Shown here one piece after another: positions 1 through 64,000 of a stretch of 64,000 nt of DNA (position 1 is the stretch's first letter; each line of letters begins with the position of its first letter). Where the stretch lies: contig OZ237755.1 in NCBI GenBank assembly GCA_965178125.1, positions 310,001 to 374,000 on the forward strand, in the 5' to 3' direction. The translations under genes were made by a program, and so were the position numbers. The notes below the pieces were generated by a model. It was not told the DNA's origin, searched no databases, and saw nothing but the letters and a program-made list of their open reading frames with translations. This DNA is from Bilabrum cf. latius. Lineage: Eukaryota.

Positions 1-655
1 GAACATTTAGTCTCCCCAGGAGAACATGCTGCAGAGCATAGAGGACGAGCTGGCCAGGAAGAGGCTCCTGCCCGCCAGGGAGGCCGCGATGACGAGGGCT
101 GTGCGCGGCGCCGACGCAGTTCCGCATGGCGAAGACGCCATCGAGCTTTCTTCGCATGTCGCGGCCGGAGCCGCTGCCCCGAGGGATGGAAGCACAGCAG
201 AGAGGGGGGGGTCGGCGAAGCAGGGACAAGGCCCCCAGACGCCACCCCAGGTGCCCCCGCTGAGGGGTCGCTCCAAGGGATCCAACGCAGACTCGGAATC
301 AGATGCGGGAGGCGCTGCGAGTCCCGGGTTGCGCACACTCCTGCCGCACAGTATGCCGGGGGTCGATCGGGGCCCGGCGGCTGCGGCATCGGGTGGCTTG
401 CCTGTCGCTACTAGCGGTGCGGGTCGGTCGCGCGGAGGCTCACTCACAGTGGTTCCGGCAGTGCGCCTGGACAAAGCGGGCCAACGTGGTGCCGGTGGTA
501 GGGTTACTCACCACGGCGATGTTACGGTGCAGGTGTCTGCGAGGAGGGGAGACACCAGCAACGGAGGCGGAGGGGGAGCGGGGAGCAAAGGGGGCGAGGC
601 GGGCATCGTGCGGCGGCTATCGCCCAGGTCCCACGCCTCCCCGAGAGAAAATTGA
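1..655 (+). CDS. 3' end of an unknown low-complexity protein (5'-truncated by the window)
   Basis: The frame of ORF 26..655 is open to the window start except for an in-frame TAG at 8-10. Ends TGA 653-655. No recognisable domain. Confidence 0.55.
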
Positions 656-837
656 GAAAAAATGAATTCGCAACTTCGCTGTAGACCCTATCAGAACCAC
701 GGGGGGATTATTTGCGCGTTGAACAGCTAAAGCCGAAGTGCATATAAGCAAGCAACAAGCAGCAATCCTCCTGAGCCAAATCCAGTGGCAGCCAGACTCT
801 CCCGCCTTAGGAGGTCCAGACGGGGTGGAGCGGCAAA

Positions 838-3800
838 TCACGCCAGCTGCACCTGCAAGACTGATCCTGTTGGCACGGAGGCCGGAGCAGCCAGCCCAAC
901 GAGCAGCATGCCGCTGGCCTGCTTCGTGGTTGCGACAGCGACCGACTTGCCGTCGAGGGTCACCATCGCGCTCGCGCTGCTCGTCTCGATAACGAGGTTC
1001 TGGACGGTGACTGAACCGTACGATACCTTCCAGCTCACAGTACCACCCGCCCCTCTTCCACTGACCGCGGGGCCCTGGGTACTCGCTCCACACCCGCACG
1101 AGGGAGGGCGACCAGCTGCATCCGCGGCGGGCGGTTGCATGCTCGCCTGTCCCCAGCCGCTGTCCGTGGTGAACCAGCCGCAGAAGCTTCCGTCAGCAGC
1201 AAGCACCCGCGGAGCGATGGTCATCTGCAGCGCCGGCTTGTTCCAGCGGATGCCGGCCGCCAGTTCGAGCAGTGCAAAGCCGCTCATGGGTCTGGAGTAG
1301 TACTGCCCGCACTCGATCTCGTTCACCACGCTGCGGCGGGTGCCATCCTGCCTCGCACGCGTGTCAAGCAGCATCTGCTTCCACACCGCGTCGGTCCCCG
1401 GGGTGCCACAGGCGAGAGCAAGGCCGGCCATCGGGTACTCGATGCCGCTCCAGGCGGCCTCTGAAGTGTACAGCAGCGGCTTCGGCGGGGGCTTAGAGTC
1501 GGGCCAGGTGGCAATGTACAGCCCGCTGTCGCGCTCGTCGTAGAACTTGCGAGGGTGTTGGTCACTAGGATTGAATCCATCGCGATGATTTGCCCCGAAC
1601 ACGCCTGCCACCGCCGTGGCCACATGATCGGCTGGCAGCAAGTCACCCAGATCCAGGATGTACGCCCACCACTGGCCCAGCAGCTGGTCCGTGAACGCAC
1701 CATCCGTGAGCTCGTTCACGTGGTGCTCCGGGTCCGTGACCTGGGTGTACCACTTGCCGTTGGTAAAGCAGAGAGTGTCTAGAGTTTTGGAGCCTAGCTG
1801 GAAGCGCGCACCGTACTTTGAGGCAGAGGCCGAGTCCCCAGCCAGCTTGGCCATTTCCTCGCAGGCTCGCAGGCCGCACAGATACAGTGCGCTCATGAGC
1901 GTGTTCACGCCGTACAGGGGGCAGTCATACGTAGAGGGTTGCGGCCCTCGAACCACGCCGTCTCCCTTCAGGTCAAGCTCGGTCATCCACCTCTCGATGA
2001 TGCGCTGGCATTGCGGCCAGGACGCCGCGAAGAACGGGTCCTTCATCGCGGGAGATGACGTGGCGATGAGAACCTCTCTGTAGGTCTTGAGCACCGTGGA
2101 CATCTCACCGTCGGTGCATATCGTCTGGGAATCGGGGCTGACCTCGGTGTACTTGGGCCAGAAGGACCAGATGCGCCGGAGCTCGAGCGGGACGATTGTC
2201 CGGGACGGAATGATGGCGTTGGGAGCGATCTGCTCGTGCAGGTCCACGTACCGCATGGACCTCTCCAGGTCAGGAAACAGCTTCGTGAGCGTCTGCTCGT
2301 ATCCCCAGACGTGCGTGCAGTTGAGCGGGCAGCAGCCCTCGGTCGCATTCGAGCCCTCAAAGCCGTACATCCTGCCATCCTTGGCCACGAAGCACGTCCC
2401 CGATCGCAGCACAGATGCGCGAGGGGCTGCCGAATCCAGAATGTACCATGGCAGCGTGCTCCCGTCGTACATGGCGCTTTGGAAGGCCTTCGTCTGCTGC
2501 AAGAGCGGGTCGGCATTCGCAGCAATGCCCTTGAGCAGGGCGCTCATGTCTGCCCACTGCAGCGAGTAGCCCGCCCCCACCTTGAGGTTGCTCATCTCGG
2601 TGTCGTTGAGGCCAGGCTGGCGCCAGGTGACTTCGCGGTTGGGAAAGTGCCACGCCAGAAAGAAGCGCACCGTCTTGGTCTCGCCCGCAGCGAGATCCAC
2701 AGTCGCCGCCACTGCCCCGATCCACGACTGCCCGTCAGGGCTCGGCCCCTGCCTGCCTGAGCCGGGCAGGGCGCCATGCCCTGCCACGAACGTCTCCCAT
2801 GCCTCCACGCAGGAAGCGGCCTGGGGCAGGACGGTCACGGTGGCGCCGGCACCATCCGGACTGCATCCAGCGGCGCAGCAGCCTTGTTCACCGTCACCAG
2901 AGGCAGAGGGCACGTCCACGACCCCGATCGCCAAGGTGCCATTGAACTGGTCCGTGGGACGGGCTGAGGTCTGAGTCATCGTCACGGCGGTGAGGCCGCT
3001 GGTGAGATTCACCACGGAGGCGGCGTTTCCGCCCAGCAGGCCCTCGCCTGTCAGGGGTTCAGTGACCCCGCCCTTCAGGGGTGTGACGCCGTCCCAACCT
3101 GCCGTGTTGGCCTGCGTCTGCAGGATGGCAGCAGTCATGGGCGCCGCGTTCGTGTTCTTGAGCGTGTAGGTCACGAAGACCGCCGGCATCTGGCTGTTTT
3201 TGGAGTCGAGGGGAACGAACACAGACGAGTAGTCTGCCGTGACTTGCACGCCGTTCGTTTGCGCCACATCAAAGTTTGCGCTTACGCAGGGGAACTTGGC
3301 CTCCATCACGGTGCCCCCGCTCAGGTGAGGGACGGCGTTGGCAACGTCGATGGAGCTCTGCGGCACCACGTGATCCTGGGTCATGGGCGCTGGTGTCCAC
3401 CCCGATTGGTCGTAGTTCTGGTCGTCTAGCAGCAGCGCGGCTGTCTCTGAGATGCCTGCCACTGCTTCTGGTTTCGAAGCGCTGGCAGCCTTGCAGCAGC
3501 CCTACGCATCGCCGGCAGCAGCAGCCATCAGATCTGCATCGCTTGAGGCAGCAGCGCGTGCCGCCTTGGCTTCGAACGAGGCACCTTTCACGTGCAGTCC
3601 GAACACACACCCAGGGACCTCCCCGTTCGGAGCCACGCACCCATTGACCTGCCACTGTCTCCAGCCCCCGTCGCCCGCGAGACTCACGCCGCCGCCCCCG
3701 ACAGACCCGAAGTTGTATTGGAAGGCTCGCAGAGCTGTGGTCTTGTACGTAAACTAAGGCTAGTCAGGATTGCCTTGGAATCGCTCGGCACGCAGGCCCT

Positions 3801-4643
3801 TGCCCTCCGAAGGGCCCACGCCCGGAAACCACTGCCCGCCCTCGCTCGGCTTGAAGCAGCATCCGCCCTCGCTCGGCTTGAAGCAGCATCCGCCCTCGCT
3901 CGGCTTGAAGCAGCATCCGCCCTCGCCGCTCGTCGTGCTTGCAGACGGCCCGCAGCAGCCGCCTGCCGCGCACCCACGCGATGCTCCTGGGGACGGCGAT
4001 CCCGAGTCTCCGCCGCAGCCTGACGACGGCTCGCACGACTGCAGCCCGCCCGCCCCTGTGGCGCTGCGGCCGCAGCAGGCCCTGGCCCTTGCCTGGCTCG
4101 CGAGCTGCACAGCCTCCGCGGCTGCGTGAAGCTTCTCCCTCGCCTCCGCAGTCAGCGGTTCTGTATTCGTTCCATAACCTCTAGGGGCTCCGAGCGTCAT
4201 GTCTGGCGAACGAGACGAGCAGGAGGGCTGGGCAGCGCAGCAGCTCGTGGACTCTCGCTCGGTCGTGGCACAACAAGTGGCTGGCACTCGGTGCATCTTC
4301 AAACGTAAAACGCCACCCTCGGCGTGGCTTTGCACGCTTCTAAGTTCATCGTCATCTGCGATACAATGTGTGCCAGGCCAGAAAGACGTGCGCACCTAAT
4401 AGAGACTCGAAAATAATCAAGGATCGTTCCAAGATCCGGGTTAGCCTCACTTTGCACTTGTGCTCCCGTCTTCGCGCACGTAATACTAAACGTGCCCAAT
4501 TTGGCTCCAATGGCTCTCCTGGCGTCAGTCATGAGGCCACGATAGGAGCCGTCGCTGCACTGGAACCTGTACATGGATCCATCGACGCTATCTTCGATCT
4601 TGACCCGAAGGCTATTTGGCCTTCCACAAGCGTCAGCGTCCAT
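838..4643 (-). CDS. GH116 beta-glucosidase/glucosylceramidase (GBA2-like) with N-terminal PB1-like and Cys-rich segments
   Basis: ATG 4643, predicted intron 4356-4450, in-frame TAGs at 3760, 3754 and 3502, TGA 838. GH116 motifs: FGSVGGGGVSLAGDGGWRQWQV, FFLAWHFPN, GFEG..CCPLNCTHVWGY, STYD, DQLLGQW, EAAWSGIEY, ECGQYYSRPMS. Confidence 0.85.
3836..3926. repeat. 27-bp coding tandem repeat x3.3 (SEGGCCFKP)
   Basis: ccgccctcgctcggcttgaagcagcat repeated three times plus a partial copy. Confidence 0.95.
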
Positions 4644-4832
4644 TTTTGAAGTGATTTCTAGATTTTCAAAGGTTCTAGCCGAGAATCCTGAGCTTTTCTG
4701 GACGAAGTGTTGTGTAATCCGTCCAAGCGTAGTAGTTGCACGCCGGCGGTCTGTTGCTCCGATTGCCCGGGGGGCCCGGGCCGAATGTGAGGCATTTGCC
4801 ACACTACCGAACCGAAACACTTCTCACTTCTC

Positions 4833-6534
4833 ATGCGGACCGTTTCCGTGTTGTTAGCAGCTGCAAGCGCCTATGCAAGCGGATCGGAGTTCTCCGTTTC
4901 CATCAACGGCAGCGCTACTCCGCACACAGTCGCAGATGCCTTCGTTGGATTCACCACCGACTATTGGTTAAACAATGGGCCCTACGGCGATAAGTGGGCA
5001 CCGGACGGTGGAATCTTGACTCTCAATTTGTCGGACCCCAGGCTGATTAACTTGGTGGAGGCAGTCACTCCAGCGACGTGGAGAGTCGGAGGTACGCCCG
5101 CCGACTCGGTTGTGTACGTGGTCGGGTCCTAGACCGAGTGTCCCGACGTGGAGAACCCGCCGCAGAAGCCATGGCCGCAAACAAAGTGCCTCACGATGGA
5201 CCGCTGGCAAGAGATCCAAGACTTCCGGGCCAAGACAGGAGTTGAGCTGTTCTATGGCCTGAACGGTCTCTACCACCGGCCCAACAAGCAATCACCCATG
5301 TCGACAGACAATCTGGAAGCCCTGTTGAAGTTTGCACTGGAGCACAGCAGCTCTGTAACTGCGTTTGAGCTCGGGTGAGACATGCGGTGGCAGTGGCCGC
5401 CCCCATGGGGGTCAGCTTGCGTCCACGCTGCCATTTAATTTAGTCTTGTACCACACAGTGTTTTCCCTCCGCCAGCACGCCGAGCACTGCCACCGCAGGA
5501 ACGAGCTGGGCAACGGCGACTACAGGGCCAACCCCGTCGTCCTCGGCAAGGACACGGTCCGTGTCCGCGAGATCATCAACTCTGTGTGGACGAACGCAAC
5601 CACGCGTCCCCTCCTCGTCGGGCCAGACTCGAGTTTCTCGACTGCCTTCTTCAAGCCCTTTCTCGACACCTGCGCGCACGCGCTGAACTACACGACGTAC
5701 CACGACTACGTGTGCTCGTCGCACAGTAGCTCCTGCGCTGGTGACCTGACCAACCCTACTTCGATCCACGACGCCACCACCAACGGCCACCGCACCGCCG
5801 ACCTGGCCAGCCAATACCCAGGTCTGCAGGCCATGGCGGGCGAGGTGGGTCCCGCGTACGGCGGCGGCGTACCCGAGTGGTCGGACCGATACGCAGACAT
5901 GGTGTGGTACACCACTGTGCTCGGGCAACTGCGGAACGACGGGGTGCAGAGGTTCGCCAGGAGCACGCTCATCGGGGGGGACTACGAGCTCATCAACCGC
6001 ACCACCCACCTGCCGCACCCCTCCTACTTTACGGCCATGCTGCACGCGCGCACGATGGGTAGCACGGTTCTCACCGTGGATATCCAGGCCCAGGGCTCGG
6101 CCGAGGCCCACCTCTCGGATCTGAACGCCTTCGCGTCGTGCTCTGCCGCGGACCGCCTGCCCCGCAACCGGTGCGTGCAGCCGGGCGACAAGGGGGCGGC
6201 CACCTACTTGCTCGCCAATATCGGCTCCGGATCCATGGAGGTGTCCCTGCCGGGGAACAAGGACCCCCTGTGCGTCTGGCAGGTGCGGAGCAGCGCCGCC
6301 GCCGCCGCGTCCAGCTCCAGCCGTGTTGAGTCGTCGGCACTGCTGGCCTCTGACGGGGCCCAGTGGCGCTCGGGCAGCGGCAGCTGGGAGGACCTAGCTC
6401 TCGGCCCGGGGCCAGACTTCACCGTGCCGACTCTCAGCGACCCGCCCATGGTGCAGCCAGGCTCGCCGCTCCAGCTCGGGCCGTACGAGTACGCGTTCGT
6501 GGTAGCAGCCGGGGCAGCCTCCGGCCCTTGCTGA
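4833..6534 (+). CDS. Secreted GH79 heparanase/beta-glucuronidase-like protein
   Basis: Signal peptide, WRVGGTPAD, TAG 5130 read through. Intron 5375-5498 restores the FELGNE acid/base motif. Also LVGPD, AGEVGPAYGGG, FARSTLIGGDYELI. TGA stop. Confidence 0.88.
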
Positions 6535-6700
6535 GCGCGGGCAGCTTTCTTCGGAGGCTTGCGTTGTGCGATTGGGATGCATGTGATTGCACTTTTGAAT
6601 TGTGATTGCTGCATGGATGTCAATTCCGTATCGCTTGTCATGCATCTGTAAGTCGAGGATGACTCCATGCGAGTGAGCAGCACGCCCATCACCTCTCTCG

Positions 6701-6773
6701 GTGCCATCAGCGCTAGCGGGCCTACATGATCTTTGCATGTCGGTTGAACCGCCAGAACGTCATCGGGTAGCGC
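6701..6773 (-). promoter_or_regulatory. Eukaryotic type II SECIS element in the 3' UTR of the selenoprotein gene
   Basis: Minus strand reads ATGAC-GTTCTGGCGG-TTC-AA-CCGACATG-caaagat-CATGTAGG-C-CCGCTAGCGC-TGAT: AUGA/GA quartet, ~10-bp helix II, unpaired AA and apical mini-stem. Lies ~200 nt after the stop. Confidence 0.8.
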
Positions 6774-6971
6774 GCATCTCGCTGCATGTGGCCGTCCTGG
6801 GCACTGGACGCTTACAAGTAGGCAAATCCTCAGACAATCCACCGTGACGCACAGACAAGAGCACATCACGCGACACCACAGCCACCCTCACACGGGCAAC
6901 TACCCGCGATGTGAGTGCCCGGCACCGTAGCGAAGCCCTTGCACCGTGCTACTAGCTGCGCAGGGCAAATC

Positions 6972-7811
6972 TTAGCCCGACACATGCTTCTCGATCGCCG
7001 CAGTCACCTGAGAAGCCAGCTCGCCCTCGATGTCCACGGCGCGCAGCGCCTTGAACGGACGCGCCATCTTCGGAAGCGACAGCGGGATCTCCACCGTCTC
7101 ACCGCCCCGGGTCAGGCGCACCTCGAAATACCCGCGGCGAGGACGGACCTCAGGAAGACCTGGGTTGATCACGACCTCCACCCCGGGAGCGCTCGACGCC
7201 AGGCAAAGCTGTAGCTTCGCGGCGGAGCGCTTGAACACGCCTCATTGCTTGCAGGCTTCAATTTCCACAGCCACTGCCGCAGGCTTACCCTTCTTGGATG
7301 ACGTCTTGGCTATCGTTGCCTTGGCCTTTGACGCTTGAGCAGACGCACCGCCGGTGGCAGCGCCGGAGGCACCCCCAGCGCCAGAGCTCTTCGCCTTTCG
7401 GGCCTTCCCCACGGCAGAAGCAGCTGCGGGTTTTCCATCGGCATGCTCCGCGATTGCCGCAGTCACCTGAGAAGCCAGCTCGCCCTCGATGTCCACGGCG
7501 CGCAGCGCCTTGAACGGACGCGCCATCTTCGGAAGCGATAGCGGGATCTCCACCGTCTCACCGCCCCGGGTCAGGCGCACCTCGAAATACCCGCGGCGAG
7601 GACGGACCTCAGGAAGACCTGGGTTGATCACGACCTCCACCCCGGGAGCGCTCGACGCCAGGCAAAGCTGTAGCTTCGCGGCGGAGCGCTTGAACACGCC
7701 TCATTGCTTGCAGGCTTCAATTTCCACGGTCAGTCCAGACTTGGGTTCTTTCCGCGCAGCCTTTGGGCTCTTTGGAGATGAAAGTTGGGCCGATGCCTTG
7801 CGTTTTGGCAT
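6972..7811 (-). CDS. SELENOH: Selenoprotein H-like (Rdx family) with two tandem Rdx domains and two Sec codons, 279 aa
   Basis: Basic N-terminus MPKRKAS. VEIEACKQ-TGA-GVFKR occurs twice (TGA 7701-7703 and 7242-7244) = CxxU. INP...PRRGYFEV motif. Ends TAA 6972. SECIS downstream. Confidence 0.88.
6992..7728. repeat. Near-identical ~275-bp direct repeat, 459-bp period (Rdx domain duplication)
   Basis: ~6992-7268 matches ~7451-7727 with only about two visible substitutions. Confidence 0.93.
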
Positions 7812-8040
7812 TTGGTCTGACCGGTTAGGTAGAATGTGGGAAGATCGGTAGAGGCCACGTGTGCGCTGGATCAGGGATCCATCGTGCGGTGCACTTTCAC
7901 AGCTGCGCCGACTAATTTCGCGCCGAGTTGGCAAAGAAGGTGTCATGTCACATGCGGTGTGGTGGTAGATACACCAAGGAGAGTTACCACGCCCAATGAA
8001 ACTGCGGATCTTAACATGAACACTCTGGCATCTGCATCAT

Positions 8041-11004
8041 TCACTGCCTCCAGAGCGCTTGCCGGATTTCATCCGAGCCGTGTAGGTCGCCTTCTGGGGT
8101 CCCGGTGGCATCCGCAGAGAGCAGCTGCGCTCGCGCCACGTGGAGGGGCACCCCATTGACAGCAGGGCCGCCCCAATACGTCGGCGCGCGGTCCGCTGCA
8201 CTGTCCTTGCCCCCCATTTCACCCTCCACTGCGGAACCAACCGCGCGCGGCGCCGCGCCCGCGAGGAAGCCCATCCTCGCCCGATTGCTCTCCCGAAGGG
8301 CATCCACATCCTCCCCGCGCACCGAGTGCCCCAGCTCCGCCAACGCACTGGCGAGGGAGACCACAGCCTCGCGCGCTCCACTTCCCCTTCCTCCTCCTCC
8401 ACCCACACCGCTCCCCCCAGTCTAGTCTGCTGCAGGCATGGGCAGCACCGCGAGGGCATACGCGCACATCTCCGCCTCGTCCCGAGGCATCGCTGCCACG
8501 ATCCGGAGGGCAGCCGAGGCAGGGTCCGCCGGGACATGCGCCCCTGCCCCTGCACCTGCACCTGCGCCTGCCTCGCGCACCTCCATCCCCTCTCGCACCA
8601 GAGCTGCCATGGCCCCCGACACTCTGGCCTCGGCCTTGCCCAGTGCCCTAAAGTAGTCGTGCGTGTGTCCGTTGAGCCTGGAGGACACGTCTGGCCCCGG
8701 TTGCACCTGCTCCCTCATACGGAGGAACCACTCGCACGCCCTGCTGAGATCCAGGGCCACCTCGCTCCATTCCCTGCCGCTCTCGAGCTCGAGGGGCCCC
8801 CGCATCCCTCGGGAGGCGGGGGCCTCGCTCCTGCCTAAGCGAGAGGCCAACGGTTGTGATTGTGTTCCCTGGCGCGTCCCCTTCGATGCGCCTGCGTTGG
8901 GCTCGGCACGTTGCCCCGTCTCCTTGCGACTCATCAGCTGCTGCACCCCCTTGGGTGCTTCGCCCGAGCTCGCGCTCGCCATCAAACCGGTTAGGGCACT
9001 GCACCCAGATAGGTTCTCTCCCTCCGGGGCCATCTGCAGCGCCCTGCCAGCCGCGCCAGCCAGCAGCCTACCGTGCCTCGCGAAGTCTTGAGGCCTGGAC
9101 AACACAGGGATCACCACTCGCCTGCAGAGAACCCTCTCTGGCAGGCCAGCCACGGCCCCCTTCAGCTCCTTGACCAGCGCCACGCGAGAGGATACGTCGG
9201 CGTCTGCGTCCCGGGCGCATCGCTTCGATTCGGCCACTAGCTCATCGCGCCCCGCAACGATCTCCACCGCCGCGACTGCAGCAGCAGAGGCCCCATCCAC
9301 GGCTCGAAGCAGCCGCTCGATCTGCACCGCGCCTCGATCCAACACAGCACCAGGCTGGCTCGAACCAGCTTCCCCAGACGCGCTCGCGGCCCACTCCTGC
9401 GCCTTGCTGGCGGGAGGCCCGCTGCGGTCTTGCTGCTACAGGGCCTGTGCGCCATCCAAAGATGCAGCCGCCAGCTGCTGTGCCGCAGCAACCGCCTCGC
9501 CCAGCCGAAGGAGCATGGCCTTGGGAACAGACGAGACACCCGCCCCTGCCCGGGCATCCACCAGTCGCCTAGCATCCGTGCACGCGGCACGCAGTCGTGC
9601 TGCAGAAGCCTCCGCAGCGACCGACAGCATCTCGGCCTCCTCTGCGGTCCAGTGCAGGGTGCGCCTGTTGAGCTGCCTGGCGACCGCACCCGCCACGGGG
9701 ACTGCACCGAGGTGGTACGGGCAGTACGCCTTGTCTCGGATGCTCTTGCAGACCCCTTTCATCGACAGTGCTGCCGCTCCCGGCCCAAAAGCAGCCGCAC
9801 GGGATGGCAGAGAAAGCTTCGTCTCCTGCTCACCTGTGCTGCTTCGTCTCCTGCCAGCAGACGGTGCGTTCGAAGAGGCAGACAAAGAAGACGACGACGA
9901 CGTCGCAGTGGCGGTCGACAGCGCCTCTAGGGCCCGGGCGATCGCGAGATCAACACTCAGGGCCGCGGCCTGCCCGCGGTCCCGCTGCTTCTGCTCTTTG
10001 ACTCCCGTCGCCGCGCTGTCCCCCCGCACGCGCTGTCCGCTCGCTACGGCGCGCCAGTGGCCCCGCTGCAGCGACTGCGCCGCGTCCACAACTTCCAGCA
10101 ATCGACCGGGCATGCTACTCGCCATGCCATCCTTCGTGAAACCGTCCACGATCTCCCCCGCACGTCTCGCCAGGCCGGACACCTGATGCCTGGACAGCAG
10201 GTGCTCGCCGAGGCCCTCGCGGTGCGGCTCCATCGCGTCCCCGCCGGCTGCCATAAGAGCACGGCACACGGCCTCTACTTGCGGATCTAGCAGAAGGGCA
10301 GCGCGCTCTACATTCTTAACTTGAACCTGTCTGAAATGGATGCCGGGGCCAGACTCTCGCCTAGCAGCGGCCAAGGCTCGCTTCACTGGCCGGCAAACAT
10401 CAAGCCTAGCACTTGACAATCTCGTGGCTGCGGTAAGGACGGGGTCAATCGCTCGGCCAGTAGAATTCCATTCTAGCAGCGCACCAATTCCAGCCTCGGA
10501 TGCACTCTAAAGGGTCAAGGAAGCTGTCATAGAAGCCGATCGCGTCTCGACTGTTCGAGGCCGTTGTTTCAAGCGTCGACCCTCAGATTCCGGCCTTTTT
10601 GAGACGCCGCCTTCCAAGCCAGACTTGTACTATATTGATTGACTCTTGGGAAGAGCGGCCATGGGCCTCGCTGCGCCGGGGCTTGAGGTGAGGCATCTCG
10701 AAGGAAGCTTCCACAGCTTGCCACCAGAAGCAGGCGTTCCACTGTCAACTCGAACAGTATTTGGGGAAATCGTCTGCTAATTTAGAGACTTATTGACCCT
10801 TCTGTTCATTCCACCGAGTCCTTCATCTCTTGAACCCGTGCATACAGACGAAAATGACTTGACTGGTGGGAGATCGGCGCATCTCGCAGTGTGCGGCTGC
10901 AGCACCGTGCTTCCTTGCAGTTTGTGGATACCCTCTGACGTATCAGGGAGTCTCAAAGATCTAATGATGCACTGGCCAGCTCTAATACTGCCAGACCGTC
11001 TCAT
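8041..11004 (-). CDS. Unknown Ala-rich protein, ~990 aa (start uncertain)
   Basis: ORFs 10777..11253, 9436..10419, 8422..9345 and 8041..8406 share one frame, joined by TAGs at 10777, 10630, 10507, 9436 and 8422. Ends TGA 8041. Confidence 0.6.
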
Positions 11005-11124
11005 GTGTACAGCTGGACCGTCAAATGGAGTCTGTTGTTGTCGAACTAGTCTGGTTAACTGACTCTTTGTAACGTGACGTTTACCCCGAGCACGACCGGC
11101 GGCATTGGGCACGTCTGTGAAGCC

Positions 11125-13168
11125 ATGCAGCGAGTAATTAGGGGCTTGTTCCGTTCCAGGCCTTTTGTGAGGACTGTAACTGGCAGCAGGAGGATGTAGG
11201 GCTGGAACGCGCAGTTTTCCTCTTCGGCTCGATCCAGTGCTGGAACCAGGCACACCTGTCCGTACGGGGACCTGCCTTCGATGCCCACAGCATCTCTTCC
11301 GGATTATATTCTTGAAGTGAGCATAGTGCGGTCATCTTCTCTCCCGCGCGTTCTGCTCTGACGGCCGTAACGTGGGTGGGATCCAGGTTTGCCGGAAAGT
11401 GCAACCCACAAAGATCGTGGCAGGCCGTAAGCCGGTACTGGCCACATGATTACAGCTCCCAGGCGGATTTGGTGTTCATTTTTCTGTGTTTGCATGAGCA
11501 GGAAGCGAAATAGCGCGGTTCGAAGCCCGCCCTTGTCTGCGGAGTATCGTGAGGCTGATGCTGTCGCTCCAGCGGTGCACATTCCCGTGTTCGCGAGGTA
11601 TTCGCCGCAAGTTTTGGCGCACTAGTACTAGCATCGCTACCACGTCTCGCAGGGGTAAAACAGTCACGTACGGCGAGATGCCTGGGTCGGTTCGCAGCGT
11701 AGCGTCCTAGCTGGCCCAACTTGGCGTGTCCTCGGGTGATGTCGTTGGCCTCCAGATGCCCAACAGCCCCGAATTCGTGATTGCATTTCACGCTATCACG
11801 TCCTTGGGAGCCACGTGCACGACGATTAGCTCGCAGTACACCGGGACGGAGATCGCCTTCCAGCTCAAGGAGAGCGGCGCGGGCCTGTTCCTGACGTCCC
11901 CCGTGTTCGAGGAACAAGCCAGGGCGGGGGCCGAGCACGCCGGGCTGGGCGCGGACAAGGTGTGTGTGATTGGCGGCAAGGAAGGCACTGACCCGGTCAC
12001 GGAAGGCATGGCGGACTGGAGCGCGCACGACGGAGACGCGGGAACGCCGATCGCGGTGGACGGCGCCATCAAGGACCCGGCCACCGCCGTGTGCGCGCTT
12101 CCCTTTTCCAGCGGAACCACAGGCATGCCCAAGGGCACCATGCTGACGCACTTGAACATCGCCGCCAACACGGCGCAGATCGTGGAGCACGCGACCCACA
12201 ACCTTGACATGACCGAGCAGGACAAGGTGCTCGGCCTCCTGCCGCTCTACCACATCTACGGCCTCACCGTGCTGGTCAATGCGGCGCTCCGAGTGGGCGC
12301 TACAGTGGTGACCCTCCCGAAATTCGACCCCGCCATGTTCCTTGGCGCCATCGGGCAGCACAAGCTGTCCTGGCTGCCTCTCGTGCCCCCCATCGTCCTC
12401 TTCCTGGCCAAGCATCCCACCGCGGCTGCAGCCGATCTCAGCAGCGTGCGAGTCATCTTCAGCGGCGCTGCGCCCCTGAGCGGGGAGCTGCAGCAGGCGG
12501 CCGAGCAGCGGCTGCAGGGCACCTCGGTGAGGCAGGGGTGGGGCGCCACTGAGATCGCACCGGTTGGAACCATCACGAGCGGGAGATCGCAGAAGGCTGG
12601 CACCACGGGGCAGCTCGTGCCCAACTGCTCCGCCTTTGTGCTGGGCGATGACGGGCAGCCGTTGGAGGGATACGGCTCGGGTGCGACGGGCGAGATCGCG
12701 ATCACCGGCCCCAACATGATGACCGGGTACCTGGGCCGGCCCCTGGACGACCCCGAGACGTTCTTCGTGCATGACGGCACCAAGTACTGGCGCACCGGAG
12801 ACATCGGGTACTTTGACGAAGACGGGCACATGCGGATCGTGGACCGCGCCAAGGAGCTCATCAAGGTCAAGGGCATGCAGGTGGCGCCCGCGGAGCTCGA
12901 GGGGGCGCTTCTGACCCACACCGAGATCGCGGACTGCGCCGTCGTGCCCATCCCGGACGAGAGGGCGGGGGAGCTCCCCAAGGCGTTCGTTGTGCGCGCC
13001 GACACGGACGCGGGCAAGGCCCTGACGGAGGATGCCGTCAAGCACTTCGTGGACGGCATCGTGGCGGAGTACAAGCGCATCGCCGAGGTAGAGTTCATCG
13101 ATGAGATCCCCAAGAGCGCGGCCGGGAAGATCCTCCGCCGGGTGCTGCGGGACAAGCCGAGGCAGTGA
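11125..13168 (+). CDS. 4-coumarate-CoA ligase/luciferase-like acyl-CoA synthetase with a mitochondrial-type presequence
   Basis: Exons 11125-11316, 11502-11548 and 11653-13168. TAGs at 11197, 11511 and 11708. Motifs PFSSGTTGMPKG, QGWGATE, RTGDIG, DRAKELIKVKG, PKSAAGKILRR. Confidence 0.88.
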
Positions 13169-13453
13169 GTTGCCTGCGGGCGACGCTGAGTGGGCTGCGA
13201 CTGGCTGCCCGGGCCAGATGGCGGATGGATGCCAAGATTCTCACGGATGGCTGGAATCGGAGTCGAGCATCCAGCGTGCGTGTCAATGCATTGATTGGTC
13301 TTGGACATGACGAACATGGTAATTCAAAGGTGACGTTTGGTACAAGCGCAAGACACCGGCTGGTGCAACCACTTCACAACGGACCGTCTGAAGCAAGAAG
13401 CCTCCGAGCCTTTTTGATCCATTGCCCTCAAGGAGCTGCTATTGTTAGGCTCT

Positions 13454-16123
13454 TCACAGAGCTTTGAGCTGGTCCAGCAGAGCACTCGCTGCCTGCTCAG
13501 TCTTGTGGCGGTTGGCTGCCTCGAGCTGCTGGGCCTTGGTCTGCTCCTCGTCGAGGGCCTGCATCCTCTTGCGCGCGCTGATCAGCTCGTCCTCCTCCCT
13601 GTCCATGTCCGCCAGGTAGCGCCGCACCAGCGTCGAGGACTGATGCTCGTTCAGGCTTTTTAGGTTATCTCGAAGACGTTTCTGGTTCGAGAAGATGACG
13701 GTGCGCTGTTCCTCGAGCTGTCGCATCTGCCGGCGCTTCTCTGACAGCGTCTGCTCGATCTCAGAGGTGCGCTTGGCGAGGTTCAGCAGCTCTTGCAGCT
13801 TGCCAGCGAACGGCTGGTTGTCCGATGCAGCCACGGTCGCGGCCATCTCCAGCTTGTCTCGGGCCGCAGCAGACCCAAAGCCCCTGTAGGATTGCACAGA
13901 CCTAACCGCGTTCTGGCACTTCTTGATGCGGACCAGGTAGTGGAGGCGCGCGTGGAGCTCTGCGTCGAGCACACCGGCGGACTGCAGGGCGGGCGCCTCA
14001 TCGCGCAGGAACGACTCGATCTCGCCCGTGTCGGCAAGCACGCGCTGGTAGGTGGCCTGCTCCTCCACTTGCAGCTGCTTCTCCTCTGAGGGTGCCAGGG
14101 ACAGCTCGAAGCGGCCGAACCCAGTGACGGCCTTCACGCAGCCCTCCTTGGTAGTGATCTGGTACCCTCCGTGCTGGCTCTTGGCCGAGTGATCCACGTA
14201 GAACTTGGGCACGGCGCGAGTGCCGCTGTTGTTTACGATGGTGTAGACGGTGGTGATAGTCTTCTTGTGCGTGATCTTGCACCCGACGACCCTGCTGCGT
14301 GCCTCCGTGACGGCCGTTGCCACGGGCGACAGGGAAATTACGGTGTTGGTCTGCTTGTCCTTGGGCGTGCTCCGAAGCACACTCACGGTAGAATCCTCGC
14401 CGTACGGCACCAGCGTGTCATCGCCGGGGATCATGGGTGTGAAGTCGGTCTGCCCGACGAACCTGCCGTTCTGCAGCACCGAGATGGAGCCGGGGGCCAG
14501 CACCATGTCCGTGGTGTTGCGCAGGTGCACGCACCGCAGGGCGTTCACCTCGTTCTCCTTGGGGTCGTACACGAGCACGGGCTCCCCACCGATGGGGGTC
14601 TGCGCGATCTGCACCAGCGCTGACTCCATGGCGGGAATCGTCACCGGGGTGTCTACGTCATACACGACGTGCTCTCCCAGCCCGCTCATTTGCGACATGT
14701 CCAGCGCCTCGAACTCCTCCTCTGCGTCAGCGCCTGCGGCCCCGCTCGAGCCGGCGCCGGAGGCGGCTGCCTTCGGGGCACCCCTTAGGCGCAGCACCAG
14801 GTGCAGGGTTGACTCCTTCTGGATGTTGTAGTCCGCCAGAGTGCGGCCGGCCTCCAGCTGCTTCCCTGCGAAAATCAACCGCTGCTGGTCCGGGGGGATG
14901 CCCTCCTTGTCCTGGATCTTCTGCTTCACATTCTCGATCGAGTCAGACGGGTCCACATCGATGGTGATGGTCTTTCCCGTCAGCGTCTTGATAAAGATCT
15001 GCATGCCGCCGCCACCGCCGCCGCCGCGGCTCCGGCTCGAGCTGCTCTCTGTGGCGACCCCCCCGCTGCCACTTGTATTGCCGGTCGCGCCCTGGCGAGC
15101 AGCTGGGGAGAGTTTCTTGAGTATGTCCAGCTGGTTCGCCACGAGGGACAAGCGAACGTTTTCCCAGGGCTCCGAGGAGTGGTTCCGGAGCTGGCCGAGG
15201 ACGGTCAGGCGCACGCCGCCAACGCTCGAGGCGGCGCCGCTCGCAGCACCTCCAGAGGACGCGGTCCCGTCGGAAAGCTCAAGCCTGTACGAGCATTTCC
15301 AGGTCCGCGACGGCGCCAGGTACGATACCTGCAGCTGGTGAGCGTCCTGTGATGCACCCGGCTCATCTTGGCACTTGAACGCGAGAACTGCGGTGTTGGA
15401 ATCGCCAGTCTCGACCGGTTTCTTTTCCTGCGATATGTATGAGTAAACATTACTAGTTACACAATACTTACGCTGATTTTTATTTAGTAGGGCCGCGGAA
15501 AAGGTCCATGCCGGCCAAGATCGCAACCCAACCAATGCCTGAGAACGGAGCTGTTCCCGACATTCTGTGGAAAGCATGTCCCGGCTTTGGCCGTATTGAC
15601 TCACTTCAACTACTTGAGCCAAAGATTTTTGGAGCTGGGCCTTGATGTAAGGGTCCTCGACGGAGCAAGCGACGACCCCGTCTAGATCAACTCGCTGGCA
15701 GACTCCTCCACCGTCGAGGATGATGGCCGCAGAATAGACCGTGCGGGTACCCCTGTCAGTACCAGGAATTGCCTCTTCAGTCTGCTCTACAGAAAGCAGA
15801 TTTCCAGTCACCTCGCGCTCTCTTGTGGTGAGCTTGATTTGTGCACCGGTGAGACCGGAGAGGAAGCCGCCGAGCCCAACTCCCGGGCCTTTGTGGAAAG
15901 GAAAAGTAGGCTTTTTTACTTTCTTTTGCGTGGCAGGATCGAATGACATCGACACTGGGCGCTCACACGACAGCGAAATCGTCTGTGTCGTGAGGTCCTT
16001 GGCGCTCGCGGGGATCTTCAGCACGGCCGTGGAGCCCGGCGCAAGCGCTCCCTCTCTTTCGAGGAAGCACAGATCATTCTTGTACAACGTTACCCTCTTA
16101 ATGTTCAGGCTAGCCACGCTCAT
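13454..16123 (-). CDS. DUF4140/DUF4139-like protein with an internal ubiquitin domain and C-terminal coiled coil
   Basis: ATG 16123 ([10 protein letters not shown]), likely in-frame intron 15428-15604. Motifs SYL...[44 protein letters not shown]. Ubiquitin at 14777-15004. TGA stop. Confidence 0.75.
14777..15004 (-). other. Embedded ubiquitin domain (76 aa) ending LRLRGA
   Basis: [76 protein letters not shown]. Confidence 0.97.
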
Positions 16124-16356
16124 ACTTAACGCCGCCTTCTTTGTGACCTGGTTTGCGTGCAACCCTGCTCGCGCGCGTGCCTCCCCCAGTGTTGGGCGGT
16201 CGCTCCGATCGGATCTGCCAGTGCTTGACTGTGGTTCGTGGCCAGGATTCTGCGGGTGGTCGCTTGGTTGCTGCTGCGTGCAGCGACGCTTGACTTTGGA
16301 AAGATGCACTCAAGACACGGTATGCTGAACTGCTGCAAAGCTCGGTCCCCCGATAC

Positions 16357-18955
16357 TCACCGCGTGGCAGCGACCTCGAAAGAGGTGCTGGCCACCGCGT
16401 CCTGCACGCTGCTCCCAATGAAAGCAGCGTACGTGCCAGGCACCACAGCCCATTGCTCCCTTGAGGGATCGTACACGGACACATCGCGCTCGTCCATCTG
16501 CAACTTGATCGTCTCGGATTGTCCCTGCTTCAAGAAAGCCCGGCCGAACTGCTTGAGGACCTTGTCGGGTTCGCCCGCAGACGACGGGAACGTCAGGTAC
16601 AGGCCCACCACGGCGTACGCATCGCGCTTTCCCGTGTTGGTCACGCTCACTTGAGCAGCGAGGCTCTTGCCATCCACATGGAACCCATCGTACTTGAACG
16701 TGGTGTACGTCATCCCAAAGCCAAACGGATACCTAGGCTTGGTGCCAGTGGCTGTGTACCACCTATATCCTATGAGCAGCTTTTCGGAATACTCTTCCTG
16801 ATTATCCACACCGGGGTACTGCTTCTCGGTGAACCCGATCTCGTTGTTCGAGTTGGGGATTGTCAGCAGCAGGCGGCCAGACGGCGCATAGGCTCCGAAG
16901 AGAAGGTCTGCGATCGCGTTGCCGCCCTCTTGCCCCGGCAGCCAGGCGGTCAGCAACGCCTTCGCGTCGTAGGGCATGAGGAACGCTCCCGGCGAGATCA
17001 CCACCGCGATCGTGTTGGGGTTGCCTTTGAGCGCGCTGGGCAGGAGCGAGTCGATGTCGGGCAGGTCCAGGTTCTCCCTGTCCGCGCCCTCGTGTGAAGT
17101 GGTGGCAAGGACCACGATGGCGATGTCCGCGGATCGGGCCGCGGCCTCTACGGCCGCCGGGTCGGTTCCGTTGTAGTAGCTCACATGTGCAGAGGTTCCA
17201 TCGGTGCCTGCCTGCAGCAGGCGGGGGTAACCGGAGCTGGCTGCCTGCCGCGCTGCCTCTGTGCCTAGGTCGAGCATGGACCGGCGGGCGGCGGCACTTT
17301 GGCCCTCCCCGGCACCCGCAACCGCGTTCAAGATTCCGTCCAGCACAGTCACGACGTAGTACGGTACCACGCTACCGCTGCCACCCCCGCCAGAGATGGG
17401 TTTGGCGTGCGCAGCCGGTCCGATCACTGCAATGGAGGTCTGGCCCTTGGCTACAGCAGCGGCGTCAAGCGGCAGGACATCGTCCTCATTTCTCAACAAA
17501 ACAGAAGACTCCCGAGCCAGCTTGCGCGCCAGCTGGTTCCTCTCGGGGCTGGTTGTGTTCTTCGATGCGTCGTGCTTCTTGGGGTTGTCCATGGCACCGA
17601 TCGTGTACATGGCAGTGAGGACTCGCAGCACCTTGGTGTCAATGACGGACATGGGCACCTTCCCCGACTGCAGGGCCTGCTTGAGCGGCTCTCCGAAGTA
17701 GTTGGGGCGCACTTTGTCGCTCGCGCAGATGAGCGGGTCCTCATTCGACGGTTGCACGCACCCTGGCATCTGGATGTCTAGTCCCCCGAGGGCAGCTCCG
17801 ACCGTGGATTGCGTCCCGCGGTAATCAGACAGGACAAACCCCGTCCAGTTGAGCTTCTGGTGGAGCAGGTAGTTGATGTCGTGGGAGTTCTGGCAGGAGA
17901 ACTCCTGGTTGACTCGGTTGTTCGAGCACATGAACGAAAAGGTGCCTGCCTCGATCGCGCCTTCGTAGGGTCTGAGATAAACCTCAACCAAAGTGCGCTC
18001 GTCTACGTTGGCCGAGACGTTGTGCCTGTTGTTCTCCTGGTTATTTGCGATGTAGTGCTTGCTGCGAAGATTGAACAGGGAGGAGCACGACAGGCACAAC
18101 GATTCCGAGTCGACCAACGCCGACGAGCGCACTTAGGTCGAGGCAGGGCTATAAGGCGGGAAGACGATCGAAGTACTACATATAATATATAGTATCGATA
18201 GTATCCTAATTTACGGGCGGTCGTGTAGGATCGGTTGAGGAGGATACAAGCTCCGCTCACACATTCGCCATCACATTGTGCTGCTGAATTCCCTTAACCA
18301 CAGGCTGCACCATTATGTACCCGAATTTTGGCTCCTCTCCGCTTAAATATTCAAAATTACGACCGCCTTGCGGTATTCTATGAACGTTGACGGCTGGGCC
18401 GAATTGCATGTCACAGCCTTTCTCCGCGAACTCCCCCCCCATCGCGTCGCCGAATGCTTCCATGTTATCCACCGACCACGCTGACGCCACTGACATGCCA
18501 CTTGGCCACTACGTAGAGGTGCCTGCCGGTCCACGGAAGCCTTCAGGCCCATCATTCATTGACATACCTACGGAAACAGAACGGATCGGCTAGATGTGCA
18601 CGCAGCGGCGTACGAATCGCTGCCTTGGTTGCACTTGATGCACCTGCCTTCGATTTTGCAATGCGTGTATCTCTTCCCTCAAGAACCCGATGTCAGTTTA
18701 GATCGTTCATATTAAATCGAAATGCACCGAATTTCCAACTACTTGGTGCACGAAAGGATCGTCCTTGCTCTCACCTGGAAAGCCCAGTCTATCGTTTGGA
18801 ACAAGCCAGCCAACGTATCCCGGTCCACTTCCATTGCCATGAACCATTGCAATCTTCTCATCGAGGGTCATCTTGGAAAGGTACTCCCTTGCACGTTCCG
18901 CTGGCGAAACTGCAACTGCGATTCCGAAAGCAGTCCACACCGCAGGAATCCACAT
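16357..18955 (-). CDS. Secreted GH3 beta-glucosidase
   Basis: Signal peptide, MTLDEK. Introns 18568-18774 and 18062-18260. DGPEGFR, ST-TAG(18509)-WPSG, GGRNFEYLSGE, KHY, MCS, GFVLSDY nucleophile, GYRWY, FnIII-like C-terminus. TGA stop. Confidence 0.93.
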
Positions 18956-19164
18956 GACTACAAGCCTGATAGTATCAGACTAACTACAGCAAACCAGTAT
19001 ACGCCAGCAATTACGGGGATTGAGTCTCTGTGGAGCAAGGCTTGGCGTGACGCGTTGCAGCAAAAAATTTGGTATATCGTCAAAGCACACGGTACCAGGT
19101 AACACCTAGGCCAGATTTACCCTACAAATTATTCTAGTATTCTGGTATTCCAGAAGGCTGAGCC

Positions 19165-22100
19165 TCAAATAGATGCTTCACACGTGCAGGTCGCGCCTCC
19201 AGCCCCCCCTGGCTGGCACCGAATCACCATCGGGCAGTCTACATCGGGCAGCATTGGGTCGCGCGCCCACATGGCGGGCAGGGTGCCCGCGGAGGGAGAG
19301 CATGCAGCAGTGCACTGCACCTGCACGCCCACGGTACCGTTGCTCGCCATGACCTCATAGCCCCCCCGCCCATGCGCCCTGGCTGCACTCAGCAGACCCT
19401 CGGTGTCCTGCGGTGCCACCACCCGCATGCTGGCACTCTCCAGGGGTGACAGGCTCACGCCCACCTGCAGCTCGTGGGCGCTCGCTGCTATAGACTGCAC
19501 CCTGCGACTGGAGGCAGCCGCGATCTTGCCCGTCTCGCCCAGGTACACCCACCCACCGTCCAGCACGGGCGCGGCTGCGAAATACCTGTGGTTGAGGAGC
19601 GCTGGGTCAGCGGGCGCGGGGCACGACGGCAGGACCAGGGGATTGTCCTCGGTGACGACGTGCAGGGACACGGGAGAAGGTGCCGCTGCTGCAGGCGCGG
19701 CGTTCATGGCGGCCCACGCATCCCAGGCCAAGAACTCGCCTTGCCCGCCCCCAGCGCTCGAGTCGCCGTGGGGCTGCAGCTCGGAGAGTCCCAGGGCGGT
19801 GGCGTTGTCGAGGTTCACGCCGAGGACGTACGTGTGCCTGGCGGTTCCGGCTCCAGCGGCACCGTCGAGGGCAATGTCAGAGTAGGTGGACCACACCATC
19901 ACAGGGTCAATGCCCTTGCCTTTCTCCAGGGCATTCCTGGTCTCGGTCAGCAGTGCGGTGTCCGTGGCCACGAGAGGCTTGTCTCCCTTGAGCAGGACCC
20001 CGTCCTTGCGGCAGGTGCGCATCACCAGGCTGGCGTTGGTGCGGTACGGGGCATCGGAGGGGCCGTACGGGCCGCCAGCAAGGAGCGCAAACGTGTTCTG
20101 CAGGCCCACCTCGGGCTGGCTGCAGGAACCCTCCGAGCACCCGGACTGGTTGTTGGTGCTCCACACGTTGTCGCGGGAGGCGTACATGCCCACGGCTCGG
20201 ATCAGCATGGCGGAGTAGCCCAGGACCAGCCCGTTTGTCGCATCCGAGTGCGTGTTGTCGCGGGTGGCCCGCATGTTGGTGGCCCTTGGCATGCGGGTGG
20301 ATTCGAGGGCGTGGGCTGGGTTGCTCATGCACAGCTGCAGCGTCCAGTTGACCGCTGCTGCCTGCTGGCTCATGCCCTCGAGCCAGTCGGCGCCCTGACT
20401 CAGGTCGCTGTTGGTCAGGTTGGTCCTCTGGTTGATGCTGCACAGGAAGTCCTGCTCGAACATGATGCCCCTCGCCTTGGTCCCGTTCGCGAATATGTCC
20501 CTGTAGAACTCGCCCTTGCCCACGGGGATGGCCTGTCCCGCGGCGTCCCGGCGCCAGTCGTACCCATACCTTGCCCTGGCCTCCGTTGTGTTGTCGTAGA
20601 TGTTGTTTGCCATGTAGCCCGGGTTGTACAGCGACAGGGGGATGCCCATCCAGTCGGTCAGCCCGGACGGGAACACGTCCGGCCTCGGCCACCAGTAGGT
20701 CATTCCGTTGAAGTCGTGATCGGGCAGGTACATCCACCAGTCGTCCCACTGCACCGCTCGGAAGGGGAGATCCGCGGCCAGCCAGCCTCTCTTCTGGTCC
20801 AGATCTTGCTCCTGCATGTTGCTCCAGTTGGCCGGGTTGTGGTAGCCCCATGCACCTGCGTGACATGATTGAGTACGAGTGATGGCACTGTAGGAGCGGT
20901 GGGCGGTAGGCGCTGGGAGTGGGGGTGGGTGGGGGGTGCTCAAACGCGAACATCACAAAGCAGACCACCAGCACGCAGGGCTGATCACAATATACCCTTG
21001 GGCAGGTCAGGATCACGACAAACGCTCGGGCAGGGCAGCTCTCAGCTCTCAACTCTCACCGTGGTCCTGCCAGAACGTCAGCCGGGACAGCATAGGGTCT
21101 TCCGAATACGGGATCGGTTGCTTCCCGCTGATGGACATCAGCGCGGCGCCGTACTGCTCGAGGGTCCGCATGATGCCCTGCCCGCTCACAAATAGAGTCC
21201 CGTGCTGGAATCCAGGAGGCAGCTCCTTGTCCACAGAGGCGCGGATGCCCATGCCGAGCTGGCCCCCAACGGTGGTTTGGTCAGGTAGCAATACCTCTGA
21301 CCGGGAGTGCAGCGCCACGAGGAAGTTGTCCATGGGACCGAACACCACGGTACGGCCCTGCAAGTCGTGCACCGCCGAGGGCATTCCGTCGATCCCATCG
21401 CCGGCGATGTCTGGGTTGCCTGCCCACGTCACGTGGTTGGAGGCGCTCAGCTGGCACCCGGCGAACTAAACGATCCCTGCGGGCGATCCGGGCCCGGTAC
21501 TCGGCGTTTCCGCGTTACTCACAAGAGGGAATACCGCGATGGGAGAGTTGGTGGCGTCCTCAAAGGTGGTGTTGAGGGGCTTGAGGACTCCTACCGTGCG
21601 GCCGATTCGCGGGAAGAAGCCTGTCGCTCCGTTGATGAGGAAACAGTCTCCATCGTTGGGATCTCTCACCCACACTTCCACGTCTGCTTTCATGGCGGCG
21701 TCGCAGCATTCCCCGTCAGACTTAGTGCCCGATACTTTGCTAACAAGCTTCCCGTCGGACTGGTCCATATTTGGCAGGTACTGCAGACCGGGGCACTGGG
21801 CAGCTGCGGCGCCCTGCAGCGCTTCCTCCCGCGCCTTGCTGACATCAGATACGCTCAAGTCCCCGCTGAGCCGATTTCGGAGGGCCGCTACGTCAGAAGC
21901 AGGTGCTGCTGGCAAACCGTTGGGGTAGACCTGGACCAGAGCAAAGTGGTGGCGGTCGCTGTAGGTTCGGAAATGCGTCTCCAGAACCGTGCCATCAGCA
22001 GGAAGCTTAGAGACAAATTTCTACCAAGCTGCTTGATGCTTTACATCGCAGCCTGGTGCGCCGCGCTGCGAGCAAGCGGCAAGCAGCCGATCTTTGCTTG

Positions 22101-22380
22101 CTCCAAAAGCATGGATGATGGATGTATACGAGCCGATGGCGTCCGATCCAGAGCTGTAACTTGAGGACTGAATCTTTACAGATGCATTCAGCCTGGGAAT
22201 CGCTATCGATGGGTGCCCTCCAGACAGGAATGGCTCGTCGTCGTTTGTCGCGCCGAGGCTTAGACTCCACTCTCCATTGGATTCAACAGCAAGTGAGCCA
22301 GCAGTATCCAGGTTGCGTACCTCATGACCAAACACACAGAATACAGGCGCTAAAGCGGCAAGGGCGCCGATGCTGAGCAT
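19165..22380 (-). CDS. Secreted putative glycoside hydrolase (clan GH-D/GH36-like barrel) with a PAN/apple-like insert
   Basis: Signal peptide, TAGs at 22021 and 21466, intron 20856-21059. Motifs FWQDHGA, VQWDDWW, MFEQDFL, QLCM, RATRD, RDNVWS, GGPYGPSD, CRKDGVLLK. Cys-pattern segment at ~21640-21800. Confidence 0.6.
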
Positions 22381-22500
22381 GGAAAACAACTGTGTGATGT
22401 TGCTGCACCTCGCGTCGGACGGGTCGCATTTCCTCAGCTCATCTTTGATTCATGCACACCGACAAGCAGGGCCCTGCAGACGAACGGAGCATCCACGCAA

Positions 22501-25281
22501 TCATTCATTGCTGGCCCGCCGGAGCGCATACACCCCCGAAAAATCGCTCATGTGAATCTCGCCGCTCGTCGGGCTCCACGCCGGCGGCACGTTGCAGCTC
22601 GCGTGATGCGGCAGCTCCGACTCGATGCCCTTCGCCTCGAAGGCAGCGGCCGAGACATCGATCCACGACTCCCCTCCGTCCTCGCTCGCGTACTGAGCGT
22701 CGTTTCGCTGGTCACCGCGCTGCAGGTGCACATCCGCCAGAGGCACGTACGACCCGAGCGCCGCCACCTCCAGCACCCCCCCATCATCACCCCCGTTCGG
22801 GGGCACACCGCCCCGGCCGCTTCCACCGGCACGCACATTGAAAGCGATGTATCCGAGCTCGGCAAAGCCTAGGCGCGGGTCCGCCCTGAACGTGCTGTTG
22901 TCAAGGAGTCTCCAGCTGCCGGGGAGAGTGCCAGCAGACGCAAGGGCGCCGCCGGCCGCTCGAGTTCCGCTTCTGTGTGCAGTGCCAGACGCGGCCGCAA
23001 ATTCCCACACGCCGTACATGCCCCCCACGAGCAGCCTCACGGAACCCCCAGTTGCAGGGTTGTGCTGCGGCCGTGGATCGAACGCCTCCATCCCCGCGAA
23101 CCTCACGTTGTTGATGACAGCCAGCGCGTCCTCGGGAGCTGGCCTCGATGGAGGGGCCGCCAGCACGGACCATGTGTTCCCTGAGTCCGCGGACAGGAGG
23201 AGCTGGTCCCCAGCCATCTTGCTGAGCACCACGCGCGCGTCCAGGGGGTGGATGCTGGACGCTCGGACCCGGGTCGCTGCACCTTTCCCGTCCCTCCCTA
23301 GAGTCACCGAGGGCGTGGGCTCGAAGGTGCAGCCGCCGTCGGTCGACCGCATGTAGGACGCGTACACGATCGTGCTGTCGGGAGTGCAACCGGGGGTGCC
23401 GGTCCCAGACACCCGCGCATCGCCCTCATCAGAGCGAGGCGCCGTCGTGCTGCCCCAGAACAGCTTGCCGTCAGCAAGCGCGTCCTCCTCCACAGTGAAG
23501 TTGCCCACGACGGTCCAGCTCTCGCCGCGGTCCTCGCTGCGCACAATCAGGACAGGCGCGACGCCGTAAGACGTCAGCAAGATGCTGTCGTTCGTGGGGT
23601 GGAACTGCACCCCCCACTGCGCCCTGATCTGCCAGTAAGGAATGCCGTGCGGCGGGTGCTCGTGGGAGGGCCACTCGGGCTGGTTGTAGATCGTGAGTCC
23701 TTTCCAAGACAGGCCCCCATCCACGGTGAGGTCCAGGCCGTACTCCCGTCGCCCCACGGCGATGACGTCGTCCGACTGCCCAAAGGACATCTGCACCGCC
23801 TGCTTGAAGACCCCGCCGTGCGCGAAAGGCCTCCAGTTCATTCCGCCGTCGGTGCTCTCCAGCGGCGCCTTGAGGAAATTCGTCATCCAGGCACGCATGA
23901 TTGGCGGGTCCTTGGACTTGTTCTAATCCGCAGCGAGCGCCCCGGGGGCAGGCGGGGGGAAGTAGATCAGCTTCCTGTCCTGCTGGTTCTGCTCCGACGC
24001 GTTCGGGTAGTGGTACCCGGGCGTCTTGTAGTTGGCCGGGCCGTAGTCGATAAAGTTGGCAATGTAGGAGGCGTTGCTGCCCATGTGCCCCGTCCAGTCC
24101 CGCCACGAATCGCCCCCATCCATGGAAACGAGGAAGCTCTTGTCCTTGAGCTGGGCCATCGAGTAGGCCACCAGCACCTCGTCGTCGTGAGGGCTCTGCT
24201 CCAGAGCGTGCACGGCCCGTGCAGGGAGCCCCCCCGGCCTGGGGAACAGCACGGTGCGGTTCAACGACCCGCACGCGGTGTAGGGATTCCGCTGCGGGAC
24301 GCACTCGAACCCCTGCACCGAAGAGTTGGAGATGATGGCCCTGCCGGCAAGCGAGCCGGTGGAGGGCGAGGGTGCCTGCAGGACGGCAAAGTCGTTCACG
24401 TGGTCCTGCACCAGCTGCGACTTGGTGCTCCAGCCCACGGTGGTCTTGTTTGATTCCGAGTCCCGGGTGATGGTCCCCTGGAAGTGGACGAGGGGGCCCC
24501 CGGAGACGGACGGCTGCTGGTTGACGTTGATGCGGGCGTCCTCCCACAGCACGACAAACAGGCTGTACTGCAGCTCGGTGGCACCCGACTTCTTGCTTTC
24601 GTCAAATTGGGTCCGAGGCTGGGCTCGCACGACCAGATCCCATATGTGGAAGCCCTGCAGCGCGAATGGGGACCACGTCGCGCCGTCGTCCACCGAGACC
24701 TCGATCCCGATCGTCCTGTTGATAGGGTTCGTAACGAACATTACCCCGGTTTGTGGCTCCACCGCTAGCACCCTCCTGAATGCCCTCGTGGCAGACGAGC
24801 TCTTCATAAACTGCCAGGTCTCTCCTTCGTCGCGGGTGCGCCACCAACCGCTGCAATTCGAAACCTGCACGATGGGATCCCCACGGCAAGACACGAGCAA
24901 AAACGCCTACTAGGGATCCGTTGGGTGAAATACCACGGTGCCAGTGTGAGCGGCTGGGACTTCAACCGCAATAAACTCGGTTCCGTTCAGCCTGCGATTC
25001 GACACGGCCTACCGCCCCATGTCGGTCCCGTAGATCATAAAGTGCTCATTTACCGGAGATCCGCGGAAGACAGCATTCCATTCGGTACGATCAGACCCTT
25101 GACCGGGTCCCCACGGACCTTGGTTTGACTTGTGGCCGGGCCCGGGCATTGTATTTCGCTCCCATCCGGATCCGCTGAACGATGAAAACCCTCCGAGCTG
25201 AAGCGGACGTGGCAGCGTCCACTTGGCGAAAGAGCCGGTCAGTACTGCACAAACAATGAGAGCTAGCACGGCTCGCCTCAT
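22501..25281 (-). CDS. Secreted Asp-box (BNR) beta-propeller protein (GH74/sialidase/VPS10-like), ~926 aa
   Basis: Signal peptide MRRAVLALIV. TAGs at 25009, 24910, 24907 and 23923. About 9 Asp boxes (TRDEGETW, SVDDGATW, SMDGGDSW, STDGGMNW, TVDGGLSW, SEDRGESW, SADSGNTW, SEDGGESW). TGA stop. Confidence 0.75.
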
Positions 25282-25915
25282 GCTCAAAATTATTCGCAAT
25301 GACGCGCTGCTGTGGTGAGTTGCGGAACTTGGGGGCCACCCCGTCGCCGGCGGCGCCGCGCAAGGCAAGGGCCCCATCCACCCAGCAGGGTCTGCTAATC
25401 CTAGGCAGGCGTGACCTCACACTAGTCCACGAGTGAGCTGGTAGGGCCCTTCAACTTGAAGGCTGGCGTGGCAACCGCGATGGCAGCCGACTCGGAAGCA
25501 GAGTGTCGACCCGACACACCAAACAGGGTGGACAGACCGGGTGCGGGATGCAACGGGCGCGACACAGGGTGGAAGCCGCGTGCTGCAGAGTGGTGCGCGG
25601 GAAAATGAGCTGTTTTAAATGGACATCTTGCCGAGGGTGCCGATGCTAGCTCTGCACGGGGCATGGACTTCCGCAACAGTATCGACGCACGAAGCAACAC
25701 ATGCAGCGACACGATAGACAAACGACTCCAAGAACCCACTGCTGTACTTATACTGATTGCATCAGCATGTCTAGAAAGCCGTACAGTCATGGACCTTGAT
25801 CCGGTCCCTCTGGGGGTGCTGACGTGTACTAGTAGCGTGCCAGTGGCAATCTCCAAGGAGAAGTCCTGTATTTGTCCTCGGGAACCGCCGTGGACCTGCC
25901 GGCACTTTTCATTAA

Positions 25916-28372
25916 ATGGAGGGCAGGCTCGACTGGAGACATATTTCATTAATTCTGTCCTATTTGCCTCTTGAAGATGCTGCCACGGTAGCGTCTGTAT
26001 CTCACCTGTGGGCCAGGTCGTTTTAGCACTAGACACACTGGCTGAGACGAAATGCTCACATGCAGGAATACCTGCCTGCCCCACTTGTCGGGCATTCTTT
26101 GTCAGAGAAATAGACATTCGTAGCTGCACTCAGCGGTCCGTTGCAATGGAGAGCTGCCTCGGAGCAGCGAAGCAGCGCCCCAGAGCCCTCCAGCGGTGTA
26201 CACATTCACTTTAAGCACGAACCATTGCTGTCGGAGTCTGTTGCAAGCGGCGGTCCAGGTCTTGCTGAGGCAGCGCATATTCGGATGAGCTCGCTCGACG
26301 GCTCCGATGAGCTCGCATTCGCGCTTTGTAGGGGATCCGTTGCAGCAACCAGGTCCACATCCCGCTCCTTGAAGACAAAGGGACTCAAGGCAGCGGTTAC
26401 GTGCTGGAAGTATCCTGCTCGAGTTACCCTCAGCATACCTACGCCCTCTGCCGACGCCGCCGTGGGTACTTCGGCGCTTCTGCTCTCGTCGAAGCACGCG
26501 AGCTGCGCAGCCAGCAGCTGCAAGCACGTCGCGTACGCGCTCGCAAACAGCGGATCCCTGCTGGTTGTGGACGTCAGTAGGATCGCAGAGACAGATCTCA
26601 TTAATGCACAAGAGGCAGCCAAGGCCGAGACCGCGAGAAGCGCGAGGCAGTTTAACGTGCCCTCTGCCATCCGCAGGATGAGAGAGGAAGAGGCTGCCCG
26701 CCGCATGGCACAAGGAGGTGGTGCAGCGCACGTGTCAGCCCGCGGGGCTCTGTTCCACTCGTAGATCCCCATTGGTAGGGGTGGGGTGTCTTGCGTGGCG
26801 CTCGCTCAGTCGGAGAACCCAACCGCTCTGCCCCTTGCTGTGTGCGCCGGGTACGACAGAGAAGTGGTCATTGCTGACCTAAGCGCGGGCGTGGCGCTGC
26901 GGCGGCTGTGCGGGCACCCCCGGTCGGTGTGGAGCGTGGCGATTCAGGACGCCGTGGCGGCCAGCCGCGAGCTGGATCTCGTGGTGGAGGAAGGGGGCAA
27001 GGAGGACCACGGCGCCGTCGAGTCGCTGCAGGCGGCAAGCATGGGAGCCATCGGGAGCATCATGTCCGAGGAGGGCGCGCATGTTCCCATCCGGCACGCA
27101 GGCGCTGCACCAAGTCGCACTCACAGCAGTGGGGCGGCAGACGGCGCGCATGTTATGGCGACAGCAGCAGAGGTCGAGGCAGCCCGACTGGCAGCGATGG
27201 AGAAATCCGAGGAAAGCGACGATGCCGACGAAGCTGCAGCAGAAGGGACTGCGATCGCCGCGGGGAAAGCCGGTGCCGGGGTAGACGCTGGCGCTGGCAC
27301 TGATGCAGCCGATGCCAGCGCTGGTGATGCTGGAGCAGGAGCCGAGGACTACGAAGTCCCGCTTGGCTCGGCAGCCCCCCTCCGAGAGAAAGAGCACGAA
27401 GGCGCTGGGGGTGCTACGGGTGCTACTGGGGGCGCTCCAGGTCCCGCAGCCGGAACCAAGGTGCCAGAACGCATCGCTGCTTAGCTACGCCGGCTGGTGG
27501 TCGTGAGCGGAGACCGCGGCGGTCACGTGATCACTTGGGATGCAGAGTCTGGGCAGGCCCTGTCGTGCATTCGTGGGCATACCGGACAGTGCACTAGACT
27601 CGCAGTCGATGCTCCGAGTGCCACGCTGCTCTCTGCAGGGCACTCTGACGGCAGCTTGGTCCGTTGGAGGCTCGGCATGCGAGGAGTTGAGCATGGGGAA
27701 CGAGGAGCCGTGGGCCATCGGCTGGAGGGCTGGCTATTGCACAGGGGCGCGGTGAGTCCCAAGGGTCTCACGCCTCTCGAAGACGTCCTTGAAGACGAGG
27801 CCGCTCGGGAGGAGGCTGCCGCTGTCAAGGCTGCTGCCGCTGCTGCCGCTGCTGCAGCTGGTGCTGGTGCTGGTGCTGGTGCTGGTGCTGGTGCTGGTGC
27901 TGGTGCTGGTGCTGGTGCGAATGAGCCGAGCGACCCGACGCTGAATGACCTGTCTGTCGATTGGCGCAGGGGCGTTGTGGCCGTGCTGCACTCTCACGCA
28001 GGCCCCGACCGGTCCCTAGGATTGGCACCGTTCGTGACCGAAGACGTGCTGCGATGCGTGTGCGTGAATAGCGCTCGTTCGCTGTGCGCGTTGGGTCTGA
28101 GGAACCTCATGACGAAGGACAGGCAGCTGGGCGCCCTGGATGGGATCCAGGACGAGCACGTGCCGGCGCAGCGGGTCGTGCTCTCGGGGCCACTCGCGGT
28201 CGTTGCGGCGCAGGTGCTGCCTGTGCGCTATGATTTGACCTCAAGCTTTGGATCGTCTAAGCCAATGCTGGCAGGCGCCGTGTTCTTGGGTGCTGGCAGG
28301 ATGGCCGAGACTGTGGATCAGCTATCGCCGTCGTCGGAGGGCGGCGCGTCAGGCGGATGCACGGTGTCCTGA
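25916..28372 (+). CDS. F-box/WD40-repeat protein, ~818 aa
   Basis: The N-terminal F-box LDWRHISLILSYLPLEDAATVASVSHLW is visible only with TAG read-through (26024, 26030, 26111, 26762, 27482). WD40 motifs GHPRSVWSV and VSGDRGGHVITWD..GHT. TGA stop. Confidence 0.72.
27830..27920 (+). repeat. Coding (GCT)n/(GCTGGT)n microsatellite giving a poly-Ala then Ala-Gly run
   Basis: About 10 gctggt hexamers directly visible. Confidence 0.9.
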
Positions 28373-28431
28373 CCCGCAGTGAATGCTAAATGCTTGCACA
28401 AATGTTTTATTTTTGGGGGGCTGAGAGAAAA

Positions 28432-29391
28432 TCACGACGGGCTGTTGCTGGCATGTGCCTTGGTAGCAGCTGGAGCCATCGAACGTGGTCTCGGGGTGGG
28501 CTCCACTAATGAGGCTGCCGCTGGCGTGACTTGCGCGACGCCAGGCCATCCTCTGTCACGAGACATCGCTAGCGTACCGTTTGTTTCCATCGCACTCCTT
28601 GCAGCGTCTTTGCCTGGCAGTGGTGTGGTCTCCGTTTCAACTCTGCCCTCGCGGATCGTGTCCAAGTGCGACACATCCGGACTGGCAATGGGCGCTGGCC
28701 GCTCGTCGTGACGATTGCCCCCGTCGAAGATAGCATCACTCCACCGCCCACTGCTGTGCGTTTGCGCCCGTTGCCTGGACGAGCCAGTGGCTGCTGACGG
28801 AGCTCTCTCCTTCAGCCTGGGTGGCGGGCTGCGCTGCTCCCCGTGATGGCCGGAGGAGGACTCCTCTCGATCACAACCCTGAATTTTTCCTCTAGAGAAA
28901 TTCGGGCTTCCACTGCCTTGTCCCTCATCGCTCACGCCTGCTGATCTGGAAGTTGTAGCCGGCGAGTGTTCCTGATCAGCATCGGCGGCTTGATGATAAT
29001 TCTCCATCGCCGACGCCATCGGCTTGCCATCTCGGTGACAGGTGGGTCCCGCATCCTTTCGCCTAGCCATGTAAATACTGGTTTGGAGCTTATTCTTTGC
29101 GGCAGCAGCCCGAGCTCGTGGCTACTCTGCCGCAGAAACACCTGACTGGACGGCTTCAGTAGGGATCAATGGGGGGTTCGTATAGCCATGGTTGCTTCCA
29201 TTCTAACAAAGGATGGTGTCTGCGGCTCCCAATGTTCCCGGTGACTGCTTTATTTTCAATGGCGAAGAACCCGATCTTCGCCGCTCGCTGTCTGGATGTT
29301 CCCAGTGCATGTCAACTTGGTCGGACTCGTGGCACTGTTCCTGCCGGTGTTCCGGGCAGACTGCATCCGATCCTATCAAGCAATTCCCCAT
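28432..29391 (-). CDS. Unknown hydrophilic protein, possibly N-acylated (MGNC), ~319 aa
   Basis: ORFs 29203..29511 and 28432..29070 are in one frame, joined through two TAGs. ATG 29391 gives MGNCLIGS. TGA 28432. Confidence 0.45.
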
Positions 29392-29526
29392 TGAGTACAC
29401 TCGAGTAAAAAACAAACAGACAGAGCGATCAGAGATTATGCGCGGTGATTCGACAGCCTGATTTCGACACCACTGATGGCAGACCGGAACCAAAGCATCC
29501 CGGTGGATCATGATTCATGATTCATG

Positions 29527-31660
29527 TCACCGCCCGTCCCACAGGATGACCTCCCCGGCCGCTGTGCCAACGAGGTACTTGGCGTGCTGGCCGCCTCGTC
29601 CCCCCGCCCCGCCCGCGATCGCGACGCACCTCCCCTCACCTGGCCCGCTGCCAGAGGGCCCCATGGCGCCCTCGATCTGCTCCTTCCTGCGGCCTCGGGC
29701 CGCATCAAAGAGCCTGAGAGCCCCGTCCTCGCCAACGGAGACTACCAGCCCGCCCGACGGGTGGAAGGCGATCCCGCGCAGCCAGCCAGTTCCCGCCCTC
29801 ACTGTCGCTATACAAGCGGCGCCCCCTGGAGCAGGTACTGCACCTGCCCTGTGAGACGTGACGGCAGGCAGCTCAACCGTCCACACGCGCGCTGAGCCGT
29901 CTCGGGAGCACGTGGCAATGAAGCCACACCTTTCCACGGGGGGCAGCTGCAGCTCACTAACTCCATCCCCGGGACCAGCCGCACCTCCAGTGGCAGCTCC
30001 TTTGTCACCCGTGGGCAGTCCAGCAGAGAGCACGCGCGCCGCTGCTCGGATGCTGCGGTGCAGCCCTGCCACTGCCTCCCCAGAACTCGGAATGATGGCC
30101 ACGTCCTCCACGGCGTGTCCGTGTCCGAGCCGAGCCAGCAGCACGCCGCCGCCCGAGGGCACCGCGGCGCCGTCCTCGACGCGCGTGCTCGCCGCCCTCA
30201 GCTGCCCCGCAATGCCACCAGGAGCCCCGGGCTCGCCCTCCCTCGCAGAGGCAGCGGTGCTGGCGCCCCCAGGGAACACAATTGACTGGTCCTCGTCATC
30301 CACCCAGTAGCCGCGCGGCCCGAACAGACCGCTGCCGGTCCCGTTCGCGGCTGCTGCACCTCGGGTCTTCCCGATTCCCTCCTCCTCGTCTTCCTCGTCC
30401 TCTTCGTCCTCAAAGTCACCTCCACCCCCTTCGATGCTTGCACGCAACAGACCAGCGGCACTAAACACAGAGGCCGTGTGGTCCAGGCTCCCAGCGACCA
30501 GCAAGCCGGCTCCCCCGACGGAGCCGCCGGATCGCACCCTCAGCACCGCCTCCGAGTGCGCTCGCACGGTGGCCAAACACGTCCCTGCCGAGGTGTCCCA
30601 CAGCCGCAAGCAGCAGTCCCTGGAGGCACTCACCAGCACAGTCACGCGCTACTGATCCTCCGCCCTCGCCCCCCCGCGGCTCTCCGCAGCCCCTGCACCA
30701 GCACCAGCACCAGCCCCTGCACTAGACCTGGCCCCCGGTGACACTGCCTCTCCCTCTCCCTCCCGAAAATCATCCCCAGCAGCATCCTCCGGCGCCACTA
30801 GATGCTTCGGTATGCTGCAGAAGCAAACAGAAGTGACTGCCTGCGTGTGGCCGGCCAGCGTCCTCCGTGGCCGCTGGGCTCGCACCGAGTCAGCAGTGGC
30901 AGCTGCCGACGGATGGCCGGCGGCCTTCGATGCGCCTAACGTATCCATCTGCCAGAGCTTGATGGACCTGTCTGCGGAGCTCGTAGCCACTGTGGAGCCC
31001 GTTGGGTCTATCGTCACATCTAGCACCTCAGCTGTGTGGCCTCGCAACGAGCGCTCGAATGTGCCAGCTGCAATGTCCCAAACCTGCGCGCGCAAAAATT
31101 CTGCTGGTATTGGTTGAGTGCGTCTGTGCATTGCAAGAGAAATGGACATGCTCCTCAGAGATTCGGTCTCTCACAATCGCAGTTGAGTCAGCAGACGAGC
31201 TGACAGCAAGCGGCATGGTGGGGTGCAGCGCGATCCCAGTGACTGGCCTCCTGTGCATCCGAAGCCGCGATGCAACAGGCTCCACAGGTCGAAAATCAAG
31301 TCTTGTCAAAGCGCTCGGTGCTACTCTTGCGCTTGCAGCGCCACCAGCTCGTACCTATTGCTCTAGCTGCAACACCTTGGCTTGCAGCTTGAGCAGGGTG
31401 GTCCACTTTCTTGCTAGCTGGGATGTTCGGCCCGCAGCTTTCGGTTTGGGGGTGTCGCTTAAGCTTGCCTCTCGCCTAAAGGCCGCAGCCGCATCAGCGA
31501 AACGCTTTCCTTCGTCAACTGTCTCCAAGTACTCCAATATCGCAACGTGCCTGCGAAGCTATCCAAAATCTTCAATTCTCTACTATGCCCCATTCTACAG
31601 GAACGAACGACAGGCGTGGCGATTCACTTACAAATCTTTCTACTATCGCTCAGAAAGCAT
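29527..31660 (-). CDS. LIS1: LIS1/NudF (PAFAH1B1) dynein regulator: LisH, coiled coil and WD40
   Basis: MLSER-TAG-TAG-KDLHVAILEYL, ARKWTTLLKLQAKVLQLE, VWDIAAGTFERSLRGHT, VSASRD, ATCSRD. Introns 31551-31631 and 31084-31174. TAGs at 31643, 31640, 31355 and 30649. Confidence 0.88.
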
Positions 31661-31858
31661 AGTCTTTGTCACCGTCCAGGCCGATCTGCAAACTGCCAGG
31701 ACAGGTCAAGGGTTCGCCTTGAGCAGCGAAGGTTCTGCTTAACACTCGTCATCACTACTTGCGAGACCTGCCGGTGGAGTGAAGCAACGCTCAGCAATTT
31801 GAAGGCAATAGCAGGCCCCTCTGTTCAAACCTACTGCGCGTTTTAGGTGATTATAGGG

Positions 31859-33085
31859 ATGAAGTCCCCAGAAGCTCTTTGTTTGGTATTGATTGCGAGC
31901 ATGTGCTGCTTCATTTCGGGGGCGTTGCAGAAATTCGATGCATCAGTCCACGCGGTCACTGCAGCCAAAGTGGCACCCCGAAAACTCCACAGAAAAGTGT
32001 TCCCGTTTATGCAGATACTAGATGTCAGATTAGGGCAGGAGCGAGTTACAAGGGAATCTCGTACGGCGGTAGAAGAAGCCGCGGGTATTGCGTCCGACCT
32101 TGACGTCATGAATGCTCTCATCAGAGCAGTAGGGAGAGACTCTGCCATTAATGCGGTTGGTGTAATGGGACTTCGAGATATTCGAGCTGTTCTTGCTGGC
32201 ACCCCGTCTCCCCTCATCGTGGAGGTCGGAGCTGCACTTGGAGACGACACTGCAGTATACGCTCTACTGGCTGATAGGGTGATTGCGTACGAAGCAGGGC
32301 CGCAAACTGCGAGGAAATTGTCGTCTACGATGGATGATTTGAAGCAGCTGATGGCTCAGCGAGGTGTGGCAATTGCAAATGTGACGGTCGTGGGCAAGGC
32401 CGTGAGCGACCGCGCCGGCACGATGGACCTCCATCTCGTGTGGGGAGACTCCGACGCGGCCAACTTGACTGTGGGTGGTGTGGTGAGTGCAGACGACGAT
32501 GAAGGCAGCGCTCCCGGTCGCGTAGAGAGCCTTCAGGACTCGCTGGTGCCCCAGCCGTGGGCGGACGGCCTGAAGGCCGAGGGCCGGCGGGGGGCCACCA
32601 CAGTGCCCGTGGAGGTGGTACGGCTGGACGATCAGATCGACGAGCACGTGGATTTCTTGGAGATCGACGTGCAGGGGGCTGACTTTGCGGTGCTGCGGGG
32701 GGCTCGGCGGCTGATCGAGGAACACGGGATTGGGGTGATCCGGGTGGAGTTCACGCCGTTTTTGTTGCGCCAGGCGGGTGATGACCCGGTCGAGATGCTG
32801 CACTGGCTGTACGACCGGGGGTACGTCTGCTTCGACACGCCGGCAACGGTGGAGGGTGCCTGGAAGAGGACCATGTGGCAGGCCGCCCGGCAGTTCGTGG
32901 CTCAGCCGGGGGGCGAATGGGGCGGGGAGGGCAGGCCAGGGACCGGGGAGCGGCGACTGGGGGGCGGGCTATCCAGGGGTCCGGTGCTGTTCGAGGACTT
33001 CGTGAAGGCGCTGGAGAATTCCATGTTTGAGTTCTCCGGCAAGTAGATCCAGATGTATACGGACCTGCTGTGCTTTCAGAACTGA
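31859..33085 (+). CDS. FkbM-family SAM methyltransferase with an N-terminal anchor
   Basis: VEVGAALG, VIAYEA, RLDD, EIDVQGADFAVLRGA, VEF. TAG 33044 read through to YTDLLCFQN-TGA. Confidence 0.85.
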
Positions 33086-33299
33086 GAGGAGCCCTCGGTG
33101 AGGGCTGGTCCTTTGGTGGCAGGACTATGGTTGCCCAGCGACTTCATGCCATAGAGGACCGATCTATATGATTAAATTTCGGCTGAGGCTCACAACAATC
33201 ACCAATGACGCAAGCACGCAATGCATCGAAGGCTGAGGTCGTCCACCCGGAGCGATAAATTCGAGTTGCAGTTGTTCGAACCTCACTCTTTTTGTTCTC

Positions 33300-35297
33300 A
33301 TGTTTGAAGGCCCCGATGGCGGGTATGGGTGGTTCGTAGTCGTTGGTAGTTTTATGACGCACTTTATTGTACTTGGCAGCCAATACTCTGCGGGAGTGTT
33401 TGTGAGGGCCCTAACGTAGGAACTTGACGTGGAGCAGGGCGCTGCCAGCTGGGCAACATCTGTAGCTGTCGGCTGCATGCTGGGCGGCGGCCTAGTGTCT
33501 GGACCTCTTGTACATGCGTATGGACCTCGGCTTGTAGGTCTTTTTGGTGCATCATTGTCCGCATTAGGCATGCTGCTTGCAAGTTTTTCTGGATAGGTTT
33601 GGCAGGCTACTCTAGCTTATGGCGTTGTGTGCGGCGCGGGATTTAGCTGCTAGCTCGTTCCGTCTACTGTGGTTATAACGTAGTACTTTCATACCCAAAG
33701 AGCTCTTGCTGTTGGCCTGGGCGTTGCGGGGAGCGGCATTGGCACGCTTGCGCTGTCTCCGGTCGCGACTGCACTGGTGCTTTAGGGCGGGTATCCGTTA
33801 GCATTCCGGGTGTTTGCGGTTCTTCAGCTATGCATTGGGGGGTTTGCTGCAATGGCTTACGTGCCTGTTCGTCTTGTCCGCTGGAAAGCGGCCGAGGACT
33901 CTTCGGGTGCCAGAGGGTACCCTGAAGATACGAGGCGCATGGCGCCATTTGCTGCCAGTGAGGCGCCGGGCACCACTAGCTTGCCTGCCTAGGGCTCTTC
34001 CATCGGTACAATAAGTAGGGCCCGCAGCACGGACCCAGAGCACAGCAAAGCTGACGCGAGAGCTTCTGGGCCCGATGGTGGGGCCGGTGCAGGCGGCATC
34101 CGCTGCAGTCCCGACGGCAAGCCCACAGAAACAAGCACTGCGGCCGATGATGACATTGAACACTACTGCTGCGTGCCACTTGCGGCCTGCAACCCAATAC
34201 TAGACTGGCAGCTGGCTTGGGAGGACGATGAGAACGAGGCCACTGATGCTGGGAGCAGCCTGGAAGGCATCGGCCGCCAAAGGGGTGGGGAGTAGAGCGC
34301 GCTTGAGGATGATGGGAATGTTATCGCCAGACTGACCGAGGTTGAGTCTGCCGCTGGGCAGGTACCCGCGTCAGGGAACAGCACGAGAGCTTTCGTGTCG
34401 GGCCCTGCTACGTCAGCTCCCAAAGGCAGGAGCCCATCCCCTGCGACGGCCTCGAATGGGTCCACGAACAGGAGTAGATCCAGACGGCCGAGGCCGCCGG
34501 CAGTGACGATATGCGACCTGTGGGCCACCAGGGACTTTGCGCAGTTCGCGCTGGCCATTGGGGTCTCGTCGTTCGGTTATTTTGTCCCGTTTACGCACCT
34601 AGTTGCATTCCTGCAAGACGAGAGGGGCTTCTCACCGGAGAGGGCTGCGTTTGCCGTGTCTGTGATTGGGATAGCGTCCACAGCTGGGCGCGTGTTGCTG
34701 GGCAAGCTGGCGGACCTGCCCTGCCTGCCCCCCGTCCTCATGTTCGTGGCAGCACTCATGCTGACTGGCATCCCTACCGCGCTGCTGCCCGTCACCAAGG
34801 GCGACGCCGCGCTCTTCGTGTACTCTGCTCTGTATGGGTTGGGGTCCGGCACCTTCGTGGCAGTGACGCCTATCGCAGCGGTGACGATCGTGGGTGTGCA
34901 CGCCATGCCGCTCGCCATGGGTCAGCTGTACGCCATCCAGTGCATCCCCACGCTGCTTGGGCCACCGGTGACGGGTTGGATGAGGGATGGCTCCGGGGAC
35001 TTCACCCAGTCCTTTGTGACAGCTGGCAGCGCGCTGGTGGGCGGCAGCTTGCTGCTCCTCGGTTCCAAGTGCAGGACACGAGCGGACGGGCCGGCAGTGC
35101 TGGGGGGCCCAGCCGATGCTATAGCCAAGCTGTCCGTTGACTCGGATGAGGCCGTTGTTGCCATCAGTTCCGGAGAGAAAGCGGCCGATTGCATCGAAGT
35201 GGAAGCCTAGGCCGGGCCTGGCCGCATTTCTCCTGCCAGCTCCGCGCCTGCCCCTGTCGCAAGACAAGGGCACAGCACTGCCGCGGAGCTGGCCTAA
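33300..35297 (+). CDS. MFS monocarboxylate transporter (SLC16/MCT-like)
   Basis: PDGGYGWFVV and IT-TAG-YFHTQRALAVGLGVAGSGIG. TAGs at 33417, 33594, 33651, 33681, 33783, 33990, 34293 and 35208. GRVLLGKLAD, GPPVTGWMRD. First non-TAG stop is TAA 35295-35297. Confidence 0.9.
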
Positions 35298-35487
35298 AGA
35301 GAATATTCTACGCGTTATTATTAAAATGGCACTGCTTGAACAGAATCAAATGTTGTATACTCTAACAATGCAAGAGTGACAAGCAAACGCGGGAGGGTAA
35401 CAGCCGCAGTGCAGTTGTACACCAAGATCGGATCACTTCGACTCTGGGCAACAATAGCTGCTACGGCCCGAGCTGACCGGGATGCAA

Positions 35488-36915
35488 TCACCGCCCCTCG
35501 GAATCGACCACCGCAAATGAAGCCACGGGGTGCTCCTCGCTGAGCGGATTCCGCACGTAAATGTCCACCCTGCCCCTTCCTGCTCCTGTGCCGTTGGCCA
35601 CAGCACCCTGACTACCAGTAGCATTATCGTTCACATTCACGTGGAATAGGGCGGTGCAGATGGTCGCGATTCCATCCGGGGGTGCACCATTTCTCCACAG
35701 CGGGTAGGTTCCGTTCGACTTGTTGCCCAGCACGTGCTTCGCTGCGTCCTCGCTCGCGGGAGCTGGTAGGTTGCTAGCTGCGCCAGCTCGGGCGAAGGAG
35801 GAGGGGTCGGGGAACTGGGCCGTGGGCAGCCGCACGTACTCGTTGAAGTGGAAATTGTAGTTGGTGGAAGCGGGGTCCGACCCTTTGCTGCCGTCAGGGA
35901 ACGGAAAGGGCCAGGGCTGCGGGCCTGCACCCAGGGTTGTGCCGCTGGGCGTGCGCAATGCCGGCTGGCTGCACACAGTGGGAGTGGGAGGGCTGCCAGC
36001 GGCAGCGGCAGCGGCGGAGCACGTGTTGGTTCGCTCCCGTGCCAGCTTGCCCCTCTGCAGCTCTATGATGCTCCACTGCCTGCCGGTTGCAACCTCGATG
36101 TTGAGCATGCGGCCCGGCTCGGTCACGCTCGCGACGTTTATCGAGAAGCCGCACGCCACGTCGGTCTCCTGAATGCGAGACACGAGAGCATCGATCGAAG
36201 GAGAGGTCAGCAGGTGCCTGTGCACGAAATGGCGCGGTATCCCTGTGATGTTCACGTGCTCGGGGAAGAGGCCGTTCAGCGAGAAAAAGACGCCCCGCGT
36301 GTTGAACCCAAAGGCGCCGGTGGGCAGCTGGCCCGGGTAACACAGAGCCGTGAAGCCCGATGCATCCGTGACGGGGACCGACGCATCGTCCACTCCTGCC
36401 GTAACCATGTATGTGAGGGGTGCTCCGGTCCTCCAGTCGAAGCTGCTGACGCCAGCGTCTTCGTTGTGGGCAAGCAGGCCTCCTTTCCCGATCTCAGGAT
36501 TGATGATGTCGCTGCAATGAGGTACGTGCACCTTCATCAGATTTTCGAGCTCATCGCCGCACTGCATCAGAAACGCATCATCAAGCGTTATGTTTGCCCC
36601 TTCCGCAAGGCCTCGCACCTCCTCCAGGTACGCGCTGTACACGGGGCTTGATTGCACTGCTTCACGCATTGCCTTGATTGCCTTGGAGCCTGCCGGTGTC
36701 TTCACGTACTGCCTCAAGGCGTCATACCGCGACAGCTTGAGCTGGATATTGTTTGTGAAAGCGCTGCCAACAGCGAACCCGATCTCGTACAGCGACCCCG
36801 ATACCTCTGCCTGCCTCAGAACGAGCGGGCGGTTGTCCGGGATGACCGTGGCATAGGCAGCAGGCAGACACGCGAACGCAGCACATGCAAATGAATGGAG
36901 CACGCCTAGCTTCAT
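35488..36915 (-). CDS. Secreted peptidase C45 / acyl-CoA:6-APA acyltransferase-like (Tan-like) Ntn hydrolase
   Basis: Signal peptide, GSLYEIGFAVG, EEVRGLAEGA, HCSD nucleophile, AHNED, YPGQLP.GAFGFN. TGA stop. Confidence 0.85.
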   Translation of the reverse strand: MKLGVLHSFACAAFACLPAAYATVIPDNRPLVLRQAEVSGSLYEIGFAVGSAFTNNIQLKLSRYDALRQYVKTPAGSKAIKAMREAVQSSPVYSAYLEEVRGLAEGANITLDDAFLMQCGDELENLMKVHVPHCSDIINPEIGKGGLLAHNEDAGVSSFDWRTGAPLTYMVTAGVDDASVPVTDASGFTALCYPGQLPTGAFGFNTRGVFFSLNGLFPEHVNITGIPRHFVHRHLLTSPSIDALVSRIQETDVACGFSINVASVTEPGRMLNIEVATGRQWSIIELQRGKLARERTNTCSAAAAAAGSPPTPTVCSQPALRTPSGTTLGAGPQPWPFPFPDGSKGSDPASTNYNFHFNEYVRLPTAQFPDPSSFARAGAASNLPAPASEDAAKHVLGNKSNGTYPLWRNGAPPDGIATICTALFHVNVNDNATGSQGAVANGTGAGRGRVDIYVRNPLSEEHPVASFAVVDSEGR

Positions 36916-37131
36916 TAGAAACAGCTAGCGTCTGATTTGAATATGTGCAAACGCAATTGACAATCACCGCCCCCGTGAGAAGGAGGGCAAAGTATGATCC
37001 ACCACTGGCATCCCACCAATTCGGGGCGCAAGCCTTAGTCTGTAGACAGAGAACTGAACAAGTACAAGCGAGTGGCTAAATTTGACCGTAGGAATCACTA
37101 CCAGACCTATCAAAACCGCAGCTTGCCCGGA

Positions 37132-38667
37132 TCAGCAGCACCACCCAGGATACCAGTCCTTGCCGCGCTGCCAGTCGCCGTTGAACAGGTCATCAAAGAC
37201 CTTCACCACCCCGGCAGAGGATGCAGTCACGGTGAAGTCCCTATTCGCAGTCTGCCAGTCCCCAGAGGGATAGGGCGGGTATTTTCGGTGCTCCTCTCTG
37301 GGCCAGTTGTAGTCGCTTGGCGACCAGTTGCCCGTAGACATACCCACTTTCTTTCCGTCGACGATCCAGAACTTCTGGTGCGAATAAGTGTAGTAGCTCG
37401 GGGTCAGCCGCGGGAGGATGCCAGCCTTGCTGAGGTCCTGGTAGCACCACTGGGCCCCCTGCTTGTCAAAGTGGCTGTAGATGTCCGAGGACACGAGCAC
37501 AGTCACGTTGATTCCTTTCTTTTGCTTCATCGAAATGAGAGCGTCGCACAGGCCGTAGTCCGTGATTTGGTATATCATGATCTGGAACGACGAACGCGTG
37601 TGGTTCAGATCGCCAAACAGAGTCTGTCTGGCGTAATCGGGGCTGGCAGTGATACCGACCGCGTCACTTGACCCCAGGGCAATGGGCGCGGGAGCAGGCG
37701 GCATGTACTGCCCGGGGATGCTGGGCGGGTCCGGCACCACGACTGGGTAGGGGGTTGCGTCCCGGATGGCCCTCATCTGGTCCGGCGTGTAGGTGTTGTT
37801 CACCACGTAGCCCTCGCCCTGCCCGAAATCGAACTCGAAGATGCTCTGCATGAAATCGAGGAGCTCCGATGCTTGCTGCGAGTCGCCTTCCACCAGCATG
37901 CCGGCCTCTCTGTTCTTGATGAAGCTCGTGTGGGAGAAGTTGATCGAGCTTACGCTCGCTTTCCTGCCAGACGTTCCTCCAGATTGGGCGCTCGTCTTTG
38001 ACGAGCTAGGCTTGACTGCCATGTACTTTGCATGGAAAAACGTCGTTGTTGTGAAGTACTTTATGTTCACGCCATTCAGTGCCAGAAAGTCCAGCGGTGC
38101 GATCAGGCCCTCGCAAGTCGTCTTTCCTAGCTCATTGGTGAGCATCCTGATGCTCACACCCCTTTGGTGGATCGCATTCAGAACAGCAGGAAACACGGGG
38201 AATGCTTCCTCTTTCATTTGCTCAATGGTGCAGCCGCAGCAACCAGTGCTTGGATTGGCGTACGTGCAATTGCCCCAAGAATCGAATCCAGGCGTCCCAA
38301 TATCGAGAGAAGACCCCGCTGGTGCCTACTGAATCAGATCTACTAGCGTGGGGGTCGAATAGGTTGGAGAGAAAAACGGAGTCAGCTGCACACCGAGGCC
38401 GGAGGTGTTGGCTGGTTTGTGATCAGCTGTGTACATCCTGCAAAGGGTAGAAATCCAGGCTCATCGGCCGTCAAATTGGTAGGAACCATTCTAAAAATGG
38501 AACAGCGGCTGCAACAGCGAGTCAAACGGGCGGCACCGACAAGCGAACGCAGTATAGTCTACAGCTCACACGGTCTAGTGATCGTACGAGGGATGAAAGT
38601 CGGAGCAAGCAAAACCAACCAATGCACTGAGACATAGCAAAGCCTAAGGTCCAGAATAATGCAACAT
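37132..38667 (-). CDS. Secreted phospholipase D-superfamily protein (two HKD-type motifs)
   Basis: Exon 38570-38667 (signal peptide), intron 38438-38569, three TAGs (38644, 38575, 38326). PFFSP, HAKYMAVK..SINFS..NREAG, ASPD, HQKFWIVD..STGNWS..NRD. Confidence 0.8.
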
Positions 38668-38814
38668 TAGCTTCAGGAAACTCTCAGTGGTTCTAGGAAA
38701 GTCTAGATTCAGTTTCTTGGCCTGCAGTGTGTGACGAGTCCGCATTGATGTAACGCGTACATTACAAAATTGTATTGGTTTAGGACCGACGCATCTATTC
38801 TACTCAACATCGCG

Positions 38815-40833
38815 ATGGATTTCGACTTGAATCGCATGCAAGATGCACTAGCAAATTTGGATCCTGCTGTGTATGTCATTGTGGTTCTCTCCCTGGCGCT
38901 TGTCATTTACGTAGTCCTTAACCTAAAAGTGAGCTGGCTACTTGCACCGGCTATCCCCGGTGCCTGTGGAGCCTTATTTTGAGCAAAGTCGCAGGCATTG
39001 TGCAAAACAATGGCTATCTAAATTATCTGACACGTTATAGTTGCTATGTAGTGCCTTTCAGTGGCCACTGCTGATTGCTTGAATCTCTCCCCAGTTTATC
39101 TTTCTGGCTCTGATGAATCGCAGAACGTGCCGCTTCCAGGTCCGTTTGAGTATCCCCTGGTATATAATCTGCCCCAGCTGTGGGGGGTCAAGGAACGCAT
39201 GCTGGACGCTCTGATGGGGTACGCTGGCCAGTACGACTGGAAGGTCTTCACGTTTCGGCTACCGCTCACGCCGCGATTTCTAGTGGTCCTGTCCCCGGAG
39301 AACGTGAAGCACGTTCTGCAGGACAACTTCAAGAACTATCCGAAGGGAAAGTTCTTCCAGCAGAATCTAGGAGAGCTGCTGGGCAATGGCATCTTTAATG
39401 CCGACGGCAAGCTCTGGGAGACCCAGCGCAAGACGAGCCTTCCCATGTTCTCCACCGAAATGATGAAGGAGGTGATGCAGCCCACCTTCTAGAAGCACCT
39501 GCAAACCGCGTGCACGATGTTCGACAAGGCCGCCAAGACGGGAGAAGTTATGAATTTCTTCGACTTTGCGAACCGCTTCACCCTGGACTCGATCGGAGAA
39601 ATCGGCTTCGGCAAAGACATCAAATCGCTGGCCACCCCGGACCACCCCTTTGCAAGCGCATTCGACGGGGTCCAGTCCATGCTGGAGCAGCGCTTCTTCA
39701 ACCCCCTTTGGCCGGTCACGGAGTGGATCGACGGCACCCGTACTCGGATCCGGCAGCAGGTCCAGTTCCTGGACAGCTTCTGCCTTGACCTGATCAAGGA
39801 GAGGAGAGAGTCGGGCGCGTACAAGACCTCGGACGACGTGCTGTCTCGGTTCATGAGACTCAAGGACAAGGCCGGCAAGCCGGTGTGCCTGGACGACGAC
39901 AAGTTCCTCAGAGACCTAGTGTTGAATTACCTCATTGCTGGTAGAGACACAAGCGCGCAAGCACTCTCGTGGACCGCGTATTGCCTCGCGTAGTCCCCGA
40001 GGGTGCTCAAGAAGATGAGGGCGGAAATTGCGGCCATGTACGCTGCCCGTGAGGGCGCGAGCACCGCCGGGAGCTCCCAGGGTGCAGTGCACGGGGGTGA
40101 GCGGACGGGCGCCGGCGCGCTGACCCCGACCTACTACGAGGTGCGCAAGCAGCTCTCCTACACGACCGACGTGGCCCGGGAGACCCTCCGGTTGTTCCCC
40201 AGCGTGCCCAAGGACGTGAAGATCGCAGCGTGCGACGACGTGCTGCCCGACAAGACTCGCGTGCCCGCGGGGTGCCAGGTGGTGTACTCGCCGTTTGCGA
40301 TGGGCCGCTGGACAAAGCTATGGGGAGAGGACGCGGCCGAGTTCAGGCCAGAGCGGTGGGCAGAGAGAAGGGCGGCAGACGCGGCTGCCAGGGCCGGCGA
40401 GTCCCAAGGGAAGGGCGCGGCCGAGGAGGAGGAGGGCAAGGAACAGGACACGAAGGACGGGGCTGCCTGCCCTGTGAGTGGGGCGGCAGGGGGTGCGCAG
40501 GGTGCCAGCGGATGTCCCATGTCGGGTGGGGCGCAGGCGCTGCCCAAGCTGTCCGACTACATGTACCCAACCTTCAACGCGGGCAAGCGGTCATGCCTAG
40601 GCAAGGAGATGGCCCTGCTTGAAATCACCACCATCCTGGCTACGCTGTACCACCGGTACGATCTGGAGGCGCTGCATTGCGGGGGTCAGAAGATCACCGA
40701 GGGCGGGATGGAATCGGGAGACGCGGGCAAGGGCAAGGCGCTCATCGGAGCGCGGACCGACCTGCCGTACGGCAACAGCCTCACGATGCCGCAGGCGGGA
40801 GGGCTGCGAGTCAAGGTGTCGCTGCGGCAGTGA
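38815..40833 (+). CDS. Cytochrome P450 (CYP86/CYP704-like clan)
   Basis: N-terminal TM, intron 38929-39123. LLGNGIFNADG, AGRDTSA, ETLR, PERW, FNAGKRSCLG haem motif. TAGs at 39490 and 39991. Confidence 0.93.
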
Positions 40834-41091
40834 CTGAACGATTGTGGTGGTGCACTGGTGCTGATGCTTAGTGCTGATGCTTGTGCTTTGATTCAGCTAG
40901 ACTGCCGCGCTCAAGTGGGTGCCCTTGCTGCGAGCTTGGATCACGCTGCCTGTGTGTGCGGAGCAGTCGCAGGCTGATCAGAGGAATTAATAAAGTATTT
41001 ACTGAATCCTGGATGTTCAACTTCTCGTAATGCGTCGTTGTATTCAAGTCAATTGGATGGCACCTGACCTCGAAATGGCGCGATACATGCC

Positions 41092-44000
41092 TCAGACCAT
41101 CTCGTTGTCCTCGTCATCCGAGTCGCCCGCCACCGTGCGCCTCGAGAGGCTCCTCGCCAGGTCACCCATGCGAGAGGACACTTCGGGGGCAAGCGAGGCG
41201 CCTGCGGCCAGACGGTACTTCTGGCCATCGTCCCTGTGCACAGCGAAGGCGTGGACTGCCGCGCGCTCGCCCCTGTGCTTGACGAGGGCGTTCTTCTCCT
41301 GGGCGAGCTCAAGAACGGCAGCGCCCACAGTCTTCATGCCGACGTCCCGGAGGTGCTCCGGTGCGGCCTTGGCATACCGTTTGAGGCCCACAGCCACGGC
41401 CGAGCGCACGTCGGAGGTCTTGTCTCCTGTCATCCCAACCAAACTGGCCAGCACGCCCGGTGCGAGCCCCGTTGCAGTCTCCACGGCCCTGTCCAGCTCC
41501 CCGTCCTTGAGCTGGGCCATGGGCACCGCGCACGCCTCTGGGGTCCTTCCGCAGCGGCCCAGCAGCGAGGCGAGCCCGATCGCGGCGGAGGCCCGGATGA
41601 AGGGAACGGGGCACTTGGCAGCTGCACCCAGTGCCTCGGCGATGTCCTCGGCCTGCTCCGCAACGGCGGTGCACCCCAGGCTGAAGCGGACAGCGGCGGA
41701 CAGCGTCTGCACCCTGCCGTGCACGATGGCCTCGTCTGCGTCCACCCCATCCAGCACGCCCTAGGGCCGGAACTCGTAGTCGTCCGCATCCGGGTCCCCG
41801 TCTCCCGCCAGCACGTCCTCGATCTCGGCCGCTGCGTCGTCACTCTCCACCACCCGAAGGCAGGCTCCCACCCCAAGCGCTGCAAGGGCCCTGAAGCCCA
41901 CGTCCTCGTTGTCCACTAGCTCCGCAAAGAGCTCGAACACGTCCTGCAGCTGGTCGGTGGACAGCGAGGCGCCCGCCATCCGGACGACGTTCTGCAGCGC
42001 GTTGAGTTGCGCCTCCTTGATGGCACCGGACTGAGCACGGGCGCCCTCGGCCAGCTGCCTGGCGATGGGATCCACCCTCGGACTCACCCTGGCGAGGTGC
42101 GCGATGGCGCTCGCCGCCAGCGTGCGCAGCGCTCTGTTGTCGTCCGTGAGGCTTGAGGTGAAGGTGGTCTGCATCTGCGAGAAGAGAGCCTTGACGCCAT
42201 CCTGGCCCCTGCGTAGCACCACGAAGAGCGCTTCCACGACCGCGTGCTTGGTGCGAGGCACCAGCGCAGGGCCCAGCATGCGGATGAGAGGACCGCCCAG
42301 CTTGAGCAGTCTCCTGTCGAGTGCCTTGCGGGGGGTGAACTCGATGAGCTCGCCGAGCCCGCGGGCGCACACCTCCTGCACCTCGGGGCGGCCCTGGATG
42401 CAGCCGAAGTGGTAGATCGCCGCGAAGGGCTGGATGGCGGCAGGCGAGCGCAGGCCGGGCAGAGCGTACTTGTCGAGCTCCAGCTGCTCGCGGTCGTCGG
42501 CGTCCGCAGCCGCATCGGCACTCCCGCCAGCGGCGCCTCCCTTGGCCGCCGCCCCCGCCCCAGCAGCTCCAGCCGAAGTCGAGGAACCTGCCTGCAGAGC
42601 AGCCCTTCTCTCGTCTGCCCTGGCGCGGTGCTTGTACGAGGAGCCGACGTTCCGGAGGTTGTCTCGCACGAACGCGGCCTGTGCCACGAGTCCTTCCGGG
42701 GTGCGGTTCTTGACCACGCGCTCGAGCAGGTCAGTGGCAGACGCAGTCACGTCCTCGTCCTTGTCGTTCATGAGGCTGATGGCGTCCTTGAGCAGCATGC
42801 CAGTGTGCGGCGCGATGCTGCACTTGGAGCCCTGGCAGAACCGAGCCGCGAGCCAGCACGCGGCGCGCCTCCGGCGCGGGCTCTGGCTCTGCACAAACCG
42901 CATGATGCCTTCGAGGAGCCACGCCACGCCCACCTCCGACACGCTACTGACCAGCCGAGCGGCGGCGGCACCAACCGGGCCGTCCAGCTTGGCAGTGACC
43001 TCCTCCTGCGTTGGCTCCGGGCGCGAGGCCCCGCCTGCCTTGTACGTGCCCTTGCCGCCGCGGGTGGGCACCGCAGGGGGTGAGGCGTCCGCACCCGCCC
43101 CGCTGGCCGCTCCAGAACCCGGTGCGGGCGGGGGAGCGGCGCCGTCGGGGGCGGCCGCCTGCGCGTTGAGCGCGCTTGATCCCACCGACACGTCGTACGC
43201 GTCCTCCTCGTACTTGGGCCCGCCGGCGTAATCTTCGCACGCCAGGCAGCGCATGATGGCCGGGATGAGGTTCCCAAAGTAGAAGTGAAGGACATCGCCC
43301 GAGGCGCTCGCGACCGCCTGCAAGGCCCGCATCTCGAACGCACCCAGCGGGGGACGCAGGAGCTTGGGCAGCAGCAGCGGCAGCAGCTCTTTCGCACGAA
43401 CCGACAGGATGCTGCGAAGACCCTCCATTGCTCTAGCACCGCGCTCCGCGAGCTCGGGTGAGACCGCTGCAGAGGACCCGCCATCCGCCCCATCCCCGCC
43501 CTGGCTGCTCTCATCGAGCTCCCGAAGGAGCTCTGGCACCACGGCTTCCACAGCGCGCACGCCCACCCTGGCCTGCAGCTGGTTGAAGGCATGGGCGGCC
43601 ACGCGCCGCACGAAGCCGCTGTTGTCGCACAGTCCCACCCGAAGGGCAGAGGCGATGGGGTCCAGGAACTTGGACGTCTGGATCCTGCTCGACGCCTGCA
43701 GCACCTGCTGCAACCCCTCGCACGCGCCCCTGCGAACCACCTCGCTGGGCGAGCGCAGCCGGTCCCTCAGGATGGGCACGACCTGCGGCAGGATGGAGTC
43801 GCCCATCTTGCGGACGAGCTCGCCCAGCGCGCTGCCCGCCATGTACCTAGCCTCTTCGTCGTCTCCGGCCAGGCTCTTGACAAGCCGTGAGATGAGCACT
43901 GGCAGCACGTCGTACAGCAGCTGGGGAGTGTGCAGGATGGCTGCCTTCCAGGCATGGTGCGCGGCCTGCCTCACCACCGCAGAGGTGTCCGCGCGTAGAG

Positions 44001-47000
44001 TGTACAGCGCGGCCATGAGGTTGTCCCTGTTGGACTTGCCCAGTGCGGCGATGATCCGCTGCGTGCGGACAGACAGCTCGCTTCGAGATGCCAGCGTGCT
44101 CTCCTCCTCGGCCACAGGCGTCTCTGGGTCTTCTTCCTCGCCGCCCTTGCCCTTGCCCTTCTTTCCCTTCTTGCTCTTCTTCTTGGCCTTGGCTGCCTCA
44201 GCCTTGGCCCGAGCGGCAGCTTCGTCCTCGTCATCCTCGTCAAAGTCGTCGTCGCTGTCGTCGCCTCCCCCCAGGAACGAGTCCGCGTCATCGTCCGCGT
44301 CCCCACCGCCATCGTTCTGACCGAGCTGCCCCCGCACCTTGACCTCAGTACCGGCCGAGCGGTTGACGATCTCGATGGCAAGAGCCACGCAGGCGTGTCG
44401 CACCCTCCACTGGTTGGACTCGAGGCCGGCCTGGATTGACGGCAGCACCAGCATCGTGTGCGAGAGGCCGTGCTGCCGCACGATCACCTGTCCTGCCCGC
44501 AGCGCAACCTCCCTAATCTGGTCCACGTCGTCCGCGAAGCCCTGCACCAGGATCGGCAGGGTGGTGCCGATCATCGGCTGGAAGCCGTCCGGTCCCACCG
44601 CCGGCGGGATGAAGCAAAGCAGCCAGTAGAGCCCTTCCCTCGCGTTGGACGACTTGTTGGTGGAGGTCGGCAGGAGCTTGGTCAGCACATCGCTGAGCCG
44701 GGGCTCTCCCATCGCCACCAGCACCTCGCACAGTCCCTGCGCACCGCCGGATCGCTCCACGGTTGATCCCTCGCTCTGCATGCAATCGATGAGCCAGGGC
44801 AGCACCTGCTCGCCGTACTCGCTGCCCACGCCCAGCACCATGGAGCCCAGGGCTCGAGAGGCCACGCCTCGCACCTCGGGCGTCATGTCGATGACGGACA
44901 CCTTCACGGCGGCGATGATGGACTCCATGTAGGGCGCAATGTCGCGGGGATCCGCAATCAGCTGGAAGAGCGAACCGATGATGGTGCAGGCCTTGGTCAC
45001 CTCGGCGGGACCCCGAGCCCGCATGGCGCGCAGCATGATGGGGACCATGAGTGCCAGGGAGGCGGGGTCGATCGCGTGCACGAAGCTCGTGTTGGCGAGG
45101 CTGTCCAGGGCTGCCTGTGTGGCGCTGGAGGGCGATGTGAGCGCCTTAACGAGGGGGCCCACGCTCTGCTGGATCTCGGGGTTACTGATGACCTTGCCGA
45201 GCTCCTGAAGGGCGCCTTCGGTGGCCTCACGCACCTTGGGGTGGGTGTCCTTGAATGCCTCGATCAGCTGCGGCACGATCTTGGGGAGCGCGCTGCTCAG
45301 CTGCCGGGGCGCGCAGCCAGACATGGCTCCAAGCATCTGGATGGACGCCCTCTTGCTGCGCCACTGCGTGTCCTTGAGTCCCTCAAGCAGCTTTGGCAGG
45401 ATCTGCCTGACTCCGTGCTGCGAGATGCGACCCATGATGGCCAGGGCTGCGCGGTTCGAGGCGTGCCTGACCTTGGCCTTGGCATCCGCGAATAGCGTGA
45501 GCAGCATGGGCAGGAACCTGATCACGAACGGCTCGAACAGCATGCCAAGAGCGTTGACGAGGCACCGCACGCAGATGAGCGCGCCCTGCCTGGCCTCCGG
45601 GCTGTCACGGCTCTGCGCCGCCGCCTCGATCGCGTCGATCACGCCGTGCGCCTTGAGCGAGCCGATGCCCAGCCCCTTGACCAGGCCGGCCACGCCAAAC
45701 GCGCCACCCTTCCTGTCTGCCAGCTCTGCGCCATAGGCCATCGCGTTCAGCTGGTCGGAGAGAAGCCCAGCTGCCGTCTGTTTCTCCATCTTGGCGAGGG
45801 GCGGGAGTACCCTGGCGACTGCCTGCTGCACGGGCTCGGAGGGCGAGTTCAGCGAGGAGCACAGCGTGGTCAGCGCGCGGGACACGCGAGGATCTCCGGC
45901 CTTGAGGTGCTTGGCAGCGGCTCCTAGCAGCACCACCGCTCCTTCCCTCTAGCCAAGCAGCACAGTGGGGTCCTTTGAAGCCAGCGGGGACCTTGTGCCC
46001 TGCTCAAGGAACGTGTCCAGCAGCGTGGCGGCGTCTCCGGCAGAGTGCTCGGCATGGGCCTGCACCAGAGCCTCGCCTGCCTGCAGCGCTGCCAGCCTCA
46101 CGTCGATCGACATGTCAGAGAAGCCGTGCTCCACGAGGAATTCGAGCACCTCCTTGAGCTGCTTCACGGAAATGCCGTTCTCGCTCGCAAGCGCGGTGAG
46201 GGCCTCCATGGCGCCCGCTCGAGGCTTCCACACGTCCGCCTCGGGAAGGCTTAGCAGCACCGTGCCGGAACCGCCAGCAGCCGATCCTCCGGCAGCTGCG
46301 GCACCCTTCGGCCCGGCCCCCTTTCCTACACGACGCCGACCACCGCGAGCCTTGCTCCTGCTTGCTCCTGCGCCGGATGTCGCGGCCTTTGCCCCCGATC
46401 CCGTCGCAAACGACTCTACCCTTGCGCCGGCAAGACCGTTCCCGCTGGCAGCGGCGGCCTGCACCGACTTGAACAGAGCCACAATGCCCAGAACTGCCTT
46501 TGAGGAGAGCTCGTCATCGTCCGCCACGGCGCTTGCGATGGCTGCGGCTGAGCTCTTCCTCACTTGCTCCAGGGGGTGCCCCAGCAGCGGCAGCAGCTGG
46601 GCCGCAGCGTCGTCCGGAATGTCGAGACTGCAAGCATCCCAGACCCCCTCGGACCTCGCCTAAAGAGACTCGTCGTCTTCTTGGTGTGCCTGCAGCCACA
46701 GCCGCGTGCACATTAGGCGAGAGGCCACGTGCTCGTCGCCCAACGAAGAGGCATCTTCAGCCACACAGGCCTCTGCCACCGCTTCGCTGTGCGCGCTCGC
46801 GGAGATCTCGCCGCACATGGCTGCCATCCACCTAGAATGCTGCGAGGCGGATACGACGCCCAGGTCACCAAGAGTGGACACGATCTCAAGAGGGGTGGCC
46901 ACAGCCTCTGGAACGACGTCAATCTCTGGTGGCTCGCCAGCGTCCTCCCCTTGAATCCCGAGCTGGGCTCGGATGGCCTCGGCTATGAAGCCTGCCAGCA

Positions 47001-50000
47001 CAGAGTACTACGCGATGACCGCGGGAGGCACGATGTCGTCCTCCTCATCTTCGCCATCCTTGCTCTCCTATGCACCGGTTCCTTCCTCTTTCTTCGCCCT
47101 AGCTCTCGCCAGGATCTCCTAGGCCTCCGTCTTGGCCTCCTGCAGCGCCACGTTGGACACCCGCGTGCCGCTCGTGGCCTCGCACAGCAGCAGAGCGGGG
47201 GAGGGCTGCAACTTTGGGGCGATGCCGTGCACGCTGGCGAGCGCCGCCATGATCGAGGGGCGCAGCACGCGATAGCTAAGGAACGACCGAGTGAGCTTCA
47301 GACTGGCTAGGGTCACGTGCGCCTCGCTGCCCTCGGGGATCTCGTGCTTCTTGGGCGCCCCGCACTGCGCCGCTGCCGCTGCCATCGCAATGGCAGCGGC
47401 AGCGGCGCGAGTGTCTCTGGCTGACACCACCTCGCCGCTGAGCTGCAGCGTTGTGGATACGGACAGAGCCTGCGAGCCCGCGAAGTCCGCGAGTCCCCCC
47501 GCCGAGGCACCTTCCGCGGGTGCTCCCAGAGGCTGCTTGAGCAGCACGTGCGGCTGCGAGCCGTCGCCTTCTCCCGCGGCAAGAGCGTCTGCGACAGACT
47601 CTGGGAGACTAGCGTACGCGCGCAGGCAGGCAACGCAGTGTCGAATGAGGCCAGAGGCGGGGCGGGCCACCATGACAGCGCGCAGGACCGGCCACAGGGC
47701 GAAGAAAGAGTGGACGGACGGGATTTTCGCCCCGAACATGCTCTGCTGCTTCGTGATGCAGTCCTTAGTGGCTGGTAGCACTGCAAGGAGCTGCCCGAGG
47801 CTCTTGACAAGCACCTTGCCACGAGCCTGGCCCATCACCGCAGCCCTACCCGCGGAAGTCTCCGAGCCAAGCGGCATGGTGACCTTGATCTGGGGACCTG
47901 CCGGCAGGGAGCCAGTCAAAGAGGCGCCAGCACCTGAAGCTGCCCCCTTGCTGCCTTGCATCGCGCCTAGCAATGGCCCGCCCTTGGATCTCTTGGAAGC
48001 GCTGGCAGATGCTGCGCCCATTGATCCGCCAACCGAGCCGTATGAGAGTGAGACGACAGGACGAACGGCATCCTCAGCCGCACGTTCGGCGCGTGCCGCC
48101 GCACAGAGACACGCTGCCAGGTCACTGACGTAGTCTCTGCCGCGGGACTGCAACACATTCCCTGTGACGCACACCCGAGCAACCGAGTGAGCGAGCCCGC
48201 GCGTGAACTTGGCCCCGATGGAAGCCCCGAGCAGGGGCAGCACGGCAGGCACCACGACTGGCAGCAAGCCCTGCAGGACGGTTGAGTTCTCTCTCAGCAG
48301 CATCTCTAGCCCCTCGCAAGCCAGTGCACCCACTCTGCGCACAGAAAGTACCCAGTTTCGCACGATGGACTGCTCCACTGCGGCAATGGCCTCGGGGTCC
48401 GAGGCGTTACCCATGCCAGCCCCGCTGCCGCCTGCCGGCTGCAAGACGCCGAAGACGGCGGGGCGCCACGAAACGAGGTCAATCGGCACCAGCCCCCCAG
48501 CACCACCCGCGGGCCTCGGCACAAGCCCATCGAACGGGCTCAAGTCTTCCACAGGAGACGCAACGAGCGAAGTTGACAGCAGATCCCGAGAGACCTTCTC
48601 GGACTCGCCGTCATCTCCAGCGTTCGCTCGCCTCTGTTCAAGGACAGCAGCAGCTGCCTTCAGGCCCACAACCTGCTCCTTGCGCAGCGCCACCGGACCC
48701 TGCATAGGGTCGTGTGCAGCGATCTGCTCATCAATGGCACGCACAGGAGCGTCGCCGGCCTGTCTAGCCATCCGCAGCAAGGCAGGCAGCACTTCGGCTA
48801 GCACGAGCGCGGCAGCGCCCGAGCCTGCACCCAGGTGAGCCTCTGGCATCACAGCACCAGCCGTCTCCACCATCCAGGTGGTGCCACGCATCAGCCCCAC
48901 GCAGGCTCGCGTCGCACCCAGGCGCAGAGATGCCACGTGAGCCGCGATACCAGCCCTGCCCGCGAGGTGCGACCGGAGGGCCTTCTCGCTCGTGCCCCTG
49001 ACGAGCAGAAGGTCGATGCACGCGCAGGTCACCGGGGCAAGAGACGCGGCTGCTAGCAGGCTTGACCCTTCGCTGCCCGAGCTGTGCTTGCCCAGTGCTC
49101 CGAAACCGGACGACACATCCTGAGCCTCGGATCTCGACACGCTGCAGTGTCCGCTAATGGTCACGGAATCGGCGGCCTGGAGCGTCGAAGGGAATCCTGC
49201 AAGCTTCACGAGGCCGAGGTACGCATGCTTCCAGAGGGTGTGCCCGCTGGCGATCGAGGGAGAGACCTGCGGGTTGTAGCAGGTCAGCAGCAAGGGCACG
49301 AGGCACATGGAAGCCGCCTCAGCGTGCTGCTCCCGGTCGCCGGCGGCTGCCGAGGCGCAGTCAACGAGCAGGCGGATCGCGTGCCTCAGCGCGGACGTCG
49401 TGGCCTTGGGGCCGTACGTGAGAAGCGGGTAGCTGCGGTGCAGAATACCGTCATCGATGTCGTCGCCAGCGGCGCCAAGGGCTCCGATCGATGTAGCCAC
49501 CTGCGCTCGTGCAGCCTGCGCCTCGCTGCCATCCACGATGGTGGTATCAACCTTTGAGTCAACCAAATCGTTCACTGGAACGGCAGGGAAGGCAGCGTAC
49601 TTGGCATGGGCTGAGCTCTTTGCCTCCGCCGCGATTGCGGCTGCCTCCTCAGTGGTTGGGCTGGAATCGATGCCCGCCACAACTCCGCCTAGCGCAGGCT
49701 GGATGGACTTGCCGCCAAGGGTCAGACCTTCGGGATGCTCCGGCCGGGGCTGCCTCGATCCACCCTTCCCCTTGCCCTTGCCACCGCCTCCTGCTTTGGC
49801 GGCACTCGGGGCTGCGTCTGCGTCTGCCTGCCGCTTCGCCTCGAGCTCCTGATCCTGCACTGCAGCGAACTGCGCCTTTCTCTGCTCTTCAAACTGCTCA
49901 GTGGCGCTCTTGGCATCCTGCAGCTGGCCCTGCCGCATGGTGAACCACATGGCATGCATGAGCAGCGAGAAGCTGTGCATGTCCGAGGCGCAAGCGCGAC

Positions 50001-53000
50001 CGATGGCCGCGGCTGCCGCTCGCCTGACGGCCGCCGCGACGTGCGTAAGGAGCGCAACCAGGGTGCGCCAGAACACGGATGGGGGAGAGTGCGTCGAGTC
50101 GTGGGCCTTGAGGGCCGGTCGGGGGCTCAAGGCAGCCGGGGACGCGAGCTTTTTGGGCGCCTCTTCGGACGATCCGCCGGCACCTGAGCTGGCCTTTCCC
50201 GCAGCAGCCTGCGCCTCGGGCGATTCGGCGGCGTCCTCTTGCGCGAAGCCGTCGGCCTGGCACGTGGACTCGACCACCTCCTGAATGTCCGCGCCAGCAT
50301 TCCCGGCAGTAGCTCCGAGCAAGTCGGAGCGGATGGCCTCTTTGGTAGGCTCGGCGAAAATCTGCGGGTGTGCCGTGGGCCAGCGCAAAGCGATGTCGCC
50401 CATGGTGGCAGCAAGGCACACCAACGACGGCTGCAGACGACGCACGTGGCCCCTGGTCCTGCCCGATGCGAGGAGCAGCGGGTCTGACGACAGGAACGAT
50501 TTCTTCTCAACCAGTGCGCCAAGCAGGTCCACCGCCCCCGGGGCACTCCCCACACAAGGTGCCTTTTTCTTCTTGCTGCCACCGCTCTTCGACGACGACT
50601 TGCCCGTGGCCGCAGCAGATCCTGAAGATTCCTTGCTGCTCTTGCTCTTCTTCCCGCTCTTGCTCTTCTTTCCAGTCGAAGCTGCCGGCATGAGTCCAAG
50701 CATCGCGAAGTCCATGGCGGCGGACTTTGAGCTCTTCTTACTCTTGCCTCCTTTGCTCTTCTTGTCGGAGGATTTCTAGGACCCGCTCCCAGCCCCCGGG
50801 TCCGCAGCCAGGGCAGCCGACGCCGACGCTTTCTTCTTCTTTGAGGACTTGAGCTCGGCCTGCACCTCCGCGCTGGTCTTCTCGATCGCATCCCTGACGG
50901 GCCCTCCTCGGCACGCTGCGCGCAGGAGCGCGCACGCTGCGTAGATCCCGCACGGTGCCGGCGCCAGCGGGTGGCTCGCGGCAAACCAAGCTAGCTGCTG
51001 CAGAGGCTAGACTAGCTTCTCCACGGCAGCTGCAGACTGCTCGGCGCAGGGACCGGATGCCCCGAGGCCCTCTGCAAGAAGACGGGCGAATGCGCCGGCC
51101 TTCCTGAGGGCCACGCTCTCAGCATCCTTGGCCTCGCCCCCGACCACCGCGGCGGCGCCTGCCTCGATGCACTTGGCGAGCACCGACTCGATGGCGGCGG
51201 GCATGCTGCCGAAGGTTCTGCAGACGGCCCCGAGCATGCGGATGCTGCCCTCCGCCGCGGCCGCGTTGGACTCGCCCGAAGCGTGCTCGGTCAGTGTCTT
51301 GATGAGGGCGTCTGCGGCCGGCTTGGCCTGCGCATCGGTGAGTCGAGCAGTGACGCGAACCTCCGCTGCGTCAGACTGCGGGCCGTGCACGAGGTCGGCC
51401 TGTCTGCCCAGCGAGAGTGCGATCGCGTTGATCTCCTCCGATGCGGCGTACGGCAGCGGCCTGGTGCGCGACAGCTCCACGGGCACCGCCGTCGCAGCGG
51501 CGGGACCGCTACCCACAACCTTGCCGGATTCGTCATAGCCAAGCCCGTGGAAAGGTGAGTCTGCCTGGGTCGCGCCCACGCCAGTGGCGAGGGAGCTGGA
51601 GGCAGCTGCAGCCTTCGCGTGCAGGCTGGTGCGGACCGTACCGACCACCGTCTTCAGGCACGTGCCGGGCGCGAAAAGCCCGGCGAGACACGCTGCCAGG
51701 CCTCGCGCCTGAAGCGCGCGCGCCTGCCAAGAGCCCAGAGCTGCCTTTCCCTTGCCGCTGAGCTTCGTGCCGGAACTCTTGGCGACTGCTGCGGCGCAAG
51801 CAGCTGCGGCGGCTCCTTGCGCTACTGCGACAGCAGCAGCGATTGCCCTAATGCAAGCAGCGTGCAGCGTGCCGTCAACTTGCAAAGAACTGAGGCTGCT
51901 ACTGCTCGCAATTGCTTCGCAGCACGAAGCCAGCGCGTCCTGTGGGATGACGTCGCTCGGCAGCGAGGCCAAGAGCGTCGCGAGGCAGTGCAGCTGGGCT
52001 GCAGAGGAGCTGCCAGCCGCCTCTGCTACCATCGCGCCAAGCTCTTGCACGATCGTGTCCCTGCTGTTCACGATGGAGGCCGCCGCAGCGATGGCTGCCT
52101 GTGCTTGGGGAGCCTCGTGTCTCCGCCATGCCCCGTGGCTGGCGCCGCCTGACGCCCCCGCTCCCGAGGAGGCAGCGCCGTGGGCCTGAGACACAGACAC
52201 GGCGGCCTCTGGGTCGGCCATGATGGATGCAATGTGCCTCGTGGCGGAGGACCGCAGCACTTCGGCCCACTCCGGCGCTGGGTCCGACCGGAGCCCCTGC
52301 CTTGCTGCCCTAGCGGCCGTCTCGACGGCGGCCGCGGCGGGCGTCGCGCCGGCCTTGGCCTCTTCAAGGCGAGAGACGACAAACTCGCGAGATTCCTAGG
52401 AGCGCGCCAGAAGGATCGAAGCTTGAGAAATGCAAAGTTGTCTGAACTTGCGCGTCTTCGAGGCACGGTGCTCAGTCCACGCGCCTGCTTTCCGCTGGCA
52501 CAGGTCGCAGGCCCGCAGGATGGCAGCGGTCAATGCTGCGGCTGCGGGCGCTTCGGAGCGGCGCTACTCAACTTCATCAGCTAGTGCTACTGCTTCGTCG
52601 TCGTCGTCGTCGTCAACCTCCGATTGTTTGTGTTCCTGGTTGCCTTCCTGCTGGCTAGAAAGGGACCGGAGTACCGCCTCCGATTCGCGTCTGGCAGTGC
52701 TCCAGCTCGAAAGCAATGCGCACGAGCACCTGACGAAGTGAACGAGCTGTATGTCGTTGTAATCATCAAGTTTTACGTCTCCTGCAGTGGTTGATGAGCT
52801 CGGTGTGCTCAAGAAATCGGTAATTGCAGTTGCGCGCATGCAAAGCAGCTTGGGCGCACGATAGTCCGCTTACCTTTTCGAATGCGTCGTTCATATGCTG
52901 CCAACGCACCGGGATTGGCCCCAAGCTATGAATAGGTCTGCGGAAGCAAGAACTTAAAATCCTGGATTCGCCAGAATGGTCTGAAATGAAATGAACAGCA

Positions 53001-53292
53001 ACTAGATCTACCACGTTCACCTCACCTGCTCAATCGCGGCGGATGCACTGCTATCGACAGGGGCAGATTCCGTTCGTTCCAGGACTTTGACGGCCCTTGA
53101 GCAGTTCCTGGAGCTTCCTGTGGCAACAAAGTCGCCGGAGCGCATCACGGACTGTAGAAGAAGAACAGCACGCTTGGTCGCCTTTGGCTTGGCTGCGCGG
53201 CGGAGCGTTTTGAGTACAGGCTTCATCATTCGTAGTATCGAATCATCCTGCGATTGACTGGCATCCGGTGGGTGTCCTGCGGCGGCTGCCAT
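41092..53292 (-). CDS. GCN1: GCN1 eIF2-alpha kinase activator (HEAT repeats), ~4,000 aa
   Basis: [79 protein letters not shown]. 11 in-frame TAGs. Predicted introns 52938-53025 and 52782-52873. TGA 41092. The 5' exon model is less certain. Confidence 0.88.
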
Positions 53293-53302
53293 TCTAAAAT
53301 GC

Positions 53303-53560
53303 TCAAGTGGATGGACGCACAGTCAATGAGTAAGTGCACGTTACCCTGGAGACGCCGACCCTTGACCTAGTTCCCGCCCACCCAGAAATCACGCGTATCG
53401 GTTCTAGCACCAGAAATAAGAGCGTGCATCCGACTCTACAAAGTCTCAAGTCGTGCGTGAGAAAAGTACATCGGTTGATGTTGATCCCAAGCATGATGGC
53501 AGTCGCGAGCAAACCGAACCACCAGTTATGAACAAGTGAGCATTTCAATGGATCGAACGA
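53303..53560 (-). other. Possible TMEM17/TMEM216-like transmembrane fragment (no start found; remnant or exon)
   Basis: PLKCSLVHNWWF...LLFLVLEPIRVISGWAG resembles the family's E-x-x-R-L-x-x-G-x-x-G motif. Squeezed between two genes. Confidence 0.25.
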
Positions 53561-53633
53561 ACGCTACAAGTCTTGTCAAAATAACCTTCATCATCGTCGT
53601 GGCAGATCATCAGGTGATCTCCTCGCCCTCGTC

Positions 53634-56600
53634 TCATTTTGTGCCTGTGCCAGAGCCATTGCTGCGAGCGTACGCCGCCAGCCGCGCCCGCACATCCAGG
53701 CGCCTCCTCGCGGGCTGCCCCGATGACTTGCTCTCGCTGGCCCCCGCGCCTGCTGCAGATCCCCTTGATCCCTTGCCCTGACTAGCAGCCGAAGGGCTAT
53801 CCAACGCACTAGGCGAGAAAGCGAAGGCACCTGCGGCAGCGCTCCCCGTCGGCTTGTTCGTGGCCTACTAGCTGGCATCCTGCGTCCCCTACGCACCGGT
53901 GGGCGAAGGCACCTGCTTCTTGACGGGGGAAAACGACGGTGTCACGGCAGAGTTGGAGGCACCATGCAAGCGAGACAACCCGTTCGGCTTCGGGGCCGAC
54001 CGCTGTGCCGTGGCACCGTCGATCTCCGCACCGGTCTCGCCTGCTGTTCTCCGCTGCTCCTCCGCGTGCTCGAGGCAGTCCCGAAGGTTCCTTAGCGCTT
54101 CGACGAACTTCGGGCTGTATCCGCTGCGCTTGATGCTCGCCTTCAGCATATCGTTCATCTTCGCCGGCGGGGTGCGCCGGGCAGCCCACATTCGATGCAC
54201 TGCGCTACGAGTATCCAACAGCCGCTGTCCCTGCCGGGCGCGCTCCATCAGGCGGCTAACTCTTCCTTCCAGCGCCTGCTTCCGCGACACCAGTTCGTCG
54301 CATCTAACGTCAAGCTGCGTGATCCGCCCGGCCACCTGCCTCAGCTTGCCCTGCGCCTGCTCCGCAACGGGCCGCATCCACTCTCCCCGCTGCACCGCCT
54401 GCAGCTCGCTCGCCGCCGCGTCTCTCGTCTCCCTTACCCTGGCCTCTAGTCCCGCCTTGAATGAGTCCAGCATGCGCTCTGCCCTCGCCTCGTATTCTTT
54501 CCTGGCGACTTCCTCCGCGTGCTGTACAGCAGACGCGCGGCGAGCCTCCACCGCAGCTGGCGACTCATCCAGGGGCTCGGAGACCCGCTTGATCAGGTCG
54601 GTCAGGTCACCGGCCCTTCCTTCCGCCGAGCCGTCCGGTACTGCTCCCGCTGCCCGGGCCGCCTCAATCTGCGATTCCATCTCGTACTGCACCACGCTTT
54701 GCGCGAGAGCTCCGAGTTCTTTGCGCTGCTGCTCCCTGATGGCATCTACCGTCTGCCGCATGCGCTCCAGCTCGTTCTCAAGCTTCTCCTTGGACTGCCG
54801 CACCTGCTCCCACTTGCCTTGCTTCACCTCCAGGATTGGCATGAACTGATCAACATGCTGCTTCCAAGCCCTGAGTTCCTCTTCCCGGCGAGACTCCTCC
54901 TCCGCACGGGCAGAAGACATGGATGACTCGGCTGCTGCACCCAGCCGGTCAAACGTTCTTGTGATATGACCCAGCCCAACGGTCGAGTCTGCCACAGCAG
55001 GATCAGCGACAGCGTCCCTCAGTTTCACAGCTTGTCTGGCATAGTCGCGGACCTCGTGCATTTCCATATCGGCGGCAATCACGCCTCGTGCGGTCGAGAG
55101 GCCCTCGCCCAGCCGCGCGCCCACCCGGCCCACCACATCGTACTCAACAGCCGAGGCTTCGGCCATTCCGCAGAGCAACTGCTTTCGGACCATTGCGAGG
55201 TCTTGGCGCCCGTGGAGAACTGCGCTGCGCACGCCAGCAAAGAGCGCGAGTGCAGTCTACGGGCCGCAGAAAACAGCGGCAGCCACTGACTCCCACGACC
55301 GAAGCCGGCGCCAGCGCAGCAGAGCTGACCCAAAGTTCCGTTTGAATGCTTGCGCAAGCTGCACTACCTCCTGTTGGCTGGACTTTGCAGAATCCCTGGC
55401 GGCGCTCGAGAGCGGCGAAGATAGGACCCCGTGGATGGAAGGAAACAGGGCATCGCGACCAGCAGCCTGCGATACCAAATCCTTTGCCTTGGCCTCGTAC
55501 TCGCCGCGAACCCGCTGCAGCAGCGCGCTTACCACACGATCAGTTTCGGAGAGTGGGTCGGGCATCTTGACCTGAGGACCTGCCAGATCGTGGGCGTCGT
55601 CTCGCACAACAAGGGACGTACTAGCCGAAGCAAGGCTCCCCTGAATGCCTGCGGCCTTTGGGTCACTGCGCGCGTCTGCGGCAGACTTCACCTTGTACGG
55701 AATTGGCAGTCCATCCGCGCGGGCGATCTCATGTCCCTCTGCAGAGGGAGTCCAGGCGTATGGGCCTGAGGACATATCCTTCTTCGTCGCAAGCGCCTTG
55801 AGACGCTGCTTGCCCTCGGCTGGCAGCTTGTTTGCCGCGTAGTCTTCAGGATCCTGCACGGCGGCCAAATCGACCCCGCTTCGCTCAAGCAGCCCAGTGA
55901 GAGCCTGGCGCCTGCGCTGCTGCCTGAGCCGGATATCTCCCACGTCCAGGATTCCATCCAGGCCAGAGGTCGCAACGTCATTCTCTGGAACGAGCAGGAG
56001 GTCGTTTGCTTCTCTTTCTGCCTCGCCTGCATTGGACTGCAGCGCGGCCAGATCCTCCTCCCAGCCCAACAGGTCTCGTTTGCCAACAACTCCGCGGAGC
56101 GCCCGCTCTCTAGGTGACTGGGTAAGCTGCTGCAGGCTAGCTGAGGCTGGCGAGCCCGACGGTAGCGGGCTCGAGGCCGGTGATCGAGCGCGGGCATAAT
56201 TGGAAGCTCCTGGCGTGACGGGATGCTTCGTTTCGGTGCCCGGGGAGGGGACAGACCTGGGCAGAGCAGGCGGCTGCTGCTGCCGGTCACTCATATCTGA
56301 GTCATCTGCGCGAACTAGTTCTCGCGGCTGGTCGGCGTGCTCTGAAGGCAGCAGTTCGATCTTGCGCCTGCCTTGCAGCAACACGGGATCCAATGGAGGC
56401 GTGGGCGGCCGGGCACTGGCAGGCGCAGGCGCTGGAGCCTGTGGCGATCGTGCTGATTCAGATTGGGCTCTGTGCGCCCGCATCGGAGAGAACAGACCCA
56501 TAGCCGGATGCTGGCTCGCGGCAGCATCGATCGGATTCTCGCGCTGGCTGGAGTAGTCTCGAGTCGCCGTCGATTCCGATGGCAGCTGGACGTTCTGGCC

Positions 56601-59600
56601 GGAGGTTGATCCCTCAAGAAGATCGGCAAAGCTCACGGGCCGCTGGTCAGGTGCACCCTCTGGCGTCCGCGGCCTCATCTTCGATAGTACGTCGGCTCGG
56701 CTAACGGGAGACTCTACAGCACTGGCTGGCAGCCCGCCAGATCGCCTCAGCTTCGCCAACTGCGCGTCAAAATCTGTCTGGCTGGGCGATTTGGCAGCTG
56801 CTTGAGCAGCACTGTGGGATAGCGCAATTGGCGACAAGGCCGGCGATTGCTTGCCGCCATTCTTCCCCCCAATCGCAGGAGATGAAGGCCCTACGGTGCC
56901 AGCCTGGACAGCTGCCGGGTCGTAAGCAACAAACGTAGGCATATCTTCGGTTGCCAGCATGGTCGCGCGTGCATGCTCATCGTCTTCAATCTCGCGGCCA
57001 GCCCGCGTTGCCTGCTTGTCCACACTGCCTGCACCCTCTCTCGAACCGCTGGCTGGGCTTCCTTTCGAGCGGTGCTTGAGCATCACAGTCTCGTACTCGG
57101 GACGTACCACGCCCCTCAGACCTCCAGCGATTGGCTTGTTCACGTAAGCGGGACGGCGAGGAGCAGCTTCCTGCTGAGATGCAACAGAAGAGTCTAGCGC
57201 ACTGCTGCTCCGAGATTTCCTGCCAGGGGGTGCACGCGGCCTGATGGGAGGCTTTGGAGGACGTCGCCGCCTCCCTGGAGGGCGCGGGGGGCCGTCCCCG
57301 GCGCGCACCGCAAAACTTCGGGGCTCAACGATTGGGGCTCGCTGATGTGCCGCACTCTGCTTCGTAGCAGAGGCAGTCCTTGCTAGTTCGCTGAGTGACG
57401 GCTGCTCAGAAGGCGAGCTGGGTCTGTCGCTTAGATCCAACTCCACCGGCGCCTACTATTCGATGGTATTGGGTAGTTCGCCGAGCTCCAGGCCAGTTTT
57501 GGGTGCAGGCTCTGGCGAGACGGAGGGCGGTGTCTTTGCCGCCGCCGCCGCTTTCGCAAGCATAGGTCCTTTGCTAGGTGTTTCTGGCGGACTCTGTGCA
57601 CTTGCAGTGCCGTCATTCGCGTTCTATTCAGTTTTCCCAGCCCTTGCTTCAAGAGAACCAATATTCCTTGCTGATGCTTGAGCGTAAATTTCGGTTCTAC
57701 TGGCAAGATCTGCCGTGCGCTGAACGCCGCCAACAGCTGTCGATGCGTTGTATGGTGTAGCCGTTCGCTTTACATCGTTAGCCTTGGCAGCATCCGCCTT
57801 GGCAGCATCGACCTTGGCAGCATCGGCCTTGCCAGCACCCGCCTTGCCAGCATCCGCCTTGCCAGCATCCGCCTTGCCAGCATCCGCCTTGGCAGCACCG
57901 CCCTTGGCAGCATCCGCCTAGGCAGCACCGCCCTTGGCAGCATCGGCCTTGGCAGCATCGGCCTTGCCAGCATCCGCCTTGCCAGCATCGGCCTTGGCAG
58001 CATCCGCCTAGGCAGCATCGGCCTTGGCAGCATCGGCCTTGGCAGCACCGCCCTTGCCAGCATCGGCCTTGGCAGCATCGGCCTTGGCAGCACCGCCCTT
58101 ACCAGCACCGCCCTTGCCAGCACCGCCCTTAGCAACATCGGCCTTGCCAGCACCGCCCTTGGCAGCATCGGCCTTGCCAGCACCGCCCTTAGCAACATCG
58201 GCCTTGCCAGCACCGCCCTTGGCAGCATCGGCCTTGCCAGCACCGCCCTTGGCAGCATCCGCCTTGCCAGCATCCGCCTTGCCAGCATCCGCCTTGCCAG
58301 CATCCGCCTTGGCAGCATCCGCCTTGGCAGCATCGGCCTTGGCAGCATCGGCCTTGCCAGCATCGGCCTTGCCAGCATCGGCCTTGCCAGCATCGGCCTT
58401 GCCAGCATCGGCCTTGGCAGCATCCGCCTTGCCAGCACCGCCCTTGGCAACATCGGCCTTGCCAGCATCCGCCTTGGCAGCATCCGCCTTGGCAGCATCG
58501 GCCTTGCCAGCATCCGCCTAGGCAGCATCCGCCTTGCCAGCATCGGCCTTGCCAGCATCGGCCTTGGCAACATCGGCCTTGGCAGCATCCGCCTAGGCAG
58601 CATCCGCCTTGGCAGCATCGGCCTTGCCAGCATCGGCCTTGGCAGCATCCGCCTTGGCAGCATCGGCCTTGGCAACATCGGCCTTGCCAGCATCCGCCTT
58701 GCCAGCACCCGCCTTGGCAGCATCCGCCTTGGCAGCATCGGCCTTGGCAGCATCGGCCTTGGCAGCATCGGCCTAGGCAGCATCCGCCTTGCCAGCATCG
58801 GCCTTGGCAGCATCCGCCTTGGCAGCATTGGCCTTGGCAGCACCGGCCTTTCCAGACTCAGCTGCTTCGCTAGGTTTAGTCGACGAATCTGCCTCAGGTG
58901 CCTTTGAAACTACCGTAGATGCCTTTGAAGTGGTTCTTGTACCAGTCGCTTGCTTCGAAGTCTTGGCCTTGGTTCCAGAAGACTTCACCTTGGTGCCTTT
59001 GACCATGTTGCCTTTCGATTTGAGCCGCTTCGAGCTGCCCGACGGTTTCGCAGTGGTGGTCCCCTTGGGCTTCACCTTGCCGCTACTTTTCTTTGCAACC
59101 GCACTGGTGGCCTTTCCAGAAGGCTTCAATGCCGAGGTTTTTGGTTTCACCCCACTTGAGGGCTTGATAGCAGCAGATGGCTTGGCGACAGCGGATAGCT
59201 TGGCAGCAGCAGATGGCTTCACAGCAGCCGCGGGCTTAGCAGAACTGGATTTTGCAGTAGTCGCTGAGGTGGCAGAGGGCTTTGGCTTCACAAGCTTCCC
59301 GCTTGACTTGGCCTTCACCCCAGCCTTCATTCCGGACTTTTTACTGCCAACTTTTCCCTTGGTTGACTTCAATTTGATTCCCGATATTCCACTAGCTGAT
59401 GGCTTCGCTGCCGTAGCCTTCGGCTTGGTTGCCTTCACTGAGCTAGATGATGCCTTCTTCCCAGACAAAGGCTTGGGCGATGACTTTCCAGACTTCACCT
59501 AAGATGGAGAGGATGCCTTCTTCCCAGACAAAGGCTTGGGCGATGCCGGCTTGCTGCCACTGCTTGGCTTCGGGGAGGATGCCTTCTTCCCTGCAGGCTT

Positions 59601-61609
59601 GGGCGATGCCGGCTTGCTGCCACTGCTTGGCTTCGGAGAGGATGCCTTCTTCCCAGACAAAGGCTTGGGCGATGCCGGCTTGCTGCCACTGCTTGGCTTC
59701 GGGGAGGATGCCTTCTTCCCTGCCGGTGTAGGCGATGCCGGCTTGCTGCCACTGCTTGGCTTCGGGGAGGATGCCTTCTTCCCTGCAGGCTTGGGCGATG
59801 CCGGCTTGCTGCCACTGCTTGGCTTCGGGGAGGATGCCTTCTTCCCTGCAGGCTTGGGCGATGCCGGCTTGCTGCCACTGCTTGGCTTCGGAGAGGGTGC
59901 CTTCTTCCCAGACAAAGGCTTGGGCGATGCCGGCTTGCTGCCACTGCTTGGCTTCGGGGAGGATGCCTTCTTCCCTGCCGGTGTAGGCGATGCCGGCTTG
60001 CTGCCACTGCTTGGCTTCGGGGAGGATGCCTTCTCCCCTGCAGGCTTGGGCGATGCCGGCTTGCTGCCACTGGCGGGTTTCTTTGAGCTTGCACTAGGAT
60101 TTGTGGGCTTCTTATGAGACGCAGGCTTGGCATGGCTGGTAGATGCACTGCTGCCACTGCCTCCACCACCAGCTGATGCCGCTGGAGCGTCGCCTGCGGC
60201 TGCAGTCGGCTTTTTCTTTGGTTTCCCGCTCTCCTTCTTGCCTTCCGGTGAAATTAATGCCTTGCTAGATGCAGCTCGAGCGACTGATTTGTCTCCAAAC
60301 GACAGCTTGACCTTATCTGCGGCGTGTACCTCCAGCTGCAGCGGGTCGCCAGCCTTGCGATGTAGCTCAATCTTGCTACCTCCTCCCGCAGCTGCAATGA
60401 GCCCTCCCATGGACGTCGCGCCCGAGGCCAGCATCTTCGGACGACCCGAGTCAGACCACGTCATCAGCATCAACTTAATATCGCGCGCGTCATCGCCATA
60501 TGTGAGCATCTAGGCGGGTATTTTGATGTTCCAGCGCGGAGAGGTGGTCTGCCTGGCAGGGAGTGATTCCCAAGCCGGCATGTCTGTGCCATCCGAGTCC
60601 TTGCGCATGAAGAGAAGGGTCGTGTCAGGTTTCGAGTAGGAGCTGGGCTTGGGAACGCCGTGGATGGACACGTCAAGGCCGAGGCATCCCGCGGCGGTGA
60701 TGGCCTTGTCCACCACAACTGCAGTGAGCTGAAGAGAGCCGATTCCCGAGCCCCTTGTCTCGTGCACCAGGCCATCCCTGACGGTCAGGCCCGGCATGTT
60801 CAGAGTCTCGTTGAGAGTCATGTGGGCCTCTCCAAGGTACTCCTACTCCTTGACATCGTCACTCGGAGTTTTTCGGTGATAGGCCTGCGGCAAAAGTGGA
60901 CGGCCAATACGAAAAGCGACCCATGGACGGATCAGGCAAGCGCCGATGCATAGCATGCTGAGAAGCTTACAACCAATCGTAAGGCCTATTTTTTCCCTCC
61001 TAGAAATTTCATTTTGATGCCTTCGCTGAAATTGTGGTCAACCGTGCCCCTGCAAACGTTTCAAGGGAGAAAGCAAGCACTAGATAGAAGTGGCGACGGG
61101 CACATCACTAAAGGTTGCCGCAGCGCCTGAGCTCATTCGGCTGCTTCGCTTCATTCGACGCAACTTACTTCGATGCTGTTTCTGTGGTAGCAGCAACTTC
61201 CCATTCCTTGCTTTTCTTCTTGTAGGCCTGCGTAGTATTACAATGGGCGCAGCGAAGCATCGAGCCCTGTCCGGAACACTGTGATTAGGTCTTTGAAACT
61301 AATGGCCCACGCTCTACCTCACCACAACAAAGCATGATTTTCCTTTCTCTATCCCTCGAATCCCAAGCGCGCAGAATATCTGCAAGTACCAAGGGTGTGA
61401 AATTGCAACAACTTGCTGGGTCCTACATACGGTGCATGTCATCCAGCAGATGAACGGAAGTCGCGACACGAACAGTACCCGCCGTGAATATAACCGCAGC
61501 AACATCATTTGCGATCGAATCAGGCATTCATGGTCGTGCTTCGGATCATGAGTCTCACCTTGGCGCCCTTATCAATTTTCCCGGGTTCCGCAACCGCTAC
61601 CGAGGCCAT
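53634..61609 (-). CDS. Giant (~2,500 aa) protein: two copine-like C2 domains, K/P/S repeats, AKADA repeats, C-terminal coiled coil
   Basis: Exons 61559-61609, 61323-61379, 61169-61227, 60971-61049 and 53634-60884, all phase-consistent. About 16 in-frame TAGs. C2A: WEVAATTE..KK-TAG-ALRLVAY..EYLGEA. C2B: SKPD..SPRW..LTYGD..IKL..W..G. TGA 53634. Confidence 0.72.
57781..58850. repeat. 15-bp coding minisatellite, ~70 copies (AKADA/GKADA on the minus strand)
   Basis: gccttggcagcatc(c/g) variants in strict 15-nt phase. Confidence 0.97.
59450..60075. repeat. 63/66-bp coding tandem repeat, ~9 copies (SPKPSSGSKPASPKPAGKKAS)
   Basis: The cgatgcc anchor occurs at 59541, 59604, 59670, 59733, 59796, 59859, 59925, 59988 and 60051. 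Confidence 0.95.
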
Positions 61610-62051
61610 GGCTCGCGACGATCACGCGGTAATCACAGAGTTACACTGTTCTATATCCAAGGGTACAAGTTGCTCGTTCAGACTACGCACAGATCCTGAG
61701 CGCGACCAATGAAATCTCGGGCTCGGACGTTGCGGAGGTTGCAACCGCTTGCCCAACCGATCCACGCAAATCCTGGCACATACCAGGCTGAGAAGTTAGT
61801 GGGATACAGGATCTTGTATTTTTGTGCATCTGACAGTATCGCCGTGGTTCAGCCGTTCTACAATCGCGCAATCTGACTTTGATCCCGAGTGTCGGGCTAC
61901 ACGACTTTCTCGAATCTCGTCGATTACATTGCGGTGAGCAAATTCTGTGTGTTTCCACGGGGTAATTTGTATATTTAATCAATGTTCTCCTATTCCATTG
62001 CATTTCGTCTTATTCTTGTGAGCGCAGTCGTTGTTTGGCGAAACTGCACCC

Positions 62052-64000
62052 ATGGCAGACCGCGAAGGGACCTTGCCCGGACACTGGCAACCTGACAGCT
62101 TGGATCAAGTTGGCGACGATATTGGAGCTCGCAAGTTTAGATTTGAAGCGGTCCAGATGCCAGGTGGACCAACGGCTTCAGATCGACTTCGTGGGTTTGC
62201 AATGGCAACCAAGACAGACTAGGCAGTATCATCCAGGCAAGAGCAAGGGGCTGCTAGCGTGCCATCGCCGGGCCGAGACATGTGGGTCCATGAGAATGGA
62301 AGCAAGGCGAAAGAAAGTCGGCGTGGATCGGCCCATCCGATGCCATAGGCCCCACTTACCTGGGGTGAGGCGTTTGAATAGAATGGCGTCCGATCTGGGG
62401 ATAGCAACGGAGTTCGAAAGCAGCCAACTCGCGCTTTGCCTGAACACGGCACTAAAAGAATGACCCAGGAGTAGAAGCCGCAGTCTTCAAAGCCGCTTAT
62501 GCGCCCGAGTCTCACCGCTAGCCTTCTAGCTAGGGCCGAGGCATCGGGGATGCAGCAGCTGCCGTCCCCCACCTCTGGAGCGATGCGGCTGGAGCAGGCG
62601 CCCCGTGGACCCAACCAGGCCGCCAGTCCTGCGAACTCATTCATTTCAAGACTATCGAGGGGGAATCTGAGCGGCGGGGCACCTGCGTCATTTCTTGAGG
62701 CCGCAGAGCAGAGCGCGATCCGGGATACAAGGTCCTCAGCCAGGCTCGCGACCAGCTCTGGTGGCTCGAATGGCAGCAGCACTCGCACGGCCGGCCCGAA
62801 TAACACGGTCTCCAAAACGCTTAGTGACAGCCAGAGCAGCGGAAGCCCTAGTACTCGGGGGCCCCGCAGACCCAGCGGACCCTTGCCGCAGCATGCAGCC
62901 AAAGCCTCGATTGAGCTGAAGCGCGCGCGATCAGTGGGGCAGATCGTGCTGTCACCATCCCCCGCCGTTGCGCAGCCGCAGCCACCACCACCGGCCCCTG
63001 GCAGGGCATCGGGCGTTTCCTTCTCTCCTGATAGTACGGGGGTCACGGGGGGGGGGCTGTACAGTAGCGCGATTGCAGCTGCCACCGACAACTCGTCGCC
63101 AGCACCTCAGCCACCACCAGCCCCGCCCGCCCCGCCCGCCGCAGGGGACAGCGGCAGCCCGTCATCTCCCAGCCAAACCCGCCAAGAGCCAGGCCGGGCC
63201 TCCATGAGAGAGCGACGCACCGCGCAGATTATCCGTGGTGGCAGCAACGGGTACCGATCAGACACGCCAGAGTCTCCCACCGCTGAAGCAGAGCTGAAAG
63301 CCAAAGCAAAGAAAGCAAAGACCCTGAGCACGCTCCCGCACCTCAGCAGGAAGTTCGAGTCCTCCTTTGTGCCGTCACCATCTGCACAACGGGGCGTGCA
63401 CTGGAGCAGGAGCTCCCCGGAGAGTTCCACTTCCCCGAGCTCTGACAAGGCTTCCCAATCGACGAACCAGAACCGGTAGAGCGGATCCAGGTCGCCTTTT
63501 GCTCTCATGCGAGCTGCTGGTGCCACCGATGGCACCGCAGAATCAGCGCCACGTTCTGTTGAGGATCCAGACAAGCCACCTTCCCTGCAGCAGTACCTTG
63601 CGTAGCTTCGCGGCGATCCGGACGACAGCGATGACCCTGTCAGGGATCTGCGCTTTGAAAGAAAATCAATTGGTCGATCTGAGTTGGGTGGATCACCGTA
63701 GAGGATCAAGCAAGCAGCAGCAGAGGCTATGCGAGGGGCGCAGGAGGCGTCAAGACTCGCTCATTTGGCCTAGAAGCACCGTGAGAAAGGCACAGGGGCT
63801 GGAGGCATTGCGGATGACCTGCAGATGACTACATAGCACGGTCGGTTGCCCGATCACCGGATGCTGCACCCGAGCCCTGGGCACAAGCATGCAGGGACCG
63901 ATGATAGCGATAGCGAGGATGGCACAGGGTAGGGTGGTGCAAATCCATACGACCGAGTTGATATGGAACAAGAAGGCACTGGGCAAAGGGCATACCGCAG
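62052..64000 (+). CDS. Unknown Ser/Pro-rich disordered protein (3'-truncated by the window)
   Basis: A single frame from ATG 62052 to the window end, interrupted only by TAG (62220, 62346, 62379, 62472, 63477, 63603, 63699, 63771, 63834, 63930). Confidence 0.65.

Follow-up and report, generated by a model that had tools for sequence, protein, structure and literature searches.

UAG as a sense codon, probably for glutamine, in nuclear genes of a GC-rich, Cafeteria-like eukaryote

Nuclear genetic codes in which UAG and UAA carry different meanings are rare. In the literature consulted, such split codes are named for a fornicate, a rhizarian, a green alga and a few ciliates (PMC5304391; PMC11687900). 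In Iotanema spirale (Fornicata) UAG encodes glutamine while UAA and UGA remain stops, UAA being the dominant stop in both taxa treated in the available sections of that paper (Panek et al., 2017; PMC5304391). The uncultured rhizarian exLh is described as reading UAG as leucine and Scotinosphaera as reading it as serine (excerpts of PMC5304391 and PMC11687900), and the ciliate Protocruzia tuzeti and the phyllopharyngeans as having changed UAG only, to glutamine or leucine (McGowan et al., 2024; excerpts of PMC11687900). Glutamate has been assigned to UAG in an oligohymenophorean ciliate in which UAA encodes lysine (as cited in excerpts of PMC11687900), and to UAR in Blastocrithidia (excerpts of PMC12153298). 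In the full-text literature searched, supplementary files aside, no nuclear stop-codon reassignment was found in stramenopiles. The mapping of the UAG-only ciliates that use glutamine is that of NCBI table 15.

The DNA analyzed here is a stretch of 64 kb (the window), in which UAG is an ordinary amino-acid codon. It was most probably reassigned to glutamine, in a UAG-only code of the nuclear DNA of a Cafeteria-like, GC-rich eukaryote, a reading to which we give a probability of about 0.7. The organism resembles I. spirale in that UAG alone is reassigned, UAA and UGA terminate and glutamine is the best-supported residue; a tRNA with a CUA anticodon is also predicted for both (for I. spirale, in the available sections of PMC5304391). 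The two differ in that I. spirale belongs to another supergroup, whereas the window organism has a GC content of ~62% and UGA as its main stop. The amino acid is also less certain in the present case, in which a second lineage, related to the first, was found to share the trait. With the UAG-only ciliates the window organism would share its codon table if the residue is glutamine, and in both UAG is uncoupled from UAA. It is, however, no ciliate; its spliceosomal introns are ordinary, and its closest GCN1 relative is a stramenopile. In the tree of this one gene the query was placed as sister to Cafeteria and P0002 with a support of 0.985 and ~45% identity. On this single-gene basis the organism appears closest to the bicosoecid Cafeteria (stramenopile), which agrees with the "bicosoecid-like" guess of the first-pass annotation.

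When only TAA and TGA were allowed to stop translation, the summed length of the ten longest frames rose from 7,927 to 13,365 codons, whereas freeing TAA instead gave just 8,146, so that the fusion of frames is specific to TAG. The 19 long frames contain 73 TAG codons, and others were located in a 4-coumarate-CoA-ligase (4CL)-like gene (1), LIS1 exons 1-2 (3) and a short KKXALRL frame (1), giving ~78 across all frames. This is near the figure of about 80 given previously, but at least four of the 78 are probably noncoding: the codons at aa 7 of GH116 and aa 13 of AAT precede the likely start, that at aa 128 of FkbM lies upstream of the domain, and that at aa 7 of the cytochrome P450 is intronic. 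Once TAG is treated as sense, 18 of these 19 frames close within the window, 17 of them at a TGA and one at a TAA, while the last leaves the window. A set of 13 coding segments supported by Pfam or a homologue (11,745 codons) contains 35 in-frame TAG and no internal TGA or TAA, with 12 segments ending in TGA and one in TAA. The two alternative frames of the same segments contain 378 TGA, 115 TAG and 47 TAA. The frame-preserving TAGs described earlier inside otherwise intact genes are thus both frequent and real.

About six internal TAA were expected in the 11,745 codons from the ratio of CAA to CAG (68:378), and none was found. Since the transporter gene moreover ends in TAA, UAA is not reassigned, its use as a stop being known from this one gene. 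The proposal of a UAG-only reassignment fits this retention of UAA. The ciliate/hexamitid code (NCBI table 6), in which UAA and UAG both encode glutamine, is alike as regards UAG but differs in UAA, which is not sense here and the freeing of which fused no frames. The same difference separates the window organism from the oligohymenophorean ciliate and Blastocrithidia, in which UAA is sense too. It is barely credible that the code is unchanged, with the TAGs to be put down to errors of assembly, lesions in pseudogenes, editing of the RNA or intron content. Such an account is served by TAG 39049, which is intronic, and by the four TAGs outside the likely coding parts; yet it is solely TAG, never TGA or TAA, that interrupts the supported codons, the same habit was found in a relative (L001), and contigs of four studies, including spliced ones that retain 20 TAG, match the window exactly.

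TAG codons were found in genes on both strands. GCN1 (41092..52869, minus strand) is a single frame of 3925 codons with a terminal TGA, in which Pfam identified HEAT_EF3_N (8.6e-62) and GCN1 HEAT families; it has ten in-frame TAG and not the 11 first reported. The MFS/monocarboxylate-transporter-like gene (33300..35297, plus strand) has eight and is the sole TAA-terminated gene of the window. LIS1 (29527..31660, minus strand) consists of three exons separated by introns at 31082-31172 and 31550-31630, contains four in-frame TAG (31643, 31640, 31357 and 30651) and yields a spliced translation matching LIS1 in the PDB. The cytochrome P450 gene (38812..40833, plus strand; Pfam p450 at 2.9e-60) has a GT..AG intron at 38929-39123, which contains TAG 39049, and two exonic TAGs at 39490 and 39991. 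One TAG each was found in the PLD-like gene (37132..38436, minus strand; position 38328) and the 4CL-like AMP-binding gene (11498..13168, plus strand; Pfam AMP-binding at 2.3e-83), three downstream of the likely start in the GH116-like glycosidase (838..4200, minus strand), four in the BNR/sortilin-like repeat protein (22501..25281, minus strand) and five in the WD-repeat protein (25916..28372, plus strand). There are also frames without a known family, namely one of 1096 codons with five TAG (8041..11331, minus strand) and an open-ended, putative one of 659 codons with ten TAG (62022..63998, plus strand).

The frame at 53634..61037 (minus strand; 2467 codons, 15 TAG) is of low complexity and contains an array of 72 KADAA pentapeptide units, the first codon of which is AAG in 67 and TAG in five. 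The first-pass annotation had seen a copine C2A domain around TAG 60986; the codon is present, in a short frame, but Pfam shows no copine or C2 domain there, and a copine identity of the long frame was likewise rejected, as no Pfam family was found in it. Three successive genes at 13454..20952 on the minus strand (a ubiquitin-containing protein, a GH3 and an unknown; 2137 codons in total) are free of TAG. The density of the codon is therefore uneven, with eight in the 666 codons of the transporter and none in the 2137 of these three neighboring genes.

TAG is present in mature mRNA, as spliced, gene-sized contigs match the window exactly over 20 TAG codons. These are contigs and not raw reads, their RNA origin being deduced from the removed introns, and they come from two sources, X5 and X6, which are studies other than the one with the best match to the DNA. 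Three introns with GT..AG borders, two of LIS1 and one of the P450, are missing from them. Both LIS1 introns, cut to GT..AG after correction of a shift of 1-2 bases by the aligner, are absent from X5 and X6 contigs alike, and in the P450 an X6 contig splices 38928 onto 39124, which removes TAG 39049. Contigs of X5 span 20 of the 21 TAG codons checked with an exact match to the window (18 in pieces with no other letters, and two in a 44-base end piece deduced from the joint), and X6 contigs span five, also exactly. Retention of TAG in RNA, proposed as a check on the reassignment, is thus borne out. The X5 contig of the transporter corresponds to 33302-35362 with no other letters, the X5 and X6 contigs of the PLD-like gene agree with no other letters, and the contigs of four studies are identical to the window wherever they cover it. 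In the run search X5 was labelled "RNA? (probably DNA)", and its reading as cDNA is based on the spliced joints; no RNA run was among the matches listed in the search for sequencing runs matching the window. The X5 contig of GCN1 joins 41024-47367 to 47433-49000 with no other letters. The 65 bases skipped (47368-47432) were considered as an intron and rejected, because none of the allowed registers gives GT..AG borders and the length is not a multiple of three. They are flanked by 8-base direct repeats around a perfect 17-bp GC hairpin, and the skip is probably due to reverse-transcriptase skipping.

A first metagenome scan with a GCN1 segment alone gave 593 pattern matches with no relative among them. 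In the metagenome relative L001, the transporter orthologue shows an identity of 84.6% across 382 reliable positions. It comprises 668 codons with a terminal TGA and carries 12 in-frame TAG, one of which it has in common with the window transporter. Since a relative with 85% identity in this transporter uses TAG in frame in the same manner, UAG as sense is a trait of a lineage. Among ordinary glutamine and glutamate codons of this gene, nine are Gln and three are Glu in both organisms, with no exchange between the two residues. TAGs of the window stand opposite Glu (GAA) four times, Gln three times, and Asn and His once each in L001. The GAA-paired sites are transporter aa 41, aa 163 and column 2 and the second LIS1 TAG; opposite the first LIS1 TAG (31643) L001 has CAG.

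To assign a residue, each amino acid was placed in turn at the TAG sites on a fixed tree (LG+G4). At 14 reliable sites Gln was best, followed by Glu (-3.9 nats), Lys (-15.6), Ala (-19.6), Arg (-20.3) and Ser (-20.7), with Leu and Tyr outside the eight best residues, all of which lie within 22.5 nats of Gln. The placing of Ser and Leu distinguishes the window organism from Scotinosphaera and exLh, which it resembles in that UAG alone becomes sense in the nuclear genome. Over all 18 sites Gln was ahead of Glu by only 1.1 nats; the transporter family alone preferred Glu by 3.7 nats, and the three other families preferred Gln by 7.5 nats. Glutamine, the residue first proposed, is therefore the best-supported meaning of UAG but is less secure than was claimed, with glutamate as a live rival. 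The columns cited in favor of glutamine gave a divided tally. Gln is found in 71 of 86 orthologues at LIS1 TAG 31643 (Glu in 3 of 86) and in 48 of 120 homologues at P450 TAG 39991, as the annotation had it, while the column of transporter TAG 33681, a codon that is indeed present, is dominated by Arg (14 of 18, against one of 18 for Gln) and shows no Gln consensus. At aa 2307 of GCN1, also a TAG, the five nearest relatives have Gln.

The nearest homologue has Gln at five of 12 reliable TAG sites, compared with 27/106, 2/102, 6/178 and 4/135 at known codons for Gln, Lys, Arg and Glu, respectively. In their likeness to Gln, TAG columns equal CAG/CAA columns (Mann-Whitney p=0.45), and in their likeness to Glu they fall below true Glu columns (p=0.013). 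Some comparisons could not contribute. At the 4CL TAG the plant enzymes show G, N and G (three distinct ones among the five PDB alignments shown) and are uninformative, the PDB search with the BNR protein gave no matches, the TAG sites of GH116 and PLD lie outside the part aligned in the PDB, and an all-against-all search for TAG partners found no paralogues within the window.

If UAG were glutamate, a CUA tRNA derived from tRNA-Glu would read it, and the TAGs at Gln positions would have arisen from CAG by transition, with Glu taking the place of Gln. This we consider unlikely, though not negligibly so. It is favored by the four GAA-paired sites in L001, by transporter aa 163, where L001 and the three nearest other homologues all have Glu, by the preference of the transporter family, and by the ciliate precedent (as cited in excerpts of PMC11687900). 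Against it, apart from the deficit of 3.9 nats at the reliable sites and of 7.5 nats in the other families, glutamate would displace the conserved LIS1 glutamine, force an acidic residue into the Arg/His column of a transporter loop, and put another at the shared TAG, a position occupied by G, A or S in homologues and lying in a putative membrane helix. The lesser Glu-likeness of the TAG columns also speaks against it.

On the fixed tree, pure Gln is outdone by 4.7 nats by a model that treats sites individually as Gln-like or Glu-like. UAG might accordingly have no single meaning: eRF1 would ignore it, near-cognate or dual-identity tRNAs would insert Gln together with Glu and/or Lys, and TAG would be confined to positions accepting several polar residues. 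In yeast, near-cognate read-through of UAG inserts Gln, Tyr and Lys. The partners of TAG in L001 (E, Q, H and N) and in the KADAA array (AAG, Lys) and the uneven density of the codon are consistent with this, and such a mixture, if true, would explain both the Gln-like/Glu-like split and the crowding of TAG in some genes with its absence from others. It would represent a living "ambiguous intermediate" stage of nuclear code change in a stramenopile lineage. It is nevertheless improbable, as TAG occurs at a strongly conserved LIS1 Gln, TAG columns resemble ordinary Gln columns, the same pattern would result from one-step mutation of GAG or AAG into TAG if the code were plainly Gln, and the 14 sites are too few.

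Very improbable is another single residue, whether Lys, Arg, Ser, Leu or Tyr. Arg came first in the profile likelihood of ten columns (hmmbuild --enone), ahead of Gln by 4.1 nats. With 12 columns the two were tied (Arg +0.1 nat) and with 16 Gln was top, and the method recovers true Gln in just 57-64% of unstratified draws; the pools of a family-stratified calibration were very small, so that it was not relied on, and default entropy-weighted profiles were too flat for discrimination. UAG as Leu or Ser is known elsewhere (excerpts of PMC11687900), and in the KADAA array Lys codons are the only ones that TAG replaces. Lys was rejected as the meaning on this evidence, however, since the codon after TAG is GCG in four of the five units concerned and the substitutions reflect few mutational events. 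Gln in the nearest homologue at five or more of 12 sites is moreover improbable under Lys (6e-6), Arg (4e-5) or Ser (3e-5), and the fixed-tree values given above place all of these residues far behind.

For UAG as glutamine, the change may have taken place as follows. A tRNA with anticodon CUA, decoding UAG and not UAA, would have arisen from tRNA-Gln(CUG) through one anticodon change, and recognition of UAG by eRF1 would have been weakened or lost. TAG codons would then have appeared by point mutation, silently from CAG and, at tolerant sites, from GAG or AAG with a change of Glu or Lys to Gln, leaving UGA mostly, plus UAA, to terminate genes. The tRNA scan of the 64-kb window gave no tRNA genes.

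The use of UGA at the end of almost every gene in a GC-rich genome is relevant to the onset of code changes, as UAG stops may already have been scarce when the codon was captured. The two lineages that share the trait differ in GC content (62% in that of the window and 54.5% in that of L001) and in TAG density, and offer a natural comparison for dating the change and tracing how the codon spread. Gene finders using the standard code would cut most genes short, so that the correct code table is needed for annotation, binning and phylogenomics in these flagellates. An example is P0169, a database protein of the L001 lineage, which is a truncated fragment with initial residues derived from intron sequence.

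Eukaryotic genes are tightly packed on both strands of the window, the G+C content of which ranges from 56 to 68%. Using Pfam domains and homologs, it was possible to identify a GH116-like glycosidase, GH79, a 4CL-like ligase, a ubiquitin-containing protein, GH3, a BNR-repeat protein, WD-repeat proteins including LIS1, an FkbM methyltransferase, an MFS/monocarboxylate-type transporter, acyltransferase-like and PLD-like proteins, a cytochrome P450 and GCN1. With TAG freed, the ten longest frames summed to 13,365 codons, against 7,927 with standard stops and 8,146 with TAA freed, in agreement with the many frame-preserving TAG codons described in the first-pass annotation. Read through TAG, GCN1 forms a single frame of 3925 codons with 10 TAG (11 had been reported), and a low-complexity gene (53634–61037, minus strand) forms one of 2467 codons with 15. 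The 19 long frames contain 73 TAG, and five more occur in the 4CL-like gene, LIS1 exons 1–2 and a short first-exon-like frame; this total of 78 is close to the earlier estimate of about 80, although at least four are probably outside coding sequence. The TAG at 39049 (P450) is intronic. Across the 13 segments that Pfam or homologs support (11,745 codons), there were 35 in-frame TAG, with TGA (12) and TAA (1) found only at the ends, whereas the other two frames of these segments contained 378 TGA, 115 TAG and 47 TAA. The in-frame TAGs are thus real; chance, pseudogenes and sequencing errors would not be expected to leave TGA and TAA untouched.

After TAG read-through, 17 frames close at TGA and one, that of the transporter, at TAA, with the 19th frame leaving the window. 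No internal TAA occurred in the 13 supported segments, whereas approximately six would be predicted were TAA to mirror TAG at the CAA:CAG ratio of 68:378, and freeing TAA fused no large frames in the window. The code change affects UAG only, as had been proposed.

All or part of the window was present in 14 of the 15 public sequencing runs listed, from nine studies, and four of these runs were aligned to window positions 29001–49000. The best holder, run X1, has long contigs that continue through introns and intergenic DNA. Runs X5 and X6, from two other studies and labeled as other organisms, have gene-sized contigs from which three GT..AG introns are absent (LIS1 31082–31172 and 31550–31630, P450 38929–39123), and were therefore read as cDNA assemblies, although the automated label for X5 was "probably DNA." Their pieces differ from the window by no letter and no gap. 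Of 21 TAG codons examined across LIS1, the transporter, PLD, P450 and GCN1, 20 lie in X5 contigs, two of them within a 44-base end piece inferred from the joint; X6 contains five. The presence of TAG in RNA, a check put forward with the first annotation, is thereby borne out at the level of spliced contigs rather than raw reads. The contigs end 26–180 bases past the frame-closing TGA or TAA, which is consistent with termination there, though contigs cannot prove RNA ends.

A 65-base stretch of GCN1 (47368–47432, minus strand) is skipped in the X5 and X6 contigs and present in the X1 DNA contigs. An 8-base repeat is present on either side of it, and it encompasses a perfect GC-rich hairpin of 17 bp. 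An intron was rejected, as the stretch lacks GT..AG and its removal would shift the frame; a reverse-transcriptase template-switch artifact is most likely. Runs from four or more studies, labeled as four different organisms, contain window sequence, so the organism may be a flagellate carried along in other cultures through co-culture or contamination.

The best named relative of GCN1 was that of Cafeteria roenbergensis (45% identity). In a GCN1 tree of 976 columns the query was sister to Cafeteria plus the sequence P0002 (SH-like support 0.985), which for this single gene agrees with the bicosoecid-like placement guessed previously. The GCN1 proteins of the relatives (2930–3504 residues) contain no internal TAG, against approximately eight expected at the rate of the window, because they were called under the standard code. 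A second metagenome scan, with an alignment of the transporter and its best homolog as query, returned one contig, L001 (3763 bases, 54.5% G+C). Its transporter ortholog shares 84.6% identity with the window gene over 382 reliable positions, with four-fold sites saturated (51 of 167 identical), and carries 12 in-frame TAG in 668 codons, one at the same position as a window TAG, before closing with TGA. The opposite end of L001 carries the first part of LIS1, including an intron placed as in the window. Since this ortholog has TAGs of its own, the code change belongs to a lineage and not to one assembly. P0169, a database protein, is a fragment of the LIS1 of this related lineage (L001 1–520, minus strand), called under the standard code with its first residues translated from intron sequence, and illustrates how these genomes are mis-annotated.

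As regards the amino acid, glutamine is the favored meaning of UAG, at a probability of roughly 0.7. Gln occupies the first TAG column of LIS1 in 71 of 86 orthologs and the column of P450 aa 321 in 48 of 120, both as anticipated from the sequence, and at GCN1 aa 2307 the five nearest relatives all have Gln. Other columns are less uniform: the second and third of LIS1 have Arg 51/Lys 18 and Lys 32/Gln 22/Arg 16, P450 aa 154 has Arg 28/Gln 20, and the transporter columns are mixed, with the site previously cited as consensus Gln being Arg in 14 of 18. Profile likelihoods were unstable (with 10 columns Arg ranked first, with 12 Arg and Gln were level, and with 16 Gln led), and only about 60% of resamplings recovered true Gln. 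The nearest homolog has Gln at 5 of 12 reliable TAG sites, compared with 27 of 106 at known Gln codons and 2–4% at Lys, Arg, Glu or Ser codons; the binomial P for at least five is 0.17 under Gln and ≤4e-5 under the other four. TAG columns were also as Gln-like as CAG/CAA columns (p = 0.45). When each residue was placed at the TAG sites of fixed LG+G4 trees including L001, the 14 reliable sites gave Q 0, E −3.9, K −15.6, A −19.6, R −20.3 and S −20.7 nats, a ranking that excludes Lys, Arg and Ser; Leu and Tyr fell outside the eight best residues. Over all 18 sites Q led E by only 1.1 nats.

Glutamate is the rival to be weighed, and is considered unlikely, with mixed or other decoding less probable still. 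Three window TAGs, the second of LIS1 and those at aa 41 and aa 163 of the transporter, face GAA in L001, while the first and third LIS1 TAGs face CAG or Gln; the remaining partners are AAT (Asn), CAC (His) and TAG, at one site each. The TAGs of L001 itself face GAA once and CAG once in the window, so that the tally between the two lineages is Glu 4 to Gln 3. Within the same gene, no ordinary Gln codon is paired with a Glu codon. The transporter family alone prefers Glu over Gln by 3.7 nats, and the other three families prefer Gln by 7.5. Letting each site be either Gln-like or Glu-like improves the fit by 4.7 nats over a pure Gln model. This split can nevertheless arise under a plain Gln code, since a single mutation turns GAG or AAG into TAG; replacements of Glu or Lys by Gln would then show up preferentially as TAG. 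The first codon of the KADAA array in the low-complexity gene (67 AAG, 5 TAG) fits such AAG-to-TAG mutation under a Gln code. The evidence on the amino acid comprises 14 usable TAG sites from one window and one 3.8-kb relative, and the weights assigned take in that, in the parts of the literature drawn on, known UAG=Gln cases outnumber UAG=Glu.

The KADAA array itself consists of 72 units of this pentapeptide and its variants (57800–58900, minus strand), preceded by proline/serine/lysine-rich repeats of approximately 21 residues. No Pfam family was found in the 2467-codon frame, the N-terminus of which appears C2-like by eye.

Because UAA remains a stop, UAG should be decoded by a tRNA whose CUA anticodon pairs with it and not with UAA; PMC5304391 makes the same argument for Iotanema and the rhizarian exLh. 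ARAGORN detected no tRNA genes in the 64-kb window. The release factor eRF1 should have lost affinity for UAG. With UGA closing 17 of the 18 frames that end inside the window, UAG may have seen little use as a stop before its capture. TAG use looks gene-dependent, with 8 in 666 codons of the transporter and 12 in 668 of its L001 ortholog against none in the 2137 codons of three neighboring genes (ubiquitin-containing, GH3 and unknown; 13454–20952, minus strand), where about 6–7 would be expected at the 0.3% rate of the window. This post-hoc comparison suggests that TAG is still mildly disfavored in some genes.

Nuclear UAG-only changes are described, in PMC5304391 and PMC11687900, for Iotanema (Gln), the rhizarian exLh (Leu), Protocruzia and some phyllopharyngean ciliates (Gln or Leu) and Scotinosphaera (Ser). 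A full-text search of articles found no such change in stramenopiles, bicosoecids or heterotrophic flagellates, and a 2024 stramenopile overview has "genetic code" once only, in a cited title on mitochondrial codes. The code of the window was therefore classed as a known variant in a new supergroup lineage.

Several glycosidase-related products are encoded in the window (GH116-like, GH79, GH3 and the BNR-repeat protein). Among solved structures, the best match to the GH116-like protein (838–4200, minus strand) is a bacterial exo-beta-D-arabinanase (8ic6, E = 1.2e-67) and not a glucosylceramidase. The 951-residue product of 13454–16309 (minus strand), which has a weak DUF4139 match, possesses a complete ubiquitin domain mid-protein (aa 438–509, Pfam 3.9e-30) ending in LRGA and not LRGG, an unusual internal fusion. 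Diverged second versions of the FkbM methyltransferase gene (32302–32884), with tens of base differences and small indels, were found in X1, X6 and a further public run, X8, which suggests a paralog or second allele of the same organism.

Follow-up and report, generated by a model that had tools for sequence, protein, structure and literature searches.

A probable UAG-only sense-codon code, with UAA and UGA as terminators, in the nuclear DNA of a GC-rich microbial eukaryote

INTRODUCTION

UAR encodes glutamine (NCBI table 6) in many ciliates, Hexamita, Streblomastix, ulvophytes, and Amoeboaphelidium, and in these organisms UAA as well as UAG is read as glutamine. In the parts of the literature drawn on here, only a handful of lineages are recorded in which the two codons have been decoupled (PMC5304391; PMC11687900), and codes that reassign UAG alone have been published for about eight. 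The fornicate Iotanema spirale uses UAG for glutamine and UAA and UGA as stops (PMC5304391). Three ciliates, Hartmannula sinica, Trochilia petrani, and Protocruzia tuzeti, have a table 15-type code in which only UAG is glutamine, and in the same source UAA makes up 86.9 to 98.3% of their stops and UGA is used least (PMC11687900). UAG is leucine in the rhizarian exLh and in TARA phyllopharyngeans and serine in Scotinosphaera (PMC5304391; PMC11687900). For codes of this type, a mechanism involving both a tRNA and the release factor eRF1 is argued in section 9 of PMC5304391 and in the Discussion of PMC11687900; the eRF1 N-domain carries T32G in Iotanema and L69A in exLh. The list of UAG-only cases in an earlier, sequence-only reading of the DNA studied here was incomplete, since Protocruzia, Hartmannula, Trochilia, the TARA phyllopharyngeans, and Scotinosphaera have also been published (PMC11687900).

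Here we analyze a 64-kb stretch of DNA (the window) that probably uses a variant nuclear code in which UAG behaves like any other sense codon and most likely specifies glutamine, while UAA and UGA are terminators. A UAG-only code is a rare but previously described type of code change. On the best explanation of the data, the window comes from the nuclear genome of a microbial eukaryote whose DNA is rich in GC, densely packed with genes, and poor in introns. The case resembles Iotanema in that a non-ciliate has reassigned UAG alone, probably to glutamine, and has kept UAA as a terminator; the proposed mechanism, a tRNA-Gln(CUA) together with an altered eRF1, is also the same. It differs in that UAA is the primary stop in Iotanema, whereas UGA closes 16 of 18 genes here, and in that the genome is GC-rich (62% in the 64-kb window) and carries P450s and a selenoprotein. 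Nothing ties this genome to fornicates; its GCN1 protein is nearest to stramenopile proteins, at only about 38% identity. With the three ciliates it shares the use of UAG as sense in most genes and of UAA never as sense, but here the order of stop codon preference runs the other way. The long, multi-gene, GC-rich DNA with its spliceosomal introns does not resemble a typical ciliate macronucleus, and the host does not look like a ciliate. As in exLh, the TARA phyllopharyngeans, and Scotinosphaera, UAG and UAA are decoupled and UAA is kept as a stop, but leucine is rejected and serine disfavored as the meaning of UAG. The UAR = Gln codes are similar in that a stop codon was reassigned to glutamine, presumably via a mutated tRNA-Gln; they differ from the present case, where TAA and TAG occur in frame 0 and 61 times, respectively, in the window and 0 and 12 times in a related contig. 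Unlike the published UAG-only codes, as covered by the literature used here, this one belongs to a GC-rich genome and has UGA rather than UAA as its preferred stop.

RESULTS

Nineteen gene models containing 17,439 codons were built in the window. Seventeen of them (14,012 codons) are supported by Pfam matches or by spliced RNA-like contigs; the other two are very long ORFs without a known family (8041-11331 and 53634-61037). In-frame TAG occurred 61 times in the full set and 41 times in the supported models, TAA was absent from both, and TGA was present twice, both times at a CxxU site of an Rdx selenoprotein. TAG was found in 15 of the 19 models. An open-ended ORF at 62022-63998 has 10 further TAG codons, which would raise the total to 71, and an ORF at 28432-29514 (2 TAG, no family, little cover) was excluded from all counts. 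When TAG was treated as a stop, no ORF in the window exceeded 1395 amino acids; when it was not, ORFs of 3925 (GCN1) and 2467 amino acids appeared. The sequence-only reading had counted about 80 internal TAG codons, a figure that was somewhat high. It had also found no internal in-frame TAA in any reconstructed gene although CAA is used, and this is what the present models show (111 CAA and 528 CAG).

A GH116 glucosylceramidase-like gene (838-4416, minus strand) has three in-frame TAG codons and ends in TGA. The GH79 gene (4833-6534, plus strand) consists of two exons in different frames, with one TAG (5130) and a TGA end. Two minus-strand ORFs at 4529-5434 and 5412-6887, with 13 TAG codons, are antisense artifacts of this plus-strand gene and were dropped; they may account for part of the earlier excess of TAG. 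The selenoprotein coding sequence (6975-7811, minus strand, 279 codons) has two tandem Rdx-like domains (Pfam Rdx PF10262, 32.9 bits against a cutoff of 22.6). Each domain has a CKQU motif in which TGA specifies selenocysteine (7701-7703 and 7242-7244), and these are the sole in-frame TGA codons in the gene set. No SECIS family was found in the 3′ region of this gene, where an Rfam E-value scan gave chance-level matches only. The family-less ORF at 8041-11331 (minus strand, 1096 codons) has five TAG codons, the AMP-binding (acyl-CoA ligase-like) gene at 11498-13168 (plus strand) has one (11708), and the gene for a DUF4139 protein with an inserted ubiquitin domain (13454-16309, minus strand) has none; all three end in TGA. 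A GH3 beta-glucosidase-like gene with at least three exons (16357-18931, minus strand) has one TAG (18509) and a TGA end, and the in-frame TAAs upstream of its last exon are intronic. Two ORFs of 595 and 466 codons at 19165-22449 (minus strand), probably one gene, contain two TAG codons and end in TGA at 19165.

Every gene in the following stretch ends in TGA unless otherwise stated. The BNR/sortilin-like gene (22501-25416, minus strand) has four TAG codons, a WD-repeat gene (25916-28372, plus strand) has five, and a spliced LIS1/PAC1-like WD40 gene (29527-31549, minus strand; introns 31082-31172 and 31550-31630) has two. An FkbM-type methyltransferase gene (31859-33085, plus strand) has one (33044). 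The coding sequence of an MFS, or monocarboxylate-transporter-like, protein (33300-35294, plus strand; Pfam MFS_1, 118 bits) has eight, at 33417, 33594, 33651, 33681, 33783, 33990, 34293, and 35208, and ends in TAA. The AAT-family acyltransferase-like coding sequence (35488-36963, minus strand) has none. A PLD-like gene (37132-38675, minus strand; intron 38437-38568) has one (38326), and the last exon of a cytochrome P450 gene (39124-40833, plus strand), preceded by an intron at 38929-39123 with a GT..AG joint, has two (39490 and 39991). The GCN1 homologue is a single 3925-codon ORF (41092-52869, minus strand) with 10 TAG and no TAA codons and a TGA end at 41092-41094. Its best matches come from stramenopiles, oomycetes among them, but at identities of about 38% they do not place the organism, and the ESM Atlas likewise pointed to no taxon. 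A protein search with a GCN1 piece containing five TAG codons returned no near relatives, only distant homologues of 39 to 48% identity. Finally, a low-complexity ORF of 2467 codons without a known family (53634-61037, minus strand) has 15 TAG and no TAA codons. The span given in the sequence-only reading ended at 53636, the final base of the stop of this ORF.

Contigs from two sequencing runs, X5 and X6, are broken at the ends of genes and lack four introns with GT..AG borders. The type of these runs is unrecorded and neither is on record as RNA; we call them RNA-like only because their contigs skip introns. The intron-skipping contigs retain the TAG codons unchanged. Of the 25 TAG positions in 21001-41000, 23 lie in the X5 pieces listed, which show no differences, and a single unspliced RNA-like contig spans the MFS gene (33302-35362), again with no differences. 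No TAG/CAG polymorphism was seen in the aligned reads, in which differences were listed only at 32620-32983. Because TAG occurs inside conserved, transcribed reading frames, we read UAG as a sense codon.

The two sense off-frames of the same genes contain 40 and 43 TAA, the antisense frames contain 12, 33, and 55, and about 7 were found in the 540 in-frame codons directly downstream of 18 stops. From position-specific base composition, 66 in-frame TAA codons would be expected, and none was observed. The result is not circular, because ORFs bounded by TGA alone also lack internal TAA in their coding parts: in coding frames, TAA was present only before the first ATG (GCN1, the WD gene, and FkbM), in frame-changing introns (GH3 and GH79), or at the end of the MFS gene.

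A related metagenome contig, L001 (3.8 kb, GC3 of 0.50), carries an orthologue of the MFS gene. This orthologue has 12 TAG, 0 TAA, 7 CAA, and 7 CAG codons (P of zero TAA, 2.4e-4) and stops at TGA. The pattern of UAG as sense and UAA as not sense is shared by a related organism. The sequence-only reading had cautioned that TAA might merely be rare through high GC, a concern that this contig answers; the missing TAA is not due to GC bias. Its central claim, that UAG has become a sense codon, that UAA has not, and that most genes stop at UGA, is supported by the window counts together with a contig of unbiased GC3.

Of the 18 genes with a complete end, 16 stop at TGA and 2 at TAA, and none requires TAG. 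UGA is the terminator for about nine genes in ten and also encodes selenocysteine in one gene. The earlier observations that nearly all genes end in TGA, and that TAA ends are confined to the selenoprotein (6972) and MCT (35295) genes, were both borne out. In the selenoprotein gene, the ORF reads ...AAIEKHVSG and then TAA (6972-6974, minus strand), and the second domain finishes at this codon. The next in-frame TGA is 28 codons on, and the DNA tail past the TAA is not clearly non-coding. At the TAA of the MFS gene (35295-35297, plus strand), GC-rich coding sequence gives way to AT-rich DNA. A second in-frame TAA follows after 9 codons and a TGA after 14, and the RNA-like contig stops 65 nt beyond the first TAA.

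The meaning of UAG was evaluated by Pfam scores and by a column test of homologous sites. Summed over eight families, the Pfam bit scores were 968.3 for glutamine, 964.4 for glutamate, and 964.5 for arginine. In two families, glutamine scored 326.0 and asparagine 326.6, and glutamine, asparagine, glutamate, and histidine fell within about 2 bits of one another. Leucine (311.3), tyrosine (314.9), and tryptophan (301.3) were rejected on these two families. Serine is disfavored by its Pfam score (320.4) and by the column test, which over 10 sites gave 7.95 bits for arginine, 4.51 for glutamine, -6.84 for glutamate, -7.1 for serine, and -13.2 for leucine. Glutamine is the commonest residue at both P450 site 290 (TAG 39991) and GCN1 site 2307; it is present in 40 of 147 homologues at the former, among them the two closest (79% and 54% identity), and in 4 of 12 at the latter. 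Glutamine is most likely the meaning of UAG and is the best supported by these alignments, by a narrow margin.

Several other accounts of these data were weighed. In an ordinary coupled reassignment, UAA and UAG would both be glutamine (table 6), and UAA would have gone unseen through GC pressure and a small sample. GC3 is 0.63 to 0.85 in window genes, where only 12 of 17,439 codons are TTA, as such an account would have it, but codon ratios predict 5.5 to 16.7 in-frame TAA codons where 0 were observed. The CAA/CAG ratio gives 12.8 if the two codons are coupled (P of zero, 8.8e-6), and even the most lenient ratio, TTA/TTG, gives 5.5 (P = 0.005); P is 7.8e-5 under AAA/AAG and 3.8e-7 under GAA/GAG. 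Two ORFs are closed by TAA, and L001 lacks TAA at equal use of CAA and CAG. Coupling is therefore disfavored, and we regard it as the least probable of the alternatives. Hardly more credible is an unassigned UAA, neither sense nor an efficient stop, with all genes really ending at UGA and the two TAA ends incidental. Just 2 of 18 ends are TAA, and in both cases a TGA lies at most 28 codons later. However, the AT-rich DNA with a second in-frame TAA past the MFS TAA is unlike the coding stretches here, which have no TAA in 17,439 codons. An unassigned codon would stall ribosomes, and its avoidance would be expected at those two places too. A context-dependent UAG, read as sense within genes but retained as a stop close to the ends of some mRNAs, in the manner of UAR and UGA in Condylostoma, is a shade better placed but still very improbable. 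ORF calling is blind to a TAG that also terminates, and the last 12 codons before the L001 TGA contain three TAG codons, possibly the mark of a TAG stop that is or once was in use. Against this, no gene end needs a TAG stop, the tails past the last TAG of the FkbM (33044) and MFS (35208) genes keep a high GC content and a coding character until the TGA or TAA is reached, and the last 30 codons of 18 genes contain 2 TAG codons, compared with about 1.9 expected from the overall rate.

An alternative that we consider unlikely, though deserving of more weight than these three, is that the code is decoupled but that UAG specifies another polar residue, glutamate foremost, or else asparagine, histidine, arginine, or lysine. 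Between the window and L001, its nearest relative, TAG faces GAA at three sites and each of CAG, CAC, AAT, and TAG at one. The table 15-like assignment of the sequence-only reading is the best supported, glutamine leading or nearly leading both tests, but these pairings count against it. The closeness of the four residues in the two-family scoring, where asparagine is just above glutamine, and the first place of arginine in the column test also favor another residue, and glutamate is present in several homologues at MFS sites 40 and 162. Use of UAG for glutamate is reported from a ciliate (PMC10553269). On the other hand, glutamine is the sole residue near the top of both tests, and UAG as arginine would require two anticodon changes. 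It scores at least as well as glutamate in all eight Pfam families (3.9 bits in total) and is ahead of it by 11 bits in the column test. It is also the residue of the two nearest P450 relatives at site 290, and one L001 TAG sits where the window and the relative P0010 both carry glutamine (RDFAQFAL).

DISCUSSION

The decoupled code, with UAG probably read as glutamine, could have arisen through paired changes in a tRNA and in eRF1. A descendant of tRNA-Gln(CUG) carrying the anticodon CUA would read UAG and would not pair with UAA, and eRF1 would have lost or weakened its recognition of UAG while retaining that of UAA and UGA. This mechanism is inferred for the present genome; within the 64-kb window, a tRNA scan found no tRNA genes, Rfam gave no matches at gathering thresholds, and eRF1 is not among the genes present.

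The code may represent an unreported independent origin of UAG-only reassignment, in a GC-rich non-ciliate lineage with uncultured metagenome relatives that share the trait. It would then also be the first of its kind to rely mainly on UGA rather than UAA for termination, with UGA additionally serving as selenocysteine. We put this forward tentatively, as a possibility that falls somewhat short of an even chance. The literature yielded no UAG-only code from a non-ciliate with high GC, which is weak evidence that none is in print because the search was made without the name of the organism. If the origin is indeed new, UAG was captured in a genome whose GC pressure would not be expected to deplete it, and an ambiguous-intermediate route would be favored over codon disappearance.

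Lineages that give UAG and UAA separate meanings serve as natural experiments, showing that the translation apparatus can distinguish the two codons. A further case in a new genomic setting (62% GC, with UGA serving both as the chief stop and as selenocysteine) would broaden the conditions under which such a change can occur and would supply another eRF1 and tRNA pair for comparison. The case covers 64 kb and one 3.8-kb relative, with just two TAA gene ends. There is also a practical consequence for annotation. Gene callers that assume the standard code would cut short or break up 15 of the 19 models, and database fragments of relatives already have this appearance; one of them, P0026, begins 8 residues past a TAG site.

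Gene content and in-frame stop codons of the window

The window has a GC content of 62% and carries about 20 tightly packed eukaryotic genes on both strands. Genes identified with Pfam encode GH116, GH79, an Rdx-type selenoprotein (6975-7811, minus strand), an AMP-binding ligase, a DUF4139 protein with inserted ubiquitin (13454-16309, minus strand), GH3, a BNR/sortilin-like protein, two WD-repeat proteins (one LIS1/PAC1-like), an FkbM methyltransferase, an MFS/monocarboxylate-type transporter, an AAT-family protein, a PLD-like protein, a cytochrome P450 (39124-40833) and GCN1 (3925 codons). GCN1 was closest to proteins of stramenopiles, oomycetes among them, with an identity of only ~38%. Introns are sparse and short. 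Four GT..AG intervals (31082-31172, 31550-31630, 38437-38568 and 38929-39123) are missing from contigs of X5 and X6, two public runs, and these contigs also end at gene boundaries; GH3 and GH79 have exons in differing frames. Scans of the window returned no tRNA genes and no Rfam matches.

With the three standard stops closed, the longest ORF in the window was 1395 aa. Opening TAG produced ORFs of 3925 and 2467 aa, while opening TAA on top of TAG lengthened the longest ORF by only 7 codons. In-frame codons were counted in 19 gene models cut back to the first ATG or a known exon border; 17 have a Pfam domain or RNA-like contigs, and two are very long family-less ORFs. The 17,439 codons included 61 TAG (in 15 of the 19 models), no TAA and two TGA, both at a Sec position, one in each CKQU motif of the tandem Rdx protein. 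Restricting the count to the 17 supported models (14,012 codons) left 41 TAG and no TAA. A sequence-only reading of the window had reported no internal in-frame TAA, as we found, and about 80 in-frame TAG; TAG as a sense codon was upheld, with a figure a little high (61, plus 10 in an open-ended ORF at 62022-63998 that lies outside this count). Minus-strand ORFs at 4529-6887 (13 TAG) were rejected as genes because they are antisense to GH79; they are open only through their position opposite this high-GC3 gene and are a trap for TAG counts. The 2467-codon ORF (53634-61037, minus strand) consists mostly of two low-complexity arrays, with SGSKPASPKP-type and KADAA-type repeats, and several units of the latter have TAG in place of AAG (Lys).

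TAG is really translated, being neither edited nor broken. Pieces of run X5 covered at least 23 of the 25 TAG positions in 21001-41000, with zero differences. The run type is not on record, and X5 contigs were taken as RNA-derived because they skip introns. Short, GC-rich coding repeats of low complexity (Ala/Gly/Glu) at 30378-30411, 30687-30720 and 27827-27927 drew many contigs from all four runs, to depths of ≤325, and assembly pieces break there. Two database fragments, P0026 and P0027, are 95% and 79% identical to the window P450. The 95%-identical fragment begins at a Met 8 residues past the in-frame TAG at site 290, a start that would be expected had TAG halted a standard-code gene caller.

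The absence of in-frame TAA exceeds GC bias

In a GC-rich genome TAA might merely be rare, a caveat that the sequence-only reading itself raised. However, A-ending partner codons are used regularly, which means that a TAA coupled to TAG should have appeared. Scaling the ratio of A-ending to G-ending codons to the 61 TAG gave 12.8 expected TAA from CAA/CAG (111/528; P of zero, 8.8e-6), 10.2 from AAA/AAG (111/662; 7.8e-5), 16.7 from GAA/GAG (189/689; 3.8e-7) and, most leniently, 5.5 from TTA/TTG (12/134; 0.005). In the same genes TAA occurred 40 and 43 times in the other two sense frames; the three antisense frames had 12, 33 and 55 TAA, and about 7 TAA were found among 540 in-frame codons directly downstream of 18 stops. 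The test is not circular. When ORFs were bounded by TGA alone, coding-frame TAA was restricted to positions before the first ATG (GCN1, a WD gene and FkbM), frame-changing introns (GH3 and GH79) and the end of the MFS gene.

The same caveat was checked in a metagenome contig of a related organism (L001, 1-3763; 54.5% GC), which carries an orthologue of the MFS transporter. Identity to the window protein is 397 of 609 aligned residues and is far higher in the membrane domains. Gene order is as in the window, with a LIS1 exon upstream of MFS on the opposite strand, but the FkbM gene between them is missing. At a GC3 of 0.50, this orthologue has 12 TAG and no TAA, alongside 7 CAA and 7 CAG (P of zero TAA, 2.4e-4), and ends in TGA. 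One TAG is common to both genes (GFSC-TAG-LVPSTVV); the other L001 TAGs fall at differing codons. Three TAG lie in its last 12 codons ahead of TGA. The absence of in-frame TAA is thus confirmed as more than GC bias, and well beyond chance.

UGA is the main stop and UAA terminates

TGA closes 16 of 18 complete genes, in agreement with the claim that UGA is the main stop, and TAA closes two, exactly where it had been placed: 6972-6974 (selenoprotein) and 35295-35297 (MFS). UAA does terminate. The MFS gene is GC-rich and coding-like before its TAA and AT-rich after it, where another in-frame TAA follows nine codons later; the gene's RNA-like contig stops 65 nt past the first TAA, where the contig of the convergent AAT transcript starts. 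The selenoprotein TAA marks the end of the second Rdx domain, and the tail beyond is less clearly non-coding.

UAG probably encodes glutamine

Two tests of TAG meaning used the same sites and different homologue sets. At P450 site 290, 147 homologues carried Gln 40, Arg 29, Lys 28, Thr 16 and Glu 8 times, and Gln also occupies the site in both of the closest relatives, at 79% and 54% identity. Among 12 homologues of GCN1, site 2307 had Gln 4, Val 4, Arg 3 and Ile 1, and MFS site 128 had Arg 5 and Gln 4 among 17. Summed over 10 non-gappy sites, column log-odds were Arg +7.95, Gln +4.51, Ala -1.2, Glu -6.84, Ser -7.1, Leu -13.2 and Tyr -22.1. In the second test, TAG was re-translated as various residues and scored against Pfam. 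Scores for MFS_1 plus p450 were N 326.6, Q 326.0, E 325.4, H 324.9, K 323.6, R 321.6, S 320.4, A 315.8, Y 314.9, L 311.3 and W 301.3. Across eight families, for which Q, E and R were tried, totals were Q 968.3, E 964.4 and R 964.5, with Q equal to or above E in all eight.

Leu, Tyr and Trp were rejected. Glu or another polar residue is a less probable but serious alternative: Glu is favoured at MFS sites 40 and 162, and between the window and L001, TAG paired three times with GAA and once each with CAG, CAC, AAT and TAG, a pairing that counts against Gln. Gln, which is the usual outcome of such reassignments, was the sole residue near the top in both tests, and on these alignments UAG probably encodes Gln. 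Of the proposed table-15-like code, sense UAG and its decoupling from UAA are supported, and the Gln assignment is probable.

Comparison with known UAG-only codes

That UAG can change alone has been argued from tRNA and eRF1 in section 9 of Pánek et al. (PMC5304391) and the Discussion of McGowan et al. (PMC11687900). By analogy, a tRNA with a CUA anticodon would pair with UAG and not with UAA, so that UAG could change meaning alone; a UUA anticodon, by contrast, would read both. The remaining step would be an eRF1 that recognises UAG less well.

UAG-only codes named in PMC11687900 include those of rhizarian exLh (Leu), Iotanema spirale (Gln), Scotinosphaera (Ser), TARA phyllopharyngean ciliates (Leu) and Hartmannula sinica, Trochilia petrani and Protocruzia tuzeti (all Gln). 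Like these, the window decouples UAG from UAA, and it probably shares the amino acid, but its genome is GC-rich, unlike the published cases, and its main stop is UGA (16/18), whereas PMC5304391 gives UAA for Iotanema. No evidence places it among the named lineages. We found no matching case in the literature searched, but one may exist. An independent, unreported origin, if true, would raise the interest of this code.

Domain architecture of two minus-strand genes

The DUF4139 protein contains a whole ubiquitin domain mid-protein (Pfam, 103.9 bits), a pairing also present in a eukaryotic cluster of the ESM Atlas. The selenoprotein, one of only two window genes closed by TAA, carries an Rdx-like domain duplicated in tandem; the copies are nearly identical, each has CKQ-TGA (Sec), and a Lys/Ala/Ser-rich linker connects them. 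Its 3′ region gave no match to an Rfam SECIS family. A hairpin there (~6700-6775, minus strand), with ATGA in the 5′ arm, an A-rich apex and TGAT in the 3′ arm, looks by eye like a SECIS core.
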